Made by a program: the position numbers and the translations under genes | Assembly: GCA_038087875.1 (NCBI GenBank) | Contig: CM075994.1 | Coordinates: forward strand, 11,782,001-11,846,000 | DNA from: Malacoraja senta | Lineage: Eukaryota | Length of the DNA: 64,000 bases | Direction of reading: 5' to 3' | The notes under the pieces: model-generated | Seen by the model: only the letters and a program-made list of their open reading frames with translations | Databases searched by the model: none | Told to the model about the DNA's origin: nothing | Shown: one piece after another, positions 1-64,000 of the stretch | Position numbering within the stretch: the first letter of the stretch is position 1 | How the letters are laid out: each line of letters starts with the position of its first letter

Positions 1-592
1 AAGAATAAACAAGATATGAGATGGTCTGTAGTTTTTTATGAGGTGTTAATAAGGGATTGGAGTTCAATGTAAAACAACACCATGGAAGTCCATAAATTGT
101 TCGCCACCTTAGGTGGCTATTTGTCTTTAAGGTATCTTTTCTTAGATACCTTAACTTCACTTTTTTTTAAAAATCACTATATAAATTTGTATTTGCTTAG
201 TTTTTGTGTAATCAACTTTAAATCACAATTTTTCTTTCTTTATCTAAGGTACTTTTGGAGAAGGAGATGTAATATAAACTTAAAAACTTGGAATGACCAC
301 CCAACACCCAGAATTCTGAGGTATTTGTTTGCACCATATGATTCAAGAATACTACTTTGATATACAATGCAAGACGATAGACAAATAAAGAATGGAGGAA
401 TCACATTCTTTAGTTGGAATATAAGGGGTGCCAATGAACCAATAAAGAGGGGTAAAATTTTTGCTCACCTAAAATCTTTGAAAAGCGACATAATTTACTT
501 GCAAGAAACCCACATGAAACAGCAAACACAAATGAGATTAAAGGCGAAGTGGATAGGTCAAACATATTTTACTTCGGAGTCACGCGAGTGAC

Positions 593-627
593 TACGTGAA
601 GAACCCCGCCAGTGCGCCTGCGCGTCA
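593..627 (+). repeat. DIRS left inverted terminal repeat
   Basis: tacgtgaagaaccccgccagtgcgcctgcgcgtca is the reverse complement of 12684-12718. Confidence 0.95.
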
Positions 628-721
628 TTACGTCAGACGCCTTGACGCAAACGGACGTGAGGAGCAGAGCACCTCTAGTGGATTTGTAGGTTTTTTAACT
701 ACAAGGTAAGTAGAAAAGTTT

Positions 722-1783
722 TTGTTTTCCAGGTCCGTTTACTGTGGATCTGTGGGGATTTTTTCCACAGACCAACCGCCTCTAACCCTGGTACAGTCGC
801 CAGCGGTGAGCATAGCGACTGTGGACCTGGGGCTGATTAAAACACAGTCAGCGCTTGTCGGGCGAAAGGTGAAGTTTAAATCCCGACGGCCCACGGAGGA
901 GGAGTCCCAGGCAATGGAAGTAGCTCCAGGGCTAGATACTGCTTTTGAGCATATTGCCCAAATGGAAAGCCTTTTACATAGGCTGTTGGAGCAAAGTTCA
1001 CTCAGGGATGAGTGTACTGAAATCCAAGCTGCTGGAAGCAGCTCAACAGCTCCTGGTACAGGGCTGATGGAATGCACCCTCAGGGATGAGGAGCGTGCTA
1101 TGGGTCATAAGAGTTCTGACCCCGACTCTGACGGTGAGACTATACAAGGTGAAGAGCGGCAGCTGGCAGATATTCCACCACTGGCAGTACGATTCGCTGC
1201 CCCGTCAGGGTCAGGAGAGCCGTTAGGAGAAGAACTGGCCTCCTTAATAAATTACTTGGTTTCCCATCAGCTGGAACAGCAGGAGATGGATGAGACTGCA
1301 AGAAAGCATGAGACCCCAAGTAACTGTGTGTTGCTGAAAGCACCAGCAGCGAATCAAATCATCTGGAATCAGTTGAGTATGACTATGAGAACTCAAGAAT
1401 TAAAATTGCAGAGAATATTAAAGCTGCTGGGTTCTGGAATAACTGCTTTTGCCAGAATAGCGGATAAAAGCCAAGAGATGACGGAGTTGCATCAGGAAGC
1501 ACTGGGGTTGCTATGCAGCACCGACTTCGAGATCAATTGTCTAAGGAAAGGTGCTATACGGCCTACTATGAATCCGAAATTCGCAGCACTCTGCAAACCA
1601 AGTAATATACAATTACCCAACTTGCTCTTTGGAGAGGATCTCGGGAGACGTATTAAAGAGTTGGAAGATGAAGCGAAAACAGGATTGATGAAAACATCAA
1701 TGGTTGTAAAGTCTGTAAAGTTCTTTCAGACGTCATACGGATCCTGGACCAGGACCAAGTCGCTCATCAACGCAGGGACGTAG
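722..1783 (+). CDS. DIRS ORF1 (gag-like); true ATG probably ~913
   Basis: Long open ORF in the DIRS ORF1 position, ending with ...IRPTMNPKFAALC...LLFGEDL, which resembles vertebrate DIRS gag C-termini. Confidence 0.75.
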   Translation: MFSRSVYCGSVGIFSTDQPPLTLVQSPAVSIATVDLGLIKTQSALVGRKVKFKSRRPTEEESQAMEVAPGLDTAFEHIAQMESLLHRLLEQSSLRDECTEIQAAGSSSTAPGTGLMECTLRDEERAMGHKSSDPDSDGETIQGEERQLADIPPLAVRFAAPSGSGEPLGEELASLINYLVSHQLEQQEMDETARKHETPSNCVLLKAPAANQIIWNQLSMTMRTQELKLQRILKLLGSGITAFARIADKSQEMTELHQEALGLLCSTDFEINCLRKGAIRPTMNPKFAALCKPSNIQLPNLLFGEDLGRRIKELEDEAKTGLMKTSMVVKSVKFFQTSYGSWTRTKSLINAGT

Positions 1784-2142
1784 TTGGCGGCCTGCAGCGG
1801 GAGCAAGAACCGGTGGGGATGCTTCCGCGAGAACCCAGGGATCTCAGGGTACTCAAATGACTCAAGAGGTAGGTGAACCTGGTTCTCATGGGAATATACT
1901 AACCGGATTAAGTCCAAAAGTTGGAGGCAGATTACATCTCTTCTATAAAAATTGGAAGAAAATTACTTCAGATGTGGTAATTCTGAATAGTATACAAGGA
2001 TTTCGAATTGAATTCAATCCAAATTATGATTTGCCTGTCCAGCATGTTCCTAGCAGAACTCTCCACTTTGCACAAAAAGAAGTGATGGAGGTTCAAGCTG
2101 CACTTGAAACCCTATATACAAAAGGTGTTATTGAAGAATCAG

Positions 2143-3420
2143 GAAACGTTTTGACATGACTGGTGACCTCGACCTGTGCCAAGTCATCAAAAGCCTTCTA
2201 AACAACAGGCGCTTCTTCGTCCAACTAAACGACAAGAAGAGCAAATGGAAAGCCCAAAAGAATGGCCTACCACAAGGCAGCGTACTGGCCCCCCTCCTCT
2301 TCAACATCTACACCAATGACCAACCACTTCCCCCACAATGCTGCCGTTTCATCTATGCTGATGACCTCTGCATCACCACCCAACAGGAGAACTTCCAGAA
2401 GATTGAGCCTGTCCTGGAAAGCGCCCTCCAAGAGATGACAACCTACTACAATAACAACCACCTGAAACCCAACCCATCAAAAACCCAACAATGCAGCTTC
2501 TATCTTAAAAATCGAGATGCAGGAAAACAACTGAGCGTCTCATGGGATGCCCACAAACTCTCCAACCACTTTCACCCCGTGTACCTCGGAGTCACACTCG
2601 ACAGGACACTCTCTTTCAAAACCCACCTTCAGAACACCAAAGCCAAGGTAAACACTCGCAACAACATCCTGCCCAAACTGGTAAACTCAAAGTGGGGCGC
2701 TGATCCACCAACCATCCGTGCAACTGCTCTAGCCCTGTGCTTCTCCACAGCTGAATACGCGTGCTCAAGCTGGAGCCGCTCCCACCACACCAAACTGGTT
2801 GACACAGCCCTCAATGACACCTGCCGCATTATCACGGGATGCATAAACACAACGCCAGTCCCGTGCCTCTACGCCCTAGCTGGTATTGCCCCCCCCCCCC
2901 ATATCAGACGATCCATCATCGCCCAAGATGAGCGGAGAGCACAGATCGATACCATGCACCCCCTGCACAGACACACAGCACCTCCACCCCGACTGAAATC
3001 CAGAGCCAGTTTCTTGCAGACAGTCCCACCTCTCCAGACAACCAAAGAAACAGCAAGGACCAACATCTGGAAAGATGAATGGAACCAGCTCAACACACGA
3101 GCCCACGACTGGATGGAGAGGAATCACTCCGACTGAATGCCTCGCCAGCGGGCACGACCTCCCATGGCCAAACTGGAAGACCCACAACAGATTTTGAGTG
3201 GAGCAGGGGAGGTGTAAAGCACTTATGAAAGCATGGAACTACCAGGCAGAAGACACATGCAGCTGTGGAGCAGTACAGACAATGTCCCACCTACTGGAGT
3301 GTGACGACGCCCCCCAGTGCAGCCCCCAGGACCTGGCTGAACCGACTCGACCAGCTGTGACCTGCGCCAGATACTGGCAGAACGACATCTGAGATTGCAA
3401 CGGACTCGAAGAAGAAGAAA
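2143..3420 (+). mobile_element. 5'-truncated Vingi-like (I-group, no RNase H) non-LTR retrotransposon inside DIRS RT
   Basis: RT motifs GLPQGSVLAP, YADD, YLGVTLDRTL; C-terminal CSCG..QTMSHLLEC; (GAA)n tail; 13-bp TSD attgaagaatcag at 2130-2142 and 3421-3433. Confidence 0.85.
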
Positions 3421-4276
3421 ATTGAAGAATCAGTCTACCAAATTCACCAATTTGTGTCAAATGTATTCCCTCGATCAAAAAAGGATGGAGGATGTAGAAT
3501 TATTCTAGACTTGACAAGTCTGAATCCTTTTGTTCAATTTAGACATTTTAAAATGGAGACATTTGTGACTGCCAAACAACTTATTTCAGAAGCATGTTAT
3601 ATGGCAACTATAGATTTAAAAGATGCATATTATTCAGTGTCTGTTCACTCGGAAGATAGGAAGCATCTTAAATTTAAATGGATGAACCAGTTATGGCAGT
3701 TCAAAGCCCTGCCTAATGGGTTAACGTCCGCTGCCAGAATATTCACAATATTGTGAATATTGTTAAAACCAATTCTGGGGTTGCTGAGAAGCCAGGGGCA
3801 TGTACTTATGGCATACTTGGATGATGTCTTGATTATAGGAAAGACAAAACAGTCAACAGAAGCATCTGTTGCAGTTGTGAAATCAACTTTTGAAAATTTG
3901 AGGTTTCTAATTCATCCAAAGAAATCAACGTTAACACCATGTACCTCAATTGATTATTTGGGGTTCACAATTGATTCAGTTCAAATGAAAATCACTTTGC
4001 CCAGGGAAAAAAGGGTGGAGTTGGTTAAAGATTGCAGTAATCTGTTAAACGAGCAAAACCCCTCAATCAGACAGGTGGCTCGAGTACTGGGAAAATTAGT
4101 AGCAGCATTCCCAGCAGTCCATTACGGACCGTTGAGTAACTCAGCGGGCCGGCCCGTGGCCGGTCGTAACTGTCAGAGTGACTCGAGCGGTGACCGGTGA
4201 CACTGCTCCAGGACTTCGGGAGAAAGAGTAGAAATTAATGACCGACCGACCGTATGGAGAAAGATTCTAGAGGCCC

Positions 4277-5474
4277 ATGGCTTCAGGGAGTGGTGGGGAT
4301 GAGGGTGGTGGGTGGCAGAATGTAGGTAAGGAAAAGGGGGGCTCTAAGAGAGAGGCATCGAGCGAAAGACCCGAAATGTCAGGAGACGAAGGAAGTAAAG
4401 TTAGGAGAACTAGAATTATTGAAGAATTCGTCGTGCTGTTTAAAGTTAAAGGAACAAATCAAGGAGATGCAGGATTTAGAGCAGTGAATCCATTAAAAAT
4501 TACCACCGCTTTGGAGAGCCAGATAGGTAGGGATTTTCAGGCTAAGATTCTGTATAATGGGATGTTAAGAGTTTGTTGCAAAGACAGAAAACAGTTTAAT
4601 GATGCTAGGGGTGTGGGGAAGTTGGTGGTCAAGGTGGAGAGTTTGGTCCCTAGAGGAAGAGAGCAGGGAATAAAGGGAGTGGTGTATGGGATGTATGATG
4701 GCTTGTCTGAGAAGGAGATCTTAGAAAACGTTAAGGGGGCCCAGGTAATTGATGTTGTGAGATTTAAGAGTAGGAATGGAGTCAGGGACCCGCCGGTCCT
4801 GCTTAGGTTCAAAGATGGAGTACTGCCACAGAGTGTTACTTGGGAGTATGGCATATCAAGTGAGGGAGTACATTAAATCACCGTTGCGCTGCTATAACTG
4901 CCAGAGGTTTGGACATGTTGCTGGGTCTTGTCGGGGTAAAAGAAAGTGCGCAAAGTGCGGTCGAGATCATGCAATACAAAATTGCAAGGCAGAGGCTCCT
5001 AAGTGCCCTAACTGTGATGGGGATCATGCAGCAGGGTTTCATGGTTGTGAGCGCTTTGTTCAGGCGAAGCGAGTACAGGAAGTGAAGGATCAGAACAACG
5101 TGTCATATGCAGAGGCAGCTCAAAGGGTGGCTAGAGAACGCGGAGATGTGAGCGCTGGGACTAGAGTGGTGCTAGGAAGCCAGATCACTGTGCCAAACTT
5201 GCCGTCGGCTTTTCCATCTGACATGTTGATTTTTAATAAGGAGTCATTTCTGTCTTTTGATTCTGATGTGCTGGTAGGAGCTAAGAAAGCAGCTAACCGG
5301 TCAGATATCATCAGGTTAGTGGTGGGGGCAGCTGAAAGGTTCCTCAGTGTAAAGCAGTTGCCAGAAAAGTTGCATCAATACATGACGGAGAGTCAGTGTA
5401 TGGAGAGGTCACAGTTGTCGAGAGCTAGCAGTATGGAGTATGTCAGTGAGGTGGATGATGGTGATCCTCATTAA
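4277..5474 (+). pseudogene. Nimb ORF1 (nucleic-acid-binding, zinc knuckles), one frameshift near 4830
   Basis: CYNCQRFGHVAGSC, CAKCGRDHAIQNC, CPNCDGDHAAGFHGC. Confidence 0.88.
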
Positions 5475-5481
5475 CACCATA

Positions 5482-8400
5482 ATGTTTTATATACTTCAAT
5501 GGAACGCCCGGAGTCTGATTAGAAATGGTCAAGAGTTAAAGAGATTTGTTGATGAATTTAAAGAAGCACCAGAATTAATATGTATCCAAGAGACATGGTT
5601 AAAGCCCTGTCTAGATTTTGTAATCCCAGGTTATGAATGTGTGCGATTAGATAGGTCTGATAGATCAGGTGGGGGTTGTGCAACTTTTGTTAAGACTGGG
5701 TTGCAGTATAGGAAAGTTGATATTAATTCTAATCTTGAGGTTTTGGCTGTGGAAGTTTGGAGCAGCCAGAATTCTATCATTGTGATAAATGATTATAACC
5801 CCTGTCAACCCTTGATATTGTCAGATTTTGATGAGATAATGGAGAAGGTAAGGTGTCCTGTTATATGGATTGGAGATTTTAATGCGCATAATCCTTTATG
5901 GGGTAGTGATCACAGGGATAAAAATTGTGTTATTGTTGAAGAATTTCTAGACAAGTATGAGTTGGTATTGTTAAATGATGGAAGGCTGTCTAGGTATAAT
6001 ATTGTGAGAAACACCTGCAGCCACATAGATTTATCAATTGCTTCATCAAATTTAGCAAGAATTGGTGAATGGGATGTAATGGATAGATATACATTGGGTA
6101 GTGATCATTATCCAATTTTATGTAGGTTTGGTAGGGATTTGAGGAGAGAAGTGGAAAAGAAAGTCCCTAGATATAACTTTTATCAGGCCAAATGGGATAA
6201 ATTCCAAGAGAAGGCTCAAAGTTTAGTTGCAGAGGTTAATAGTGAGGGTTCTGTAGATAGTTGGAATACTTCCATTAGTCTCATGATTCATGAGGCAGCT
6301 TGTTGTACTATTCCTGTGAAGCAGGAACTTAGGTCCCGTATGTCTGTTCCTTGGTGGAATAAAGAATGTGATGAAGCTGTAAGGAATAGGAATATAGCCT
6401 GTCGAAAATTAAGAAAGTATCCAATTTTGGTCAATGCAATGGAGTACAAGCGGCTAAGGGCAGTAGCAAGACGAGTTTTAAAGGATGCAAAGAGGAATAG
6501 TTGGAGGAAGTTTTGTGGTACGCTAGGTCTGGAAACTCCAGTAAGGCATTTGTGGTCAGCTGTGCGTAGAATGTCAGGAGTATATAAAAGAAGTTTGTTA
6601 CCAGTGTTGCAGAAGGGTGAGGTGGTAGCAGTCACCAATAAGGAAAAAGCAGACATGTGTGTTGACAGTTTTCAAGCAGTGCATAGATCAGAGAGCATGG
6701 GAGTGGAGAGGTGTAGAAAGAGAACCGAGATGATGGCAGTTAATCAGTGGAAGCTGGAGAGGAGTTTAGTAAATGATAATACCTTTAATCTGTTTTTTAC
6801 CATAAAAGAGTTGAAGGATGCAATTATGTCTGGGGCAAATACCACCCCGGGGAGAGATAGGTTGTCGTATGAGTTATTTAAACATCTGGATGATACTATA
6901 CTTGATGAAATCTTAGCTTTGTTTAATACTGTGTGGGCAGAGGGTTATTTACCAAAGGAATGGAAACATGCAGTCGTGGTCTCTATTTTAAAACCGGGCA
7001 AAGAGGCATCTGATCCTAGTTCATATCGCCCTATAGCGCTCACAGCAGTGCTCTGTAAAATTATGGAGAGGATGGTAACCAACAGACTAGTTTATTTTTT
7101 AGAAACCAGAGGACTATTTGTTGATGTACAGAATGGCTTTAGGAATGGAAGGTCTACAATGGAGTCTGTATAAGTTTTGGATCAGGATATTAAAAGGGCA
7201 TTTAGAAGCAAGGAAACAGTAGTGAGTGTATTCCTTGATATTGAGAAGGCATATGATTCTTTGTGGAAGGAGGGATTAATGATTAAAATTTTTGACTTGG
7301 GAGTCAGGGGACGAATGTTCAACTGGATTAAGGATTTTTTATTGAATAGAACAATACAAGTAATGGTTGGTAGTGTCAGATCAGAGACTGTAGAAATAGA
7401 GAATGGAACCCCGCAGGGAAGTGTTATCAGTCCAGTTTTATTTAATATCATGATAAACGACATATTTTGTAAATTGGAGAGAGGATTTGGTCTGTCTTTG
7501 TTTGCAGATGACGAGGCCATCTGGAAACGAGGTTGTAATGTAGAGTTTGTTTTAAAACAGATTCAAAGAGTGTTAGTGTCTGCAGAGGAATGGGGGAACA
7601 CATGGTAGCAATGTTACAACATTTTGAGATTTAAAAAATAAAGTCTGCAATTTATCCCATCAGATAAAGCATAAAAAGAAGTTTAATTTGACACTTAATT
7701 CACTTTCATATCTTCAGTATTAAAGAAGTTATGGCCATTTTCATACTCAGAAATTAGCATCTAGTTCCCTATTGCTTTTCCATTGACTTAACACAAAAGC
7801 TGTGATCGAGGACAGTTAAAAGCCCATAACTTTCTTAAAAATTATGATAACTGAAAGAAATGTTCAGTTATTATAGATTGAAGCATTCTGAAACAAATAT
7901 GAAACAATCTTACTTCGAAGACATGAAAGCAAAGCATATAATTAGTTAGTTACCTAATTGTAGCTAATTACAAAATTCAATTACTAGATCTAAACATCTA
8001 TCAATTTCTTAAGAATAGATTAACATTTTTAAATAGCCTGTGGCCAAATAACATTCACACAATAATTCACAATATAACATAATTTTTAAATCTAATTTTC
8101 ATGAATTTACAGGCCAAATGGAAGGAATTGAATGTTTAATACCTGTAAATTAATGGGGATTTAAATCATTTTGCGAGTGAGGATTTCTGGAACGCGATCT
8201 TTTGGAACGTTCATTTGCGGTGAATTTAACCCCGTATTGGCATGAAAAATACTGCCGTTAGTTCGGGGAATAAAATCACCGTGTCGCATGAAAAAATGTG
8301 AATTAAAGGCTTCTTAAGAAGCACTTTTATACATTTAAAGAAACCACTTTCGTTTACCTGTCCCGTGTGTGAAATCCGTCCCCGTTATCGGCGTTGACGC

Positions 8401-10262
8401 TTCAGGAGCTGATTTTAAAATTACTCTAGCACTGACATTGACGATTTAATAAAAATAAAAAATACACAAATCGCCAGTAGGAACGATTTGTCAGCCAAGG
8501 CTTGTACTCCAACAAAATATTAACCAGGACAAGGGAGGAGAAACCCGCGTTTTAACCCTGCCCCCCCTTAAAGGCGCCAAAATCGCGCACACGGCCAGTG
8601 GCAGAATTACAGCGCGACTGAAGGTAAGTTTTGTAACATACCTACACATGGGAGTTTAAAATCTCTGCCTCTAAGACTAAATATATGGTATTTGGTTTTA
8701 AAAGAAAGTTACCTAAGTTAGGGCTGTATATGTATGGGTCTCTATTGGAGAAGGTAAAGGTTTTTAAGTTTTTGGGTGTTTGGTTTGAAGAGCGTATGAC
8801 TTGGGCTGTGCATGTAGGTAAAATTGTGTTGAAGTGTGAAAAAGTTCTGAATGTTATGAGAAGTCTGGTTGGGTGTGAGTGGGGGGCCAACAGGGAGATA
8901 ATGCTGCTAATTTATCAGGCCATGATCAGATCTTTTCTTGACTATGGGTGTTTTGTGTATGGGTCTGCGTCAAAACTGCTCTGGCTAGGCTAGATGTGTT
9001 GCAGGCAAAGGCTTTGAGGCTTTGCTGTGGAGCCTTCAGGACTTCCCCAGTCCCTGCCCTGATTGTTGAAATGGGAGAAATGCCCTTATGGTTAAGGCGC
9101 ATTAAGCTAGGGTTACATTACTGGGCTAAACTTTGTGGGTGTAATGATACCTTCCCAGCAAGGTGTTTGTTGCAAGAGGTTGATGATGGTAACAAATATA
9201 ACACATTTTTTGTCATTATAAATCAGTGGGCTAGGAAGCTGGGTTTGGAACAAGGGGGTATTATAGAGCATACAATAAGGCTACCTGTGCCCTATTGTGT
9301 TCTTCCTGAACTGTTTATTGAGCTTGCTTTTCTTCAGGAAAAAGATAAGCGCGAGGTGACTCCAAGAATAGTGGAATATCTTAATTCAATCAGTGAGAGC
9401 ACTTTGATTGTTATTACAGATGGATCTAAAGATCCAGTTAGTGGGAGAGCTGGGTTTGGAGTGTAGGTGGAGCAGCTTGGGTTGAAGATTGGCCGGCGCA
9501 TTTCTGATGGAAGTTCTGTTCTCATGACTGAATTAATGGCAATTCAATGGGCTCTATGGTGGATTGAGGAAGCCAGTTTTAGAGGTCATTATCTGTTCTG
9601 ATTCTGCAGCTGCTCTTGAAACTTTAAGAGTAGGGAAATCTAAAGCTCGTCCTGGCATTCTAAATTAAATCTTGAGTGTGTTTTCTAGAATTGGGTTTGC
9701 GTGTAACATCACTTTTTGCTGGGTTCCCGGGCATGCTGGGGTGAGGGGGAATGAGCAGGTGGACCTCATAGCAAAGGAGAGTTTAAGAAGAGAAATAGAT
9801 ATCCATGTATCATTGGGGAGAGTGGTACTGAGAGAAATAATTAAAGAGGGCTTAACAAAAGAATGGCAGAGAGGATGGGAAATGGAAGTCAGGGGTAGAC
9901 ACTACTTTTCTATACAATCTGAAGTTAGGAAAATATGTTTCTGTACATCTCTGTCCCGTAGGGACTCAGTTAAACTGTGTAGATTGAGGTTGGGACACTG
10001 TGGGTTAAATTACTATTTGTGCATTGTAGGGAAACATGTTTCTGGCTTGTGTGAATGTGGGAGTAATGAGACAGTTAAGCATGTTTTCCTAGAATGTAAA
10101 AAGTATAGGGTAGAAAGAAAAGTATTGTTTGTTAGACTGACAGGACTTGGAGTTGAGGCTTTTTCTGTTTTATCTTTGTTTGGACACAATGAGAAACATC
10201 AACTGATATCCAGGGATGTTCTTCAATTCCTGCAAGTTACAGGACTGTCTGTAAGAATTTAG
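5482..10262 (+). pseudogene. Nimb ORF2 (endonuclease-RT-RNase H), with stops and frameshifts, split by a MITE
   Basis: ILQWNARS, IQETW, GDFNAH, SDH; YRPIALT, FLDIEKAYD, GTPQGS, FADD; TDGSK, WVPGHAGVRGNEQVD; CECGSNETVKHVFLEC. Confidence 0.92.
7606..8644. mobile_element. Non-autonomous DNA transposon (MITE-like, ~1.04 kb) in Nimb RT
   Basis: Imperfect TIRs tagcaatgttacaa / ttgtaacataccta; 7-8 bp TSD (a)cacatgg; no ORF; removing it restores EEWGNTW-EFKIS. Confidence 0.85.
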
Positions 10263-11296
10263 TTCAAACTTTGACCTGTGGAGGGCAGTAATACGCTTAG
10301 CAGCGTCTACACTGCCGGAATCCTACAAGAAGAAGAAGTATACGGACCGTTACATTATCAACAGCTGCAGAGAGTTAAAGAACAGGCACTAAGAATGCAT
10401 ATTGGTCATTTTGATAGAACCATGCAACTAACAAATGCTGTTTCTGATCTGCAGTGGTGGATTCTACATGTCTCAAGCAGTTCCAGCAAAGTGCTGATTG
10501 AACAACCTTCCATATTACAAACTGATGCCAGTGCACTAGGATGGGGTGCAACTGACTTAGCATCTAGCTGCGGAGGCAGATGGAATCAGGAAGAGTCATT
10601 GTTACTGCAGACATGGGGAATTAACTATTTGGAGCTTTTAGGATGTTTCTATGGACTCCAAGCTTACTGTTCTAACACGACTAATAACCATGTTCAAGTT
10701 CAAATTGATAACACAACAGCAGTTGCCTATATTAATCATATGGGTGGAATCAAGTCGGTGTCATGTGACAAAATGGCTAATCAAATTTGGTCTTGGTGTA
10801 TTGAAAATAACATTTTGATTTCAGCTATCCATCTACCAGGTAGAATGAATACGATAGTAGACACCAGGTCAAGAAAGTTCCATGATAATAAAGAATGGAT
10901 GTTGAATCGAGAGGTATTCAATGACATAGTAATCAGATTTGGAATGCCAGACATCGACTTGTTCGCATCTGGACTGAATCATCAACTATCGAGATATGTC
11001 TCATGGGAACCAGATCCAGGAGCAGTGGCGATTGATGCTTTCTCGCTACGTTGGGGTGGTATGTTTTCATATATATTTCCACCTTTCTGCCTCATAAGCC
11101 GACATTTGCTTAAAATCAGGCAAGATGCTGCTTCAGGGGTATTAGTAGTACCAGATTGGTCTACACAGCCATGGTATTCGTTGATATTAGAATTAACAAC
11201 ACAAAAGTTGATGAAAGTCCCAAAAATAAGTAATCTATTGCTGCACCCTGTAACAGGGGAACAACATCCATTATATGATCGTTTGGATTTGTTAAT

Positions 11297-12278
11297 TTGC
11301 AGGTTTTAAGAAGGCCTTTTCTGGGGCGAGGACTGTCTGAGCGTACTGTGGACATGCTTATGGCAGCCTGGAGGAAGAGCACTCAAAAACAGTACCTTTC
11401 TTATATTAAGAAATGGGAAGAGTTCTGCGTACAAAAGAATGTGCAATATAGTAATGCAGATATTTCAAATGTTTTAGAATTTCTGTCAAAACTTTATTAT
11501 GATGAAGGTTTCAGTTATAGTGCAATTAATTCAGCCAGAAGTGCATTGTCCTCATATTTGGTTCTGGATTCAGAAAGAAACTCAATTGGGTCACACCCAC
11601 TTGTTTCCAGACTAATGAAAGGAATCTTTAATTACAAACCTCCGAAACCTAGGTACATGACAATCTGGGATGTAAGTGTGGTACTGAAACTACTTCGTGA
11701 ATGGTCACCAAGTGTGTCTTTACCTTTGGCCAAGCTCAGTATGAAAGTAGTCATGCTTATGGCATTAGTGACAGCACAACGAGTGCAAACACTTGGAAAA
11801 TTACAAATAAGACAGGATGGAAGTACTGAAGACAAGTTTACATTCTATATCTGTGACCTACTAAAGCAAAGTAGGCCAGGTGTGACAGGATTTAAAATTG
11901 TGCTAGCAGCATATCCAAATGATCCTTGTCTCTGTGTTAAGACATATTTGTTACAATACATTGAGGTCACAAAGAATTTCAGAAATACGGAAACTGGGTT
12001 GTTTATCACACACAAGAAACCACACAAGAGAGTTTCAGTACAGACCATTTCCAGATGGATAAAAGAAGTCTTAACAGCTGCTGGTATTAACACTGATGTT
12101 TTTACGTCTCACTCGTCTAGGGCAGCAGCAACGTCGGTGGCCAGGGCGAAAGACGTCCCCGTCGACCATATCCTCGCAGCCGCCGGGGTGGTCCAATGAG
12201 TTGATGTTTCAACATTTTTACCATCGGCCTATTATTAATACGGGATTGTTTGCAGAAACTATTTTAAGTTCTGTGTAA
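11297..12278 (+). pseudogene. DIRS tyrosine recombinase, single frameshift near 12185
   Basis: SAM-like N-terminus (YSAINSARSALS); catalytic R (AQRVQTL), HSSR and the AAG-W-S...FQHFY tyrosine motif, the last in a shifted frame. Confidence 0.92.
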
Positions 12279-12446
12279 ATTCCTCTGGTTTAAAGGGGAT
12301 CCGATTAATTTCATTATTAAAATGAATTACTGCATTTGTGGTACAAATGTTATTATGAATGCACGATTGATTATTCTCGTTCCGAGTCAATCAATGCAGT
12401 GAGAAGCCGGGATTGATCTACAGCATGAAATCACAAGGCTTTAAAA

Positions 12447-12560
12447 TCTTCACGTTGTCACTCACGTGACTCCGAAGTAAAATAGTAAGATTAAACGAGA
12501 ACTTACCTAAGTTTGAAGTTTGATCTTTATTTTATGAGGAGTTACGTAGGTGATTACGTG
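12447..12560 (+). repeat. DIRS internal complementary region (ICR)
   Basis: 12447-12482 is complementary to the element 5' end (567-602); 12483-12560 is complementary to the 3' end (12713-12790, one mismatch). Confidence 0.95.
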
Positions 12561-12683
12561 CCCACCACGACCCTACCCTCTATCATAAAGGTCAGATGGA
12601 AGTTCTTGTATTACTCATTTTATTATGAGACTATATTACTTCGGTTGTTGTTTTTTGTGATTTCGCACCGCTGCTTTGAAGAT

Positions 12684-12792
12684 TGACGCGCAGGCGCACT
12701 GGCGGGGTTCTTCACGTAATCACCTACGTAACTCCTCATAAAATAAAGATCAAACTTCAAACTTAGGTATGTTCTCGTTTAATCTTACTATT
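12684..12792 (+). repeat. DIRS right inverted repeat plus 3' extension
   Basis: Reverse complement of the left ITR, followed by the segment complementary to the ICR. Confidence 0.93.
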
Positions 12793-14900
12793 ATTCGTCA
12801 TTTACTTCTAAATCTAGAGGTATGGCTATTCTTATTCGAAAAGGTATACCTTTTAAATTAAAGAATACTATATCAGATAAAGAGGGAAGGTACATCATAG
12901 TTTCGGGAGATATTTATGCTACCCCAATAACTATGATAAATATTTACGCTCCGAATTTTGATAACCCTCAATTTTTTGATAAAATTATAGATATAATATT
13001 AGAGTTTAATTATCAAAATGTGATAATCGGGGGGGATTTCAACTGTGTTTTAGATCCATACTTAGACAAATCAGTAAAACAAAGAAGGAGTAATTTAAAA
13101 TCTAAGACTAGTGAACTTCTAAATACATATATAAAAAATACTAATATAACAGATGTATGGAGATCTGCTAATCCAGTAGGAAGAGAATATTCGTTTTACT
13201 CTTCGGTACATAAAACATATTCAAGAATCGATTATTTTTTAGTGGATATGAAATTAATGCCATATACAATTAATCCAACATACCACATTAGTAGTATTTC
13301 TGATCACTCTCCGTTGACTTTTTCAGTAAAATTTGAGGGAATGCCGGGTAAAAACTTTTTTTTGAGGTTTAATACATATATCTTAAATGACTTACAAGGT
13401 TATCAATACTTAAAACAACAAATGAAATTATTTTTTGAGATAAATGATACACCAGGTACCTCACCTTCTTTACCATGGGAAACTTTTAAAGCATTTATTA
13501 GAGGAATTATAATTTCATACGAAATTTTTCAAAATAAAAAGAATAAAACAGAACAAATGTTGTTAGAACAAGAAATAAGACAGTTAGAGTTAGATAATGC
13601 TAAAGATTCCACTATAGATAAACATAAGATAATATTACTGAAATTTAAACTTAATCGAATTCTCTCGGCAAGAGTAATAAGATTATTACAAATTACAAAA
13701 CAGGAACATTTTGAGTTTGGTGACGAACCACATGAGCTGTAAGCGCGCCAACTGAAAAAACAAGAAAAAGAAAATACTATAAACAAAATTAAATGAGAGA
13801 ATGGTGAATTACTAATACTACCTAAAGATATTAATAAAAGATTTGCTCAATTTTATCAAAATTTATTGGGAATAAACTGAATCCATCTCAAAAATTATTT
13901 TTTAATTATGGTTTAATAACAGCAAAAAAATTAATACTTACATTTTGGAAAAATACACCAATACCAACGCTCAAAATGTGGATTGCAAGTATGTTGGACA
14001 CCGCACATCTTGAGGAAATGCGATTCCTCCTAATAGATAAATTTGACCAATTCACAACGAGTTGGTCTCCATTTGGTGTCTTTTTGGAATCATATGATGC
14101 AACACAATTGTAAAAGCTAACTCGTGACTGGGCGAGGGATGGTCAAGATTATAGATAAGATCTCCTTACTTCTTTTTTCTTTTTCTTCCTTTTTCTTCTT
14201 TTATTCTTTCTATTCTTTGACTTTCTTCTTTCACTTTCTATTTTTCTTTTCCACACACTATATATCTCACATTTTTCTATACTTCATTATCTAACTTCTT
14301 TTTCTTTTTCTTCTTTATTATTAAAAAAAAAAGAGCTGTACATAAAATGTATTATGAAAATATGATTGTATACAATTGTACTTACTTCTAATAAAATAAA
14401 CATATTTTTTTAAAAATCTCTAAAATATTAGAAAAAACTGTTGCTGCACAGGTTCATAATCATCTCATCAGCAATAACCTCTATGAACAATTTCAATCTG
14501 GTTTTCGCCCTCTCCATAGCACAGAAACAGCATTAGTCATGGTCACCAACGACCTGCTGATGGCTGCCGACTCCGGTTTTCTCACCATACTCATCCTCCT
14601 TGATTTGACTGCTGCCTTCGACACCATCTCTCACAACATCCTCCTTGACCGTCTAGCCTCCATTGGTATCATCAACACATCACTCACATGGTTCACATCA
14701 GACATCTCCGGCCGCGCTCAGTTTGTACAACTTAAAAATGTCCAATCACAACCCTCCCCAGTCACCAGTGGTGTTCCCCAGGGCTCAGTCCTAGGGCCCC
14801 TCCTTTTTATAATTTATTTACTTCCCCTTGGTTTTATTTTCAGGAAATACAACATTCAATTTCACTGCTAGGCAGATCACACACAGCTCTACCTGTCCAC

Positions 14901-15088
14901 TGTAGATCAGTGCATGTTCATTTAACATAGTGACCTCACCACTACTAACCACTCCCCATTGTCTCGTATAATTGTAAGGTCCCCACCTCCAGCTCCAGTG
15001 ATGACCACGGACAGCTATTGCATAGTGTGTGTTAGTGATTATAATAAACCTTCAGTAAAAGACTGTGTAGGAATCAAGTCATTTTACA
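14901..15088 (+). repeat. Gypsy A 5' LTR
   Basis: tgtagatcag...ttttaca, direct repeat of 19397-19600. Confidence 0.95.
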
Positions 15089-15185
15089 TGGTGTCACAGC
15101 GGTAGACTCGCGTCTCCTGTTTATCGGTTTTCTTTTTTATTCTTTGCTTTCTCCCAGTTGTTCACGTCTCCCCCCCGTTTTCATT

Positions 15186-18100
15186 ATGTCCAACTCCTGT
15201 CGTCGACCCGACACTTTGGTCTTTGACACGGACATTGTCCACCGCTGGACTGTGTTCCAGCGCGACTTTGAACATTACACAGCCATCGCTCATCCTGATG
15301 CCACCCCTGCTGTGCAGGCTCACCTGCTGCTCAACCTCGCTGGCCATGGATCACTATGCTTCATTCGACTTCGCCCCCGGAGAAGACCGTCGGGACCCGG
15401 TATGTCTCATGGCTAAATTCACTGCCCTCTGTGATATCCCTACCAATAACATTATTGAGCGCTTTAAATTCTTCCAGAGGCGGCAGATTCCCGGCGAGCA
15501 TTATTGACGCTTTCGTTGCCTCTTTGCATCATATGGCTCAGCGCTGTCGCCTTGAAACAATCTCCACGGACGAATTGATCAGGGATGTCCTGGTCAATGG
15601 TCTCCTGAACGCTAAGCTGCGTGACGAGCTCCTCATGAAACCTGATTTGACACTAAGGGAGGCCATGCATTCCGCTCGTATGGCCTCTGCTGTTAGCTCC
15701 GTGTCTCAACCGGTGTCCCAGGACATTAACTTTACCGGTGCAGCTGGCCGACGGCGGAACGCTGGTCCGCCACGACGAAACCCCGCTGCAATGCCCGCTA
15801 AGGTCACCCCACGCCATTGCCCCAATTGTAATTTTTCTTTCCACTAGTTCAACGTTTGCCCCGCGCAGGGTAAGACTTGTAATTCCTGTGGCAAACTGAA
15901 CCACTTTTTGGCTTGTCGGTCCCGTGATAAGCCGGTCCCTGCTCCAAGGAGGAATTTAAACAACCTTGCAGACCCCGATAGCGCGCTTGGTTATCAGTAC
16001 CAGTCGGATGAACTCCCAGACTCTGATAGGAGCTCCTCCCATGGTGATTCAACGGTGTTTTTGCTTTTGGGTGCACTTGCTACAATAACAGATCCCTCTG
16101 TGCATGTTACTGTGAATGGCCATTCATTCTCTGCCAAGGTCGATACTGGTGCCTTTGCAAATGTTATGTCTGTCAGCCTCTTCAAGCTTATAAGATCTGG
16201 TGAGAGAGTTACTCCTGGCGACACCCGCCTTCATGCCTATGGGGGAGGTGTTCTAGTTCCAGTGGGGAAGGCCACGCTTATCTGCACAGTCGTTGAGACC
16301 TCTCGGCCCCTCACCTTCCACCTGCTGGATTCTGACAACGTCACCCTGTTGGGCGCCCGTGCGTGCCAGGACCGTGGCTTGGTTTCTTTCCACCGGGGAA
16401 TTCACCTGGTGCAGGCCCCCATGGACCCCCTGGGCGAATACCCCGACCGTTTTGATGACATTTTGGGCAAATTGCCCTGTGACTATAAAATTGTTGTCGA
16501 CCCGAGTGTCGACCCGGTGGTTCGACCGGCCCACCGCGTCTCATTTGCTATGAAGGGCCGCGTGGAATCTCCTCTGCGTGATATGGTGACCATGGGCATC
16601 CTCAAGGAGGTGAGCGTTCCCACCAGGTGGGTCTCAAACATGGTCGTCGCTGCCAAGAAGGACAAGAGCAAGATCCGGATCTGCATTAACCCAAAGGACC
16701 TGAACCTGGCCATCAAGCGCCCGCACTACCCCATGCGGACGGTGGAGGACGTCGCTGCACAGGTCGGTCCTGCCACTGTCTTCTCTGTCTTAGACGCCAA
16801 AAGCTCATTTTGGCAGATCCCTCTAGATGAACGTTCCTCATTCCTGACCACCTTCATCACACCTTTCCGCAGGTTCCGTTTCCTCCGCATGCCGTTTGGG
16901 ATCAACTCGGCTAGTGAGGTTTTCCAGCGCACCATGGAACAGCTGTTCGCTGGGTTGCCGTGCGCTATCATCGTGGATGACATCCTGGTGTACGGGAGGG
17001 ACGTCGCTGAGCACAACCTGCACCTCCAGAAAGTCCTGGACAGGGCTCGTAAAATCAATCTCAAGCTCAACCCCAAGAAGTTTCGGTTCCGGGTCACGGA
17101 AGTCACTTACGTTGGTCACGTTTTCGCGGCGGGGGGTTTAAAGCCTGACCCCCAGAAAACATCAGCAGTCATCGAGATGCCCGCTCCTACTGACGTTCCC
17201 GGCCTGCAGCGCTTCCTGGGCATGGTCAATTACCTGGGGAAGTTCATACCTGACCTCAGCGAACTGAGTGCTCCCCTGAGGGAGCTGATCAAGAAGGACT
17301 CCGCATGGGTCTGGCTCCCGCATCACCAGTCGGCGTTCGTGGCTCTGAAGTCCAAGCTCACACACACACCGACTCTCAAGTTCTTCGATCTGCACAGACC
17401 AATTGTCCTCACTTGTGATGCCTCTAAGTTCGGTCTCGGTGCCGCATGTCTGCAGCTTTATGACGGCCTGCAGCTACCTGTCTCCTACGCTTCTCGCACC
17501 ATGACCCCTGCCGAGCAACGTTATGCCCAGATCGAGAAGGAGCTACTTGCCGTGGTGTTCGCCTGCTCCAAGTTTAAGGACTACATTCTGGGCAACACCT
17601 TCACCATTGAGACTGACCACCAGCTGCTGGTCACTATTCTGAACAAGCCTATCCATGTCGCCACTTCCCGGTTGCAGCGGATGATGCTGCAGCTCCAGCG
17701 TTTCACGTTCCGGATTGTGTACCGCAAGGGCAAAGATATGTTTGTGGCCGACACATTGTCCCATGCGCCGCTCCCTTCAGTTGCCCGCCACCCGTACGAA
17801 TCGTCTGACCTGATGGTACTGAACGTTAACATTGTTTCTTCCCAGCAGATGCAGTCCCTGGTCAAACACACTGCTGATGATCCTGCCCTGCAACAACTTG
17901 CGGACGTTATCTGCCGTGGTTGGCCTGACCGACGCTCTTCCCTGCCGGCTGGTGCCGTGCCCTACTTCCTGGTTCGTGATGAACTGGTGCTACACCATGG
18001 CGTGGTGGTGAAGGGTCACAAGGTCGTGGTGCCGGCCGCTCTGCGGGATCACTATTTTCAATCTGCACACAACGACCACCCCAGGGTGGAGGCCAGTTTG

Positions 18101-19293
18101 TCCCAGGCCCAGAGCCAATCCTACTGGCCAGGTATGGCTCAGGACATCCGTGACAGGGTCTCCGTTTGCGCTGCCTGTAACAGTCTCCTGCCTCATCAGT
18201 AGCGCCAGCCCCTCCTGCAGCAGCCGGCCCCCGAGCTACCGTGGATGTCTGTTGCCACGGACCTTTTCGAATGGCGTGGCAAGCACTTCCTGGTTCTGGT
18301 GGACTCATACTCCAGTTGGTTTGAGGTGGATCAGCTGCCTTCCATCACCTCTGCCGCCGTCATCGGGAAGCTTCGCCGCCACTTTTGCACCTTCGGATCC
18401 CCGGTGACCCTCCAATCGGACAACGGCAGCCAGTTCTCCAGCGCCGAGTTCCGTGCCTTCGCTGCCCGTTGGAACTTTCGTCACATCACCAGCAGCCCTG
18501 AGTATCCGCAGAACAACGGCCTTGCGGAACGCGCCGTCCGCAGTGCCAAGGAGCTGCTGGAACACTGCCGCCTTTCACATTCTGACTTCTACCTTGCCCT
18601 CCTCAGCCTCCGCAACATTTCCCGCGACCCCGCGCTCGGTTCACCTGCCCATTCATGTCCCGCACAACTAGACCACCTCTCCCTGTCTCGCAACAGTCCC
18701 TCAAACCCTCGGTCCAGAACCCTGCCGCTGTCATAGAGTGCATCATCGAGAAGAAAGCCATCCAGAAGCGCTCCTTTGACAAGTCGGCCCGGCCGCTTCC
18801 TTGCCTGTTCCTGGGCCAGGTGGTTCGGATGCAGTCCCCCTCCGGGCACTACAGGCTGGCCATAGTGGTTGGTAATGCCGGCTCTCCCCGGTCATACCTC
18901 GTCGACTATGAGGGCGCTATCTACCGTCGGTCACGCCAGCACCTCCTGCTCGTCAACGAGCCTCCTCCGCCTCCCGCGGACCCGTTTCAGCCACCTATCC
19001 CTTCCATTCTGCCCGAGGCTCTGCCAGCCCCTGTCACTCCTCGCATGTCGCGGAAACTGCCCTCCCAGCTCTCTATGCCCCGCGCTCACAAGCCTCTTTC
19101 CCCTGCCTCGCCTGCCAGCGTGCCCGTTTCGCCTCGCTGTTCTCCTCCGTCTCTGGTTCGTTCCCCGCCCGGCTCTCCCACCTCTGTCCCTGACTCTGTC
19201 CCTTCTGCTCCTGCGGTTGAGGGGGAATGCGGGTTGCGCACCCGCTCTGGCCGGTTGGTCAAGCCGCCTGTCCGTTACGGGGAGCTCGCTTAG
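15186..19293 (+). pseudogene. Gypsy A gag-pol with frameshifts and stops
   Basis: CCHC-like gag end; VDTGA protease; LDAKSSFWQI, IVDD RT; CDAS, YAQIEKE RNase H; VDSYS, SDNGSQF, AERAV integrase; Pro-rich tail ending LRTRSGRLVKPPVRY. Confidence 0.92.
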
Positions 19294-19396
19294 CTGTGTT
19301 ATGACACGATTAACTGTTCCGGCGCGGTTTGTAATCCTAGCGTATGAGCCGTGGTCGCTCTGTGTATTGCCATGCTTTTGTTTCCTAGAGGAGGGA

Positions 19397-19600
19397 TGTA
19401 GATCAGCGCATGTTCCTTTAACATAGTGACCTCACCACTACTAACCACTCCCCATTGTCTCTCGTATAATTGTAAGGTCCCCACCTCCAGCCCGCTCTCT
19501 AGCTCCAGTGATGACCACGGACAGCTATTGCATAATGTGTGTTAGTGATTATAATAAACCATCAGTAAAAGACTCTGTGTAGGAATCAAGTCCTTTTACA
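19397..19600 (+). repeat. Gypsy A 3' LTR
   Basis: Direct repeat of the 5' LTR with a small indel. Confidence 0.95.
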
Positions 19601-20649
19601 TCCACCAAACCTACTTCCATGCTTCCTCCCTCTTCCCTGTCTGACTGCTTAGTGGAAATTAAAACCTGGTTTACTCACAACTTCCTCAAACTCAACAGTG
19701 ACAAAACTGAAATTCACCTTGTTGGCTCCAAATCCACCCAATCGAAATGTCCCAATTTCTCACTCACCATTGACAATTCCATAGTCCCTCCTTCCCCTCA
19801 GGTCAAGTCTGGGTGTCATCCTTGATAGCATGCTTTCTTTTGAAAAACACATCAATGATCTCACTCGGTCTGGTTACTTTCACCTACGCATTATCCACCG
19901 TCTTCGTCCATCACTCACACCTAACAGCACTGCTACTCTCATCCACGCCCTCGTCACCTCCCGTATTGATTATTGTATCTCTCTCCTCTCTGGTTTACCC
20001 ACAAGTACATCCATAAACTCCAATTGGTCCAGACCTCAGCTGCCCGCATTATCACCAGAACCCTATCCACTGAACACATCTCTCCCATCCACAAACAACT
20101 GCACTGGCTCCCTGTCCAATACTGCATTGATTTTAAGATTCTCCTCCTCACTTTCAAAGCCCTCCACAATCTCGCTCCTCCATACCTCTCTGAACTCCTC
20201 CAGCCTTCCACTCCATCCCGAACTCTCTGATCCTCTTCTTCCTTCCTGCTCTCCACTCTATCTGTCCGCCTGTCCATGATAGGGTTCAGAGCCTTCAGCC
20301 GTTCTGCCCCTCACCTCTGGAACTCTCTCCCACTATCCATCCGTACTCATCGTCTCTCCCCACCTTTAAAATCTCCCTCAAAAACTCACCTACTCAGACT
20401 GGCCTATCCCACGTAACCACTTTCTATCAAATACATGGATATGTTGTTTTTGTTTAATTTTATTTATATATTTGTAATTTGCTTGTTTTAACTGTAAGGT
20501 GTCCTTGAGTGTTCTGAAAGGCGCCCATAAATAAAATTATTAACTATGCCCTGTTCACAAAAGGTAGTTAAAAAGGCCAATCCACCTAATTAACATGCAA
20601 TCAGTCCAATTTTAATCATCAGAAATGGAAGCTATCATCAAGTGCTCTC

Positions 20650-20800
20650 AAGCAGCACTTAAAAGCGGTCAATCATCCAAAACATCACTCCAATGCCTCT
20701 CCTCCTCAGCCGACTAAGGAAACTCGACATCGATAACAACTCGTACCAACCTCTGCAGATCCATCGTAGAAAGCATACCATCAGGTCTCATTGCACCTAC
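20650..20800 (+). mobile_element. Degenerate Rex1/Babar RT C-terminal fragment
   Basis: Degraded QCL.LLSRLRKL...TNLCRSIVESI, similar to Rex1 RLYFLRRL...FYR..IESIL. Confidence 0.45.
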
Positions 20801-20810
20801 TGTATACATT

Positions 20811-22511
20811 TAGGCTGTGGGCCGAGGAGTTTTTTCGTTCAAGTTCATGACCCAACTCACGGAACTACCTGAATTTTTAACATATTGTGTAAAAATATTA
20901 TATAAATCAAACCTGAAACTCGCCAAGACCAAAACCTGCACATTTTTTTAAAATATGAGAAAAACCTCAAATTTTCCGAGTAGTAATTGTCCACTCAATG
21001 CACGTTTGACATTGAGGTCGGACGCAAATTGACCAATCCCGCGCTTTGTTTTATGGTCGCTAGGCAGCAAAGACTCTGGGATCATGGCTGCCTCTTAATT
21101 ACATCAAAACAATAGCAAGGTTTCCAAGGAATAAAGGTAATGCTAACCTTACTGATTTTGTTTTTCAATTGATTTATCTTTATAAAGTTATGATGTGAAC
21201 TGTTAAATAAAAATTATAAATAACAAATGTAGAGCTAAGGTTAGGATCAGGGTTAGGGTCAGTCAGTCAGTCGGATAGTCAGTCGGTTATTCAGTCGTCA
21301 GTCGGTTATTCAGTCGGTCAGTCGGCTATTCAGTCGGTCACTGTCGGTCGGGCTTGTCGGTAGGCTGATGGATGCTGTGGAGGATTGGTCAGGCCATCGG
21401 GCCGTCAGTGGGTGGCGAGAGTTGGGCCGTGCCTCCGATGGGTGGTGAGAGTGGTCGGTCGGGCCGGGCCTCCGGTGGCTGATGAGCGTGGTCGGTCGGG
21501 CTGGGCCTCCAGTGAGTGGTGGGAGTGGTCAGTCGGGCCGGGCATCCGGTCGGTGGTGAGAGCGGTCGGTCGGGCCGGGCCGCCTGTGGGTGGTGAGAAT
21601 GGTCGGTCGGGCCGGGCCTCCGGTGGTTGGTGAGATCGGTCGGTCGGGTTGGGTCGCAGGTGGGTGGTGAGAGTGGTCGGACAGCCGGTGGGTGCTGCGA
21701 GTAGTCGGTTGGGCTGCCGGTAGGCCGGTGTTGCAGCGAGCGAGCGGGCGGACTGGCGGAGCCGGCGCTATGGGTGGTGCTGAAGGCGGCCCGGGCAGCG
21801 TGCAGGGCAGTGTTGCTCACCACCATCATCACCACGATGATCGAAAAGGGCATGCTGGCCGAGGTGGACGCGCTGCGGGGCCACATGTACGGAGCCCGCA
21901 GCCGGTCCAAAGGAGCTCCAGCTCCAGCCGTGTGCAGCTCTGGAAGGGGAGCGAGTTAGGGTTAGGGTTGGGCAATTTCCTGTCAGTGGAAGATGCCTTT
22001 GCCTTCCCCCAGACTGGCACTGTCCCTGTCCCTGTCCCACTATGGCCGTGACCCCCACTCTGCACACTGGCAGTCAGTGGGGTTCAGTAAACGGGGCAAC
22101 CCACAGGAACTGCCCTCACCCATTAATTAGGCTGGTTCAGGAGCCGCACCTCTGCGGCAGTCTCATTCAAAATACACTCACAATTATATTCATTATATTA
22201 TTTTTATATAATATAATTATACATAATTATATAATTACAGTCATATTCACAAGTCATATATATACATATACAGCACGGAATTAGGCTCCCCATGGTGTAA
22301 TATGGGCATTGGACACTAGATGGCGCTTACTTTTTCGATCTCATTTTCTAATTAGTCTAATTAATTAATGTGGAACATTTGGCACTGACGAGTTATGACT
22401 TCTTTCTCAATTATATTTTATCTAAATCTGTGCAAACTTTCATGTAGTTCCGAGACATGGGTCACGAAAATTAAATTCTAGACACATTTTTGATGCTCGG
22501 CCCACAGCCTA
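20811..22511. mobile_element. Non-autonomous TIR DNA transposon (1.7 kb), superfamily uncertain
   Basis: 16-bp perfect TIR taggctgtgggccgag / ctcggcccacagccta; ATT on both flanks (20808-20810, 22512-22514); no transposase. Confidence 0.85.
21235..21765. repeat. G-rich degenerate tandem repeats (cagtcggt / ggtcggtcgggccggg) inside the TIR element
   Basis: Visible reiteration of short units and of ~55-bp units (ggtggtgagagtggtcggtcgggccggg). Confidence 0.8.
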
Positions 22512-22685
22512 ATTCTGGTCTCTATCTCTCAAAGTGCACTTTAGATATCAACATGTACACTATATAGCAAAGCTGCCTCTTTTTCCTCTTGCCGTTTATT
22601 TTAACATTTTATATTATAACGTTTTTTTTAATTGTCTGCTGTACATTATGTTTTTACCTTGTGTGAACAAAGCACCATTCAAATT

Positions 22686-22988
22686 CCCAGGAGCCGTTGG
22701 AGCGGTCGCAGAGGGAGGAGGAACGTCCGAGCGTTGGCTTAAAACCCGAGCGCGGGGCTTCTTTTTTACAGAGGCCCAGGAGCCGTTGGAGCGGTCGCAG
22801 AGGGAGGAGCAACGTCCGAGCGTTGGCTTAAAACCCGAGCGCGGGGCTTGTTTTTTACAGAGGCCCAGGAGCCGTTTGAGCGGTCGCAGGGGGTGGAGCA
22901 ACGTCCGAGCGGTAGGCTTAAAACCCGAGTGCGGGGCTTGTTTTTTAGAGGCCCAGGAGCCGTTGGAGCGATCGCAGAGGGAGGAGTA
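22686..22988 (+). repeat. ~3.4 copies of an 89-bp CpG-rich monomer at the CR1 5' end
   Basis: cccaggagccg starts at 22686, 22775, 22864 and 22952. Confidence 0.92.
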
Positions 22989-23172
22989 CCCAAATCTGTA
23001 ACGTTCCAACGTTCCATTCGCATTTCAAAACAAGTGGGCTTGAGGAAGCCGCAGATTGGTGGAAGGGGACAAGAGGGAGCAGCTGATTGGGAGTCAGATC
23101 CCTGCTGATTTCTTCCAGCAGTTTGTATTGCATTCTATTGTACTTTGTATTGTATCCAGGGTAAGGGGAAGT

Positions 23173-24078
23173 ATGAGTGCCAGGGCAGTTTACTGTTCTG
23201 GATGTCAGATGTGGGAAGTCATGGAGTCTGATAGCATTCCAGACATCCACATCTGCGCCAGGTGCATTGAGATGGGGCTCCTAAGGGACTAAGGTATTAG
23301 GAACCTGGAGCAGCAGCTCGATGACCTCCGTCTGGTCAGGGAGAGCGAGGAAGTCATAGAGAGGAGGTACAGAGAGGTGGTCACTCCAAGACCACAGGAG
23401 GAAGGCAAGTGGGTCACGGTTAGGATGGGCAAGGGGCAGAGGCAGGGACTAGAGAGTACCCCGGTGGCTGTACACCTTGACAATAAGTACTCCTGTTTGA
23501 GTACTGTTCGGGGGGACAGCCTACCTAGGGGTAGCAACAGCGGGCGGGCCTCCGGTACAGAGACGGGCCCTGTTGCTCACAAGGGTAAGGAAAAGAAGAG
23601 GAGGGCAGTAGTAATAGGGGACTATAGTTAGGGGGTCAGACAGGCGATTCTGTGGACGCACTCAGGAGACCCGGATGGTAGTTTGCCTCCCTGGTGCCAG
23701 GGTCTGGGATGTGTCTGAACGTGTCCAAGAAAACCTGAAATGGGAGGGAGCGGAGCCCGAGGTCGTGGTACATATAGGTACCAATGACATAGGTAGAAAA
23801 AGAGAAAAGGTCCTGAAAGGAGAATTTAGGGAGTTAGGAGGAGAGTTAAGTTACTGTCTGTGCCACGCGACAGTGAGAGTAGGAATGGAGCGAGGTGGAG
23901 GATAAATGCGTGGCTGAAGGACTGGTGCAGAGGGCAGGGATTCAAGTTTCTGGATCATTATGACCTCTTTTGTGTTTGGTGTGACCTGTACAAAAAGGAC
24001 GGGTTGCACTTGAACCCGAGGGGGACCAATATCCTGGCAGGGAGATTTGCAAAGGCTACTGCGGAGACTTTAAACTAG
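23173..24078 (+). pseudogene. CR1 ORF1 (zinc finger, coiled coil, SGNH esterase-like), frameshifted
   Basis: MSARAVYCSGC...HICARC; VVIGD(S); CLPGA; VVHIGTND; DGLHLN. Confidence 0.88.
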
Positions 24079-24471
24079 AACAGTTGGGGGGGGGCCTCAA
24101 ATAGAGAAAGCTAGTAGACAGTGTGTGAGGCAGGAGGCAGAGAAGGGAAGCACTCAGACCCAAAATGTAGGGGGGGAAGAAAAAAAAAAGAATCAACAGA
24201 GAATAAGAGGTGGTGGGTTTCTTAAATGTGTGAGCAGAGAGACAGAGGGGTGTAAAATTAGGGTAGAAGCAATAGGTAGCAAGGTGAAAAGTAAAAGTGG
24301 CAAGCAGACAAATCCAGGTCAAAAAACAAAAAGGGCCACTTTTCAACATAATTGTATAAGGGGTAAGAGCGTTGTAAAAACAAGCCTGAAGGCTTTGTGT
24401 CTCAATGCAAGGAGCATTCATAATAAGGTGGATGAGTTGAATGTGCAGATAGCTATTAATGATTATGATAT

Positions 24472-25233
24472 TGCTAACTTTTTTATTGTCTGAAACATTT
24501 TTTTATTGGAGTCTATTCTCTCTATGTGGGGGGGAACTGTTTTAACCCCAGTCCTACCTGGTCGGAGATGCGGTTTTCCTCCTAATCGCGTCTCCGATCT
24601 CCCCATGCGGCCTTCCATCGGGCTGGAGCGGCGTACCTGCCGGGGACCACAGCTTCGGCAGCACAGTGCTGGGACACCAACGGGGAGCGGGCGATGCCTT
24701 GCCGGGTCGCCGCTCCGGAGTGCTGTGGCCGCTGACCACCAACATCGGGCAGCCGCGGTCTGTGGTTTGAGGGCATCCCGCCGCGGGCGGGCGACGCTGG
24801 ATCAGGAACACCGCGGAGTCGAAGCTCCAACCGGCGCGGCCTGAAGTCCGCGGGCGTCGCAGTCTCCGGGGAAGGAGCGGCCGCTTCAGACATTTTCAAG
24901 CTGCTGAGGACTTTTCCACCCGATGCGGGTGGGCAGACAACATCGGGCTGCCGTTGCGGCGGCTGGCTGCAGTGGCCTCAGACTGGCCCCGACCTCGGGT
25001 GGACTAGGAGGAGGAGGAGGACTGGACATTTTAGTGCCTTCCCTCACAGTGGAGAGTGTAGATTCTACTGTGGGGGGATGTTCGTGTTTGTGTAAAATCT
25101 CTTATAGTGTGTTGTCATTTTTTCTATCTCTTTTTATTATTTGTATGGTTAGTTAACTGTAAAGCACTTTGGCTTTTGATTTAATTCAATTGGAAAATGT
25201 GCTATATAAATAAACTTATTATTATTATTATTA
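24472..25233 (+). mobile_element. Non-coding, CpG-rich retroposon with an L2-like 3' tail (SINE or LINE 3' UTR) inserted in CR1 endonuclease
   Basis: Interrupts NDYDI|VGITET; ends gtaaagcactttgg...aaatgtgctatataaataaac(tta)n; no credible ORF. Confidence 0.7.
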
Positions 25234-25318
25234 TAGTTGGGATCACGGAGACATAGCTCCAGGGTGACCAAGGCTGGGAGCTGAACATCCAGGGATATTC
25301 AATATTCAGGAGGGATAG

Positions 25319-26481
25319 TGTCAAGTCAAACTGTAATGAAAGGTATTACCTGTCTCCAAGTTAAAGGGGGAGGAGTATTATGTATGTAATATAATTGGTG
25401 TTACCAGGCTCCAAGTTAAAGGGGGAGGAGTGTTATGTATGGGATAATTAGGATAAGTAATTCGTGTCTTGTGATGTCTGGGGCAAGTACGCAGGAGCAA
25501 AAAAGACAAGGTGGCGTTCTGCAGTAAAGAAGCTTGTATGATTCCTCCCGTGTCCGAGCCTTTATTCAAGACTGTTCAAAGCATCCGAATACACAACAAT
25601 TGGCGACGAGGATAAAAGAACGAAGATAAGAACAAGGCCAGCAAGAAGAATTGAAAACAAAAGTTAAAAATAGAAGTAGTATTTGGAAACAAGTGGAACA
25701 GCACCAAGCCAAATGGTTTTGAATTGGCGCCAAAAAGAAAAAAGGTAGAAACGGGAAGTTTCAGGGAAGAGCTAGGAAATCAAGCAGGGGCAGTAAGGGT
25801 CACCAAGCACGGTGTCAGCTTACCTGGAATGTATCCAGGGCTGTGCAGCCCACAGCCAAGCTCAAGCAGCAGCCACAGATGTCGGGTGGGGGCCTAGTAC
25901 CGTGAAGGCCACGGACAGGTCCAGAAAAGCCACCGACAAGAGGCTGAGTCTTCAGCCCAACTGGGAACAGTCAACCCGGTGGGGGGAGAAAGCAGAGAAA
26001 GCCCGGTCGAGAGCAGAGTCAGCCCGACCGTGAACAGAGAAGTGGAGATAAGCCAAGTTCCGCCCGGGGCTTTAAAAAAAGGGCACACAGCACCGGAAGT
26101 GAGGAAAGGACGGAAGATGACTTGCGGCTAAAAACTCGAACAGTATAATCTAAGAGACTGTCCTAAAAACTGCCGCAATCGCCAGCGAAGGCATGCAGGA
26201 CTGAATATCTACAGCGCCCGATTGGCAGCCAGTTTTTCACCTGCTAAAAGACTAAACTGTTAAATACCTTAAGACCTACAACATCCAAATGCCTTCAAAG
26301 TAATGGCTGAAGCAATAAATCAAGTGAAACTGTCAATTAATTGCCAAAATAAAAGGAGAAAACAAAATAATAAAAAAGAAGTGGTTTGGTCATTGAATGA
26401 ATCCAGTTCATCATTTCGGGGTGGATGAATCAGATCCCTTTCAAGCAGGGAATCTGCACAAAAACATTAGAAGACTTGACA
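25319..26481 (+). repeat. BEL 5' LTR
   Basis: Direct repeat of 40987-42158; 9-bp terminal inverted repeat. Confidence 0.94.
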
Positions 26482-26564
26482 GTGACCAGGACTGCTGTGA
26501 CCATAACTGCTGTGACCAGGAGGTCTGGAAACCTGGAAAAGAGACAGTTAAGTCAAGATAAATC

Positions 26565-28160
26565 ATGGCTGATGAAGTTACTGGAAAGTCAGCTGAGCAG
26601 CTCAAGGTGGAGAGGACAACAGCAAAACGGGCATTCTCTCGACTTGTTAACAGTATCATTAGGAACCATAAAGAAATGTCTGAAGAGGAGATCAGGAACA
26701 ATTTCAACAAACTCATGCAAGAGGCCGAAAAAGTCATGGAAGCCAATGACGATGTGGAGGCTGGACTCATTGCAGAGCTGGAGGCGGAGCTGGACGCAGA
26801 TGAGGAAGCTGTGTTAACTGATCAGCAAAAAGCCAACCTGGCAAAGACTGCAAAGGAGTGCGAGTCGAAACTAAAAGAGGTCAAAGGGCTCATCCAGGAC
26901 ACTCTATGGGCAAACTTTGGAAATGTTGAATTATCCACCTCACTACAGACAGCAGATGGTGCATGTGAATTTGCTGCTGCCACCGCACCATCAAATAGCA
27001 ACCAAGAAGCATATGAATTCATGCTTAACCACCTGAAGAAACTGGTAGAGACTGCAAAGGAGACGTACAGTCGGTGGAAACGTTGGGTCCCACTGGATGA
27101 GCAAGAGAGCTTCCAGAAACACTTAAGAACACTCGAGCTTCTCGTCCCCAAGCTGGTTTCCAGGAAGACTGACTTCATACAGGCAAGAATAAAGAAGCAC
27201 GCTGAAGGATTAGCACAAGCGGCGAATGCTTTCAATTATCCTTCACCAGCCATCAGACTGAGACCCACGGCCCTTCCTAAGTTTACTGGAAACAAACGTG
27301 ACTTTTATAGATGGAGGAAGGATTGGGAAGCACTGCAAAAGCAAGGTGAACCCACTGGATCAAATGAGGTGAAGAAGGTTCAATTGCTGGACAGTCTGGA
27401 GGACAAAATTACAGAGACCTCCGCCTAACAAGTTATAACACTGCAAATGATATCTTTCGTGTCCTAGAGAACCGGTTTGGAAATCAAACAGCTATTGCTA
27501 TTGAGATAGTGGAGGAGCTTCAGAGAATTCCACCTGTCAGAGGACATCAGCCACGTAAAATAGTGGAATTAATTCAAGCTGTGGAAAAGGCGCTTAAGGA
27601 CTTGAGCAATCTCGGAAACACAGGCGCTATTAAAAATCCACTGATGACAAAATCACTTGAAACCAAGCTTCCAGAAACCCTCAAAAAGGAATGGCTGGTT
27701 TATGTAGCTGACAAGAAGAATGCTGTGGCACCAGAGAAAGGGTTTGACAGTCTCTTGTCATTTCTCAAAGAGCAGGAGAGCATATACGAACAGCTCGAGC
27801 AACTGAGGGAGGAGGAGCCGAGTAGAAAGGAAACTCGGACTGAACCAAGACATGCCAGAACCAAGTCTACCAAGTCAGGAAATGACCACACAAGTTGTGT
27901 AGTCTGTGGTGACGTAAAGCATAAAATAAAGCTGTACTTCTGCAAGCAGTTTCGAGAGCTAAAGCTGACAGAGAAAAGAGCTGCAGTAAAGAAGTTGGGA
28001 GCATGCAAAAAGTGTCTTGAAGTTCATGATGATGGTTCATACTGCAAACCTGCATATCTGTGTAAAAATCAAATCTGCAAGGATGAATAGACTCCTGAGC
28101 ATCATTATTATCTGTGCCCCAATTATGAGATGAGGAAAAGCAGTGTGGATCAGAGCAGTG
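26565..28160 (+). pseudogene. BEL gag (DUF1759-like, three Cys/His motifs), frameshifted and truncated
   Basis: IRLRPTALPKFTG..DFYRW; CVVC..H..C, CKKC..H..C, CKNQIC..HHYYLC. Confidence 0.85.
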
Positions 28161-29502
28161 TGGACCAGGTGTATCGAGATGGGGCTCCTAATGGACCGTA
28201 TTAGGAACCTGGAGCAGCAGCTCGATGACCTCCGTCTGGTCAGGGAGAGCGAGGAAGTCATTGAGAGGAGTTACAGGGATGTGGTCTCTCCAACACCACA
28301 GCAGGCAGGCAAGTGGATCACGGTTGGGAGAGGCAAGGGGCACAGGCAGGGACTAGAGAGTACACCGGTGGCTGTACACCTTGACAATAAGTACTCCTGT
28401 TTGAGCACTGTTGGGGTGGACAGCCTACCTGGGGGTAGCGACAGCGGCCGGGCCTCCGATATAGAGACCTGTTGCTCAGAAGGGTAAGGAAAAGAAGAGG
28501 AGTGCAATACTAATAGGGGACTCTATAGTTAGGGGGTCAGACAGGCGATTCTGTGGATGCAGTCGGGAGACCCGGATGGTAGTTTGCCTCGCTGGTGCCA
28601 GGGTCTGTGATGTGTCTCAACGTGTCCAAGATATCCTGAAAGGGCAGGGAGAGGAGCCCGAGGTCGTGGTACATATAGGTACCAATGACATAGGTAAAAA
28701 AAGAGAAGAGGTCCTGAAAGGAGAATTTAGGGAGTTAGGAGGGGAGTTAAAGAGAAGGACAGCAAAGGTAACAATCTCAGGATTACTGTCTGTGCCACGC
28801 GACAGTGAGAGTAGGAATGGAGCGAGGTGGAGGATAAATGCGTGGCTGAAGGACTGGTGCAGAAGGCAGGGATTCAAATTTCTGGATCATTGGGACCTCT
28901 TTTGTGGAAGGTTCGACCTGTACAAAAAGGATGGGTTGCACTTGAACCAGAGGGGGACCGATATCCTGGCGGGGAGATCTGCAAAGGCTACAGGGGAGAC
29001 TTTAAACTAGAATGGTTGGGGGGAGGGACTCAAATAGAGAATGCTATTAGACAGTGTGTGAGGCAGGAGGCAGAGAAGGAAAGCACTCAGACCCAACATG
29101 TAGGGGGGAAAGAAGAAAACAATAATAAACAGAGAATAAGAGGTGGTGGGGTTCTTAAATGGGTGACTAGAGAAACAGAGGGGTGTAAAATGCGGGCGGA
29201 AGCAATAGGTAGCAAGGTGAAAAGTAAAAGTGGCAGGCAGACAAATCCGGGGCAAAAATCAAAAAGAGCCACTTTTCAACATAATTGTATAAGGGGTAAG
29301 AGCGTTGTAAAAACAAACCTGAAGGCTTTGTGTCCCAATGCAAGGAGCATTCGTAATAAGGTGGATGAGTTGAACGTGCAGATAGTAATTAATGATTATG
29401 ATATAGTTGGGATCACGGAGACATGGCTCCAGGGTGACCAAGGCTGGGAGCTGAACATCCAGGGATATTCAATATTCAGGAGGGATAGAGAGAAAGGAAA
29501 AG

Positions 29503-29713
29503 TGTAAAGACTTGTCAAACACGCAGTGTCTTCACTCTTAGTTTATTGCATACATTGTAGTCGTATACACACATATTGCCCTAGCTGTTCGTGGTCCGTT
29601 ACCGGAGCTAGAGAGCGAGCTAGGCGTGGGAAGGTTACAATTATACTGAAGATAATGGGGAGTGGTTAGTAGTGGTGAGGTCATTATGTTAAAGGAACAT
29701 GCACGGCTCTACA
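29503..29713 (-). repeat. Gypsy B 3' LTR
   Basis: Near-identical to 36038-36248. Confidence 0.95.
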
Positions 29714-30717
29714 TCCTTCCCCTTGAATCCTTGATGACAATGATGACAGTGAGACCACGACTCATACGCTAGACACAAATCCGCGCGTACATCGTCAGGA
29801 AAAAACTTGAAACATTCAAGCAAACTCCCCGTAATGTTCAGGCGGCTTGACCAGATGCCCGGAGCGGGTACGCAGCCCGCCTTCCCCCCCCCCTCCGAAG
29901 GAAGAGCAGGTACAGGAACAGGAGTGGCGATAGGGGATCCGAGAGGAGAATGAGCAGGAGAGGGAGGACGAGGAGACCGGGGAGGAGAAACGGGCGCCGC
30001 AACGGGCACGCGAGCGGGAGAGGTTTGATGGGGGGGGGGCCAGGAGAAGCAGCGGGAGAACGGGGCACCAAGGGCCGCGAGGGCAGAGTCCTGGGCATGG
30101 GAGGAGCGGTGGGCAAAGATGTGGCAACGGGGGGAGCAAACGGGGCCGCGGGAGGCGGAGCGGGCTCGTTGACCGGCAGCAAATGCTGGCGGGACCGGCG
30201 GTAGATGGTGCCCTCGTAGTCAACTAGGTAAGAGCGCGGAGAGTCTGCAAAGCCGATGACAACAGCCAGTCGGTGGTGTCCGGAGGTGGACTGCATCCGG
30301 ACGACCTGGCCCTTGAAAGGGGGCTGAAGGGGACGGCATGATTTGTCGTGGGAGCGCTTCTGGACGACCTGTTTCTGGGCAATGCACTCCAGGACAGTAG
30401 CAGGGCTGCGGACTGCGGGCTGTAGGGATCGCTGGGAGACAGGGATAGGAGGGCGAGTAGTGCGGGACATGAGCCATTGAGCGGGCGAGCCCATGGCATG
30501 GTCGCGACAAATATTTCGGAGATTCAGTAGAGCCAGATAAAAATCCGAATGCGATAGTCTGCAATGTTCCAGCAGCTCCTTGGCACTGCGGACATTCTGC
30601 AAGGCCGTTGCTCTGCGGGTATTCAGGGCTGCTGGTGATGTGGCGAAAGTTGTAGGCGGCGGCGAAGGCGCGGAACTCAGCACTCGTGAACTGGCCCCCG
30701 TTGTCAGACTGCAGAGT

Positions 30718-33082
30718 CACAGGAATGCCAAAGGTCCCAAAGTGGCGTTTCAGGTTCCCGATGACCGCAGCAGAAGTGAGGGAGTGCAGATGCTCAACCT
30801 CGAACCAGCTGGAGTAGGAGTCGACAAGGACCAGGAAATGTTTGCCACGCCACTCAAATATGTCCGTAGCGACCGCCATCCACGCCAGGTCGGGGGCAGG
30901 CTGTTGCAGGAGTGGCTGGCGTTACTGGTGGGGAGAGAGGGTATTGCAGGTTGAGCAGGCAGAGACCCTCTCCCGGATGTCCTGTGCCATGCCGGGCTAA
31001 TAAAATGGGCTCTGGGCCTGGGACAGGGTGGCATCGGCTCCGGGATGGCCGCTGTGGGCAGTTTGGAAATAGTGGTCCTGCAGTGCAGCAGGTACCACAA
31101 CCTTGTGGCCCTTCACCACCACGCCGTCCTGCAGCACAAGTTCATCCCGGACTAGGAAGTAGGGCGCAGCACCAGCCGGCAATGGTGAGCGACGGTCAGG
31201 CCAGCCATGACGGATGACGTCTACAAGCTGTTGCAGGGCAGGATCATTGGCAGTGTGGTGAATCAGGGACTGCATCTGCCGGGAAGGCATAAAGTTGACT
31301 TTTAGCACCACAGGAATGCCAAAGGTCCCAAAGTGGCGTTTCAGGTTCCCGATGACCGCAGCAGAAGTGAGGGAGTGCAGACGCTCAACCTCGAACCAGC
31401 TGGAGTAGGAGTCGACAAGGACCAGGAAATGTTTGCCACGCCACTCAAATATGTCCGTAGCGACCGCCAACCACGCCAGGGCGGGGGCAGGCTGTTGCAG
31501 GAGTGGCTGGCGTTGCTGGTGCGGAGAGAGGGTATTGCAGGTTGAGCAGGCAGAGACCCTCTCCCGGATGTCCTGTGCCATGCCGGGCCAATAAAATGGG
31601 CTCTGGGCCTGGGACAGGGTGGCATCGGCTCCGGGATGGCAGCTGTGGGCAGTTTGGAAATAGTGGTCCCGCAGTGCAGCAGGCACCACAACCTTGTGGC
31701 CCTTCACCACCACGCCGTCCTGCAGCACAAGTTCATCCCGGACTAGGAAGTAGGGCGCAGCACCAGCCGGCAATGGTGAGCAACGGTCAGGCCAGCCACG
31801 ACGGATGACGTCTACAAGCTGTTGCAGCGCAGGATCATTGGCAGTGTGGTGAATCAGGGACTGCATCTGCCGGGAAGGCATAAAGTTGACGTTTAGCACC
31901 ACAGGAATGCCAAAGGTCCCAAAGTGGCGTTTCAGGTTCCCGATGACCGCAGCAGAAGTGAGGGAGTGCAGACGCTCAACCTCGAACCAGCTGGAGTAGG
32001 AGTCGACAAGGACCAGGAAATGTTTGCCACGCCACTCAAATATGTCCGTAGCGACCGCCAACCACGCCAGGGTGGGGGCAGGCTGTTGCAGGAGTGGCTG
32101 GCGTTGCTGGTGGGGAGAGAGGGTATTGCAGGTTGAGCAGGCAGAGACCCTCTCCCGGATGTCCTGTGCCATGCCGGGCCAATAAAATTGGCTCTGGGCC
32201 TGGGACAGGGTGGCATCGGCTCCGGGATGGCCGCTGTGGGCAGTTTGGAAATAGTGGTCCCGCAGTGCAGCAGGCACAACAACCTTGTGGCCCTTCACCA
32301 CCACGCCGTCCTGCAGCACAAGTTCATCCCGGACTAGGAAGTAGGGCGCAGCACCAGCCGGCAAGGGTGAGCGACGGTCAGGCCAGCCACGACGGATGAC
32401 GTCTACAAGCTTTTGCAGGGCAGGATCATTGGCAGTGTGGTGAATCAGGGACTGCATCTGCCGGGAAGGCATAAAGTTGACGTTTAGCACCACAGGAATG
32501 CCAAAGGTCCCAAAGTGGCGTTTCAGGTTCCCGATGACCGCAGCAGAAATGAGGGAGTGCAGACGCTCAACCTTGAACCAGCTGGAGTAGGAGTCGACAA
32601 GGACCAGGAAATGTTTGCCACGCCACTCAAATATGTCCGTAGCGACCGCCAACCACGCCAGGGTGGGGGCAGGCTGTTGCAGGAGTGGCTGGCGTTGCTG
32701 GTGGGGAGAGAGGGTATTGCAGGTTGAGCAGGCAGAGACCCTCTCCCGGATGTCCTGTGCCATGCCGGGCCAATAAAATTGGCTCTGGGCCTGGGACAGG
32801 GTGGCATCGGCTCCGGGATGGCCGCTGTGGGCAGTTTGGAAATAGTGGTCCCGCAGTGCAGCAGGCACAACAACCTTGTGGCCCTTCACCACCACGCCGT
32901 CCTGCAGCACAAGTTCATCCCGGACTAGGAAGTAGGGCGCAGCACCAGCCGGCAAGGGTGAGCGACGGTCAGGCCAGCCACGACGGATGACGTCTACAAG
33001 CTGTTGCAGGGCAGGGTCATTGGCAGTGTGGTGAATCAGGGACTGCATCTGCCGGGAAGGCATAAAGTTGACGTTTAGCACC
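30718..33082 (-). repeat. Four tandem 591-bp (197-codon) in-frame copies of the RNaseH-integrase linker, zinc-binding domain and N-half of the integrase core
   Basis: Equivalent ORFs start at 30912, 31503, 32094 and 32685; VLNVNFMPSRQ...HFGTFGIPV is repeated in the 1105-aa ORF. Confidence 0.96.
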
Positions 33083-35528
33083 ATCAGGTCGGATGACTCG
33101 TACGGTTGGCGGGCAGTAGAAGCCAGCGGTGCGCGGGACAGCGTGTCGGCCACAAACATGTCCTTGCCCTTTCGGTACACGATTTGAAACGTGAAGCGTT
33201 GGAGCTGCAGCATCATACGCTGCAAACGGGAAGAGGGCACGTTGATCGGTTTGTTCAAGATCGTGACCAGCGGCTGGTGGTCGGTTTCAATAGTGAAAGT
33301 GTTACCCAGAATGTAGTCCTTGAACTTCGAGCAAGCAAACACCACGGCAAGGAGCTCCTTCTCGATCTGAGCGTAGCGTTGCTCGGTAGGAGTCATAGTG
33401 CGGGAGGCGTAGGAGACAGGTAGTTGCAGGCGGTCGTAGATTTTCAGGCAGGCAGCACCGAGACCGAAACTTGAGGCATCGCAGGTAAGGACGATGGGGC
33501 GCTTTAAGTCGAAGAACTTCAGAGTGGGGGTGCGAACCAGCCGGGATTTTAAGTCATCGAAGTCTGCCTGATGCAGCGGGTACCAAACCCAGGCAGTGTC
33601 CTTCTTGGTCAGTTCCCTCAGGGGCGCGCTCAGCTCGCTGAGGTCGGGAATGAATTTCCCCTGGTAGTTCACCATGCCCAAGAAGCGCTGCAGGCTGGGC
33701 ACGTTGACCGGAGCTGGCATCCCAGAGACCGCAGCTGTCTTCTGTGGGTCTGGATTTAGACCCTCAGCCGTAAAAATGTGCCCCACGTAGGTGACCTCCG
33801 GGACGCGGAAGCGGCACTTCTTCGGGTTCAGTTTGAGGTTGATCTCACGGGCCCGATCCAGGACTTGGCGGAGGTGGAGGTCGTGCTCAGCGACGTCTCT
33901 CCCGTACACCAAGATGTCATCGACGATGAAAGCACACGGCAGATGGGCAAACAGCTGCTCCATGGTGCGCTGGAAGACCTCGCTGGCAGAATTGATCCTG
34001 AAAGGCATGCGGAGGAAACGGAACCTGCCGAAAGGTGTACCGAACGTGGTCAGGAAGGATGAACGTTCATCCAGCGGAATCTGCCAGAAAGAGCTCTTGG
34101 CATCGAGGACAGAGAATACAGTGGCTGGGCCAACCTTTGCAGCGACATCCTCCACCGTTCGCATGGGGTAGTGCGGGCGTTTGATGGCAAGGTTTAGGTC
34201 CTTGGGGTTTATGCAGATCCGGATCTCACTCTTATCCTTCTTGGAAGCAACGACCATGGTGGAGACCCACCGGGTGGGATCACTCACCTCCTTGATGATG
34301 CCTACGGCCACCATCTGGCGCAGTCGACTCCACCCTGTCCTTCATAGCAAAGGAGACGCGGTGAGCCGGGCAGACTACCGAATGGACCTCCGGGTCCACC
34401 TCGATTTCGTACTTGCAGGGTAGTTTGCCCAATACATCGTCAAAACGGTTGGGGTATTCGCACATGGGATCCATGGGGGTCTGCACCAGGTGGATATCGC
34501 GGTGGAAGGAAACCAAACCGAGGTCCTGGCACGCATTGGCGCCCAACAGAGTAACATTCTCAGATTCCAGCAGGAGGAAAGAGAGGGGCCGAGAGGCATT
34601 CAGAACTGTGCAGATAAGGGTTGCCTTGCCGACCGGAAATAGCATGCTCCCCCCATATGCGTGGAGGCGGGAGTCGTCAGCAGTAATGTTCTCACCAGAT
34701 CTTATCTGCTCAAAGAGGCTTAACGACATAACATTTGCAAACGCCCCAGTGTCGACCTTGGCAGAAAAGGTCTTTCCATTCACAGTAACTCGAACTGATG
34801 GATCAGCTATCAAAGCATGTGCACCCAAGACTGAAAAAACACACGATTCATCATGGGTGGAGCTGTTATCAGAATCAGGGAGTTCGTCTGAAAGGTATTC
34901 AGAGCCATAAACACTATCAGTAGCAGTCAGGTTGTGTAGACTCCTTCTCGGAGCAGGGACAGGCTGGCCCCTGGAACGGCACACTGCAGAGAAGTGATTA
35001 AGCTTCTTACAGAAATTACAAGTCTTACCCAGCGCAGGGCAAACATTAAATTGCTGACTGACAAAGTTGCAGTTTGGGCATCGACGAGGGTTAGTCCTCG
35101 CGGGCGCGGGAGTGCTAAGCTAGCGTGGCGGGCCATCGCGCCGCGGGCGTTCAGCAGTACCGGCATAGTGAATGTCCTGAGCCTCAGGGGGAGATACGGA
35201 GTCGACAGCAGCAGCCATGCGAGAGGCATGCAAAGCGTCGTTTAAAGTGAGGTCCGGCTTTCTCAGAAGCTCTGCCCGTAGCTTCACGTCCTGTAGACCG
35301 TGAACTAGGACATCTCATACCATTTGGTCGGAGGGTCAACGTGTCCAGGCGGCAACGCCAAGCCAGGTGACGCAACGATGCAACGAAGGTGTCGATGTGC
35401 TCCCCGGGTTTCTGGCGCCTGCTGAAAAACTTGAACCGTTCTATAATGCAATTGGTCGGAATGTCACACAGCGCGGCAAATTTATTCGTGAGACATATCG
35501 GGTCCTCTGCATGCTCACCATCGGCGTA

Positions 35529-35752
35529 CAGAGAGCGGTGAATCTCTGGAACTCTCTGCCACAGAGGGTAGTTGAGGCCAGTTCATTGGCTATATTTAAG
35601 AGGGAGTTAGATGTGGCCCTTGTGGCTAAGGGGATCAGGGGGTATGGAGAGAAGGCAGGTACGGGATACTGAGTTGGATGATCAGCCATGATCATATTGA
35701 AGGGCTCGAAGGGCCGAATGGCCTACTCCTGCACCTATTTTCTATGCATCTA
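35529..35752 (+). mobile_element. CR1 3'-end fragment inserted in Gypsy B gag
   Basis: QRAVNLWNSLPQ..FKRELD and tail cctattttctatgcatcta; removing it restores gag FESFE-YADGE. Confidence 0.9.
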
Positions 35753-36037
35753 CTCGAAAGATTCAAAACGTTCCATGGCTTCCGGGCCAGCCAGGTTAAG
35801 GAGCAGATGTGCTGTAACCGCAGGGGTAGCATTAGGATGAGCGATGGCGACATAGTGCTGGAAGTCGCGCCGGAAGACAGTCCACCGGTGAACGATGTCG
35901 GAGTCAAACACCAGAACGTCAGGCTTACGACACAAGCTGGCCATAGTACATAAAGGGTTTGAACGGAAAATAAAAACTTGGAGAAAACAAAACAAACCCG
36001 ATAGACAGGAGACGCAGGGTTTAACTTTGTGACACCA

Positions 36038-36248
36038 TGTAAAGACTTGTCAAACACGTAGTGTCTTCACTCTTAGTTTATTGCATACATTGTAGTCGTA
36101 TACACACATATTGCCATAGCTGTTCGTGGTCCGTTACCGGAGCTAGAGAGCGAGCTAGGGGTGGGAAGGTTACAATTATACTGAAGATAATGGGGAGTGG
36201 TTAGTAGTGGTGAGGTCATTATGTTAAAGGAATATGCACGGCTCTACA
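36038..36248 (-). repeat. Gypsy B 5' LTR
   Basis: Near-identical to 29503-29713; followed on the minus strand by the PBS. Confidence 0.95.
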
Positions 36249-38261
36249 AAAAGGAGGTGGGGTAGCGTTGCTGGTTAGAGAGGAGATTAACGCAGTGGAA
36301 AGGAAGGACATTAGCTTGGAGGATGTGGAATCGGTATGGGTAGAGCTGCGAAACACTAAGGGGCAGAAAACGCTGGTGGGTGTTGTGTCCAGGCCACCTA
36401 GCAGTAGTAGTGAAGTTGGGGATGGCATCAAACAGGAAATTAGAAATGCGTGCAACAAAGGCAAAACAGTTATAATGGGTGACTTCAATCTACATATTGG
36501 GTGAATCAAATTGGCAGGGGTGCTGAGGAAGAGGATTTCTTGGTATGTATGCGGGATAGTTATCTAAGCCAACATGTAGAGGAACCAACGAGAGAGCAGG
36601 CTATACTAGACTGGGTATTGAGTAATGAGGAAGGGTTAGTTGGCAGTCTTGTTGTGCGTGCCCCCTTGGGCAAGAGTGACCATAATATGGTTGAGTTCTT
36701 CATTAGGATGGAGAGTGACATTGTTAATTCAGAAACAACGGTTCTGAACTTAAAGAAAGGTAACTTTGAGGGTATGAGACGTGAATTGGCCAAGATTGAC
36801 TGGCAATTCGTTCTAAAAGGGTTGACGGTGCATATGCAATGGAAGACATTTAAAGACTGCATGGATGAACTACAAAAATTGTTCATCCCAGTTTGGCAAA
36901 AGAATAAATCAGGGAAGGTAGTGCATCCGTGGATAACAAGGGAAATCAGGGATAGTATCAAAGCAAAAGATGATGCGTACAAATTAGCCAGAAAAAGCAG
37001 CATACCAGAGGACTGGGAGAAATTCAGAGACCAACAGAGGAGGACAAAGGGCTTAATTAGGAAAGGGAAAATAGATTATGAAAGGAAACTGGCAGGGAAC
37101 ATAAAAACTGACTGCAAACGTTTTTATAGATATGTGAAGAGAAAGAGATTAGTTAAAACAAATGTAGGTCCCTTGCAGTCAGAAACAGGTGAATTGATCA
37201 TGGGGAACAAGGATATGGCGGACCAATTGAATAACTACTTTGGTTCCGTCTTCACTAAGGAAGACATAAATAATCTGCCGGAAATAGCAGGGGGCCGCGG
37301 GTCAAAGGAGATGGAGGAACTGAGTGAAATCCAGGTTAGTCGGGAAGTGGTGTTGGGTAAATTGAATGGATTAAAGGCCGATAAATCACCAGGGCCAGAT
37401 AGGCTGCATCCCAGAGTACTTAAGGAAGTAGCTCCAGAAATAGTGGATGCATTAGTGATAATTTTTCAAAACTCCTTAGATTCTGCAGTAGTTCCTGAGG
37501 ATTGGAGGGTAGCAAACGTAACCCCACTTTTTAAAAAGGGAGGGAGAGAGAAAATGGGGAATTACAGACCAATTAGTCTAACATCGGTAGTGGGGAAACT
37601 GCTAGAGTCAGTTATTAAAGATGGGATAGCAGCACATTTGGAATGTGGTGAAATCATTGGACAAAGTCAGCATGGATTTACGAAAGGTAAATCGTGTCTG
37701 ACGAATCTTATAGAATTATTCGAGGATGTAACTAGTAGAGTGGATAGGGGGGAACCAGTGGATGTGTTGTATCTGGACTTTCAGAAGGCTTTCGACAAGG
37801 TACCACATAAGAGATTAGGATACAAACTTAAATCACATGGTATTGGGGGTTCAGTATTGATGTGGATAGAGAACTGGCTGGCAAACAGGAAGCAAAGAGT
37901 AGGAGTAAACGGGTCCTTTACACAATGGCAGGCAGTGACTAGTGGGGTACCGCAAGGCTCAGTGCTGGGACCCCAGCTATTTACAATTTATATTAATGAT
38001 CTGGACGAGGGAATTGAAAGCAACATCTCCAAGTTTGCGGATGACACTAAGCTGGGGGGCAGTGTTAGCTGTGAGGAGGATGCTAGGAGACTGCAAGGTG
38101 ACTTGGATAGGCTGGGTGAGTGGGCAAATGTTTGGCAGATGCAGTATAATGTGGATAAATGTGAGGTTATCCACTTTTGTGGCAAAAACAGGAAAGTAGA
38201 CAGTGATACTTTAAAGTGATAGAAGGACAGTGATACTTTAAAGGAAAGCAAAACAAAAACC

Positions 38262-40932
38262 ATGATCCTACCAAACCAAATGCATGATGATGATAACAAG
38301 GCACTTGGTCTGGGCTACATTGTTGAAGAGGACATGCTCCACGTTATGGTGGGAATCAATTTCTCCAAGAGAAAGAAAAAGATGCGGCTTGGTCAAGGCC
38401 TTCTACAAGAGCAAATCAAAACTCAGACGCCAAATCCCCTAACAAGAAGAGAGCTTCTCAGCCAGGTAGCAGGGCTATATGACCCCATCGGCATAGTGGC
38501 TCCTGTTAAGCAAAAGGGAGCGATGTTAGTACGCAGAGCTTTCCAAGAAGCAAAAGAGGGAAGCTGTTCGGTCAGAGACACATGGGACATGGCACTCTCA
38601 GATGGACTCAGGGAGGATGCAATTAAGCTCTTTGAAGAGTACATACAACTTGGAAAAGTCAAGTTCGTCAGGGCACTGACTCCCTCTTGCTCCGCAACTG
38701 AACCCTTGGGGATCACCTTTTCTGACGGGAGTGAGCACACCTACGGGGCAGTGATGTACCTGAGATGGGATTCAGACCATGGCCCAATTGTCAGACTTGT
38801 GGAATCCAAGGCCAAGTTAACTCCCTTGGACCACAGAGGAGACGCTGTTAAAGCAGAGATGTGCGGAGCAGTGTTCGCCTCACGCTTAAAGAAGTATTTC
38901 GAGCTACACAGTCGAATTCAAGTGGAGAAGTGGTATCATCTTGTGGATAGCCAAACAATCCTTGGTGCAATACAGCGAGAAAGCTACGGATTTCAGACAT
39001 TCTTCGCCAATCGGATTGGAGAGATTCAAACAAGCACCAACATTCAGGACTGGCGGTGGATTCCTGGCCCACAAAACATTGCTGATGTAATCACCAGAGG
39101 TGCCAGCCCTCAAGATCTTGATCAGTATTCGGAGTGGCAAAATGGACCGAAGTTCCTGGTATTGCCTGTGAGTGAGTGGCCAATAAAATCAGCTAAAGAT
39201 CTGGCTGCCACTGCCAGAGAGAACATCAACAAGTTACAGGAGAAAGCTTTTGTTGCAGCACTATCAAGAGCCAAAGTAGAGAAACAAGAACCGGAACCAA
39301 CAAACCCAAAGAGACCACCTGAAGGGTCAGCTATTCAAAACCTTGTTGATGTCAAGCGGTTCAGCATTCTAACTCGACTGATCAAGACAGTCGCATGGAT
39401 TTGGAGAGCAGCGAAGAGGTTTCTTGGCAAGGAAAAAGCCTTAAACGATCCAAAGTGGGAGGCCATCTCTTTGACAGGAGTCATTACAGTAAGAGAACGA
39501 GAAAATGCTCTAAAAGACATTTTTTGTGCTGCGCAATTGGGCACAACTTTCCCAAGCACCACAACAGATCGACTGGTAGCCTATAAAGACCAAGATTCTG
39601 GGCTGATGGTTTGTGGTGGCAGAGTGCAGAGCTTTGAAGAGAATAAAGTTGCTGTTCCCATCCTGCCCGTTGATGCCTGGGTGTCCATGCTGCTAGCTCG
39701 GGAGGCTCACAGGGAGAGTCATGACGGAGTGGCTGGGACCTTGCTTAAAATGAGAGGAAAGGCTTGGGTCATAAAAGGAAGGAGAATTGCTCAAAAAGTC
39801 GTTGATCACTGCATAATCTGCAAGAAAGCAAAGGCAAAGAAATGTCAACAAGTAATGAGTGATCTGCCGCCTGAAAGAACTGAACCTGCTGCTCCTTTTG
39901 AGTTTACAACAGTAGACCTCTTTGGACCCTACCACGTACACGATGACGTCAAGAAGAGGGTAAAACTCAAAGTCTGGGGAGTTGTCTTCTGCTGTATGGC
40001 CAGCAGAGCCATCCACACAGAGTTAGTCAACACCTTATCAAGTGAAGGGTTTCTGATGGCTTATCAAAGATTCACAGCAATCCGTGGGCACCCCAAGAAG
40101 ATCTGGTCAGATCCAGGCACCAATTTTATTGGCGCAAAACCAGTCTTAGAGGAACTATATAGATTTTTGGACAACCTGGACAGAGCAGCTTTGGTGGAGA
40201 ACGCAGCTAAAAATGGAACAGAGTGGATGTGGAAAATCCATCCTGCTGATTCTCCACACAGAAATGGCGCTGCGGAAGCTGCTGTGCGTGTTGTGAAGAG
40301 AGCGCTCCAAAGGTTTGGAAAAGAATCGTCACTCAGTTATAGTGAGTTTCAGACAGCTCTTTACATGGCAGCCAACCTGTCAAATGAACGTCCGATCGAC
40401 GCCAGGATACAAAGCCGGGAAGACTGCGTTCAGTACATCACACCAAATACTCTTCTGCTTGGCCGAGCATCTCAGCATGGAGACATCAAGACTTTTGACT
40501 TTTCCAGCTACCCCTACAAAAGACTTAGAACAATGCAGTCAGAGGTGAACAAGTTTTGGAAGAGCTGGAGCCAACTCGCCAGTCCTAACTTGTTTATAAG
40601 GAGCAAGTGGCACACCACTCAGAGAAATGTCACTGCCGGAGACATTGTCTGGTTAAGTGACCAAAATGCACTGAGGGGGGCAATTCAAGCTGGGCAGAGT
40701 CATCAGCTCCAATCCAGACCGCAAAGGCATCGTGAGAGACATTAATGTACGGATCTTTCCAAGTTACTCCATTCCTCTGACAAAGGCTTTGAAAGGAAGG
40801 GCAAGGCATTCCACTCAGGGGAAGGAGAGGATCCAAGCCACGATTGTTCAGAGGGATGTTAGGCGGCTGGTTGTCTTGCTTCCAGTAGAAGAACAAGACA
40901 GCAATGCATCAGGAGACCAAGTTCAAACCTAG
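38262..40932 (+). pseudogene. BEL pol C-terminal part (Pao peptidase/RNase H, integrase, DUF5641-like end)
   Basis: TRRELLSQVAGLYDPIG, FSDGS, VDSQ, NIADVITRG, H..H..C..C, VDLFGP, SDPGTNF, NGAAE; frameshift near 40680. Confidence 0.92.
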
Positions 40933-40986
40933 ACTTCAAAGTTTGACTTTAAAGCGTCGATCTCCCAAGTGGTTCCAAGAGGGAGG

Positions 40987-42158
40987 TGTCAAGTCAAACT
41001 GTAATGAAAGGTATTACCTGCCTCCAAGTTAAAGGGGGAGGAGTATTATGTATGTAATATAATTGATGTTACCGGGCTCCAAGTTAAAGGGGGAGGAGTG
41101 TTAGGTATGGGATAATTAGGATAAGTAATTGGTGTCTTGTGATGTCTGGGGCAAGTACGCAGGAGCAAAAAAGACAAGGTGGCGTTCTGCAGTAAAGAAG
41201 CTTGCATGATTCCTCCCGTGTCCGAGCCTTTATTCAAGACTGTTCAAAGCATCCGAATACACAACAATTGGCGACGAGGATAAAAGAACGAAGATAAGAA
41301 CAAGGCCAGCAAGAAGAATCGAAAACAAACGTTAAAAATGGTAGTATTTGGAAACAAGTGGAACAGCACCAAGCCAAATGGTTTTGAATTGGCGCCAAAA
41401 AGAAAAAAGGTAGGAACGGGAAGCAATAGCTCAGGGAAGAGCTAGGAAATCAAGTAGGGGCAGTAAGGGTCACCAAGCACGGTGTCAGCTTACCTGGAAT
41501 GTATCCAGGGCTGTGCAGCCCACAGCCAAGCTCAAGCAGCAGCCACAGACGTCGGGTGGGGGCGTAGTACCGTTGAGGCCATGGACAGGTCCAGAAACGC
41601 CACCGACAAGAGGCTGAGTCTTCAGCCCAACTGGGAACAGTCAACCCGGTGGGGGGAGAAAGCAGAGAAAGCCCGGTCGGGAGCAGAGTCAGCCCGACCG
41701 TGAACAGAGAAGCGGAGATAAGCCAAGTTCCGCCCGGGGCTTTAAAAAAGGGCACACAGCACCGGAAGCGAGGAAAAGACGGAAGTTGACGCGGCTAAAA
41801 ACTTGAACAGTATAATCTAAGAGACTGTCCTAAAAACTGCCGCGTTCGCCAGCGAAGGCATGCAGGACTAATTATCTACAGCACCCGATTGGCAGCCAGT
41901 TTTTCACCTGCTAAAAGACTAAACTGTTAAATACCTTCAGACCTACAACATCCAAATGCCCTCAAAGTAATGGCTGAAGCAATAAATCAAGTGAAACTGT
42001 CAATTAATTGCTGAATCAGCCAAAATAAAAGGAGAAAAAACAAGAATAAAAAAGAAGTGGTTTGGTCATTGAGTGAAATCCAGTTCATCATTTCGGGGTG
42101 GATGAATCAGATCCCTTTCAAGCAGGGAATCTGCACAAAAACATTAGAAGACTTGACA
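40987..42158 (+). repeat. BEL 3' LTR
   Basis: Direct repeat of 25319-26481. Confidence 0.94.
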
Positions 42159-43163
42159 GATAGACAGAAGGGCATTTAAAGACTGCATGGATGAACTACA
42201 AAAATTGTTCATCCCAGTTTGCCAAAAGAATAAATCAGGGAAGGTAGTGCATCCGTGGATAACAAGGGAAATCAGGGATAGTATCAAAGCAAAAGATGAT
42301 GCTTACAAATTAGCCAGAAAAAGCAGCATACCAGAGGACTGGGAGAAATTCAGAGACCTGCAGAGGAGGACAAAGGGCTTAATTAGGAAAGGGAAAATAG
42401 ATTATGAAAGAAAACTGGCAAGGAACATAAAAACTGACTGCAAAAGTTTTTATAGATATGTGAAGAGAAAGAGATTAGTTAAAACAAATGTAGGTCCCTT
42501 GCAGTCAGAAACAGGTGAAATGATCATGGGGAACAAGGATATGGCAGACCAATTGAATAACTACTTTGGTTCCGTCTTCACTAAGGAAGACATAAATAAT
42601 CTGCCGGAAATAGCAGGAATCCAGGTTAGTCGGGAAGTGGTGTTGGGTAAATTGAATGGATTAAAGGCCGATAAATCACCAGGGCCAGATAGGCTGCATC
42701 CCAGAGTACTTAAGGAAGTAGCTCCAGAAATAGTGGATGCATTAGTGATAATTTTTCAAAACTCTTTAGATTTTGGAGTAGTTCCTGAGGATTGGAGGGT
42801 AGCAAACGTAACCCCACTTTTTAAGAAGGGAGGGAGAGAGAAAACGGGGAATTACAGACCAGTTAGTCTAACATCGGTAGTGGGGAAACTGCTAGTCAGT
42901 TATTAAAGATGGGATAGCAGCACATTTGGAAAGTGGTGAAATCACTGGACAAAGTCAGCATGGATTTACGAAAGGTAAATCATGTCTGACGAATCTTATA
43001 GAATTTTTCGAGGATGTAACTAGTAGAGTGGATAGGGGAGAACCAGTGGATGTGTTGTATCTGGACTTTCAGAAGGCTTTTGACAAGGTCCCACATAAGA
43101 GATTTGTATACAAACTTAAAGCACACGGTATTGGGGGTTCAGTATTGATGTGGATAGAGAACT

Positions 43164-44267
43164 ACATCCACTACAAACCCACCGACTCCCATGGCTATCT
43201 GGACTACACTTCTTCCCACCCTGCTTCCTGTAAGGACTCCATCCCCCACTCCCAATTCCTCCGTCTACGCCGCATCTGCTCCCAGGATGAGGCTTTCCAC
43301 ACCAGGGCATCTGAAATGTCCTCATTCTTCAGGGAACGGGGGTTCCCCTCCTCCACCATAGATGAGGCTCGCACCAGGGTCTCTGCCATACCCTGCAACA
43401 CTGCTCTCTCTCCCCATCCCCCCCACTCACAACGAGGGCAGAGCCCCCCTAGTCCTCACCTTTCACCCCACCAGCCGTCACATACAACAAGTGATCCTCC
43501 GTCAGTTTCGCCACCTCCAACGTGACCCCACCACTCGCCACATCTTCCCATCTCCCCCCATGTCTGCCTTCCGCAAAGACCGCTCCCTCCGTAACTCCCT
43601 TGTCAATTCTTCCCTTCCCTCCCATACCACCCCCTCCCCTGGTACTTTCCCTTGCAACCGCAAGAGATGCAACACTTGTCCCTTCACCTCCCCCCTCGAC
43701 TCCATTCAAGGACCCAAGCAGTCGTTCCAGGTGCGACAGAGGTTCACCTGCATCTCCTCCAACCTCATCTATTGCATCCGCTGCTCTAGATGCCAGCTCA
43801 TCTACATCGGTGAGACCAAGCGGAGGCTTGGCGATCGTTTCGCCGAACACCTCCGGTCGGTCCGCAATAACCAACCTGAGCTCCCGGTGGCTCAGCACTT
43901 CAACTCCCCCTCCCATTCCGTATCTGACCTCTCTGTCCTGGGTCTCCTCCATGGCCACAGCGAGCAACACCGTAAATTGGAGGAAATGCACCTCATATTC
44001 CGCTTGGGCAGTCTACATCCTGGGGGCTTGAACATTGAATTCTCCCAATTCTGCTAGCCCTTGCTGCCGCTCCCCTTCATCAGCCTTCTGGTTGTCTCCT
44101 CCCCTCCCCCAGCCCTCGGGCTCCTCCTCCGCCTTTTCCCCTTTTTCCTTTCTTCCCCCCACCCCCTATCAGTCTGAAGAAGGGTTTCGGCCCAAAACAT
44201 TGCCTATTTCCTTCGCTCCATAGATGCTGCTGCACCCGCTGAGTTTCTCCAGCACTTTTGTGTACCT
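43164..44267 (+). mobile_element. 5'-truncated Penelope-like element (Neptune-type, GIY-YIG) in CR1 RT
   Basis: YKPTDSHGYLDYTSSHP..SIPHSQFLRLRRIC; CNRKRCNTC; NLIYCIRCSRCQLIYIGETKRRL..RFAEH; 13-bp TSD tggatagagaact (43151-43163, 44268-44280). Confidence 0.93.
44165..44205 (+). ncRNA. Minimal hammerhead-ribozyme-like motif in the Penelope 3' repeat (core mutated)
   Basis: ctgaaga-a-gggtttcggccc-aaaac: CUGANGA box, short stem II hairpin, and AAAA in place of GAAA. Confidence 0.6.
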
Positions 44268-45537
44268 TGGATAGAGAACTGGCTGGCAAACAGGAAGCAA
44301 AGAGTAGGAGTAAACGGGTCCTTTTCACAATGGCAGGCTGTGACTAGTGGGGTACCGCAAGGCTCAGTGCTGGGACCCCAGCTATTTACAATTTATATTA
44401 ATGAACTGGATGAGGGAATTGAAGGCAACATCTCCAAGTTTGCGGATGACACTAAGCTGGGGGGCAGTGTTAGCTGTGAGGAGGATGCTAGGAGACTGCA
44501 AGGTGACTTGGATAGGCTGGGTGAGTGGGCAAATGTTTGGCAGATGCAGTATAATGTGGATAAATGTGAGGTTATCCACTTTTGTGGCAAAAACAGGAAA
44601 GTAGACTATTATCTAAATGGTGGCCGATTAGGAAAAGGGGAGATGCAGCGAGACCTGGGTGTCATGGTACACCAGTCATTGAAAGTAGGCATGCAGGTGC
44701 AGCAGGTAGTGAAGAAAGCGAATGGTATGTTAGCTTTCATAGCAAAAGGATTTGAGTATAGGAGCAGGGAGGTTCTACTGCAGTTGTACAGGGTCTTGGT
44801 GAGACCACACCTGGAGCATTGCGTACAGTTTTGGTCTCCAAATCTGAGGAAGGACATTATAGCCATAGAGGGAGTGCAGAGAAGGTTCACCAGACTGATT
44901 CCTGGGATGTCAGGACTTTCATATGAAGAAAGACTGGATTGACTTGGCTCATACTCGCTAGAATTTAGGAGATTGAGAGGGGATCTTATAGAAACGTACA
45001 ACATTCTTATGGGGTTGGACAGGCTAGATGCAGGAAGATTGTTCCCGATGTTGGGGAACTCCAGGACCAGGGGTCACAGCTTAAGGATAAGGGGGAAATC
45101 CAGGTACGGGATACTGAGTTGGATGATCAGCCATGATCATATTGAATGGCGGTGCAGGCTCGAAGGGCCGAATGGCCTACTCCTGCACCTATTTTCTATG
45201 TATCTATGTATCCCTACTTCCATCAGTCAAGGCGCACCGTTGTGAACGGTTTATTCCGCGCATACGTGCTGGCATCTTACCCGCATACACACCAGCATCC
45301 CTGCCGGCCAGGAACGTCACGGGTGTGCATTTGCACGAGATTGGAAACACTGTCCAATGGTGGAGGTAACGCGGGATTTGTGCAACACACGGTCTGAAAG
45401 GCTATAGTCATCTTTTCTAAGTTACGATGATGCTTCAAGTTTGAAGTTAATTGGTAAACTACTGTTACATTACTTCCTGCATTGTGGTTATTGTTCCGGG
45501 CAATACATAACACAGACGATACAAAAGCTTGAAAGCA

Positions 45538-45815
45538 CACACCACCAGATTCAGGAACAGCTTCTTTCCCTCAGTTATCAGACGTCTGACAATTCTCCCA
45601 TAAGCTAGAGTGTAGTCCCAATATTCAAACCTACCTCATAGGACTTTTTCTGTGGAACTGTAATGCTAAAATGCTGGAAACTTTATTCTGCACTCTGGTA
45701 TTATTTTCTCTTTACTTTACCTTTTGTAGTTGTGTATGGCTCGATTGTATTCTTGGATATTCATGCAAACAAAAGCTTTTCACTGTATCTCGGTACACGT
45801 GACAATAAACCAAAC
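45538..45815 (+). mobile_element. Old Rex1-like LINE 3' end
   Basis: TTRFRNSFFPSVIR-like coding end; tail cttttcactgtatctcggtacacgtgacaataaac. A similar fragment lies at ~46100-46185. Confidence 0.55.
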
Positions 45816-45834
45816 CAAACATCAGCAACTACTC

Positions 45835-46080
45835 ACATGCCAATTTGGGGATTTTCCATCTCAATTCAGCCCCGTGCATCCCATCACAGTCTTGGTCTAA
45901 ACATTGGACCAAAGAGCTGAACCCTGACTTGAGGTAAGAGTGACTACTTCTGCTATCAAAATTGCATTTGACCGAGTGTGGCATCAAGGCACCCTGGTAA
46001 AACTGAAGCAAACTGACATAAAGGGAAGACACCAGTGGTTGGAGACACACCTCACCCAAGAAGGTGGTTGTGCGCAGTTT
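45835..46080 (+). mobile_element. Old degenerate CR1/L2-group RT fragment (probably continued at ~47985-48130 and ~48280-48320)
   Basis: IKIAFDRVWHQGTLVKL..WLETHLTQ RT motif. Confidence 0.55.
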
Positions 46081-46550
46081 AATACACACCTATCACCAGG
46101 AAGATGGCATTGGAGTCTGAAAACCATGAGCTCCAGAGGTTCAAGAACAGCTACATCCCGACAACCGTCAGGCCCTTGAGCACTTGAAACAGAGGTAGGA
46201 GCAGCAAGTCTGTGGATTGGTTGCGGCAAAGCAATTCCAGGTTAGTGCAAGCACAGGAACTTTAAAAAGTCCGCCCATGGACAGGTCTGTGGACTTGAAT
46301 CAGAGGTCGGAGCAGGAGTGGCAGTTAGGAGCATCGAGTCGGCTGATGGGTTGCAGCACCCAAATTGGTTAGTTGAGTGGCAAATAAAAATGGCCAAGGT
46401 GTAGCGGAGCGGCCGTGATGGGGAAAGGCTGTGTGAAGGTCCAGTGCATATCTTTGGCTCAAGGAACCTTCCTGGTTCCGGCGCTGTGCGCACAGCAGCC
46501 AGCCTCGTCTTTTTCTTTTATATTTATTTTGCACATTTTTAGGTTAACAA

Positions 46551-47117
46551 TGTGGCGGCACCTGGTGGTGGGCCACGCACTGTACATAACCTTTGGCTCT
46601 TGGGGGGGTCACGAGAGGAAGGGGTCACGGTGTGGTCACGGGTGCCCCTGGGGAGTATTTAAGGGTTAATCGCGCACGCAGTGTTGGTGAGTGAGGAGAA
46701 TTGGTGTAACAATAAAGAACAAGATTTTCAGACGAACTTCATGTCCTGCCTCGTTCTTTAATGGACATCTGTGCGCCCGCGACATTTGGTGACCCCGACG
46801 TCCAGGATTGATATTCTGGAAAAAAAATGCGCCGCGCCAGCGCCCAACCCTTCCAACAACCAGGCCCAACTCAGCGCCGTCGCCCTGAAGCTACCGATCT
46901 TCTGGACTGCCCAGCTGCAAGAATGGTTCCAGCAGGCCGAATCACAATTCTTCATTCGAGTGGTAACCAACGACGAGACCCACTACCATTCTGTGGTCGG
47001 CACGCTCGACCAGGAAACGGCCGGGCGAATCATCCCCTTCCTGCAGGATCCACCGCTACCCAATAAATATGGCGGCCTGAAGGTGCTGCTGCTCAACACC
47101 TTCGGCCTCAGTCGGAT
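46551..47117 (+). mobile_element. Gypsy C remnant: LTR (46551-46784), tRNA-Trp-like PBS, gag N-terminus
   Basis: tgtggcg...cgcgaca with AATAAA; tggtgaccccgacgt at 46787; AVALKLPIFW...WFQQAESQF gag motif. Confidence 0.85.
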
Positions 47118-47119
47118 TC

Positions 47120-47530
47120 AGACTCTATTCCTTGGAGCACAAGAAGATATGGAGTGATCTTATCGAGGTGTAGAAAAGCTTGAAAGGAATAGATCAGGTA
47201 AACACACAGTCTTTTGCCCAGAGTTGTGGAATCGGAAACCAGAGGGCATAGGTTTATGGTGAGGGGGGGAAAGATTTAATAGGAACATGAGGAGTAACTT
47301 TTTAATACAAAGGGTGCTGTGTGTATGGAACAAGCTGCCTGAGGAGGTAGTTGAGGCGGGTACTATTGCAACGTTTAAGAAACATTTAGACAGGTCCATA
47401 AATAGGTTGGGTTGTGAGCGATATGGGCCAAACGCAGGCAGCTGGGACCAGTGCAGATGCGACATGTTGGTATTCGTGGGTAAATTGGGCTGAAGGACCT
47501 GTTTCCACACTGTATGACTATGACTTCATG
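47120..47530 (+). mobile_element. Older CR1 3' end (another degraded CR1 tail at ~47755-47900)
   Basis: NFLIQRVLCVWNKLPEEVVEAGTIATFKKHLD; tail gggctgaaggacctgtttccacactgtatgactatgac. Confidence 0.8.
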
Positions 47531-48134
47531 ACTCTACAAACACCAACTAATCAATGAACTATCAGCTGTCTTGGTTGCAATTACGGACTTTGGTCTTTTT
47601 ATGCATTAATGTTTTGTTTTTTAATTTCTTGATTTTAATTTTGTTTATTATGTTATCTGTGAGTACCGTGTTTACAGTCCAGTTTGGTTCTTGCCAGTAA
47701 GAATTTTACTGTTCTGTTTTTGGAACAATTGACAACTAAATGCTGTTTTTAGGCACTTTTAGAGAGGCACATGGAAGTACAGGGATTAGAGGGGACGTGG
47801 ATCATTCACAGGCAGTGAAGATCAGTTTAACTTGGCATCATGTTTGGCACAAACTTTGCTGGCTGAAGAGCCACTTCCAGTGCTGTACTGTTCTATGTTC
47901 AATGCCACTTGCAACTCCTCAGAAAATGAAGCAACCCATGCCTGCAGACAGCAAGTCCCAGTTACCATTCAAGCACAATAAATAGCAAGTATTATTTGCA
48001 TCACCAAGTACCAGGCAATGACCATCTCCAGCGAAAGGGTGTCTAATCACTTCCCCTTGACATTGAATGGTATTATCATTGCCAAACTCCATGCACCAGT
48101 ATCCAGAAATTCAACTGGACAAGCAACATAACTG

Positions 48135-48276
48135 GAGACACGAGGAAATGCAGATGCTGGAATCTTCAGCAAAACACAAAGTGCTGGAGTAACTCAGCGG
48201 GTCAGGCAGCACCTGTGGAGTGAGTGAATTGACAACATCGTGGGTCTGAAGCCTGGAAAAGGGTCCCGACGTGAAA
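48135..48276. mobile_element. Short Penelope terminal-repeat-related fragment
   Basis: acacaaagtgctggagtaactcagcgggtcaggcagcacct resembles the reverse complement of the Penelope 3' end at 44220-44263. Confidence 0.6.
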
Positions 48277-48299
48277 GGTACAAGTTAGGAGTGTGGTGG

Positions 48300-51200
48300 A
48301 ACATTCTCTACATGCCTGCACGAGAACAGGGCCTACATTGCAAATTAGCCGTGGTGGAACATGAAGGGGGAAGTCCGAGTCTGTGAAATGGTCTGCAAAA
48401 TCATTCCCCCCCCCCCCTCCTTTGCAAAAGCCTTAAAGTTCCATGATCAGCTTGGAAAGCAGGACATATTGATCCGAGATCAGAGTTGCGGATTAGAAGA
48501 TGTTAGAGGCGATGGATGGTGTATTCGCGGTGGTCTCGCATTATGGTGCTGGTAGATACGGCAACAGGAGAGACCCTACCTGTAAAGGAGGGTGGGGGTT
48601 TAAGTCCAGGGGCAGTCGCAAGTTAAGTTCCTGGGCATACTGCTCAGTCCAAATGAAAGAGCCTTGACATCCACGTGGATTGACCCCATCATTGCCCAAG
48701 CGACCCCCTGCACTCCTAAACAAATGCGAGCATTTCTGAGCCTTGTGAACTTTTATCGCCATTGGATTCCCAACGTCGCACTTTACACCAAACAACTCTG
48801 CCCCTTTCACCCTTTCTGCAGAACAGGTTGCCGCATTCTATGCACTTAAACAGGCCCTTGCCACTGCACCGGCGGTGGGACGACATCTGTACGGCCGACC
48901 TTTCCAGCTCTACATTACTATCTTGGACGATTGTGCGTCCGCAGTCCTCACGCAATACCACGGCGATGTTCAGCGTCCTGTCTCTTACTACTCAGTGAAA
49001 TTGGACCCTGTGGCTCTAGGATTTCTTTCCTCGCCCAGATTCTCCCCGGACTTCACTCTCCATCAGCTCGTCCAGGTTTACACCCAGCATTTCATTGCGG
49101 CATTCCTCACCACCGGACAAACAAGAAGCCTCACGCAGGCCAGACTGGGGACGCTATGAGGACACCTCTTGGCTAATCCCTACCTTTCCCTCCACAATTG
49201 CACCACAATCAACCCGTTCGCCTTCCTCACCTCCACCGGATCATCAGGTGGGGCCACCGCATGATTACCTTCGGCGTAATCAACTGTTGACCACCACACG
49301 CGAGGACTTGTTAGAAGCCCCCCTCCCGGAGGCTGATGCCACATGGTTCGTGGAGGACTCATCTCTTTTCTCGGTCACCGGACAACGACAATCCGGATAT
49401 GCCATCATTCAAGATATGATCTCGGTCATTGAGGGTGCCGCTTTCCAGTCACCCCTTTCTGCACAACAGGCAGCGCTCTTCGCCCTAACCCGAGCATGCA
49501 TCCGCGGTAAGGCCTGCCATTTGAATATCTAAACCGATTCCCAATACACTTTTAGCGTTGACTACAATTTTGGGACGCTGTGGTAGCATCGCAGTTTCCT
49601 CACCTCCTCCGGCACCCCCATTAAGAATGCTGTTTTCACCCACAATTTGTTGCAGGCCCTCGCCCTTCCCGCCAGGCAATAATTAAATGCAGCGCCCATA
49701 CATGAGTCTCGGGCAGATGGGGCTTGTCAGCCTGGGAAGGCAGTACATCTAGGAGAGGGAAAACTCTGATTTAAAACCTCCACTGCCTTGTGGCCATATC
49801 CAGTCATGGAAAGGGCTCCAGGAGTAAACCTCAAGAAAAACCGGAATCGGAGCCCCTAAGGCAGTTCGTCGTTGTGTACAACCTTGCTCTGGCAGCTCCT
49901 GCGTCGGCTCTGGTGCCAAACTGTAATGGCCCTGCTGTTCCCTTGGATCGATCAGCGACGTGGTGAGGGGGGACGTGCTGCATGGGCAACAGCCTGTCCT
50001 CCATATGACATCGCCGAGGCTTGCATCCGACTAGGATGCATCACTCATGGTCAGTCATGACCGAGTACTACTACTGGTGCCTCCGATCCAGTCTCCTAGG
50101 GCAATGCCTTTACCGACACCAAAGCAAAGCCAGCCGCACATAATTCCCTTACAATCATACACCCCCCTTATGATCCCCATAGGCCCACAGTTCATTGTGA
50201 ATAGAACAGCCTTGACAGATATGGGAGAGGTTAGGGCTATGCAGAGGGACGCCTCTGCTGCGCAACATGATTTATGGAAACGAGAGGGATGTGCCATAGA
50301 TTCCCGCACCGATCTTTGGCTCACCCCTCTTGGATAAGTTTGTGTACCTGTCGCCTTCCTGCCTGTCCTCCTTAATTACATCCATTCGCTGACGCACGCT
50401 GGAAAGGAGGGAATGGTGAGAATTGCGAAAGAAACCTGGTGGCATCCGAAGATCTGCCAGGAAGTGTTGAAACAGGCTTCTGAATGTGGAATTCGTAAAC
50501 AAAACAACCCAGGGAAAGAGTTAAAATGACAAAGGGAATGACGCCAATGCCCGGCAGACCCTTCGAGAGTAAACAAATAGATTTTATAGAGCTACCACGG
50601 GCACAGTGTTGTAAGTATTGATTGGTAATTGTGGATTTATTTAGCCGATAGATAGAAGCTCTGCCAACTGTAAATGTTACAGCCGAAGCCACGGTGAGAA
50701 TCATTCTAAGGGAAATTATTCCCCAGTTCGGATTGCCACAACAATCAGCTCTGACAATGGTCACAATTAATGAAGCAAAAATAAATGAAGAGTTCTGCCA
50801 ACATTTTCGCTCCACACCCGGGTGGTGTTAGAGAGGGCCATAGTTGTACAGCAGTTATTTAGTATATTTGTAACATAGTTGTTTGTAAATTTAGTGTCCG
50901 AATAATTTGTTGATTTTGTAATATGGTGGTGGGTGTGTCACCATGGTTTTTCTTTGTATCGTGATAATAATTAAATAAATTATTTTTGGTACAAAAACAA
51001 AAAAATATATATATATTCGCATTAAATAACAATTGCATTGTGTCCACCATCCACAAGCTGCCGGCCTAGTTGAAAGGGTCAATGGAACCCTGACGACAAA
51101 ACTAGCAAAGCTGATGGAGGAGACTGGACTGAATTGGATAAATGTATTCCCATTGGCTCTTTGAGATGAGGGTGACTCTGCGTACTGCCACCGGCTGACA

Positions 51201-51420
51201 CCTGTGGAAGTTGTGTACGGACGGCCGTTGCGAACTCCTTGGGGAGCAGAACGTACTCTAGAGCTTAGCTTCGACCTGCATGCCCTCAGTGATGAACTAA
51301 TAACTTATGTGCAGCAATTAACAAACTCACTATCAGTCTTGCATTCCCAGGGTCGTGAAACACAAAGGGTGACGACTGACAACCCTGAAGAACGAACTGT
51401 GTGGCCGGGTGACTGCGACC
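48300..51420 (+). mobile_element. Degraded class I (epsilon/gamma-like) endogenous retrovirus: RT end, tether, RNase H, integrase
   Basis: VKFLG; PKQMRAFLSLVNFYRHWIP; RPVSYYSVKLDPVALG; DLLEAPLPEADATWFVEDSS; SAQQAALFALTRAC; FLTSSGTPIKN; QIDFIELP; LREIIPQFGLP; HPQAAGLVERVNGTL. The left boundary is approximate. Confidence 0.85.
49701..50075 (+). mobile_element. Short non-coding RTE-related retroposon inserted in ERV RNase H
   Basis: Contains ggcag..tctaggagagggaaaactctgatttaaaacc (RTE 5' UTR-like) and a (tac)n tail; interrupts IKCSAHT|GASDPVS. Confidence 0.6.
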
Positions 51421-52545
51421 CTCAGCCGAATTTGAGATCGGAAGAAGTTATACTGCCTGTGCACAATATAATTGAGTGGGACCGCGAGGAACTGGCAAGT
51501 TTGTGACCATACTTATAGTGGCTCTCCCACTCCCGCTAGTGTAATAAAGTTGTGTCTTTACTATGAGCATCAGTGTCTGACGCCGTTTATTATTCCAGAG
51601 CGCTGGCAAACTGCCTTAGCTGGGTGTGCTAATGATTTCACGCGCAGCATGCCGTGGAAGGAGTCGATGGCATGGTGTTGTGCCAGGCCGACTCCTACTT
51701 CATCAATCCAGTGCTGCCAGGACACTGGCATTCAAGTAAGAAATATCAGAATTGTATGTCTCCTTTGGCCTGCATCAGAATTTTGAGAGACTTGGAAGTT
51801 GCAAAATTGCGCTGGAACATAGCGACTCTCTGTGTGCTGTTCCAGATGAGGATCTATTGTACTCATATATGGAATGACTTGAGGGATAGCATGCGGAACA
51901 AGTATTTCACTGTCACTGTACAAGTGACAAAAAATAACCCTCTGAACCAACCACTGAACTCACTAAAAAAACATAAAACCATTAAGGACAAAGCAACCGT
52001 GCACACAAGGAGCTGCACAAGCTGGACTCTTGAGTATACAGTTTTTGTCAATCGCTTTGACACTAGTTTCAGAACCTTGATGTCATTTTTCACAACTCTA
52101 GATACAAAACTCACAACCAATGATCAAAATGCACTTTTTTCAAAACTCTAACACTTTTTCCAATTTCTTGGATACAATTCACATAAACCAAAGATCATTT
52201 GTCCATTGAACTATAATCACCTGTTCAAAATGACACAACTTAACATCAAAGTATAACCATTTCAAAATGCAATTCACACATTACATTTGAGATGACTGTC
52301 TATTCATTTCATTACAATAATCTAACTATCAATTGATACAACTGCTCAAAATGACAAGTAACTGTTGCATTACTCTTAAAGCATAGTCTTATGGAAACTG
52401 AGGATGAGCATGTTCAGATCATGAAAGTTTCAGGATGACGACAATGATTGACACCACCTGTGACACCAATTTGTTACTGATGATTGATCTGACCTTGTGG
52501 TATGGGTGTAAGTGGCATCCACAACAACATCTGTAGTGATACAAC

Positions 52546-54133
52546 ATGGAGCAGGCAGGTGGGCACCATAGAGGTCAAGTAGGAGAAGGAAGAGGAGGAA
52601 GACGTAGTCAAAGGAATGGCAGGGGACAAACACCCCTTTTGAGAGGTGGCCATGGGCCCCGTTTGAGAGGTGGCCATGGGCCCCGTTTGAGAGGTGGCCA
52701 TGGGCCCCGTTTGAGAGGTGGCCATGGGCCCTGTTTGAGAGGTGTGGGGGAACGGGGTCGAGGACAAGGACCAAGACAGCAACGGCAAAGAGTCTCCAAT
52801 GAGATTAGAGCAATGGTTGTAGATCATGTCATCAATCATGGCATGACAATGATTGAGGCAGCGAGAATGATACAACCAAACCTTAGAAGATCAACCGTGG
52901 CCTCAATCATTAGAACTTTCCGGAATGAGAACCGGTAAGTCTTCAGCATGCACTACAGTAAACATTACAGTACTGTAGGCTACTCTTACTGTAATTGTCA
53001 AATGATTGTACACTGCATGCCAATGTGCAGCACAGAGTAGGTAATGTGACTATGAAAATGTGTTCTACAGTATGATGACATGTTCTTCCTGTCATATTCC
53101 CTACAGAATTGAGACTAGACCCAATAGTGGCGGCAGAGGCAGACTCCTCACTGAGGAACAGGAACGGGCTGTGGTCAACATGGTCCGGGCCAGAAATGAC
53201 ATTCGGCTTAGAGAAATCAGACAGAACATCCTGGACGATGAAGATCTCTTCAGGAATGTGGAAGCCATAAGTTTGCCGACCATTGCACGTGTTCTGAAAA
53301 GGCACCAGATGTCCCTCAAACAGTTGTACCGTGTGCCTTTTGAAAGAAATGCAGACAGAGTGAAGCAACTGAGGATTGAGTATGTTCAGGTATGTTCAGT
53401 TTCATGATGCGTTTGTGAAAAATTCCCCATCATTGTACTGTAATCAATACTGTACAGTAATTCTCTTTCCAACATGTCTTTTTGTACATAGAGGGCGATG
53501 GCCCTGGATGCGGATGACAATCAGCACAAATTTGTTTTTGTGGATGATGCAGGCTTCAACCTGGCCAAGACAAGGAGAGGGCGAAATTTAATTGGCCAGC
53601 GGGCAACCATACAAGTACCTGCACGACGTGGGGCCAACATCAGTACGTGTGCGGCGATATCAGAAGATGGTGTGGTAGGGCGTAGATCTCTGATTGGCGC
53701 ATACAATGCAGAGCTCCTTGTTGCATTTCTTGATGAGCTAACTCTAGTCTGTAGAGCTGTTGGTGTAATTTATGTAATTGTGTGGGACAACGTCAGGTTC
53801 CACCACGCTCATCTGGTGCAGGCATGGTTTCAGGCCCATCCACAGTTCCTCACTGTGTACGTGCCCCCATACCCTCCTTTCCTTAACCCCATTGAGGAAT
53901 TTTTCTCCACATGGAGGTGGAAAGTGTATGATCAGCATCCGCATCAACAAGTGACCCTTCTCCAGGCCATGGACAATGCCTGCGATGACATTACAGCAGA
54001 CCAGTGTCAGGCCTGGATTCGCCATGCGCGAAGGTACTTTCCAAGATGTTTGGCAAACGAAAACATCTATGCGGATGTGGATGAGAACCTGTGGCCCAAT
54101 CCACAAGACAGGGTTGATGGGGATGACGAGTGA
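52546..54133 (+). CDS. Three-exon DD35E transposase, 437 aa (exons 52546-52934, 53107-53389, 53492-54133)
   Basis: GT-AG introns (CG|gtaagt..ctacag|A; CAG|gtatgt..acatag|AGG) join the three ORFs in frame without stops; HTH region; FVDDAGF, VWDNVRFH, FLNPIEEFF with 35 residues between D and E. Confidence 0.88.
52639..52745 (+). repeat. 24-bp coding minisatellite (LRGGHGPR x4+)
   Basis: ttgagaggtggccatgggccccgt repeated. Confidence 0.92.
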
Positions 54134-54184
54134 TTGTTGATCCTTTGTTTAGCTTTTTTTTCATACTAAACTTTCTTTTCTAGT

Positions 54185-56310
54185 AAACCAGAAAAGAAAG
54201 TGATAAGGACATGGACAAATGAACATCAGGAACAACTGAAAGCCTGTTTTGAATTGACAGACTGGGAAACCTTTCAGGAGGGTTCACTAGATGAAATAAC
54301 TATAGTTACAAACGATTATATTGATTTTTGTGTACAGTTGGTTGTCCCCACTAAGGAGATTAAAATCTATCCCAACAATAAATCATATGTAACTACGGAC
54401 ATAAAAAAAAGTTATAAATACAAGGAAAGTGGCTTTAAAAAACAAAGATTCTGGGGCACTTAAACAGACAGAAAAATTACTGAAAATAAGATTGAGGGAA
54501 GTAAAATTGGCGCACAGACAGTATCTAGAAGATGCTTTCAGATCCAATAATTATAAAAAGGTGTGGGATACAATGAAATCTATGACAGGAATGTCAACCC
54601 CATCTAAATCTATTGTGACAGATAACAAACTTTCTCTTTCCAACGAACTCAACACTTTTTTTGCCAGATTTGAATCTCTAGTTAATTCTACTAAGTGTAC
54701 CGACATCCTTAAATCTGTTATACCTGCTGACTCTGACAGAATTGTCATCACTGTAGAGGATGTCAGGAAAACATTTCAGTGTACAAATACAAAGAAAGCT
54801 GCTGGGCCGGATGGATGCAGCGCTTTTCTCTTGAGGAACTTTGCAACACAGCTGGCTGCAGTGAGGCACCAAATCTTTTAGGCTTCTGTGGACACACACA
54901 CTGTCCCTCTGTCATAGAAAACGTCGCATATAAAACCTTTGCCCAAGATTCCATGTCTTAAAGAACATAAGGATTTCAGACCCATAGCCCTTACCTCGGT
55001 GATTATGAAATCTCTAGAAAGAATTTTGCTCCGACATTTCATCAGTACAACAAACAATAAACTCGATCCATATCAATTTGCCTATAAGCAGGGCTGTGGC
55101 ACGGAAGACGCTGTTGCCTCCTTAGTTCATATTATTTCTAAACATTTAGACAAACCCAACACCTATGCGAGAGCCCTCTTTCTAGATTTTCCATCAGCTT
55201 TCAACACAATACAAGCAGACATTTTGGTGTCAAAAATGGTCCAGCAAGAACTGAATCCCTATCTGATTCATTGGGATGCTTCCTTTCTTACTAACAGAGT
55301 ACAGATTGTAAAGGTGAATAAAACCCTTTCATCTGCCATCACAACCAATGTCGGGGGCCCCCAGGGTTGTGTGAGTTCAACTATGCTTTTTACCATTTAC
55401 GCTGATGATTGTCGTACAGATACACTGAATCAATATATTCTAAAGTACTCAGATGATACAGTTCCATTTTCTCTGTTAAGTAACTCAGACAACCCTGGAC
55501 TGCACCAACTCGGCGTGAACAAACTGGTCAAGTGGACTGATAATAATGCTCTTGAGATTAACACAAAGAAAACGGAATAGATTTTATTTGGCTCACCATC
55601 TGACTCATAAAGTTTCTCGTTATCCATTATGAAAAAATCAAGCAGGTATTTTCATTTAAATATTTGGGGGTAACGATAGACCATCAGTTATCATGGAATG
55701 ACCACATTGATAAGATTTGCAATAAGACAAAACAAAGAATCTGGTTTCTCCGCCGACTTAGATCTTTCAGAGCAAGTAGACAAATCCTTTTATTATTTTT
55801 TACCGCTGTGATAATGAGTGTTTTACAGTACTGTAACACTACATGGTACAAGAGTTGTCTGCTACTTCAAAATCAAAGCTGCTCCAACAGTTAAAAATCT
55901 GCTCGAAGATTGTAGGTCAACCACTTCAGAAATTGTATGAATCATCCTACCATTAAAACATGCTAAGGATGGCCAACAACATTTCTTCTGACCCCAACCA
56001 TGTTCTGAACAGTGAGTACAATTTGTTACCATCAAACCGGAGATAAAGGGTTCTAAAATATAATAAGGTTAGACTGAAGCACTCTTTTGTGCACCAGTCA
56101 ATCCTCGAACTAAATACGGTGCTTAATCCCAGATCAAATGTACGCTGATGGGCCTTAAATGTTGTCTTCTGTTATTGCAATGTGATGTTAAATGTATGTA
56201 TTTTTGGGTCCTGTCTTGATGTCTTACAGGTTGTCTTGGAGCTGATGCGATGCAAAACAAATTTCAGACTTGCTCTGACAATAATGTAACATTGTATCGT
56301 AACGTACCGT
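54185..56310 (+). mobile_element. 5'-truncated Rex1/Babar LINE
   Basis: LKACFELTDW, YPNNK, KAAGPDG, DFRPIALTS..MKSLER, LDPYQFAY, YSDD, QRIWFLRRL; tail caaatttc..gacaataatg with microsatellite-like end. Confidence 0.88.
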
Positions 56311-56311
56311 A

Positions 56312-56510
56312 TGCCATGATGGCATATTCACAAATGTACTATTGGTGGCCAGGGTTGATATCAGAGGTGAAAAAATACCTTATACAATGTTAAACACTGT
56401 TTATTGACAAATTCAAATCCAGTTACCAGGGCACTGCCCCTGGTCAAAATTAAACCTAATCGTCCTTTTGATTTAATTTATTTGGACTTTATAGGTCCCT
56501 TGCCAAACCA
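56312..56510 (+). pseudogene. Retroviral integrase fragment, foamy-virus (spumaretrovirus)-like
   Basis: With one +1 frameshift it reads YYWWPGLISEVKKYLIQC/KHCLLTNSNPVTRALPLVKIKPNRPFDLIYLDFIGPLPN (zinc-binding end and first catalytic Asp). Confidence 0.7.
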
Positions 56511-57056
56511 GCATCTGCAGTTTCTCTTACACATTTTGTCCACTCCACTGCGAAATCTCCTCAAGGTATGTCTACTTTGAAGAAGTTTTCCTCCTCTGTC
56601 TGATGAGAGTTCAGCAACATCCTCTCTCACTGCTCCCCTTCTGTGATTCCTCCTTCCCTCCGACTCTACGACCACATTTAACCCAGACCCGTTAACACAG
56701 CCACGTTTATTCTGTCCTCTGCTTGAATTCATGTGCAATAGCGCCATCTGTTGGACCTTTATTGTGAAATGGCCATTGCACACAGGAAGTAGGAAGAAGG
56801 AAGCAGGAAGTAGTCTCCTGTCTTTTGTTTGCCTGCCATGCATTAACATCTGAAGCAATCCTTTCCAATCCTGGCTTGTTACGCTTCAGAAAGCAATGGC
56901 TGCAAGTTCATTGTGTTTACTTTATGCTTAGAATCCTATATTGAAGAGTATTTATGACGGATGATGTTTAACTCCATAGCATTTGTGAATGTTCACTTTT
57001 CCGGAATACATAAAACACCAAGGCAAGAAGGCAACTGACTGGCTGTGCTGCTTCCA

Positions 57057-57551
57057 AGGTTCACCAGACTGATTCCTGGGATGTCAGGACTTTCATATGA
57101 AGAAAGACTGGATAGACTTGGCTTATACTCGCTAGAATTTAGGAGATTGAGAGGGGTCTTATAGAAACGTACAAAATTCTTATGGGGTTGGACGGGCTAG
57201 ATGCAGGAAGATTGTTCCCGATGTTGGGGAAGTCAAGGACAAGGGGTCACAGCTTAAGGATAAGGGGGAAATCCTTTAAGACCGAGATGAGAAAAAACTT
57301 TTTCACACAGAGAGTGGTGAATCTCTGGAACTCTCTGCCACAGAGGGTAGTTGAGGCCAGTTCATTGGCTATATTTAAGAGGGAGTTAGATGTGGCCCTT
57401 GTGGCTAAAGGGATCAGGGGGTATGGAGAGAAGGCAGGTACGGTATACTGAGTTGGATGATCAGCCATGATCATATTGAATGGCGGTGCAGGCTCGAAGG
57501 GCCGAATGGTCTACTCCTGCACCTATTTTCTATGTATCTATGTATCTATGT
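57057..57551 (+). mobile_element. CR1 3' fragment (same young family as the others)
   Basis: RFTRLIPGM...QRVVNLWNSLPQ; (tatgtatc)n tail. Confidence 0.92.
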
Positions 57552-58866
57552 GTTTCCGCTGCCACATCCAAAGATATGGCGCCGTGCCAAGGTGATCGCT
57601 CTGCCGAAGCCAAACAAGCCTAGCGATGACCCCAAGGGATACCGACCCATCTCACTGCTGTGTGTTCCATACAAGCTCCTGGAACGTCTCCTCCACACAC
57701 GTCTCAATCCAGAGATCCATCCCCAGCCGCCTAAAGAACAGGCTGGCTTCTGAAGCGGTAGGTCAATGACAGACCATGTGACCCTCCTGTGCCAAGACAG
57801 ATGACAGCTTCCAGGCAGGGGAGAAGGCAGGCGCTGTCTTCTTGGACCTGCATATGATACTGTCTGGCTGCGTCGACTACACATGAAGCTTCTGGAAACC
57901 ATCCCAGCCAATCACATGGTGAGCTTCATCATGGAGATGCTGAGCAACCGCAGCTTCAGGCTATACACCAGCAACGGGCAATGCAGCAGGGTGAGGAAAC
58001 TTAAGAACGGCGTCCCACAGGGCTCAGTGCTGGCACCAATGCTTTTCAATATCTATATCCATGACCTGCCTGCAACCCAATCAAAGAAGTATGGCTATGC
58101 TGATGATCTGGCCATCCTACTCAGTAAGCCATCCTGGGAAGCAGCAGAAGAGGGCCTCTCTGAAGACATGAACATCCTGCCTTCATACCTGAGGAACTGG
58201 CGACTTAAGCTCAGCATGGGTAAGACAACATCTTCAATGTTCCACCTCAACAACAGGGAAGCGACCCGCGAGATGAACGTCACGGTGGATAACGCCCGGT
58301 TACGGTCCCAGCCTGTCCCCACGTAACTCGGTGTGAAGCTCGACAGAACGTTGTCATTCAAACACCTGGAAGGTGCGAAGGCAAAGACAAGCGCCCGTGC
58401 CGCACTGATACGCCGTCTAGCCGGCACCACATGGGGAGCCACGACGAAGACACTGCGCATGGCCACAATGGCCCTGGTGTTCTCAGCCGCCGAGTACTGC
58501 GCCCCGGTCTGGTGCCGTAGCCCTCACGTCAAGAAGCTGGATGCTGCCATCAACAGCACCCTGCGGACTGTCTCCGGATGCCTAAGAGCCGCCCCACTAA
58601 ACCAACTGCCCGTCCTCGATTGCATCGCCCCAACCAACATCAGATGAGAAGCAGCCACGCTGGCCCTCTCTCGAAAGGCACAGACCAATGAATCCCACCT
58701 CCTCCATCAGATTGTCACAGAGACACCACGACGAGTGTGCCTCAAGTCACGGCACCCCTTTAACACCGGCTGACGCTTCTAAGGCTGCCTGGGTCAAGAC
58801 GAGATGGAGAGACCAGTGGAAGTCAGCGGAACCATCTAGGCTACACCAGTACATCAATGACCCCAT
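57552..58866 (+). mobile_element. Second Vingi-like LINE fragment, from a different family than 2143-3420
   Basis: YRPISLLCVPYKLLER, NGVPQGSVLAP, YADD, KLDRTLSF, WGATTKTLR..AEYCAPVW. Confidence 0.82.
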
Positions 58867-61747
58867 GGGCCACTTTTCAACATAATTGTAAAAGGGGAAA
58901 GAGCGTTGTAAAAACAAGCCTGAAGGCTTTGTGTCTCAATGCAAGGAGCATTCGTAATAAGGTGGATGAGTTGAACGTGCAGATAGCTATTAATGATTAT
59001 GATATAGTTGGGATCACGGAGACATGGCTCCAGGGTGACCAAGGCTGGGAGCTGAACATCCAGGGATATTCAATATTCAGGAGAGATAGAGAGAAAGGAA
59101 AAGGAGGTGGGGTAGCGTTGCTGGTTAGAGAGGAGATTAACGCAGTGGAAAGGAAGGACATTAGCTTGGAGGATGTGGAATCGGTATGGGTAGAGCTGCG
59201 AAACACTAAGGGGCAGAAAACGCTGGTGGGTGTTGTGTACAGGCCGCCTAACAGTAGTAGTGAAGTTGGGGATGGCATCAAACAGGAAATTAGAAATGCG
59301 TGCAACAAAGGCAAAACAGTTATAATGGGTGACTTCAATCTACATATAGATTGGGTGAATCAAATTGGCAGGGGTGCTGAGGAAGAGGATTTCTTGGAAT
59401 GTATGCGGGATAGTTATCTAAACCAACATGTAGAGGAACCAACGAGAGAGCAGGCTATTCTAGACTGGGTATTGAGTAATGAGGAAGGGTTAGTTAGCAG
59501 TCTTGTTGTGCGTGCCCCCTTGGGCAAGAGGGACCATAATATGGTTGAGTTCTTCATTAGGATGGAGAGTGACATTGTTAATTCAGAAACAATGGTTCTG
59601 AACTTAAAGAAAGGTAACTTTGAGGGTATGAGACGTGAATTGGCCAAGATTGACTGGCAATTAGTTCTAAAAAGGGTTGACGGTGGATATGCAATGGAAG
59701 GCATTTAAAGACTGCATGGATGAACTACAAAAATTGTTCATCCCAGTTTGGCAAAAGAATAAATCAGGGAAGGTAGTGCATCCGTGGATAACAAGCGAAA
59801 TCAGGGATAGTATCAAAGCAAAAGATGATGCGTACAAATTAGACAGAAAAAGCAGCATATCAGAGGACTGGGAGAAATTCAGACACCAGCGGAGGAGGAC
59901 AAAGGGCTTAATTAGGAAAGGGAAAATAGATTATGAAAGTAAACTGGCAGGGAACATAAAACTGACTGCAAAAGTTTTTATAGATATGTGAAGAGCAAGA
60001 GATTAGTTAAACAAATGTAGGTCCCTTGCAGTCAGAAACAGGTGAATTGATCATGGAGAACAAGGATATGGCGGACCAATGAATAACTATTTTGGTTCCG
60101 TCTTCACTAAGGAAGCCATAAATAATCTGCCGGAAATAGCAGGGGACCGCGGGTCAAAGGAGATGGAGGAACTGAGTGAAATCCAGGTTAGTCGGGTAGT
60201 GGTGTTGGGTAAATTGAATGGATTAAAGGCCGATAAATCACCAGGGCCAGATAGGCTGCATCCAGAGTACTTAAGGAAGTACCTCCAGAAATAGTGGATG
60301 CATTAGTGATAATTTTTCAAAACTCTTTGGATTCTGGAGTAGTTCCTGAGGATTGGAGGGTAGCAAACGTAACCCCACTTTTTAAGAAGGGAGGGAGAGA
60401 GAAAACGGGGGAATTACAGACCAGTTAGTCTAACATCGGTAGTGGGGAAACTGCTAGAGTCAGTTATTAAAGATGGGATAGCAGCACATTTGGAAAGTGG
60501 TGAAATCATTGGACAAAGTCAGCACGGATTTACGAAAGGTAAATCATGTCTGACGAATCTTATAGAATTTTCAGAAGGCTTTCGACATGGTCCCACATAA
60601 GAGATAGTATACAAACTTAAAGCACACGGTATTGGGGGTTCAGTATTGATGTGGATAGAGAACTGGCTGGCAAACAGGAAGCAAAGAGAGGTCCTTTTCA
60701 CAATGGCAGGCAGTGACTAGTGGGGTACCGCAAGGCTCAGTGCTGGGACCCCAGCTATTTACATATATTATATTAATGAACTGTATGAGGGAATTGAAGG
60801 CAACATCTCCAAGTTTGCGGATGACACTAAGCTGGGGGGCAGTGTTAGCTGTGAGGAGGATGCTAGGAGACTGCAAGGTGACTTGGATAGGCTGGGTGAG
60901 TGGGCAAATGTTTGGCAGATGCAGTATAATGTGGATAAATTTGAGGTTATCCACTTTGGTGGCAAAAACAGGAAAGCAGACTATTATCTAAATGGTGGCC
61001 GATTAGGAAAAGGGGGAGACGCAGCGAGACCTGGGTGTCATGGTACACCAGTCATTGAAAGTAGGCATGCAGGTGCAGCAGGCAGTGAAGAAAGCGAATG
61101 GTATGTTAGCTTCATAGGCAAAAGGATTTGAGTATAGGAGCAGGGAGGTTCTACTGCAGTTGTACAGGGTCTTGGTGAGACCACACCTGGAGTATTGCGT
61201 ACAGTTTTGGTCTCCAAATCTGAGGAAGGACATTATTGCCATAGAGGGAGTGCAGAGAAGGTTCACCAGACTGATTCCTGGGATGTCAGGACTTTCATAT
61301 GAAGAAAGAATGGATAGACTCGGCATATACTCGCTAGAATTTAGGAGATTCAGAGGGGATCTTATAGAAACTTACAAAATTCTTATGGGGTTGGACAGGC
61401 TAGATGCAGGAAGATTGTTCCCGATGTTGGGAAGTCCAGGATAAGGGGTCTCAGCTTAAGGATAAGGGGGAAATCCGTTAAGACCGAGATGAGAAAAGCA
61501 TTTTTCACACAGAGAGTGATGAATCTCTGGAACTCTCTGCCACAGAGGGTAGTTGAGGCCCAGTTCATTGTCTATATTTAAGAGGGAGTTAGATGTGGCC
61601 CTTGTGGCTAAAGGGATCAGGGGGTATGGAGAGAAGGCAGGTACGGGATACTGAGTTGGATGATCAGCCATGATCATATTGAATGGCGGTGCAGGCTCGA
61701 AGGGCCGAATGGCCTACTCCTGCACCTATTTTCTATGTATCTATGTA
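58867..61747 (+). mobile_element. 5'-truncated CR1 with nearly whole ORF2 (frameshifted, small deletions)
   Basis: LNARSIRNK, GITETW, GDFN, GVPQGSVLGP, FADD, RPHLEYCVQFW; tail ctatgtatctatgta. Confidence 0.93.
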
Positions 61748-61761
61748 AAAGACATATGACA

Positions 61762-64000
61762 GGACTTCCGGTGGCGCCATGGAGTAGGAGAGACTCGCGC
61801 CGACTAGCTCCGGGGAAAAAACGTTGAAAACGGGGGAAAAAGAACGGGACCTACCTCTGGAAAACGGCACCGAGTGTTTGCAACAGGTCCGTGACGTCAT
61901 CAGGCGCGCGACACCGGCAGTATGTCGATTCAACATACCCCCCCCCCAAGATGAGAAAAAACGGTAAGGGAAAAGAGGCAGGCCCACCTGAAGCCTCGGG
62001 CTCAGTTTTAACAGTATCCCAAGAAAATATCTCAAGGAAGAAAAAAACAGATGTGGAAGAATTAAGAACCTTCCTGACACAGGAAATCTCTAATATAATG
62101 AAAGAATTTAAAAAATCTTAAACAGGAGCTGAAATCTTTAAAAGATGAAATTAAAGAACAAATTAAAGATGAGGTTACAGCTTCTGTGCATGAATGTACT
62201 GGAAGACTGCAAATTAACCATGGAAGAAAATATGCATCAAAATACTGAAGAAGTATATGATAAACTGAATTCGATGGAATCCAGATTTGATGCTAAGTTG
62301 GAGCCTATCCTCCAGACATTAAATCAACACCACGAAGCAGTAAAGGAATTGAGGAAATTGCTGAGACGAGCACCGAAACAACAAATAAACTTATTGCCGA
62401 GAACAAACGCCTATCGAAGTTATTACATCAAATAACCGAAGAATGTATTGACTTGGAGGGACGACAGAGACGTCAGAATTTAAGAATCGTAGGCGTCCAG
62501 GAAGGCAGAGAGGGGAATCGTGACCCTCGCGAATTTGCTGCAGATCTGCTGAAAAAAGTCTTGAAACTGGATCAAGCACCGTTAATTGCCCGAGCGCACA
62601 GAGTATCAAGACATCGCCCAGGGGTGGGCGCCCCCCAAGACAACTGATAGTGAAGGTGCAATATGACCATGTTTTGGATGATATGATGAAGATAATTGTT
62701 CAAAGCAGAAACCTCGGATTTGAAGGAGACAAGATAAGCATATTTAGAGATTATCCTGTGGAAGTCGCCAAGAAGAGAGCGCTGTTTACAGAAACAAGAA
62801 TACTTAAGAATATAAACAATTTGAGATATGGACTGTTACATCCCGCAACATTAAGAGTGACCTATGAGCGGAAGGAACATTTCTTCGTCAAGCATACAGA
62901 GGCACTTGAATTTGCCCAGAGCATCGTGGATAAGACCGAAGATTGAATAATATTCTACACCCAACATTCACCTGAAGACAGTGGAAACTGTTATCCTGCA
63001 GAGAAGAGATGGAACTTTAAACTATCATTTTTAAGAACTGTCCCCATTCTTCTTGCAGATTTTGTCCAAGATCTGCGGGAAGAATTGGGCAATTATCTCG
63101 CTACTGATACATAAAATTTACATTTTAGTACTAATTTCTAACAATTAATTCTAATCACGAATACTAATCAATACTAATTATTGTTAACTGGACCAACTTA
63201 GAATTGATTAAAAGTATGAAATATAAGTAAAGTGTGATCCAAGTAATTAATTAATAAAATATAGGAAGTTTTTTCCTTGCTATTTTGGATATTTGGATAT
63301 TTTGGACTTTGATTACTCTTTAACAATGTTTTTTGATTACTCTTTAATACTGTTTTTTGATTACTCTTTAACAGTGACTTCCCCCTTTTTTTTTTAAATT
63401 AAAAAAAAGAGAGGAAAAATATTTTTAGCTTGCTATATGATACTAACATTTTAATTGGACACTAACAAATACTTCAATTATGGAATAAAACTATTGTTTC
63501 CCTCCCCCCCATAAATTGTCTTCATTGTAATTGAAACTTTTCTTTTAAGGAAAGTACGGAGCTAGTAATAATTTTTTTTTAACAAAAGCTACAGAAGTCT
63601 TTAGATGTTTAGCCACACTAGGGTGGCTATCACTAACTGCACTAATCATAGTTGTAGTTTTCTTCTTTTTCTACTTTTTACACGTTACTAATACAACATT
63701 TTATTACCTTTTCTATCTTATGTTATAATATATTTTGTATTTGGAATGGAATTATATGTTTTATTTAGGGAGATATGTCCGGATGAAAAACAGACGAGAC
63801 TTAGAATTCATCTACCTGAGGTTCAAGTATAAGGTAGGGTTTAGTGCGCTGAGCCATCTGCTCCAACATAGACCACTTTAATCACAAGATGCAAGACGTT
63901 AATATAAAAATTGGGGGTGAAGGAATTAAATTCTGTAGCTGGAATGTTAAGGGGAAAAAACAATTTACAAAATTACATCAGATAATGGAGAAACATTAAC
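61762..64000 (+). mobile_element. L1 copy B: 5' end, ORF1 (61951-62946, broken), spacer, ORF2 start (63889); runs off the window
   Basis: ggacttccggtggcgccatgg start; LEGRQRRQNLRIVGVQEG, IARAHR, IFRDY, LLHPATLRV (L1 ORF1); MQDVNIK..FCSWNVKG. Confidence 0.88.

Follow-up and report, generated by a model that had tools for sequence, protein, structure and literature searches.

Co-oriented transposable elements in a duplicated domain of Malacoraja senta: a candidate uni-strand piRNA source

Comparison with described piRNA loci

Uni-strand piRNA clusters yield 24-32 nt, 1U piRNAs of one strand, cut from a single long precursor that starts at a discrete promoter and is antisense to the TEs, and they hold copies of active or recent TE families. 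The Drosophila flamenco and flam-like loci exceed 100 kb and are dense in transposable elements (TEs) of one dominant orientation, with nested and deleted copies; they are detected by a sliding strand-bias scan and tolerate occasional sense insertions (PMC10643416). In the available text of that study, strand-bias scans foretold genuine uni-strand clusters, and the bias of flam-like loci is driven by Gypsy LTR elements exclusively (PMC10643416). In vertebrates, the mammalian pre-pachytene piC-DoGs (e.g. Zim2) comprise one long transcript, potentially of more than 100 kb, with dense, antisense-enriched TE fragments and both LINE and ERV targets (PMC11615739). Most clusters of the axolotl, a non-mammalian vertebrate, are likewise uni-strand, with piRNAs over many TE classes, and the same source reports the cytoplasmic piRNA genes, Pnldc1 excepted, in elephant shark (PMC7618676). 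Moreover, piRNAs have been listed from the gonads of elephant shark and the liver of bamboo shark (PMC8538981). Retroelements within introns also show an antisense bias, which follows the same selective logic, as sense insertions harm the host transcript (PMC1794541).

Here we describe a 64,000-nt stretch of the Malacoraja senta genome (GCA_038087875.1, contig CM075994.1, positions 11,782,001 to 11,846,000; hereafter the window) and its surroundings. In the window and its flanks, 41 of 43 insertions from about ten TE classes lie on the plus strand (p = 2e-10). The first-pass annotation had proposed a flamenco-like uni-strand piRNA cluster, and a strong strand bias over roughly 100 kb or more is indeed present; it is not Gypsy-specific, however, as LINEs, DIRS, Penelope, BEL, ERV and Tc1 elements share it and the clear exception is itself a Gypsy, so that the domain is not strictly flamenco-like. 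Flam-like loci are further described as enriched in Gypsy elements, located away from centromeres and telomeres, and expressed in somatic follicle cells without ping-pong (PMC10643416); they are also single, in contrast to the paralogue family reported here. The piC-DoGs arise by read-through of an identified host gene on the same strand, directly upstream of them (PMC11615739), whereas an upstream minus-strand gene was not found in our sampled tiles, and both class diversity and copy number are higher in the present domain. Axolotl clusters are defined by small RNAs and have a median length of 10 kb, and the available text gives neither TE co-orientation nor segmental amplification for them (PMC7618676). 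The intronic bias is two- to four-fold and accompanied by ERV depletion (PMC1794541), compared with an approximately 20-fold bias and TE accumulation in our domain.

The TE layout fits a uni-strand piRNA source; the interpretation as such a source is partly supported, and the locus is a candidate. Our literature search retrieved no description of a large TE-archive piRNA cluster in this vertebrate lineage, although the supplementary cluster tables of the papers might hold comparable loci. Should the domain prove to act as a piRNA source, this lineage would have a large TE-archive cluster that differs from flamenco by covering nearly all TE classes.

Elements of the window and their orientation

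The elements of the window are given below from left to right, with coordinates, strand and description.

1..64000, +, whole window, the middle stretch of a ~140-kb domain of co-oriented TEs
1..565, +, 5' part of L1 #1, with its ORF1 in L010; interrupted by DIRS and picking up at 12783
566..12792, +, DIRS retrotransposon with gag-like ORF, RT and tyrosine recombinase; inverted termini
2143..3420, +, Vingi-like LINE fragment within DIRS; target-site duplication present
4219..10338, +, Nimb/I-clade LINE (EN, RT, RNase H) within DIRS; dispersed copies 98% identical
7605..8644, no orientation, non-coding terminal-inverted-repeat element within Nimb; target-site duplication
12783..14092, +, L1 #1 ORF2, endonuclease part
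14100..20540, +, L2-type LINE in two pieces, 14100-14900 and 19601-20540, on either side of Gypsy A
14901..19601, +, Gypsy A LTR element; LTRs identical at 184 of 189 aligned bases; 5-bp target-site duplication
20812..22512, no orientation, terminal-inverted-repeat element with a 37-bp tandem array inside
22513..25318, +, 5' region of a CR1 with 89-bp repeats, esterase ORF1 and the start of EN; probably one element with 42171-45212
24471..25217, +, short non-coding element whose orientation follows from AATAAA and a (TTA)n tail; missing in the C1228 and C4418 copies
25319..42159, +, BEL/Pao LTR element, then a second 5' segment; gag at 26.5-28.1 kb, pol at 38.2-40.7 kb; LTRs 286/292 identical
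28165..38201, +, CR1 within BEL, split by Gypsy B, without 3' end
29503..36248, -, Gypsy B, the only insertion clearly opposed to the rest; LTRs 207/211 identical; integrase region disrupted by a 591-bp tandem amplification, gag broken by a CR1 piece
35528..35752, +, CR1 3' fragment within Gypsy B
42171..45212, +, RT and 3' end of a CR1 that Penelope interrupts
43164..44267, +, Penelope-like element (RT end, GIY-YIG); target-site duplication
45500..47900, +, old fragments, namely 3' ends of Rex1 type, LTR and gag (DUF7041) of Gypsy C, and 3' ends of old CR1 elements
48135..48250, -, short Penelope-tail-like fragment
48600..51400, +, endogenous retrovirus with broken pol (RT-RNase H, integrase) and LINE pieces in between
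52035..54400, +, Tc1-like DNA transposon (DDE_3)
54405..56127, +, Rex1-type LINE
57056..58760, +, CR1 3' end, then a second Vingi-like LINE
58867..61747, +, CR1 (EN, RT, 3' end)
61762..64000, +, L1 #2 (5' end, ORF1), running on into L011

Family labels such as Vingi, Nimb, Rex1, L2 and DIRS are presumptive, being drawn from motifs and Pfam domains rather than from a repeat library. After fragments were merged by hand and tandem copies counted once each, 21 of 22 insertions in the window lie on the plus strand (binomial p = 1.1e-5), which bears out the near-total co-orientation first reported. Gypsy B had been named as the only element clearly on the minus strand, and it stands as the sole clear exception; the ~110-bp Penelope-tail-like piece is also on the minus strand, and counting it gives a tally of 21:2 (p = 6.6e-5). 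This repeat forms hairpins in both orientations elsewhere, and its orientation is therefore weak evidence. An automated annotation of the window with an oriented library placed 32 fragments on the plus strand and 2 on the minus strand, and oriented matches cover 51 of the 64 kb; the outlying tiles L001-L006 have 1.3-6.5 kb of such cover in every 10 kb.

Out of 427 stop-free frames at least 60 aa long, 415 went into the Pfam scan (187 of 195 on the plus strand, 228 of 232 on the minus strand), the 12 omitted frames lying within the 591-bp tandem repeat of Gypsy B. TE-domain matches occur on the plus strand along the whole window, and on the minus strand in just two frames, both belonging to Gypsy B. 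No host domain was found among the scanned frames, in keeping with the original description of a window free of host exons, at a threshold that exons shorter than 60 codons would escape. An Rfam search returned 0 matches and a tRNA search found 0 genes. Two element identities were revised: the seven CR1 insertions previously counted become about six, as BEL seems to have split a single element into the segments at 22.5-25.3 kb and 42.2-45.2 kb, and the foamy-like virus is not established, the RT piece matching Gag-Pol / RT-RNase H p80 chains (E 1.6e-11), which we take to be murine leukaemia virus RT, and the integrase piece matching PFV integrase only at E 0.026. From their sequence, this RT piece and the integrase piece may represent a single ERV. 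The plus-strand reading of the CR1 piece inside Gypsy B was correct.

The domain holds copies of recent or active TE families. A full-length L1 is ~100% identical to 19 listed dispersed copies; the corresponding figures are 98% for Nimb and 96-97% for Gypsy A, and the LTR pairs are 97-98% identical. The DIRS::Nimb junction is present on contig C2625 too, so Nimb and DIRS may not represent independent insertions.

Extent of the domain and its duplicated copies

The locus extends past the window and belongs to a large set of duplicated copies, both of which the first-pass annotation missed. Its proposal to extend into the flanks yielded both boundaries: the co-oriented domain spans ~140 kb, from about -38,500 in window coordinates (near L007:1500) to the contig end at +104,500, and the right boundary lies about 3-7 kb into L023, on the paralogous contig C4671. 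Contig C18 stops 40.5 kb beyond the window with no telomere array, and the C4671 copy runs on for ~600 kb. LINEs predominate in the domain; its four Gypsy insertions are three on the plus strand and one on the minus strand, and an ISL2EU-like transposase is also on the minus strand, an observation that goes against a uni-strand reading. No host Pfam domain was found in 207 unmasked frames of at least 70 aa from L001-L014, all four matches being of TE type.

Outside the domain, 13 tiles carry plus- and minus-strand fragments at 32:35 (domain versus outside, Fisher p = 8e-8, a comparison of insertions with fragments, whose units differ), and the DNA just adjoining the domain is at 16:14. For a wider background we used the CR1 motif, a single family, in about 4.4 Mb of a single scaffold (C1), where exact matches, among those listed, number 92 on the plus strand and 93 on the minus strand. 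The longest same-strand run is 13, across a 1.9-Mb stretch without listed matches, and 10 when that stretch is left out. One of 15 background bins of 145 kb reaches 9:1, so strong local biases do exist elsewhere. Within the scope of these neighbouring and control regions, the bias is not a general one, as the earlier account had required of its proposal.

These controls bear on the possibility that the bias arises at insertion or from local structure, through preference for the resident orientation (A-rich targets, replication-fork direction) or recombinational loss of inverted copies from an unstable amplicon. The region does form an amplicon whose blocks recur inverted on C4046 and C2694, and nested insertions are many, the DIRS::Nimb junction recurring on C2625. 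We nevertheless consider such an origin improbable: L001-L006 and L024-L028, neighbouring parts of the same amplicon, show no bias; the TE-dense nest on C2625 is mixed (7:9), which indicates that nesting by itself does not co-orient TEs; and adjacent CR1 ends on C1 agree in orientation in 100 of 184 pairs. Removal of inverted repeats would moreover work within a family and could not align unrelated classes.

Junction-spanning copies of the domain were found on at least 20 other contigs, 92-99% identical, some of them possibly haplotigs, and the span from L007 to L012 measures 98-144 kb in nine copies. Such duplication means that uniquely mapping reads, the assay first suggested, are the wrong test for most of the locus. 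Of the orientable insertions that postdate duplication, all nine are co-oriented (p = 0.004), comprising five of five gained in other copies, where one further gain is a simple repeat without orientation, and four of four private to the window's own copy. This count covers insertions whose DNA was obtained; further private insertions show as gaps in alignments of other copies. One of the later co-oriented insertions is the full-length L1 with ~100% identity to 19 listed dispersed copies, which apparently belongs to an active family. The Gypsy B junction is common to two other domain copies.

The same copies speak to whether a few co-oriented elements were multiplied by chance and duplication, or mis-joined in assembly. 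Small unplaced contigs carry many of the copies, part of which may reflect uncollapsed haplotypes, and tandem structures are present in Gypsy B (the 591-bp array) and L014 (tandem Penelope). Against this, the co-oriented elements belong to unrelated classes, several have their own target-site duplications, and tandem copies were counted once; the copies also differ by 1-8% and carry private insertions with short junction overlaps that fit target-site duplications. This explanation is largely refuted, and we regard it as very improbable.

Neighbouring genes and a possible minus-strand transcript

Left of the domain, in the 100 kb covered on that side of the window, GPCR genes are clustered, each of them complete with two exons. 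The nearest is complete within L005, with both coding exons well to the left and an unbiased 10-kb tile between, which rejects the coding intron of this gene as the location of the domain and, as far as checked, agrees with the window not lying in an intron of a minus-strand gene. A protein atlas look-up returned generic rhodopsin-family clusters only; the name GPR139-like is presumptive, and a literature search gave it no support. On the right, ZSWIM-like sequences and GC-rich segments follow on C4671 and C2694, and no minus-strand host exons were found beyond the boundary in the sampled tiles, which leave two gaps on C4671. Nor were coding exons found flanking the domain on this side, at a resolution that would miss short ones. 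Across the ~24 kb right of the boundary, TEs are mostly on the minus strand, another observation at odds with a uni-strand reading.

The main rival to a piRNA source is a long non-coding transcript or intron, the domain belonging to a dosage-sensitive minus-strand gene or lncRNA, as its body, a very long intron or a 3' read-through zone, amplified with its surroundings and purged of sense insertions that terminate or mis-splice the transcript, with no piRNAs involved. Purging of sense insertions from introns is established (PMC1794541), bounded domains and a bias persisting in paralogues are equally expected, short or non-coding exons would slip past Pfam scans, and the ZSWIM-like and GC-rich sequences lie to the right. 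Against this, it is the plus strand of the block that carries the ZSWIM-like frames, flanking coding exons were not found, and an unbiased tile lies between the domain and the left GPCR gene, itself complete. The 95% bias also exceeds the two- to four-fold figure published for ERVs and reaches LINEs and a DNA transposon, and introns are reported as ERV-poor (PMC1794541), against a domain full of long young elements. An intron-like bias would give 41 of 43 with probability 7e-6 at 2:1, 5e-3 at 4:1 and 0.18 at 9:1, the last of which counts against the uni-strand reading. Overall we judge this alternative unlikely, yet worth serious attention; were it true, the orientation bias would still be unusually strong.

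We consider it probable that the window forms the centre of a uni-strand piRNA-precursor locus, one of a family transcribed from the minus strand, in which antisense insertions are kept and sense insertions purged. A single long Pol II transcript would run right to left along the minus strand. TEs would insert both ways, those antisense to the transcript being tolerated or favoured for the antisense piRNAs they would yield, and those in sense being purged as their poly(A) and splice signals would truncate the precursor; duplication would then enlarge the trap target. No promoter was identified. On the paralogous contig, a minus-strand ERV and a GC-rich segment lie right of the boundary, ahead of the ZSWIM-like sequences, and a promoter might, speculatively, be situated just past it.

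A broader form of this proposal is quite possible, though we hold it tentatively: an amplified family of ten or more pan-class uni-strand piRNA loci of 70-150 kb (1-2 Mb together), multiplied through segmental duplication by the GPCR array, may defend the germline, with every copy continuing to capture LINEs, DIRS, Penelope, LTR and DNA elements in antisense. If so, the paralogues would serve as natural replicates for testing the trap model. If the domain is a piRNA source, its many paralogues with datable private insertions would show directly if sense insertions are purged and if a family declines only after being trapped, a long-standing question of that model.

Direct signals of transcription direction were also sought. 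Substitution asymmetry in young CR1 copies gave none (A>G 13/2536, T>C 10/1814). A sequencing-run search with positions 19500-29400 of the window showed no RNA run among the 22 rows listed, which does not bear on expression. Depletion of AATAAA on the minus strand was not seen in 134 kb (95 on the minus strand versus 121 on the plus strand; controls 85 versus 89), which goes against a uni-strand reading, as does the 6.7-kb Gypsy B, which bears LTR poly(A) signals and lies mid-domain in the predicted sense orientation.

Orientation of insertions and extent of the domain

The assembly comprises 1.94 Gb in 6,182 contigs; the window occupies C18:11,782,001-11,846,000, and contig C18 ends 40.5 kb right of it. 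Repeat and GPCR features agree with the first-pass view that the animal is probably a cartilaginous fish. A Pfam scan covering 415 of the 427 stop-free frames of at least 60 aa in the window placed RT, endonuclease, integrase, tyrosine recombinase, Pao protease, esterase and DDE domains on the plus strand along its whole length; minus-strand matches were confined to Gypsy B (window 29503..36248). Using an oriented TE library of unaltered sequence slices, we assigned 32 window fragments to the plus strand and 2 to the minus. Merging split elements leaves 21 plus and 1 minus insertions (p = 1.1e-5), or 21:2 (p = 6.6e-5) if a short reversed Penelope-tail fragment is included. Target-site duplications flank several insertions, the LTRs within each pair share 97-98% identity, and nesting is deep (L1 > DIRS > Vingi and Nimb > MITE), with further nests in L2 > Gypsy A and CR1 > BEL > CR1 > Gypsy B > CR1 piece. 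Within Gypsy B (window 30718-33088), a 591-bp unit spanning the RNase H end and integrase start is amplified in tandem and in frame, giving an open frame of 1114 aa with repeated integrase zinc fingers.

Fifteen flank stretches (L001-L015) were used to trace the bias on C18. Its onset is near L007:1500, some 38 kb before the left edge of the window, and it persists as far as C18 extends; fragments in L008-L015 number 35 plus and 1 minus (20 and 1 insertions), and 41 of the 43 insertions in window and flanks lie on the plus strand. The near-total co-orientation claimed in the first-pass annotation is real, and stronger than first stated. The lone minus-strand insertion in L008-L015 is the transposase of what we take to be an ISL2EU-like DNA transposon, whose companion YqaJ gene is on the plus strand:

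L011:6332-6934, plus strand, YqaJ exonuclease piece, facing the transposase piece
L012:2662-3622, minus strand, THAP/HTH_Tnp_4 transposase piece, with DIRS between it and the YqaJ piece

Extension into the flanks, as had been suggested, located both edges, the right one in the copy on contig C4671, where the plus-strand run stops 3-7 kb into L023. Beyond it, the minus strand carries Rex1, Penelope, CR1 and what is left of an ERV (env/integrase), followed by GC-rich segments and ZSWIM1/3-like frames on the plus strand; the ZSWIM-like sequences may represent either a host gene family or a Mutator-type transposon.

L024:3200-7800 (C4671), minus strand, internally deleted ERV remnant with env (TLV_coat) and integrase C-terminal matches, direct terminal repeats and CR1 inside
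L026:4084-4383, plus strand, ZSWIM3-N match, in repeated sequence to the right of the block
L027:3110-3692, minus strand, ZSWIM1/3 RNase H-like match, likewise in repeated sequence to the right of the block

Segmental copies and later insertions

The whole composite recurs on other contigs, with junction-spanning matches at 92-99% identity. The L007 segment occupies 17 places on 15 contigs, C18 included, and the union of comparisons puts domain copies on at least 20 contigs besides C18, a lower bound given that scoring was limited to the best candidates; uncollapsed haplotypes could account for some copies and bring the true number down to about half. Contigs C4046 (L007 matches at 168-177 kb, minus, and 306-315 kb, plus) and C2694 (52-61 kb, plus, and 204-213 kb, minus) each carry two block copies in opposite orientation, forming large palindrome-like amplicons. 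The span between the L007 and L012 anchors ranges from 98 to 144 kb across nine copies, with one further copy measuring 73 kb to the L013 anchor; TE load therefore differs between copies.

Four insertion gaps visible in the paralogue alignments were retrieved, and their contents are given here with the C18-specific insertions:

C4671 gap, block orientation, full L1, Rex1 nested in that L1, and another LINE
C182 gap, block orientation, Rex1
C4418 gap, block orientation, L1 3' piece
Fourth gap, simple repeat without orientation
C18 copy, block orientation, Rex1 piece missing from the paralogues
C18 copy at 24.5 kb of the window, block orientation, element missing from two paralogues
L014:996-8048, block orientation, tandem Penelope-like element (unit ~3.9 kb) missing from C4671
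L010:1792-8419, block orientation, C18-specific full-length L1 of 6.6 kb

All orientable elements agree with the block, both in the paralogue gaps (5/5) and on C18 (4/4). This co-orientation of post-duplication gains (9/9, p = 0.004) indicates that the bias was maintained after duplication in several copies, and is more than inherited. The L014 element is 98-99% identical to many dispersed copies. At least 19 dispersed copies among the matches listed share ~100% identity with the L010 L1, which suggests that this L1 is younger than the duplications, and its family appears to have been active very recently. The domain is a bounded, multi-copy, pan-class co-oriented TE region that takes up young elements. 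Insertion or recombination bias is, in our estimate, an improbable cause of the pattern.

Neighbouring genes and orientation elsewhere

In the six tiles left of the domain (L001-L006) TE orientation is mixed (16:14), and four two-exon rhodopsin-type GPCR genes are present:

L001:1226-1900, plus strand, GPCR gene (7tm_1)
L002:9049-9965, exon 1 at L003:~1585, minus strand, GPCR gene (7tm_1)
L004:1978-2700, exon 1 at ~6423, minus strand, broken GPCR gene (7tm_1)
L005:645-1570, exon 1 at ~3964, minus strand, GPCR gene (7tm_1) nearest to the domain

This tandem array may be GPR139-like; identity to the L001 copy, itself found on at least six other contigs, is 39-54%. The window was considered as a coding intron of the nearest gene and this was ruled out, since both coding exons lie within L005 and the intervening L006 is unbiased (4:4 by the oriented library; 3:10 by window-relative matches).

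A TE nest on contig C2625 gives 7:9, and DNA right of the block 4:6 on C4671 and 5:6 on C2694. The CR1 3' motif is balanced genome-wide (76,621 vs 76,274). Among the matches listed on contig C1, exact motifs number 92 plus and 93 minus, neighbours agree in 100/184 pairs, and 1 of 15 bins of 145 kb stands at 9:1, so strong single-family skews do arise. We judge chance or artefact highly improbable for the domain. The C2625 nest (L016-L017) is rich in DIRS elements, which belong to several subfamilies and point both ways. The window's Nimb-DIRS junction (Nimb at 4219-10338) was found again at C2625:13058-19165, and a second Nimb copy (C19:10.94 Mb) adjoins DIRS sequence; either the composite was mobilised as a unit, or Nimb favours DIRS targets.

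A candidate piRNA source

Judged from its sequence, the domain is a reasonably probable piRNA source. A long minus-strand transcript would span it, the need for that transcript to stay intact would select against sense insertions, and the product would be antisense piRNA. Against this reading, Gypsy B is kept in sense relative to the putative transcript in at least three copies, and a search for AATAAA depletion on the minus strand found none. Substitution asymmetry was uninformative as a strand signal, and no promoter for the putative transcript was found. A long intron, or a lncRNA without piRNAs, offers a possible though rather unlikely alternative: 41/43 has a probability of 0.18 at a 9:1 bias, falling to 5e-3 at 4:1 and 7e-6 at 2:1. 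Intronic ERV biases are two- to four-fold and accompanied by ERV depletion in the portion of PMC1794541 available, whereas TEs pile up here.

If the domain is indeed a piRNA source, the earlier label 'flamenco-like' fits in the sense of working like flamenco, but not as defined in PMC10643416, where the accessible text describes a strand bias exclusive to Gypsy; the bias here is pan-class. Vertebrate precedents, according to excerpts of each source, include mammalian piC-DoGs with antisense TEs across ~100 kb (PMC11615739) and axolotl clusters, mostly uni-strand at 10 kb (PMC7618676); an extract of PMC5340914 gives those of zebrafish and chicken as dual-strand. In the literature covered, in which subscription journals were thinly represented, no account of piRNA cluster loci from sharks, rays or skates was found; the part of PMC8538981 available cites a paper on bamboo shark liver piRNA. 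If piRNAs are made, segmental amplification and pan-class capture would be the distinctive points of the locus.

Follow-up and report, generated by a model that had tools for sequence, protein, structure and literature searches.

Organization of the locus

The window, meaning the whole 64,000-nucleotide stretch of DNA that was analysed, is a dense stack of transposable elements, in which a piece of a retroviral integrase gene is preserved at 56311-56505 (+). The remnant is 195 bases long, comprises part of the integrase zinc finger and the start of the catalytic core, and is bounded on each side by another repeat. On the left lies a 5'-truncated, decayed LINE (54180-56310, +, with the 5' edge approximate), recognized by an RVT_1 match at 54918-55577 (E 3.6e-26) and by multi-copy depth that extends to about 56310. 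The 3' tail of the LINE abuts the remnant, and a related copy continues at that point as integrase with no LINE tail; the left boundary of the remnant, at about 56311, is the position at which this copy departs from the window sequence. Through the LINE, the integrase gene lost its upstream part at this position, either by removal or by displacement, and no target-site duplication was found for the LINE.

On the right the remnant is cut by a very high-copy repeat (56505-56700, - strand), the start of whose contigs defines the boundary at about 56505, and from that position onward summed contig depth is 3-4 orders of magnitude higher in all four runs. The repeat shares a 19-nt end, reversed, with a repeat at 48142-48160, and may be the end of a Penelope-like element. 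The first-pass annotation placed the remnant on the + strand like the other elements. This describes 22 of the 26 frames of at least 200 aa, but a Gypsy element with a frame at 30997-34341 lies on the - strand, and the repeat adjoining the remnant has the opposite orientation to the copy at 48150.

No other part of the element of the remnant, be it RT, RNase H, gag, env or LTR, was detected in the 64-kb window, and it is by these parts that the foamy group is defined. A comparison of all foamy ORFs of at least 150 aa, from 17 loci, with the window revealed nothing further of that element, and foamy profiles covering the adjacent 250 residues on the upstream side and 200 on the downstream side matched only the integrases of other elements in the window. 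Rfam families were likewise absent from 54000-58000. At 51636-51866, a blastx match to RNase H of foamy viruses (E 0.45) was dismissed as noise, and the class I ERV at 48.6-51.5 kb, which has an integrase of its own, is not the parent. The latter element is a decayed class I (epsilon/gamma-like) ERV pol (48610-51500, +) comprising the end of RT, the connection, RNase H and integrase; its best matches are frog and primate class I proteins, and its integrase is broken by a short AT-rich insertion near 50830-51020.

Reading frames and preservation of the integrase remnant

Translation divides the remnant into two halves that are separated by a single frameshift near 56391. The first half (56311-56390, +, frame 1) is the end of an H2C2 zinc-binding domain as far as the first Cys; its reading from 56313 to 56390 has YWWP-x12-C at the end and is followed by a stop at the frameshift. 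It matches Pfam Integrase_H2C2 with an E value of 1e-4 and 22.8 bits, which is below the cut-off of 25.5. A frame-3 His-x-Gly reading at 56315 was dropped in favour of frame 1, which gives the Pfam match and the correct spacing. The second half (56392-56505, +, frame 2, read as 56392-56508) contains the second Cys, the TN pair, the linker and the start of the catalytic core, PFD-x4-DFIGPLP; it is recognized by its match to the PFV integrase and by the foamy profile, and of the catalytic residues it includes just the position of the first Asp. The motif string had at first been given as one translation. Its elements, YWWP, the Cys pair, TN and PFD-x4-DFIGPLP, are all present with the spacing of PFV (ungapped over PFV residues 82-137, with 31 residues from Cys to GPLP), but they are divided between two frames, and the frameshift had gone unmentioned.

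The frameshift is real rather than an assembly error, because a contig of organism G (run X21) is identical to the window across 56329-56499. Functional integrases have an open frame, the HHCC residues and the D-D-E triad; here the frame is shifted, and both His residues, the second Asp and the Glu lie beyond the preserved stretch. The remnant encodes no working protein and is a dead viral fossil. Its shortness, its broken frame and its Pfam score below the cut-off could be taken to indicate a chance resemblance or an assembly artefact, but none of 1000 codon shuffles reached the best HSP of the real sequence (47.4 bits, with a shuffle maximum of 26.9), and besides the identical contig in organism G there are diverged contigs in organisms A and H. 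Chance and artefact are thereby refuted, and their probability is negligible.

Similarity to foamy virus integrases

When the read-through, with an X at the break, was searched against PDB, the PFV integrase was found with an E value of 2e-11 and 46.7 bits, remnant residues 4-59 aligning without gaps to residues 82-137 of PFV integrase (56 residues). Eight of the 11 PDB matches at E up to 10 were PFV integrase entries and none was any other integrase, and the second half by itself matched the PFV integrase with an E value of 1.6e-4. PDB contains few retrotransposon integrases, and a harder, motif-matched control set was therefore built. In PDB the motif-matched Gypsy controls scored 29.5 and 25.7 bits against PFV, one of them favouring Ty3, and the window's own Gypsy segment gave no integrase match in the same test.

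The degenerate pattern WWP-x12-CxxC...GP[LF]P identified 20 viral loci, 17 of which are foamy viruses (Pol frames of 1138-1230 aa), and at least 119 loci in metagenomes. For the control set, five pattern loci were removed as chance matches and the window's two Gypsy integrases were added; the set as scored was without Gin-1/Gin-2, CGIN1, Odin, ray-finned-fish FLERV, chimaera and catshark integrases. Among the matches listed, the second half gave scores of 69-111 with the 17 foamy segments and of 16-65 with 119 others, and the 13 highest summed scores were all foamy, whereas the first half did not discriminate (47-68 for foamy versus 30-79 for others, again among the matches listed). A search with PFV integrase yielded 93 proteins, 87 of them parsed, in which the second half scored 71-111 in 14 foamy proteins and at most 67 in the 73 others. 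Summed scores in these 87 proteins were 123-158 for the 14 foamy members and 113 for the best of the others; P0036, a fish protein that contains a SCAN domain and is named 'Gypsy retrotransposon integrase-like protein 1', reached a summed score of 93.

Profile comparison gave the same separation. A foamy profile was built from 18 foamy segments and tested on 191 non-foamy segments, many of which had been preselected for the same motif. The second half of the remnant scored 48.1 bits, against a non-foamy maximum of 25.3, and true foamy viruses that were left out of the profile scored 52.9-74.2 bits. With the first half, 62 of the 191 non-foamy segments reached the score of the remnant. The foamy-minus-pool score was +17.6 for the remnant and at most -14.6 for the non-foamy rows, those rows being in the training set of the pool.

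By PDB matches, pairwise scores, profile and controls, then, the remnant lies nearer to the integrases of foamy viruses than to those of Gypsy or of class I elements, the last of which score low, and both the top scores and the profile difference favour foamy over Gypsy. The first-pass annotation had expected the best matches to be foamy rather than Gypsy or Gin-type, and as regards Gypsy this was borne out by PDB, by the profile and by the motif-matched Gypsy controls. Large protein searches revealed no close relative of the remnant: word-indexed protein searches with the read-through returned no relatives, and a HMMER scan for which the 40-residue second half served as query yielded two proteins, both of them unrelated tandem-repeat proteins. 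In viral contigs, a peptide pattern picked out 59 candidates, none of which was confirmed.

Diagnostic residues and alternative sources of the integrase

The distance from the second Cys to GPLP is 31 residues in the remnant, as it is in all 17 foamy viruses. The motif PF[DQ]-x4-D[YF]I, present in the remnant, occurs in 17 of 17 foamy viruses and in none of the 112 others parsed among the matches listed; TN after the second Cys, also present in the remnant, occurs in 12 of the 17 and again in none of those 112. Ungapped identity to the remnant over 53 columns is 20-27 for foamy segments and 9-19 for 16 other segments of equal spacing. The remnant thus resembles PFV and the other Spumaretrovirinae (PDB 3OYK/3L2Q; P0004-P0016) in the spacing from Trp-Trp-Pro to Cys-x2-Cys and from Cys to GPLP, in TN and in PFD-x4-D[YF]IGPLP, and differs from them in condition and host: PFV-type viruses are intact, exogenous and mammalian, whereas the remnant is a frameshifted, endogenous scrap of 65 codons on a long branch.

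The integrase might instead come from an LTR retrotransposon or integrase-only transposon that has not been sampled (Gypsy, Gmr1, Gin/Ginger or Odin-like), its resemblance to foamy integrases being fortuitous. Ty3/Gypsy (Metaviridae) integrases share WWP-x12-CxxC and GP[LF]P with the remnant, as the at least 119 metagenome loci attest, and in its first half they are indistinguishable from it, fitting as well as, or better than, the foamy segments. They differ in having mostly a 32-residue spacing (84 of 112 among the matches listed), neither PF[DQ]-x4-D[YF]I nor TN, and far lower second-half scores. Such an origin is quite unlikely in view of the second half, whose profile score was approached by none of the 191 non-foamy segments, of the confinement of both diagnostic motifs to foamy viruses among the matches listed, and of the failure of Ty3 integrase to appear in PDB at E up to 10.

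A second alternative is that the integrase is not of the mammalian/coelacanth foamy type and belongs to another deep retroviral lineage, be it the lokiretroviruses, class III or the FLERV type of ray-finned fishes. Lokiretrovirus (CGIN1-type) integrases in PMC7947760 have GPLP and the same 31-residue spacing as the remnant, and the catshark and chimaera elements are reported in PMC10699275 to group with ray-finned-fish elements. Compared by eye, however, one lokiretrovirus consensus in the supplement of PMC7947760 has PW in place of PF, lacks TN and is identical to the remnant in 15 of 53 columns, as against 27 of 53 for the coelacanth virus CoeEFV, so that the remnant does not fall with the lokiretroviruses; the main text of that paper lists no cartilaginous host for them. 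In the trimmed alignment in the supplement of PMC3386198, the ERV-L rows have neither YWWP nor the PFD motif, and class I integrases, with their low scores, form a clade of their own. Membership in one of these other lineages is accordingly improbable.

CoeEFV (PMC3386198) is, by eye, as similar to the remnant as is the best mammalian virus. It differs in being known from full proviruses, in one gap in its row, in having LF where the remnant has PF, and in its host class. PMC7947760 distinguishes integrase group II, of tetrapod and coelacanth foamy viruses, with CoeEFV in this group, from group III, of fish. The identity of the remnant to group II integrases is high, in a comparison that included members of group II and no group III sequence.

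Phylogenetic placement

In a tree of 65 rows and 73 columns, the remnant lies among all 13 foamy rows (support 89/93), in a clade into which a long class I row was also drawn. In a 31-row tree it joins all nine foamy rows at 86/84, which is below the starred level of support, on a branch of 0.92 changes per column. The remnant amounts to only about 63 columns, and an AU test in which the remnant was held with all Gypsy rows did not reject that arrangement (p 0.263). The expected placement with foamy viruses rather than Gypsy was therefore recovered as a grouping in both trees, but the Gypsy side stands unrejected. Likewise, the foamy-like assignment that the first-pass annotation had made tentatively is supported by the profile, the diagnostic residues, the best matches and the tree placement, with the AU test indecisive.

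The transposon origin considered above also draws on L038, an LTR retrotransposon whose integrase lies closer to the foamy clade than any other non-foamy integrase and matches PFV with an E value of 8e-6. In L038 (3-5084), RNase H and integrase are separated within Pol by a long insert that presumably carries cytosine-methyltransferase-like motifs. Moreover, retroviral integrases have been swapped several times according to PMC7947760, so that the affiliation of an element as a whole cannot always be read from its integrase.

Copies in related organisms

Comparison was by contigs from four of the 24 runs listed, in organisms G (X21), A (X1) and H (X23), contig depth not being equivalent to copy number. 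In organism A a single contig of 329 bases covers 56237-56554 with 17 other letters and two gaps, a divergence of about 5%. This contig consists of 74 bases of LINE tail, the remnant and about 49 bases of the repeat, so that both junctions are bridged, and the composite is therefore older than the split of G and A. Organism H has two contigs over 56329-56516, the right end of which is too short to count as bridging. The copies of A and H have small indels of their own within 56391-56441, and the listed differences comprise silent and replacement changes in ratios of 2/5 and 2/9. These indels and the excess of replacements are as expected of neutral decay. At 0.5e-9 per site per year, the catshark rate assumed in PMC10699275, a divergence of 5.3% corresponds to about 50 Myr, a figure from one uncorrected locus with a borrowed rate.

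Organism G (X21, X22) also has contigs of much deeper coverage that match 56311-56361 and the stretch from 56465 to 56504, and not the 103 bases between them, which these copies either lack or have in diverged form; no such excess of depth over the remnant was seen in organisms A and H. The loose end of the related G copy, before 56311, when translated by eye, has an H-x-G motif 14 residues ahead of YWWP, which is the foamy spacing. Because this upstream end continues as integrase, there are further copies without the LINE in organism G. A 16-nt motif from the same upstream end does not occur in the window at up to three mismatches.

Origin of the remnant and relationship to known foamy-like elements

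Taken together, the sequence comparisons indicate that the remnant is probably (at a probability of roughly 0.85) a non-functional pol (integrase) piece of an endogenous foamy-type retrovirus that is Spumaretrovirinae-like, with an integrase of the mammalian/coelacanth type. A foamy-like virus would have integrated into an ancestral germ line. A LINE would then have inserted into the zinc-finger part and the high-copy repeat just past the first core motif, insertions of which the junctions are directly visible, and the remaining provirus may have been lost or moved out of the window. The composite was passed down to at least two of the three remnant-bearing organisms, G and A, as the junction-spanning contig shows, and would have drifted neutrally since, with a frameshift and with replacement changes exceeding silent ones. 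The remnant may also be a source of silencing small RNA in this transposon-dense, strand-biased region.

CFEFV, endogenous foamy viruses of cartilaginous fishes, have reportedly been found in sharks and rays. As the first-pass annotation stated, foamy-like ERVs are known from some fishes and a chimaera: PMC5512871 describes them in amphibians as well as fishes, and also in a chimaera, Callorhinchus milii (CmiFLERV, pol only), with grouping of RT (and Pol) with foamy viruses as the criterion, and dates the lineage to about 455 Myr. PMC10699275 reports 293 catshark elements that group with foamy viruses (ERV-Spuma.0-Sca); Amblyraja radiata and Leucoraja erinacea are among the 12 chondrichthyans screened there and are absent from its list of species with elements. 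Cartilaginous-fish endogenous foamy viruses are, by its title, the subject of Wang, Chen and Cui 2023 (PMC9972966), and endogenous foamy viruses are described as rare fossils in PMC8922424. CmiFLERV, ERV-Spuma.0-Sca and CFEFV resemble the remnant in being foamy-like and, presumably, in host class, a likeness of description. An 8-nt Trp-Trp-Pro codon motif had no match inside the catshark consensus, for which line breaks or other codons may be responsible.

The remnant is an additional locus of an already reported kind of viral fossil in cartilaginous fishes, and it adds nothing on host range beyond existing reports. No report of a skate or ray foamy ERV was found in the literature searched, which, given Wang, Chen and Cui 2023, is no proof of novelty. 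The remnant had also been proposed as informative on the age of retroviruses. This claim fails: a scrap of 65 codons whose minimum age is, roughly, some tens of Myr cannot shift the estimate of more than 450 Myr in PMC5512871, and the remnant alone says nothing on that age. Shared insertions do yield hard minimum ages, and the locus is a useful bait for longer natural proviruses, because its junctions are common to two organisms about 5% apart and further related copies exist. It also helps to ask which integrase type the foamy viruses of cartilaginous fishes carry. It is conceivable, if rather doubtful, that the remnant marks an undescribed elasmobranch foamy lineage, characterized by a tetrapod/coelacanth-type integrase, an orthologous shared insertion and a lineage-specific multi-copy derivative. 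If so, cartilaginous fishes would have the tetrapod/coelacanth type of integrase, whether as an ancestral trait or via cross-class transfer, and the elasmobranch host group would possess a directly datable foamy-virus insertion.

Other elements in the window

Several further elements occur in the window. A DIRS-like element (+) is represented by RT, Dam-like and tyrosine-recombinase frames at 710-1783, 3361-4200 and 10275-12199, which are split by nested LINEs, and has inverted ends at 576-627 and 12684-12735. A tandem array with a 37-base unit lies at 21350-21715. The BEL/Pao element at 25318-41730 (+), whose terminal repeats are 97-98% alike and 15.7 kb apart, contains nested CR1 and minus-strand Gypsy insertions. 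Repeats of CR1/HER1 type, a family listed for sharks and rays in PMC3747384, suggest that the host is a cartilaginous fish. A Gypsy integrase has, at 30718-32790 (-), a 591-base unit that recurs four times in frame (97-98% alike); the resulting 1114-aa frame, in which zinc-finger pieces recur, reflects either a true duplication or an assembly error. Finally, a Tc1/IS630-type transposase (HTH_32, DDE_3) extends over three frames at 52540-54133 (+), with a short tandem repeat in the first frame and with GT...AG-like borders, possibly of introns, near 52935-53107 and 53390-53490.
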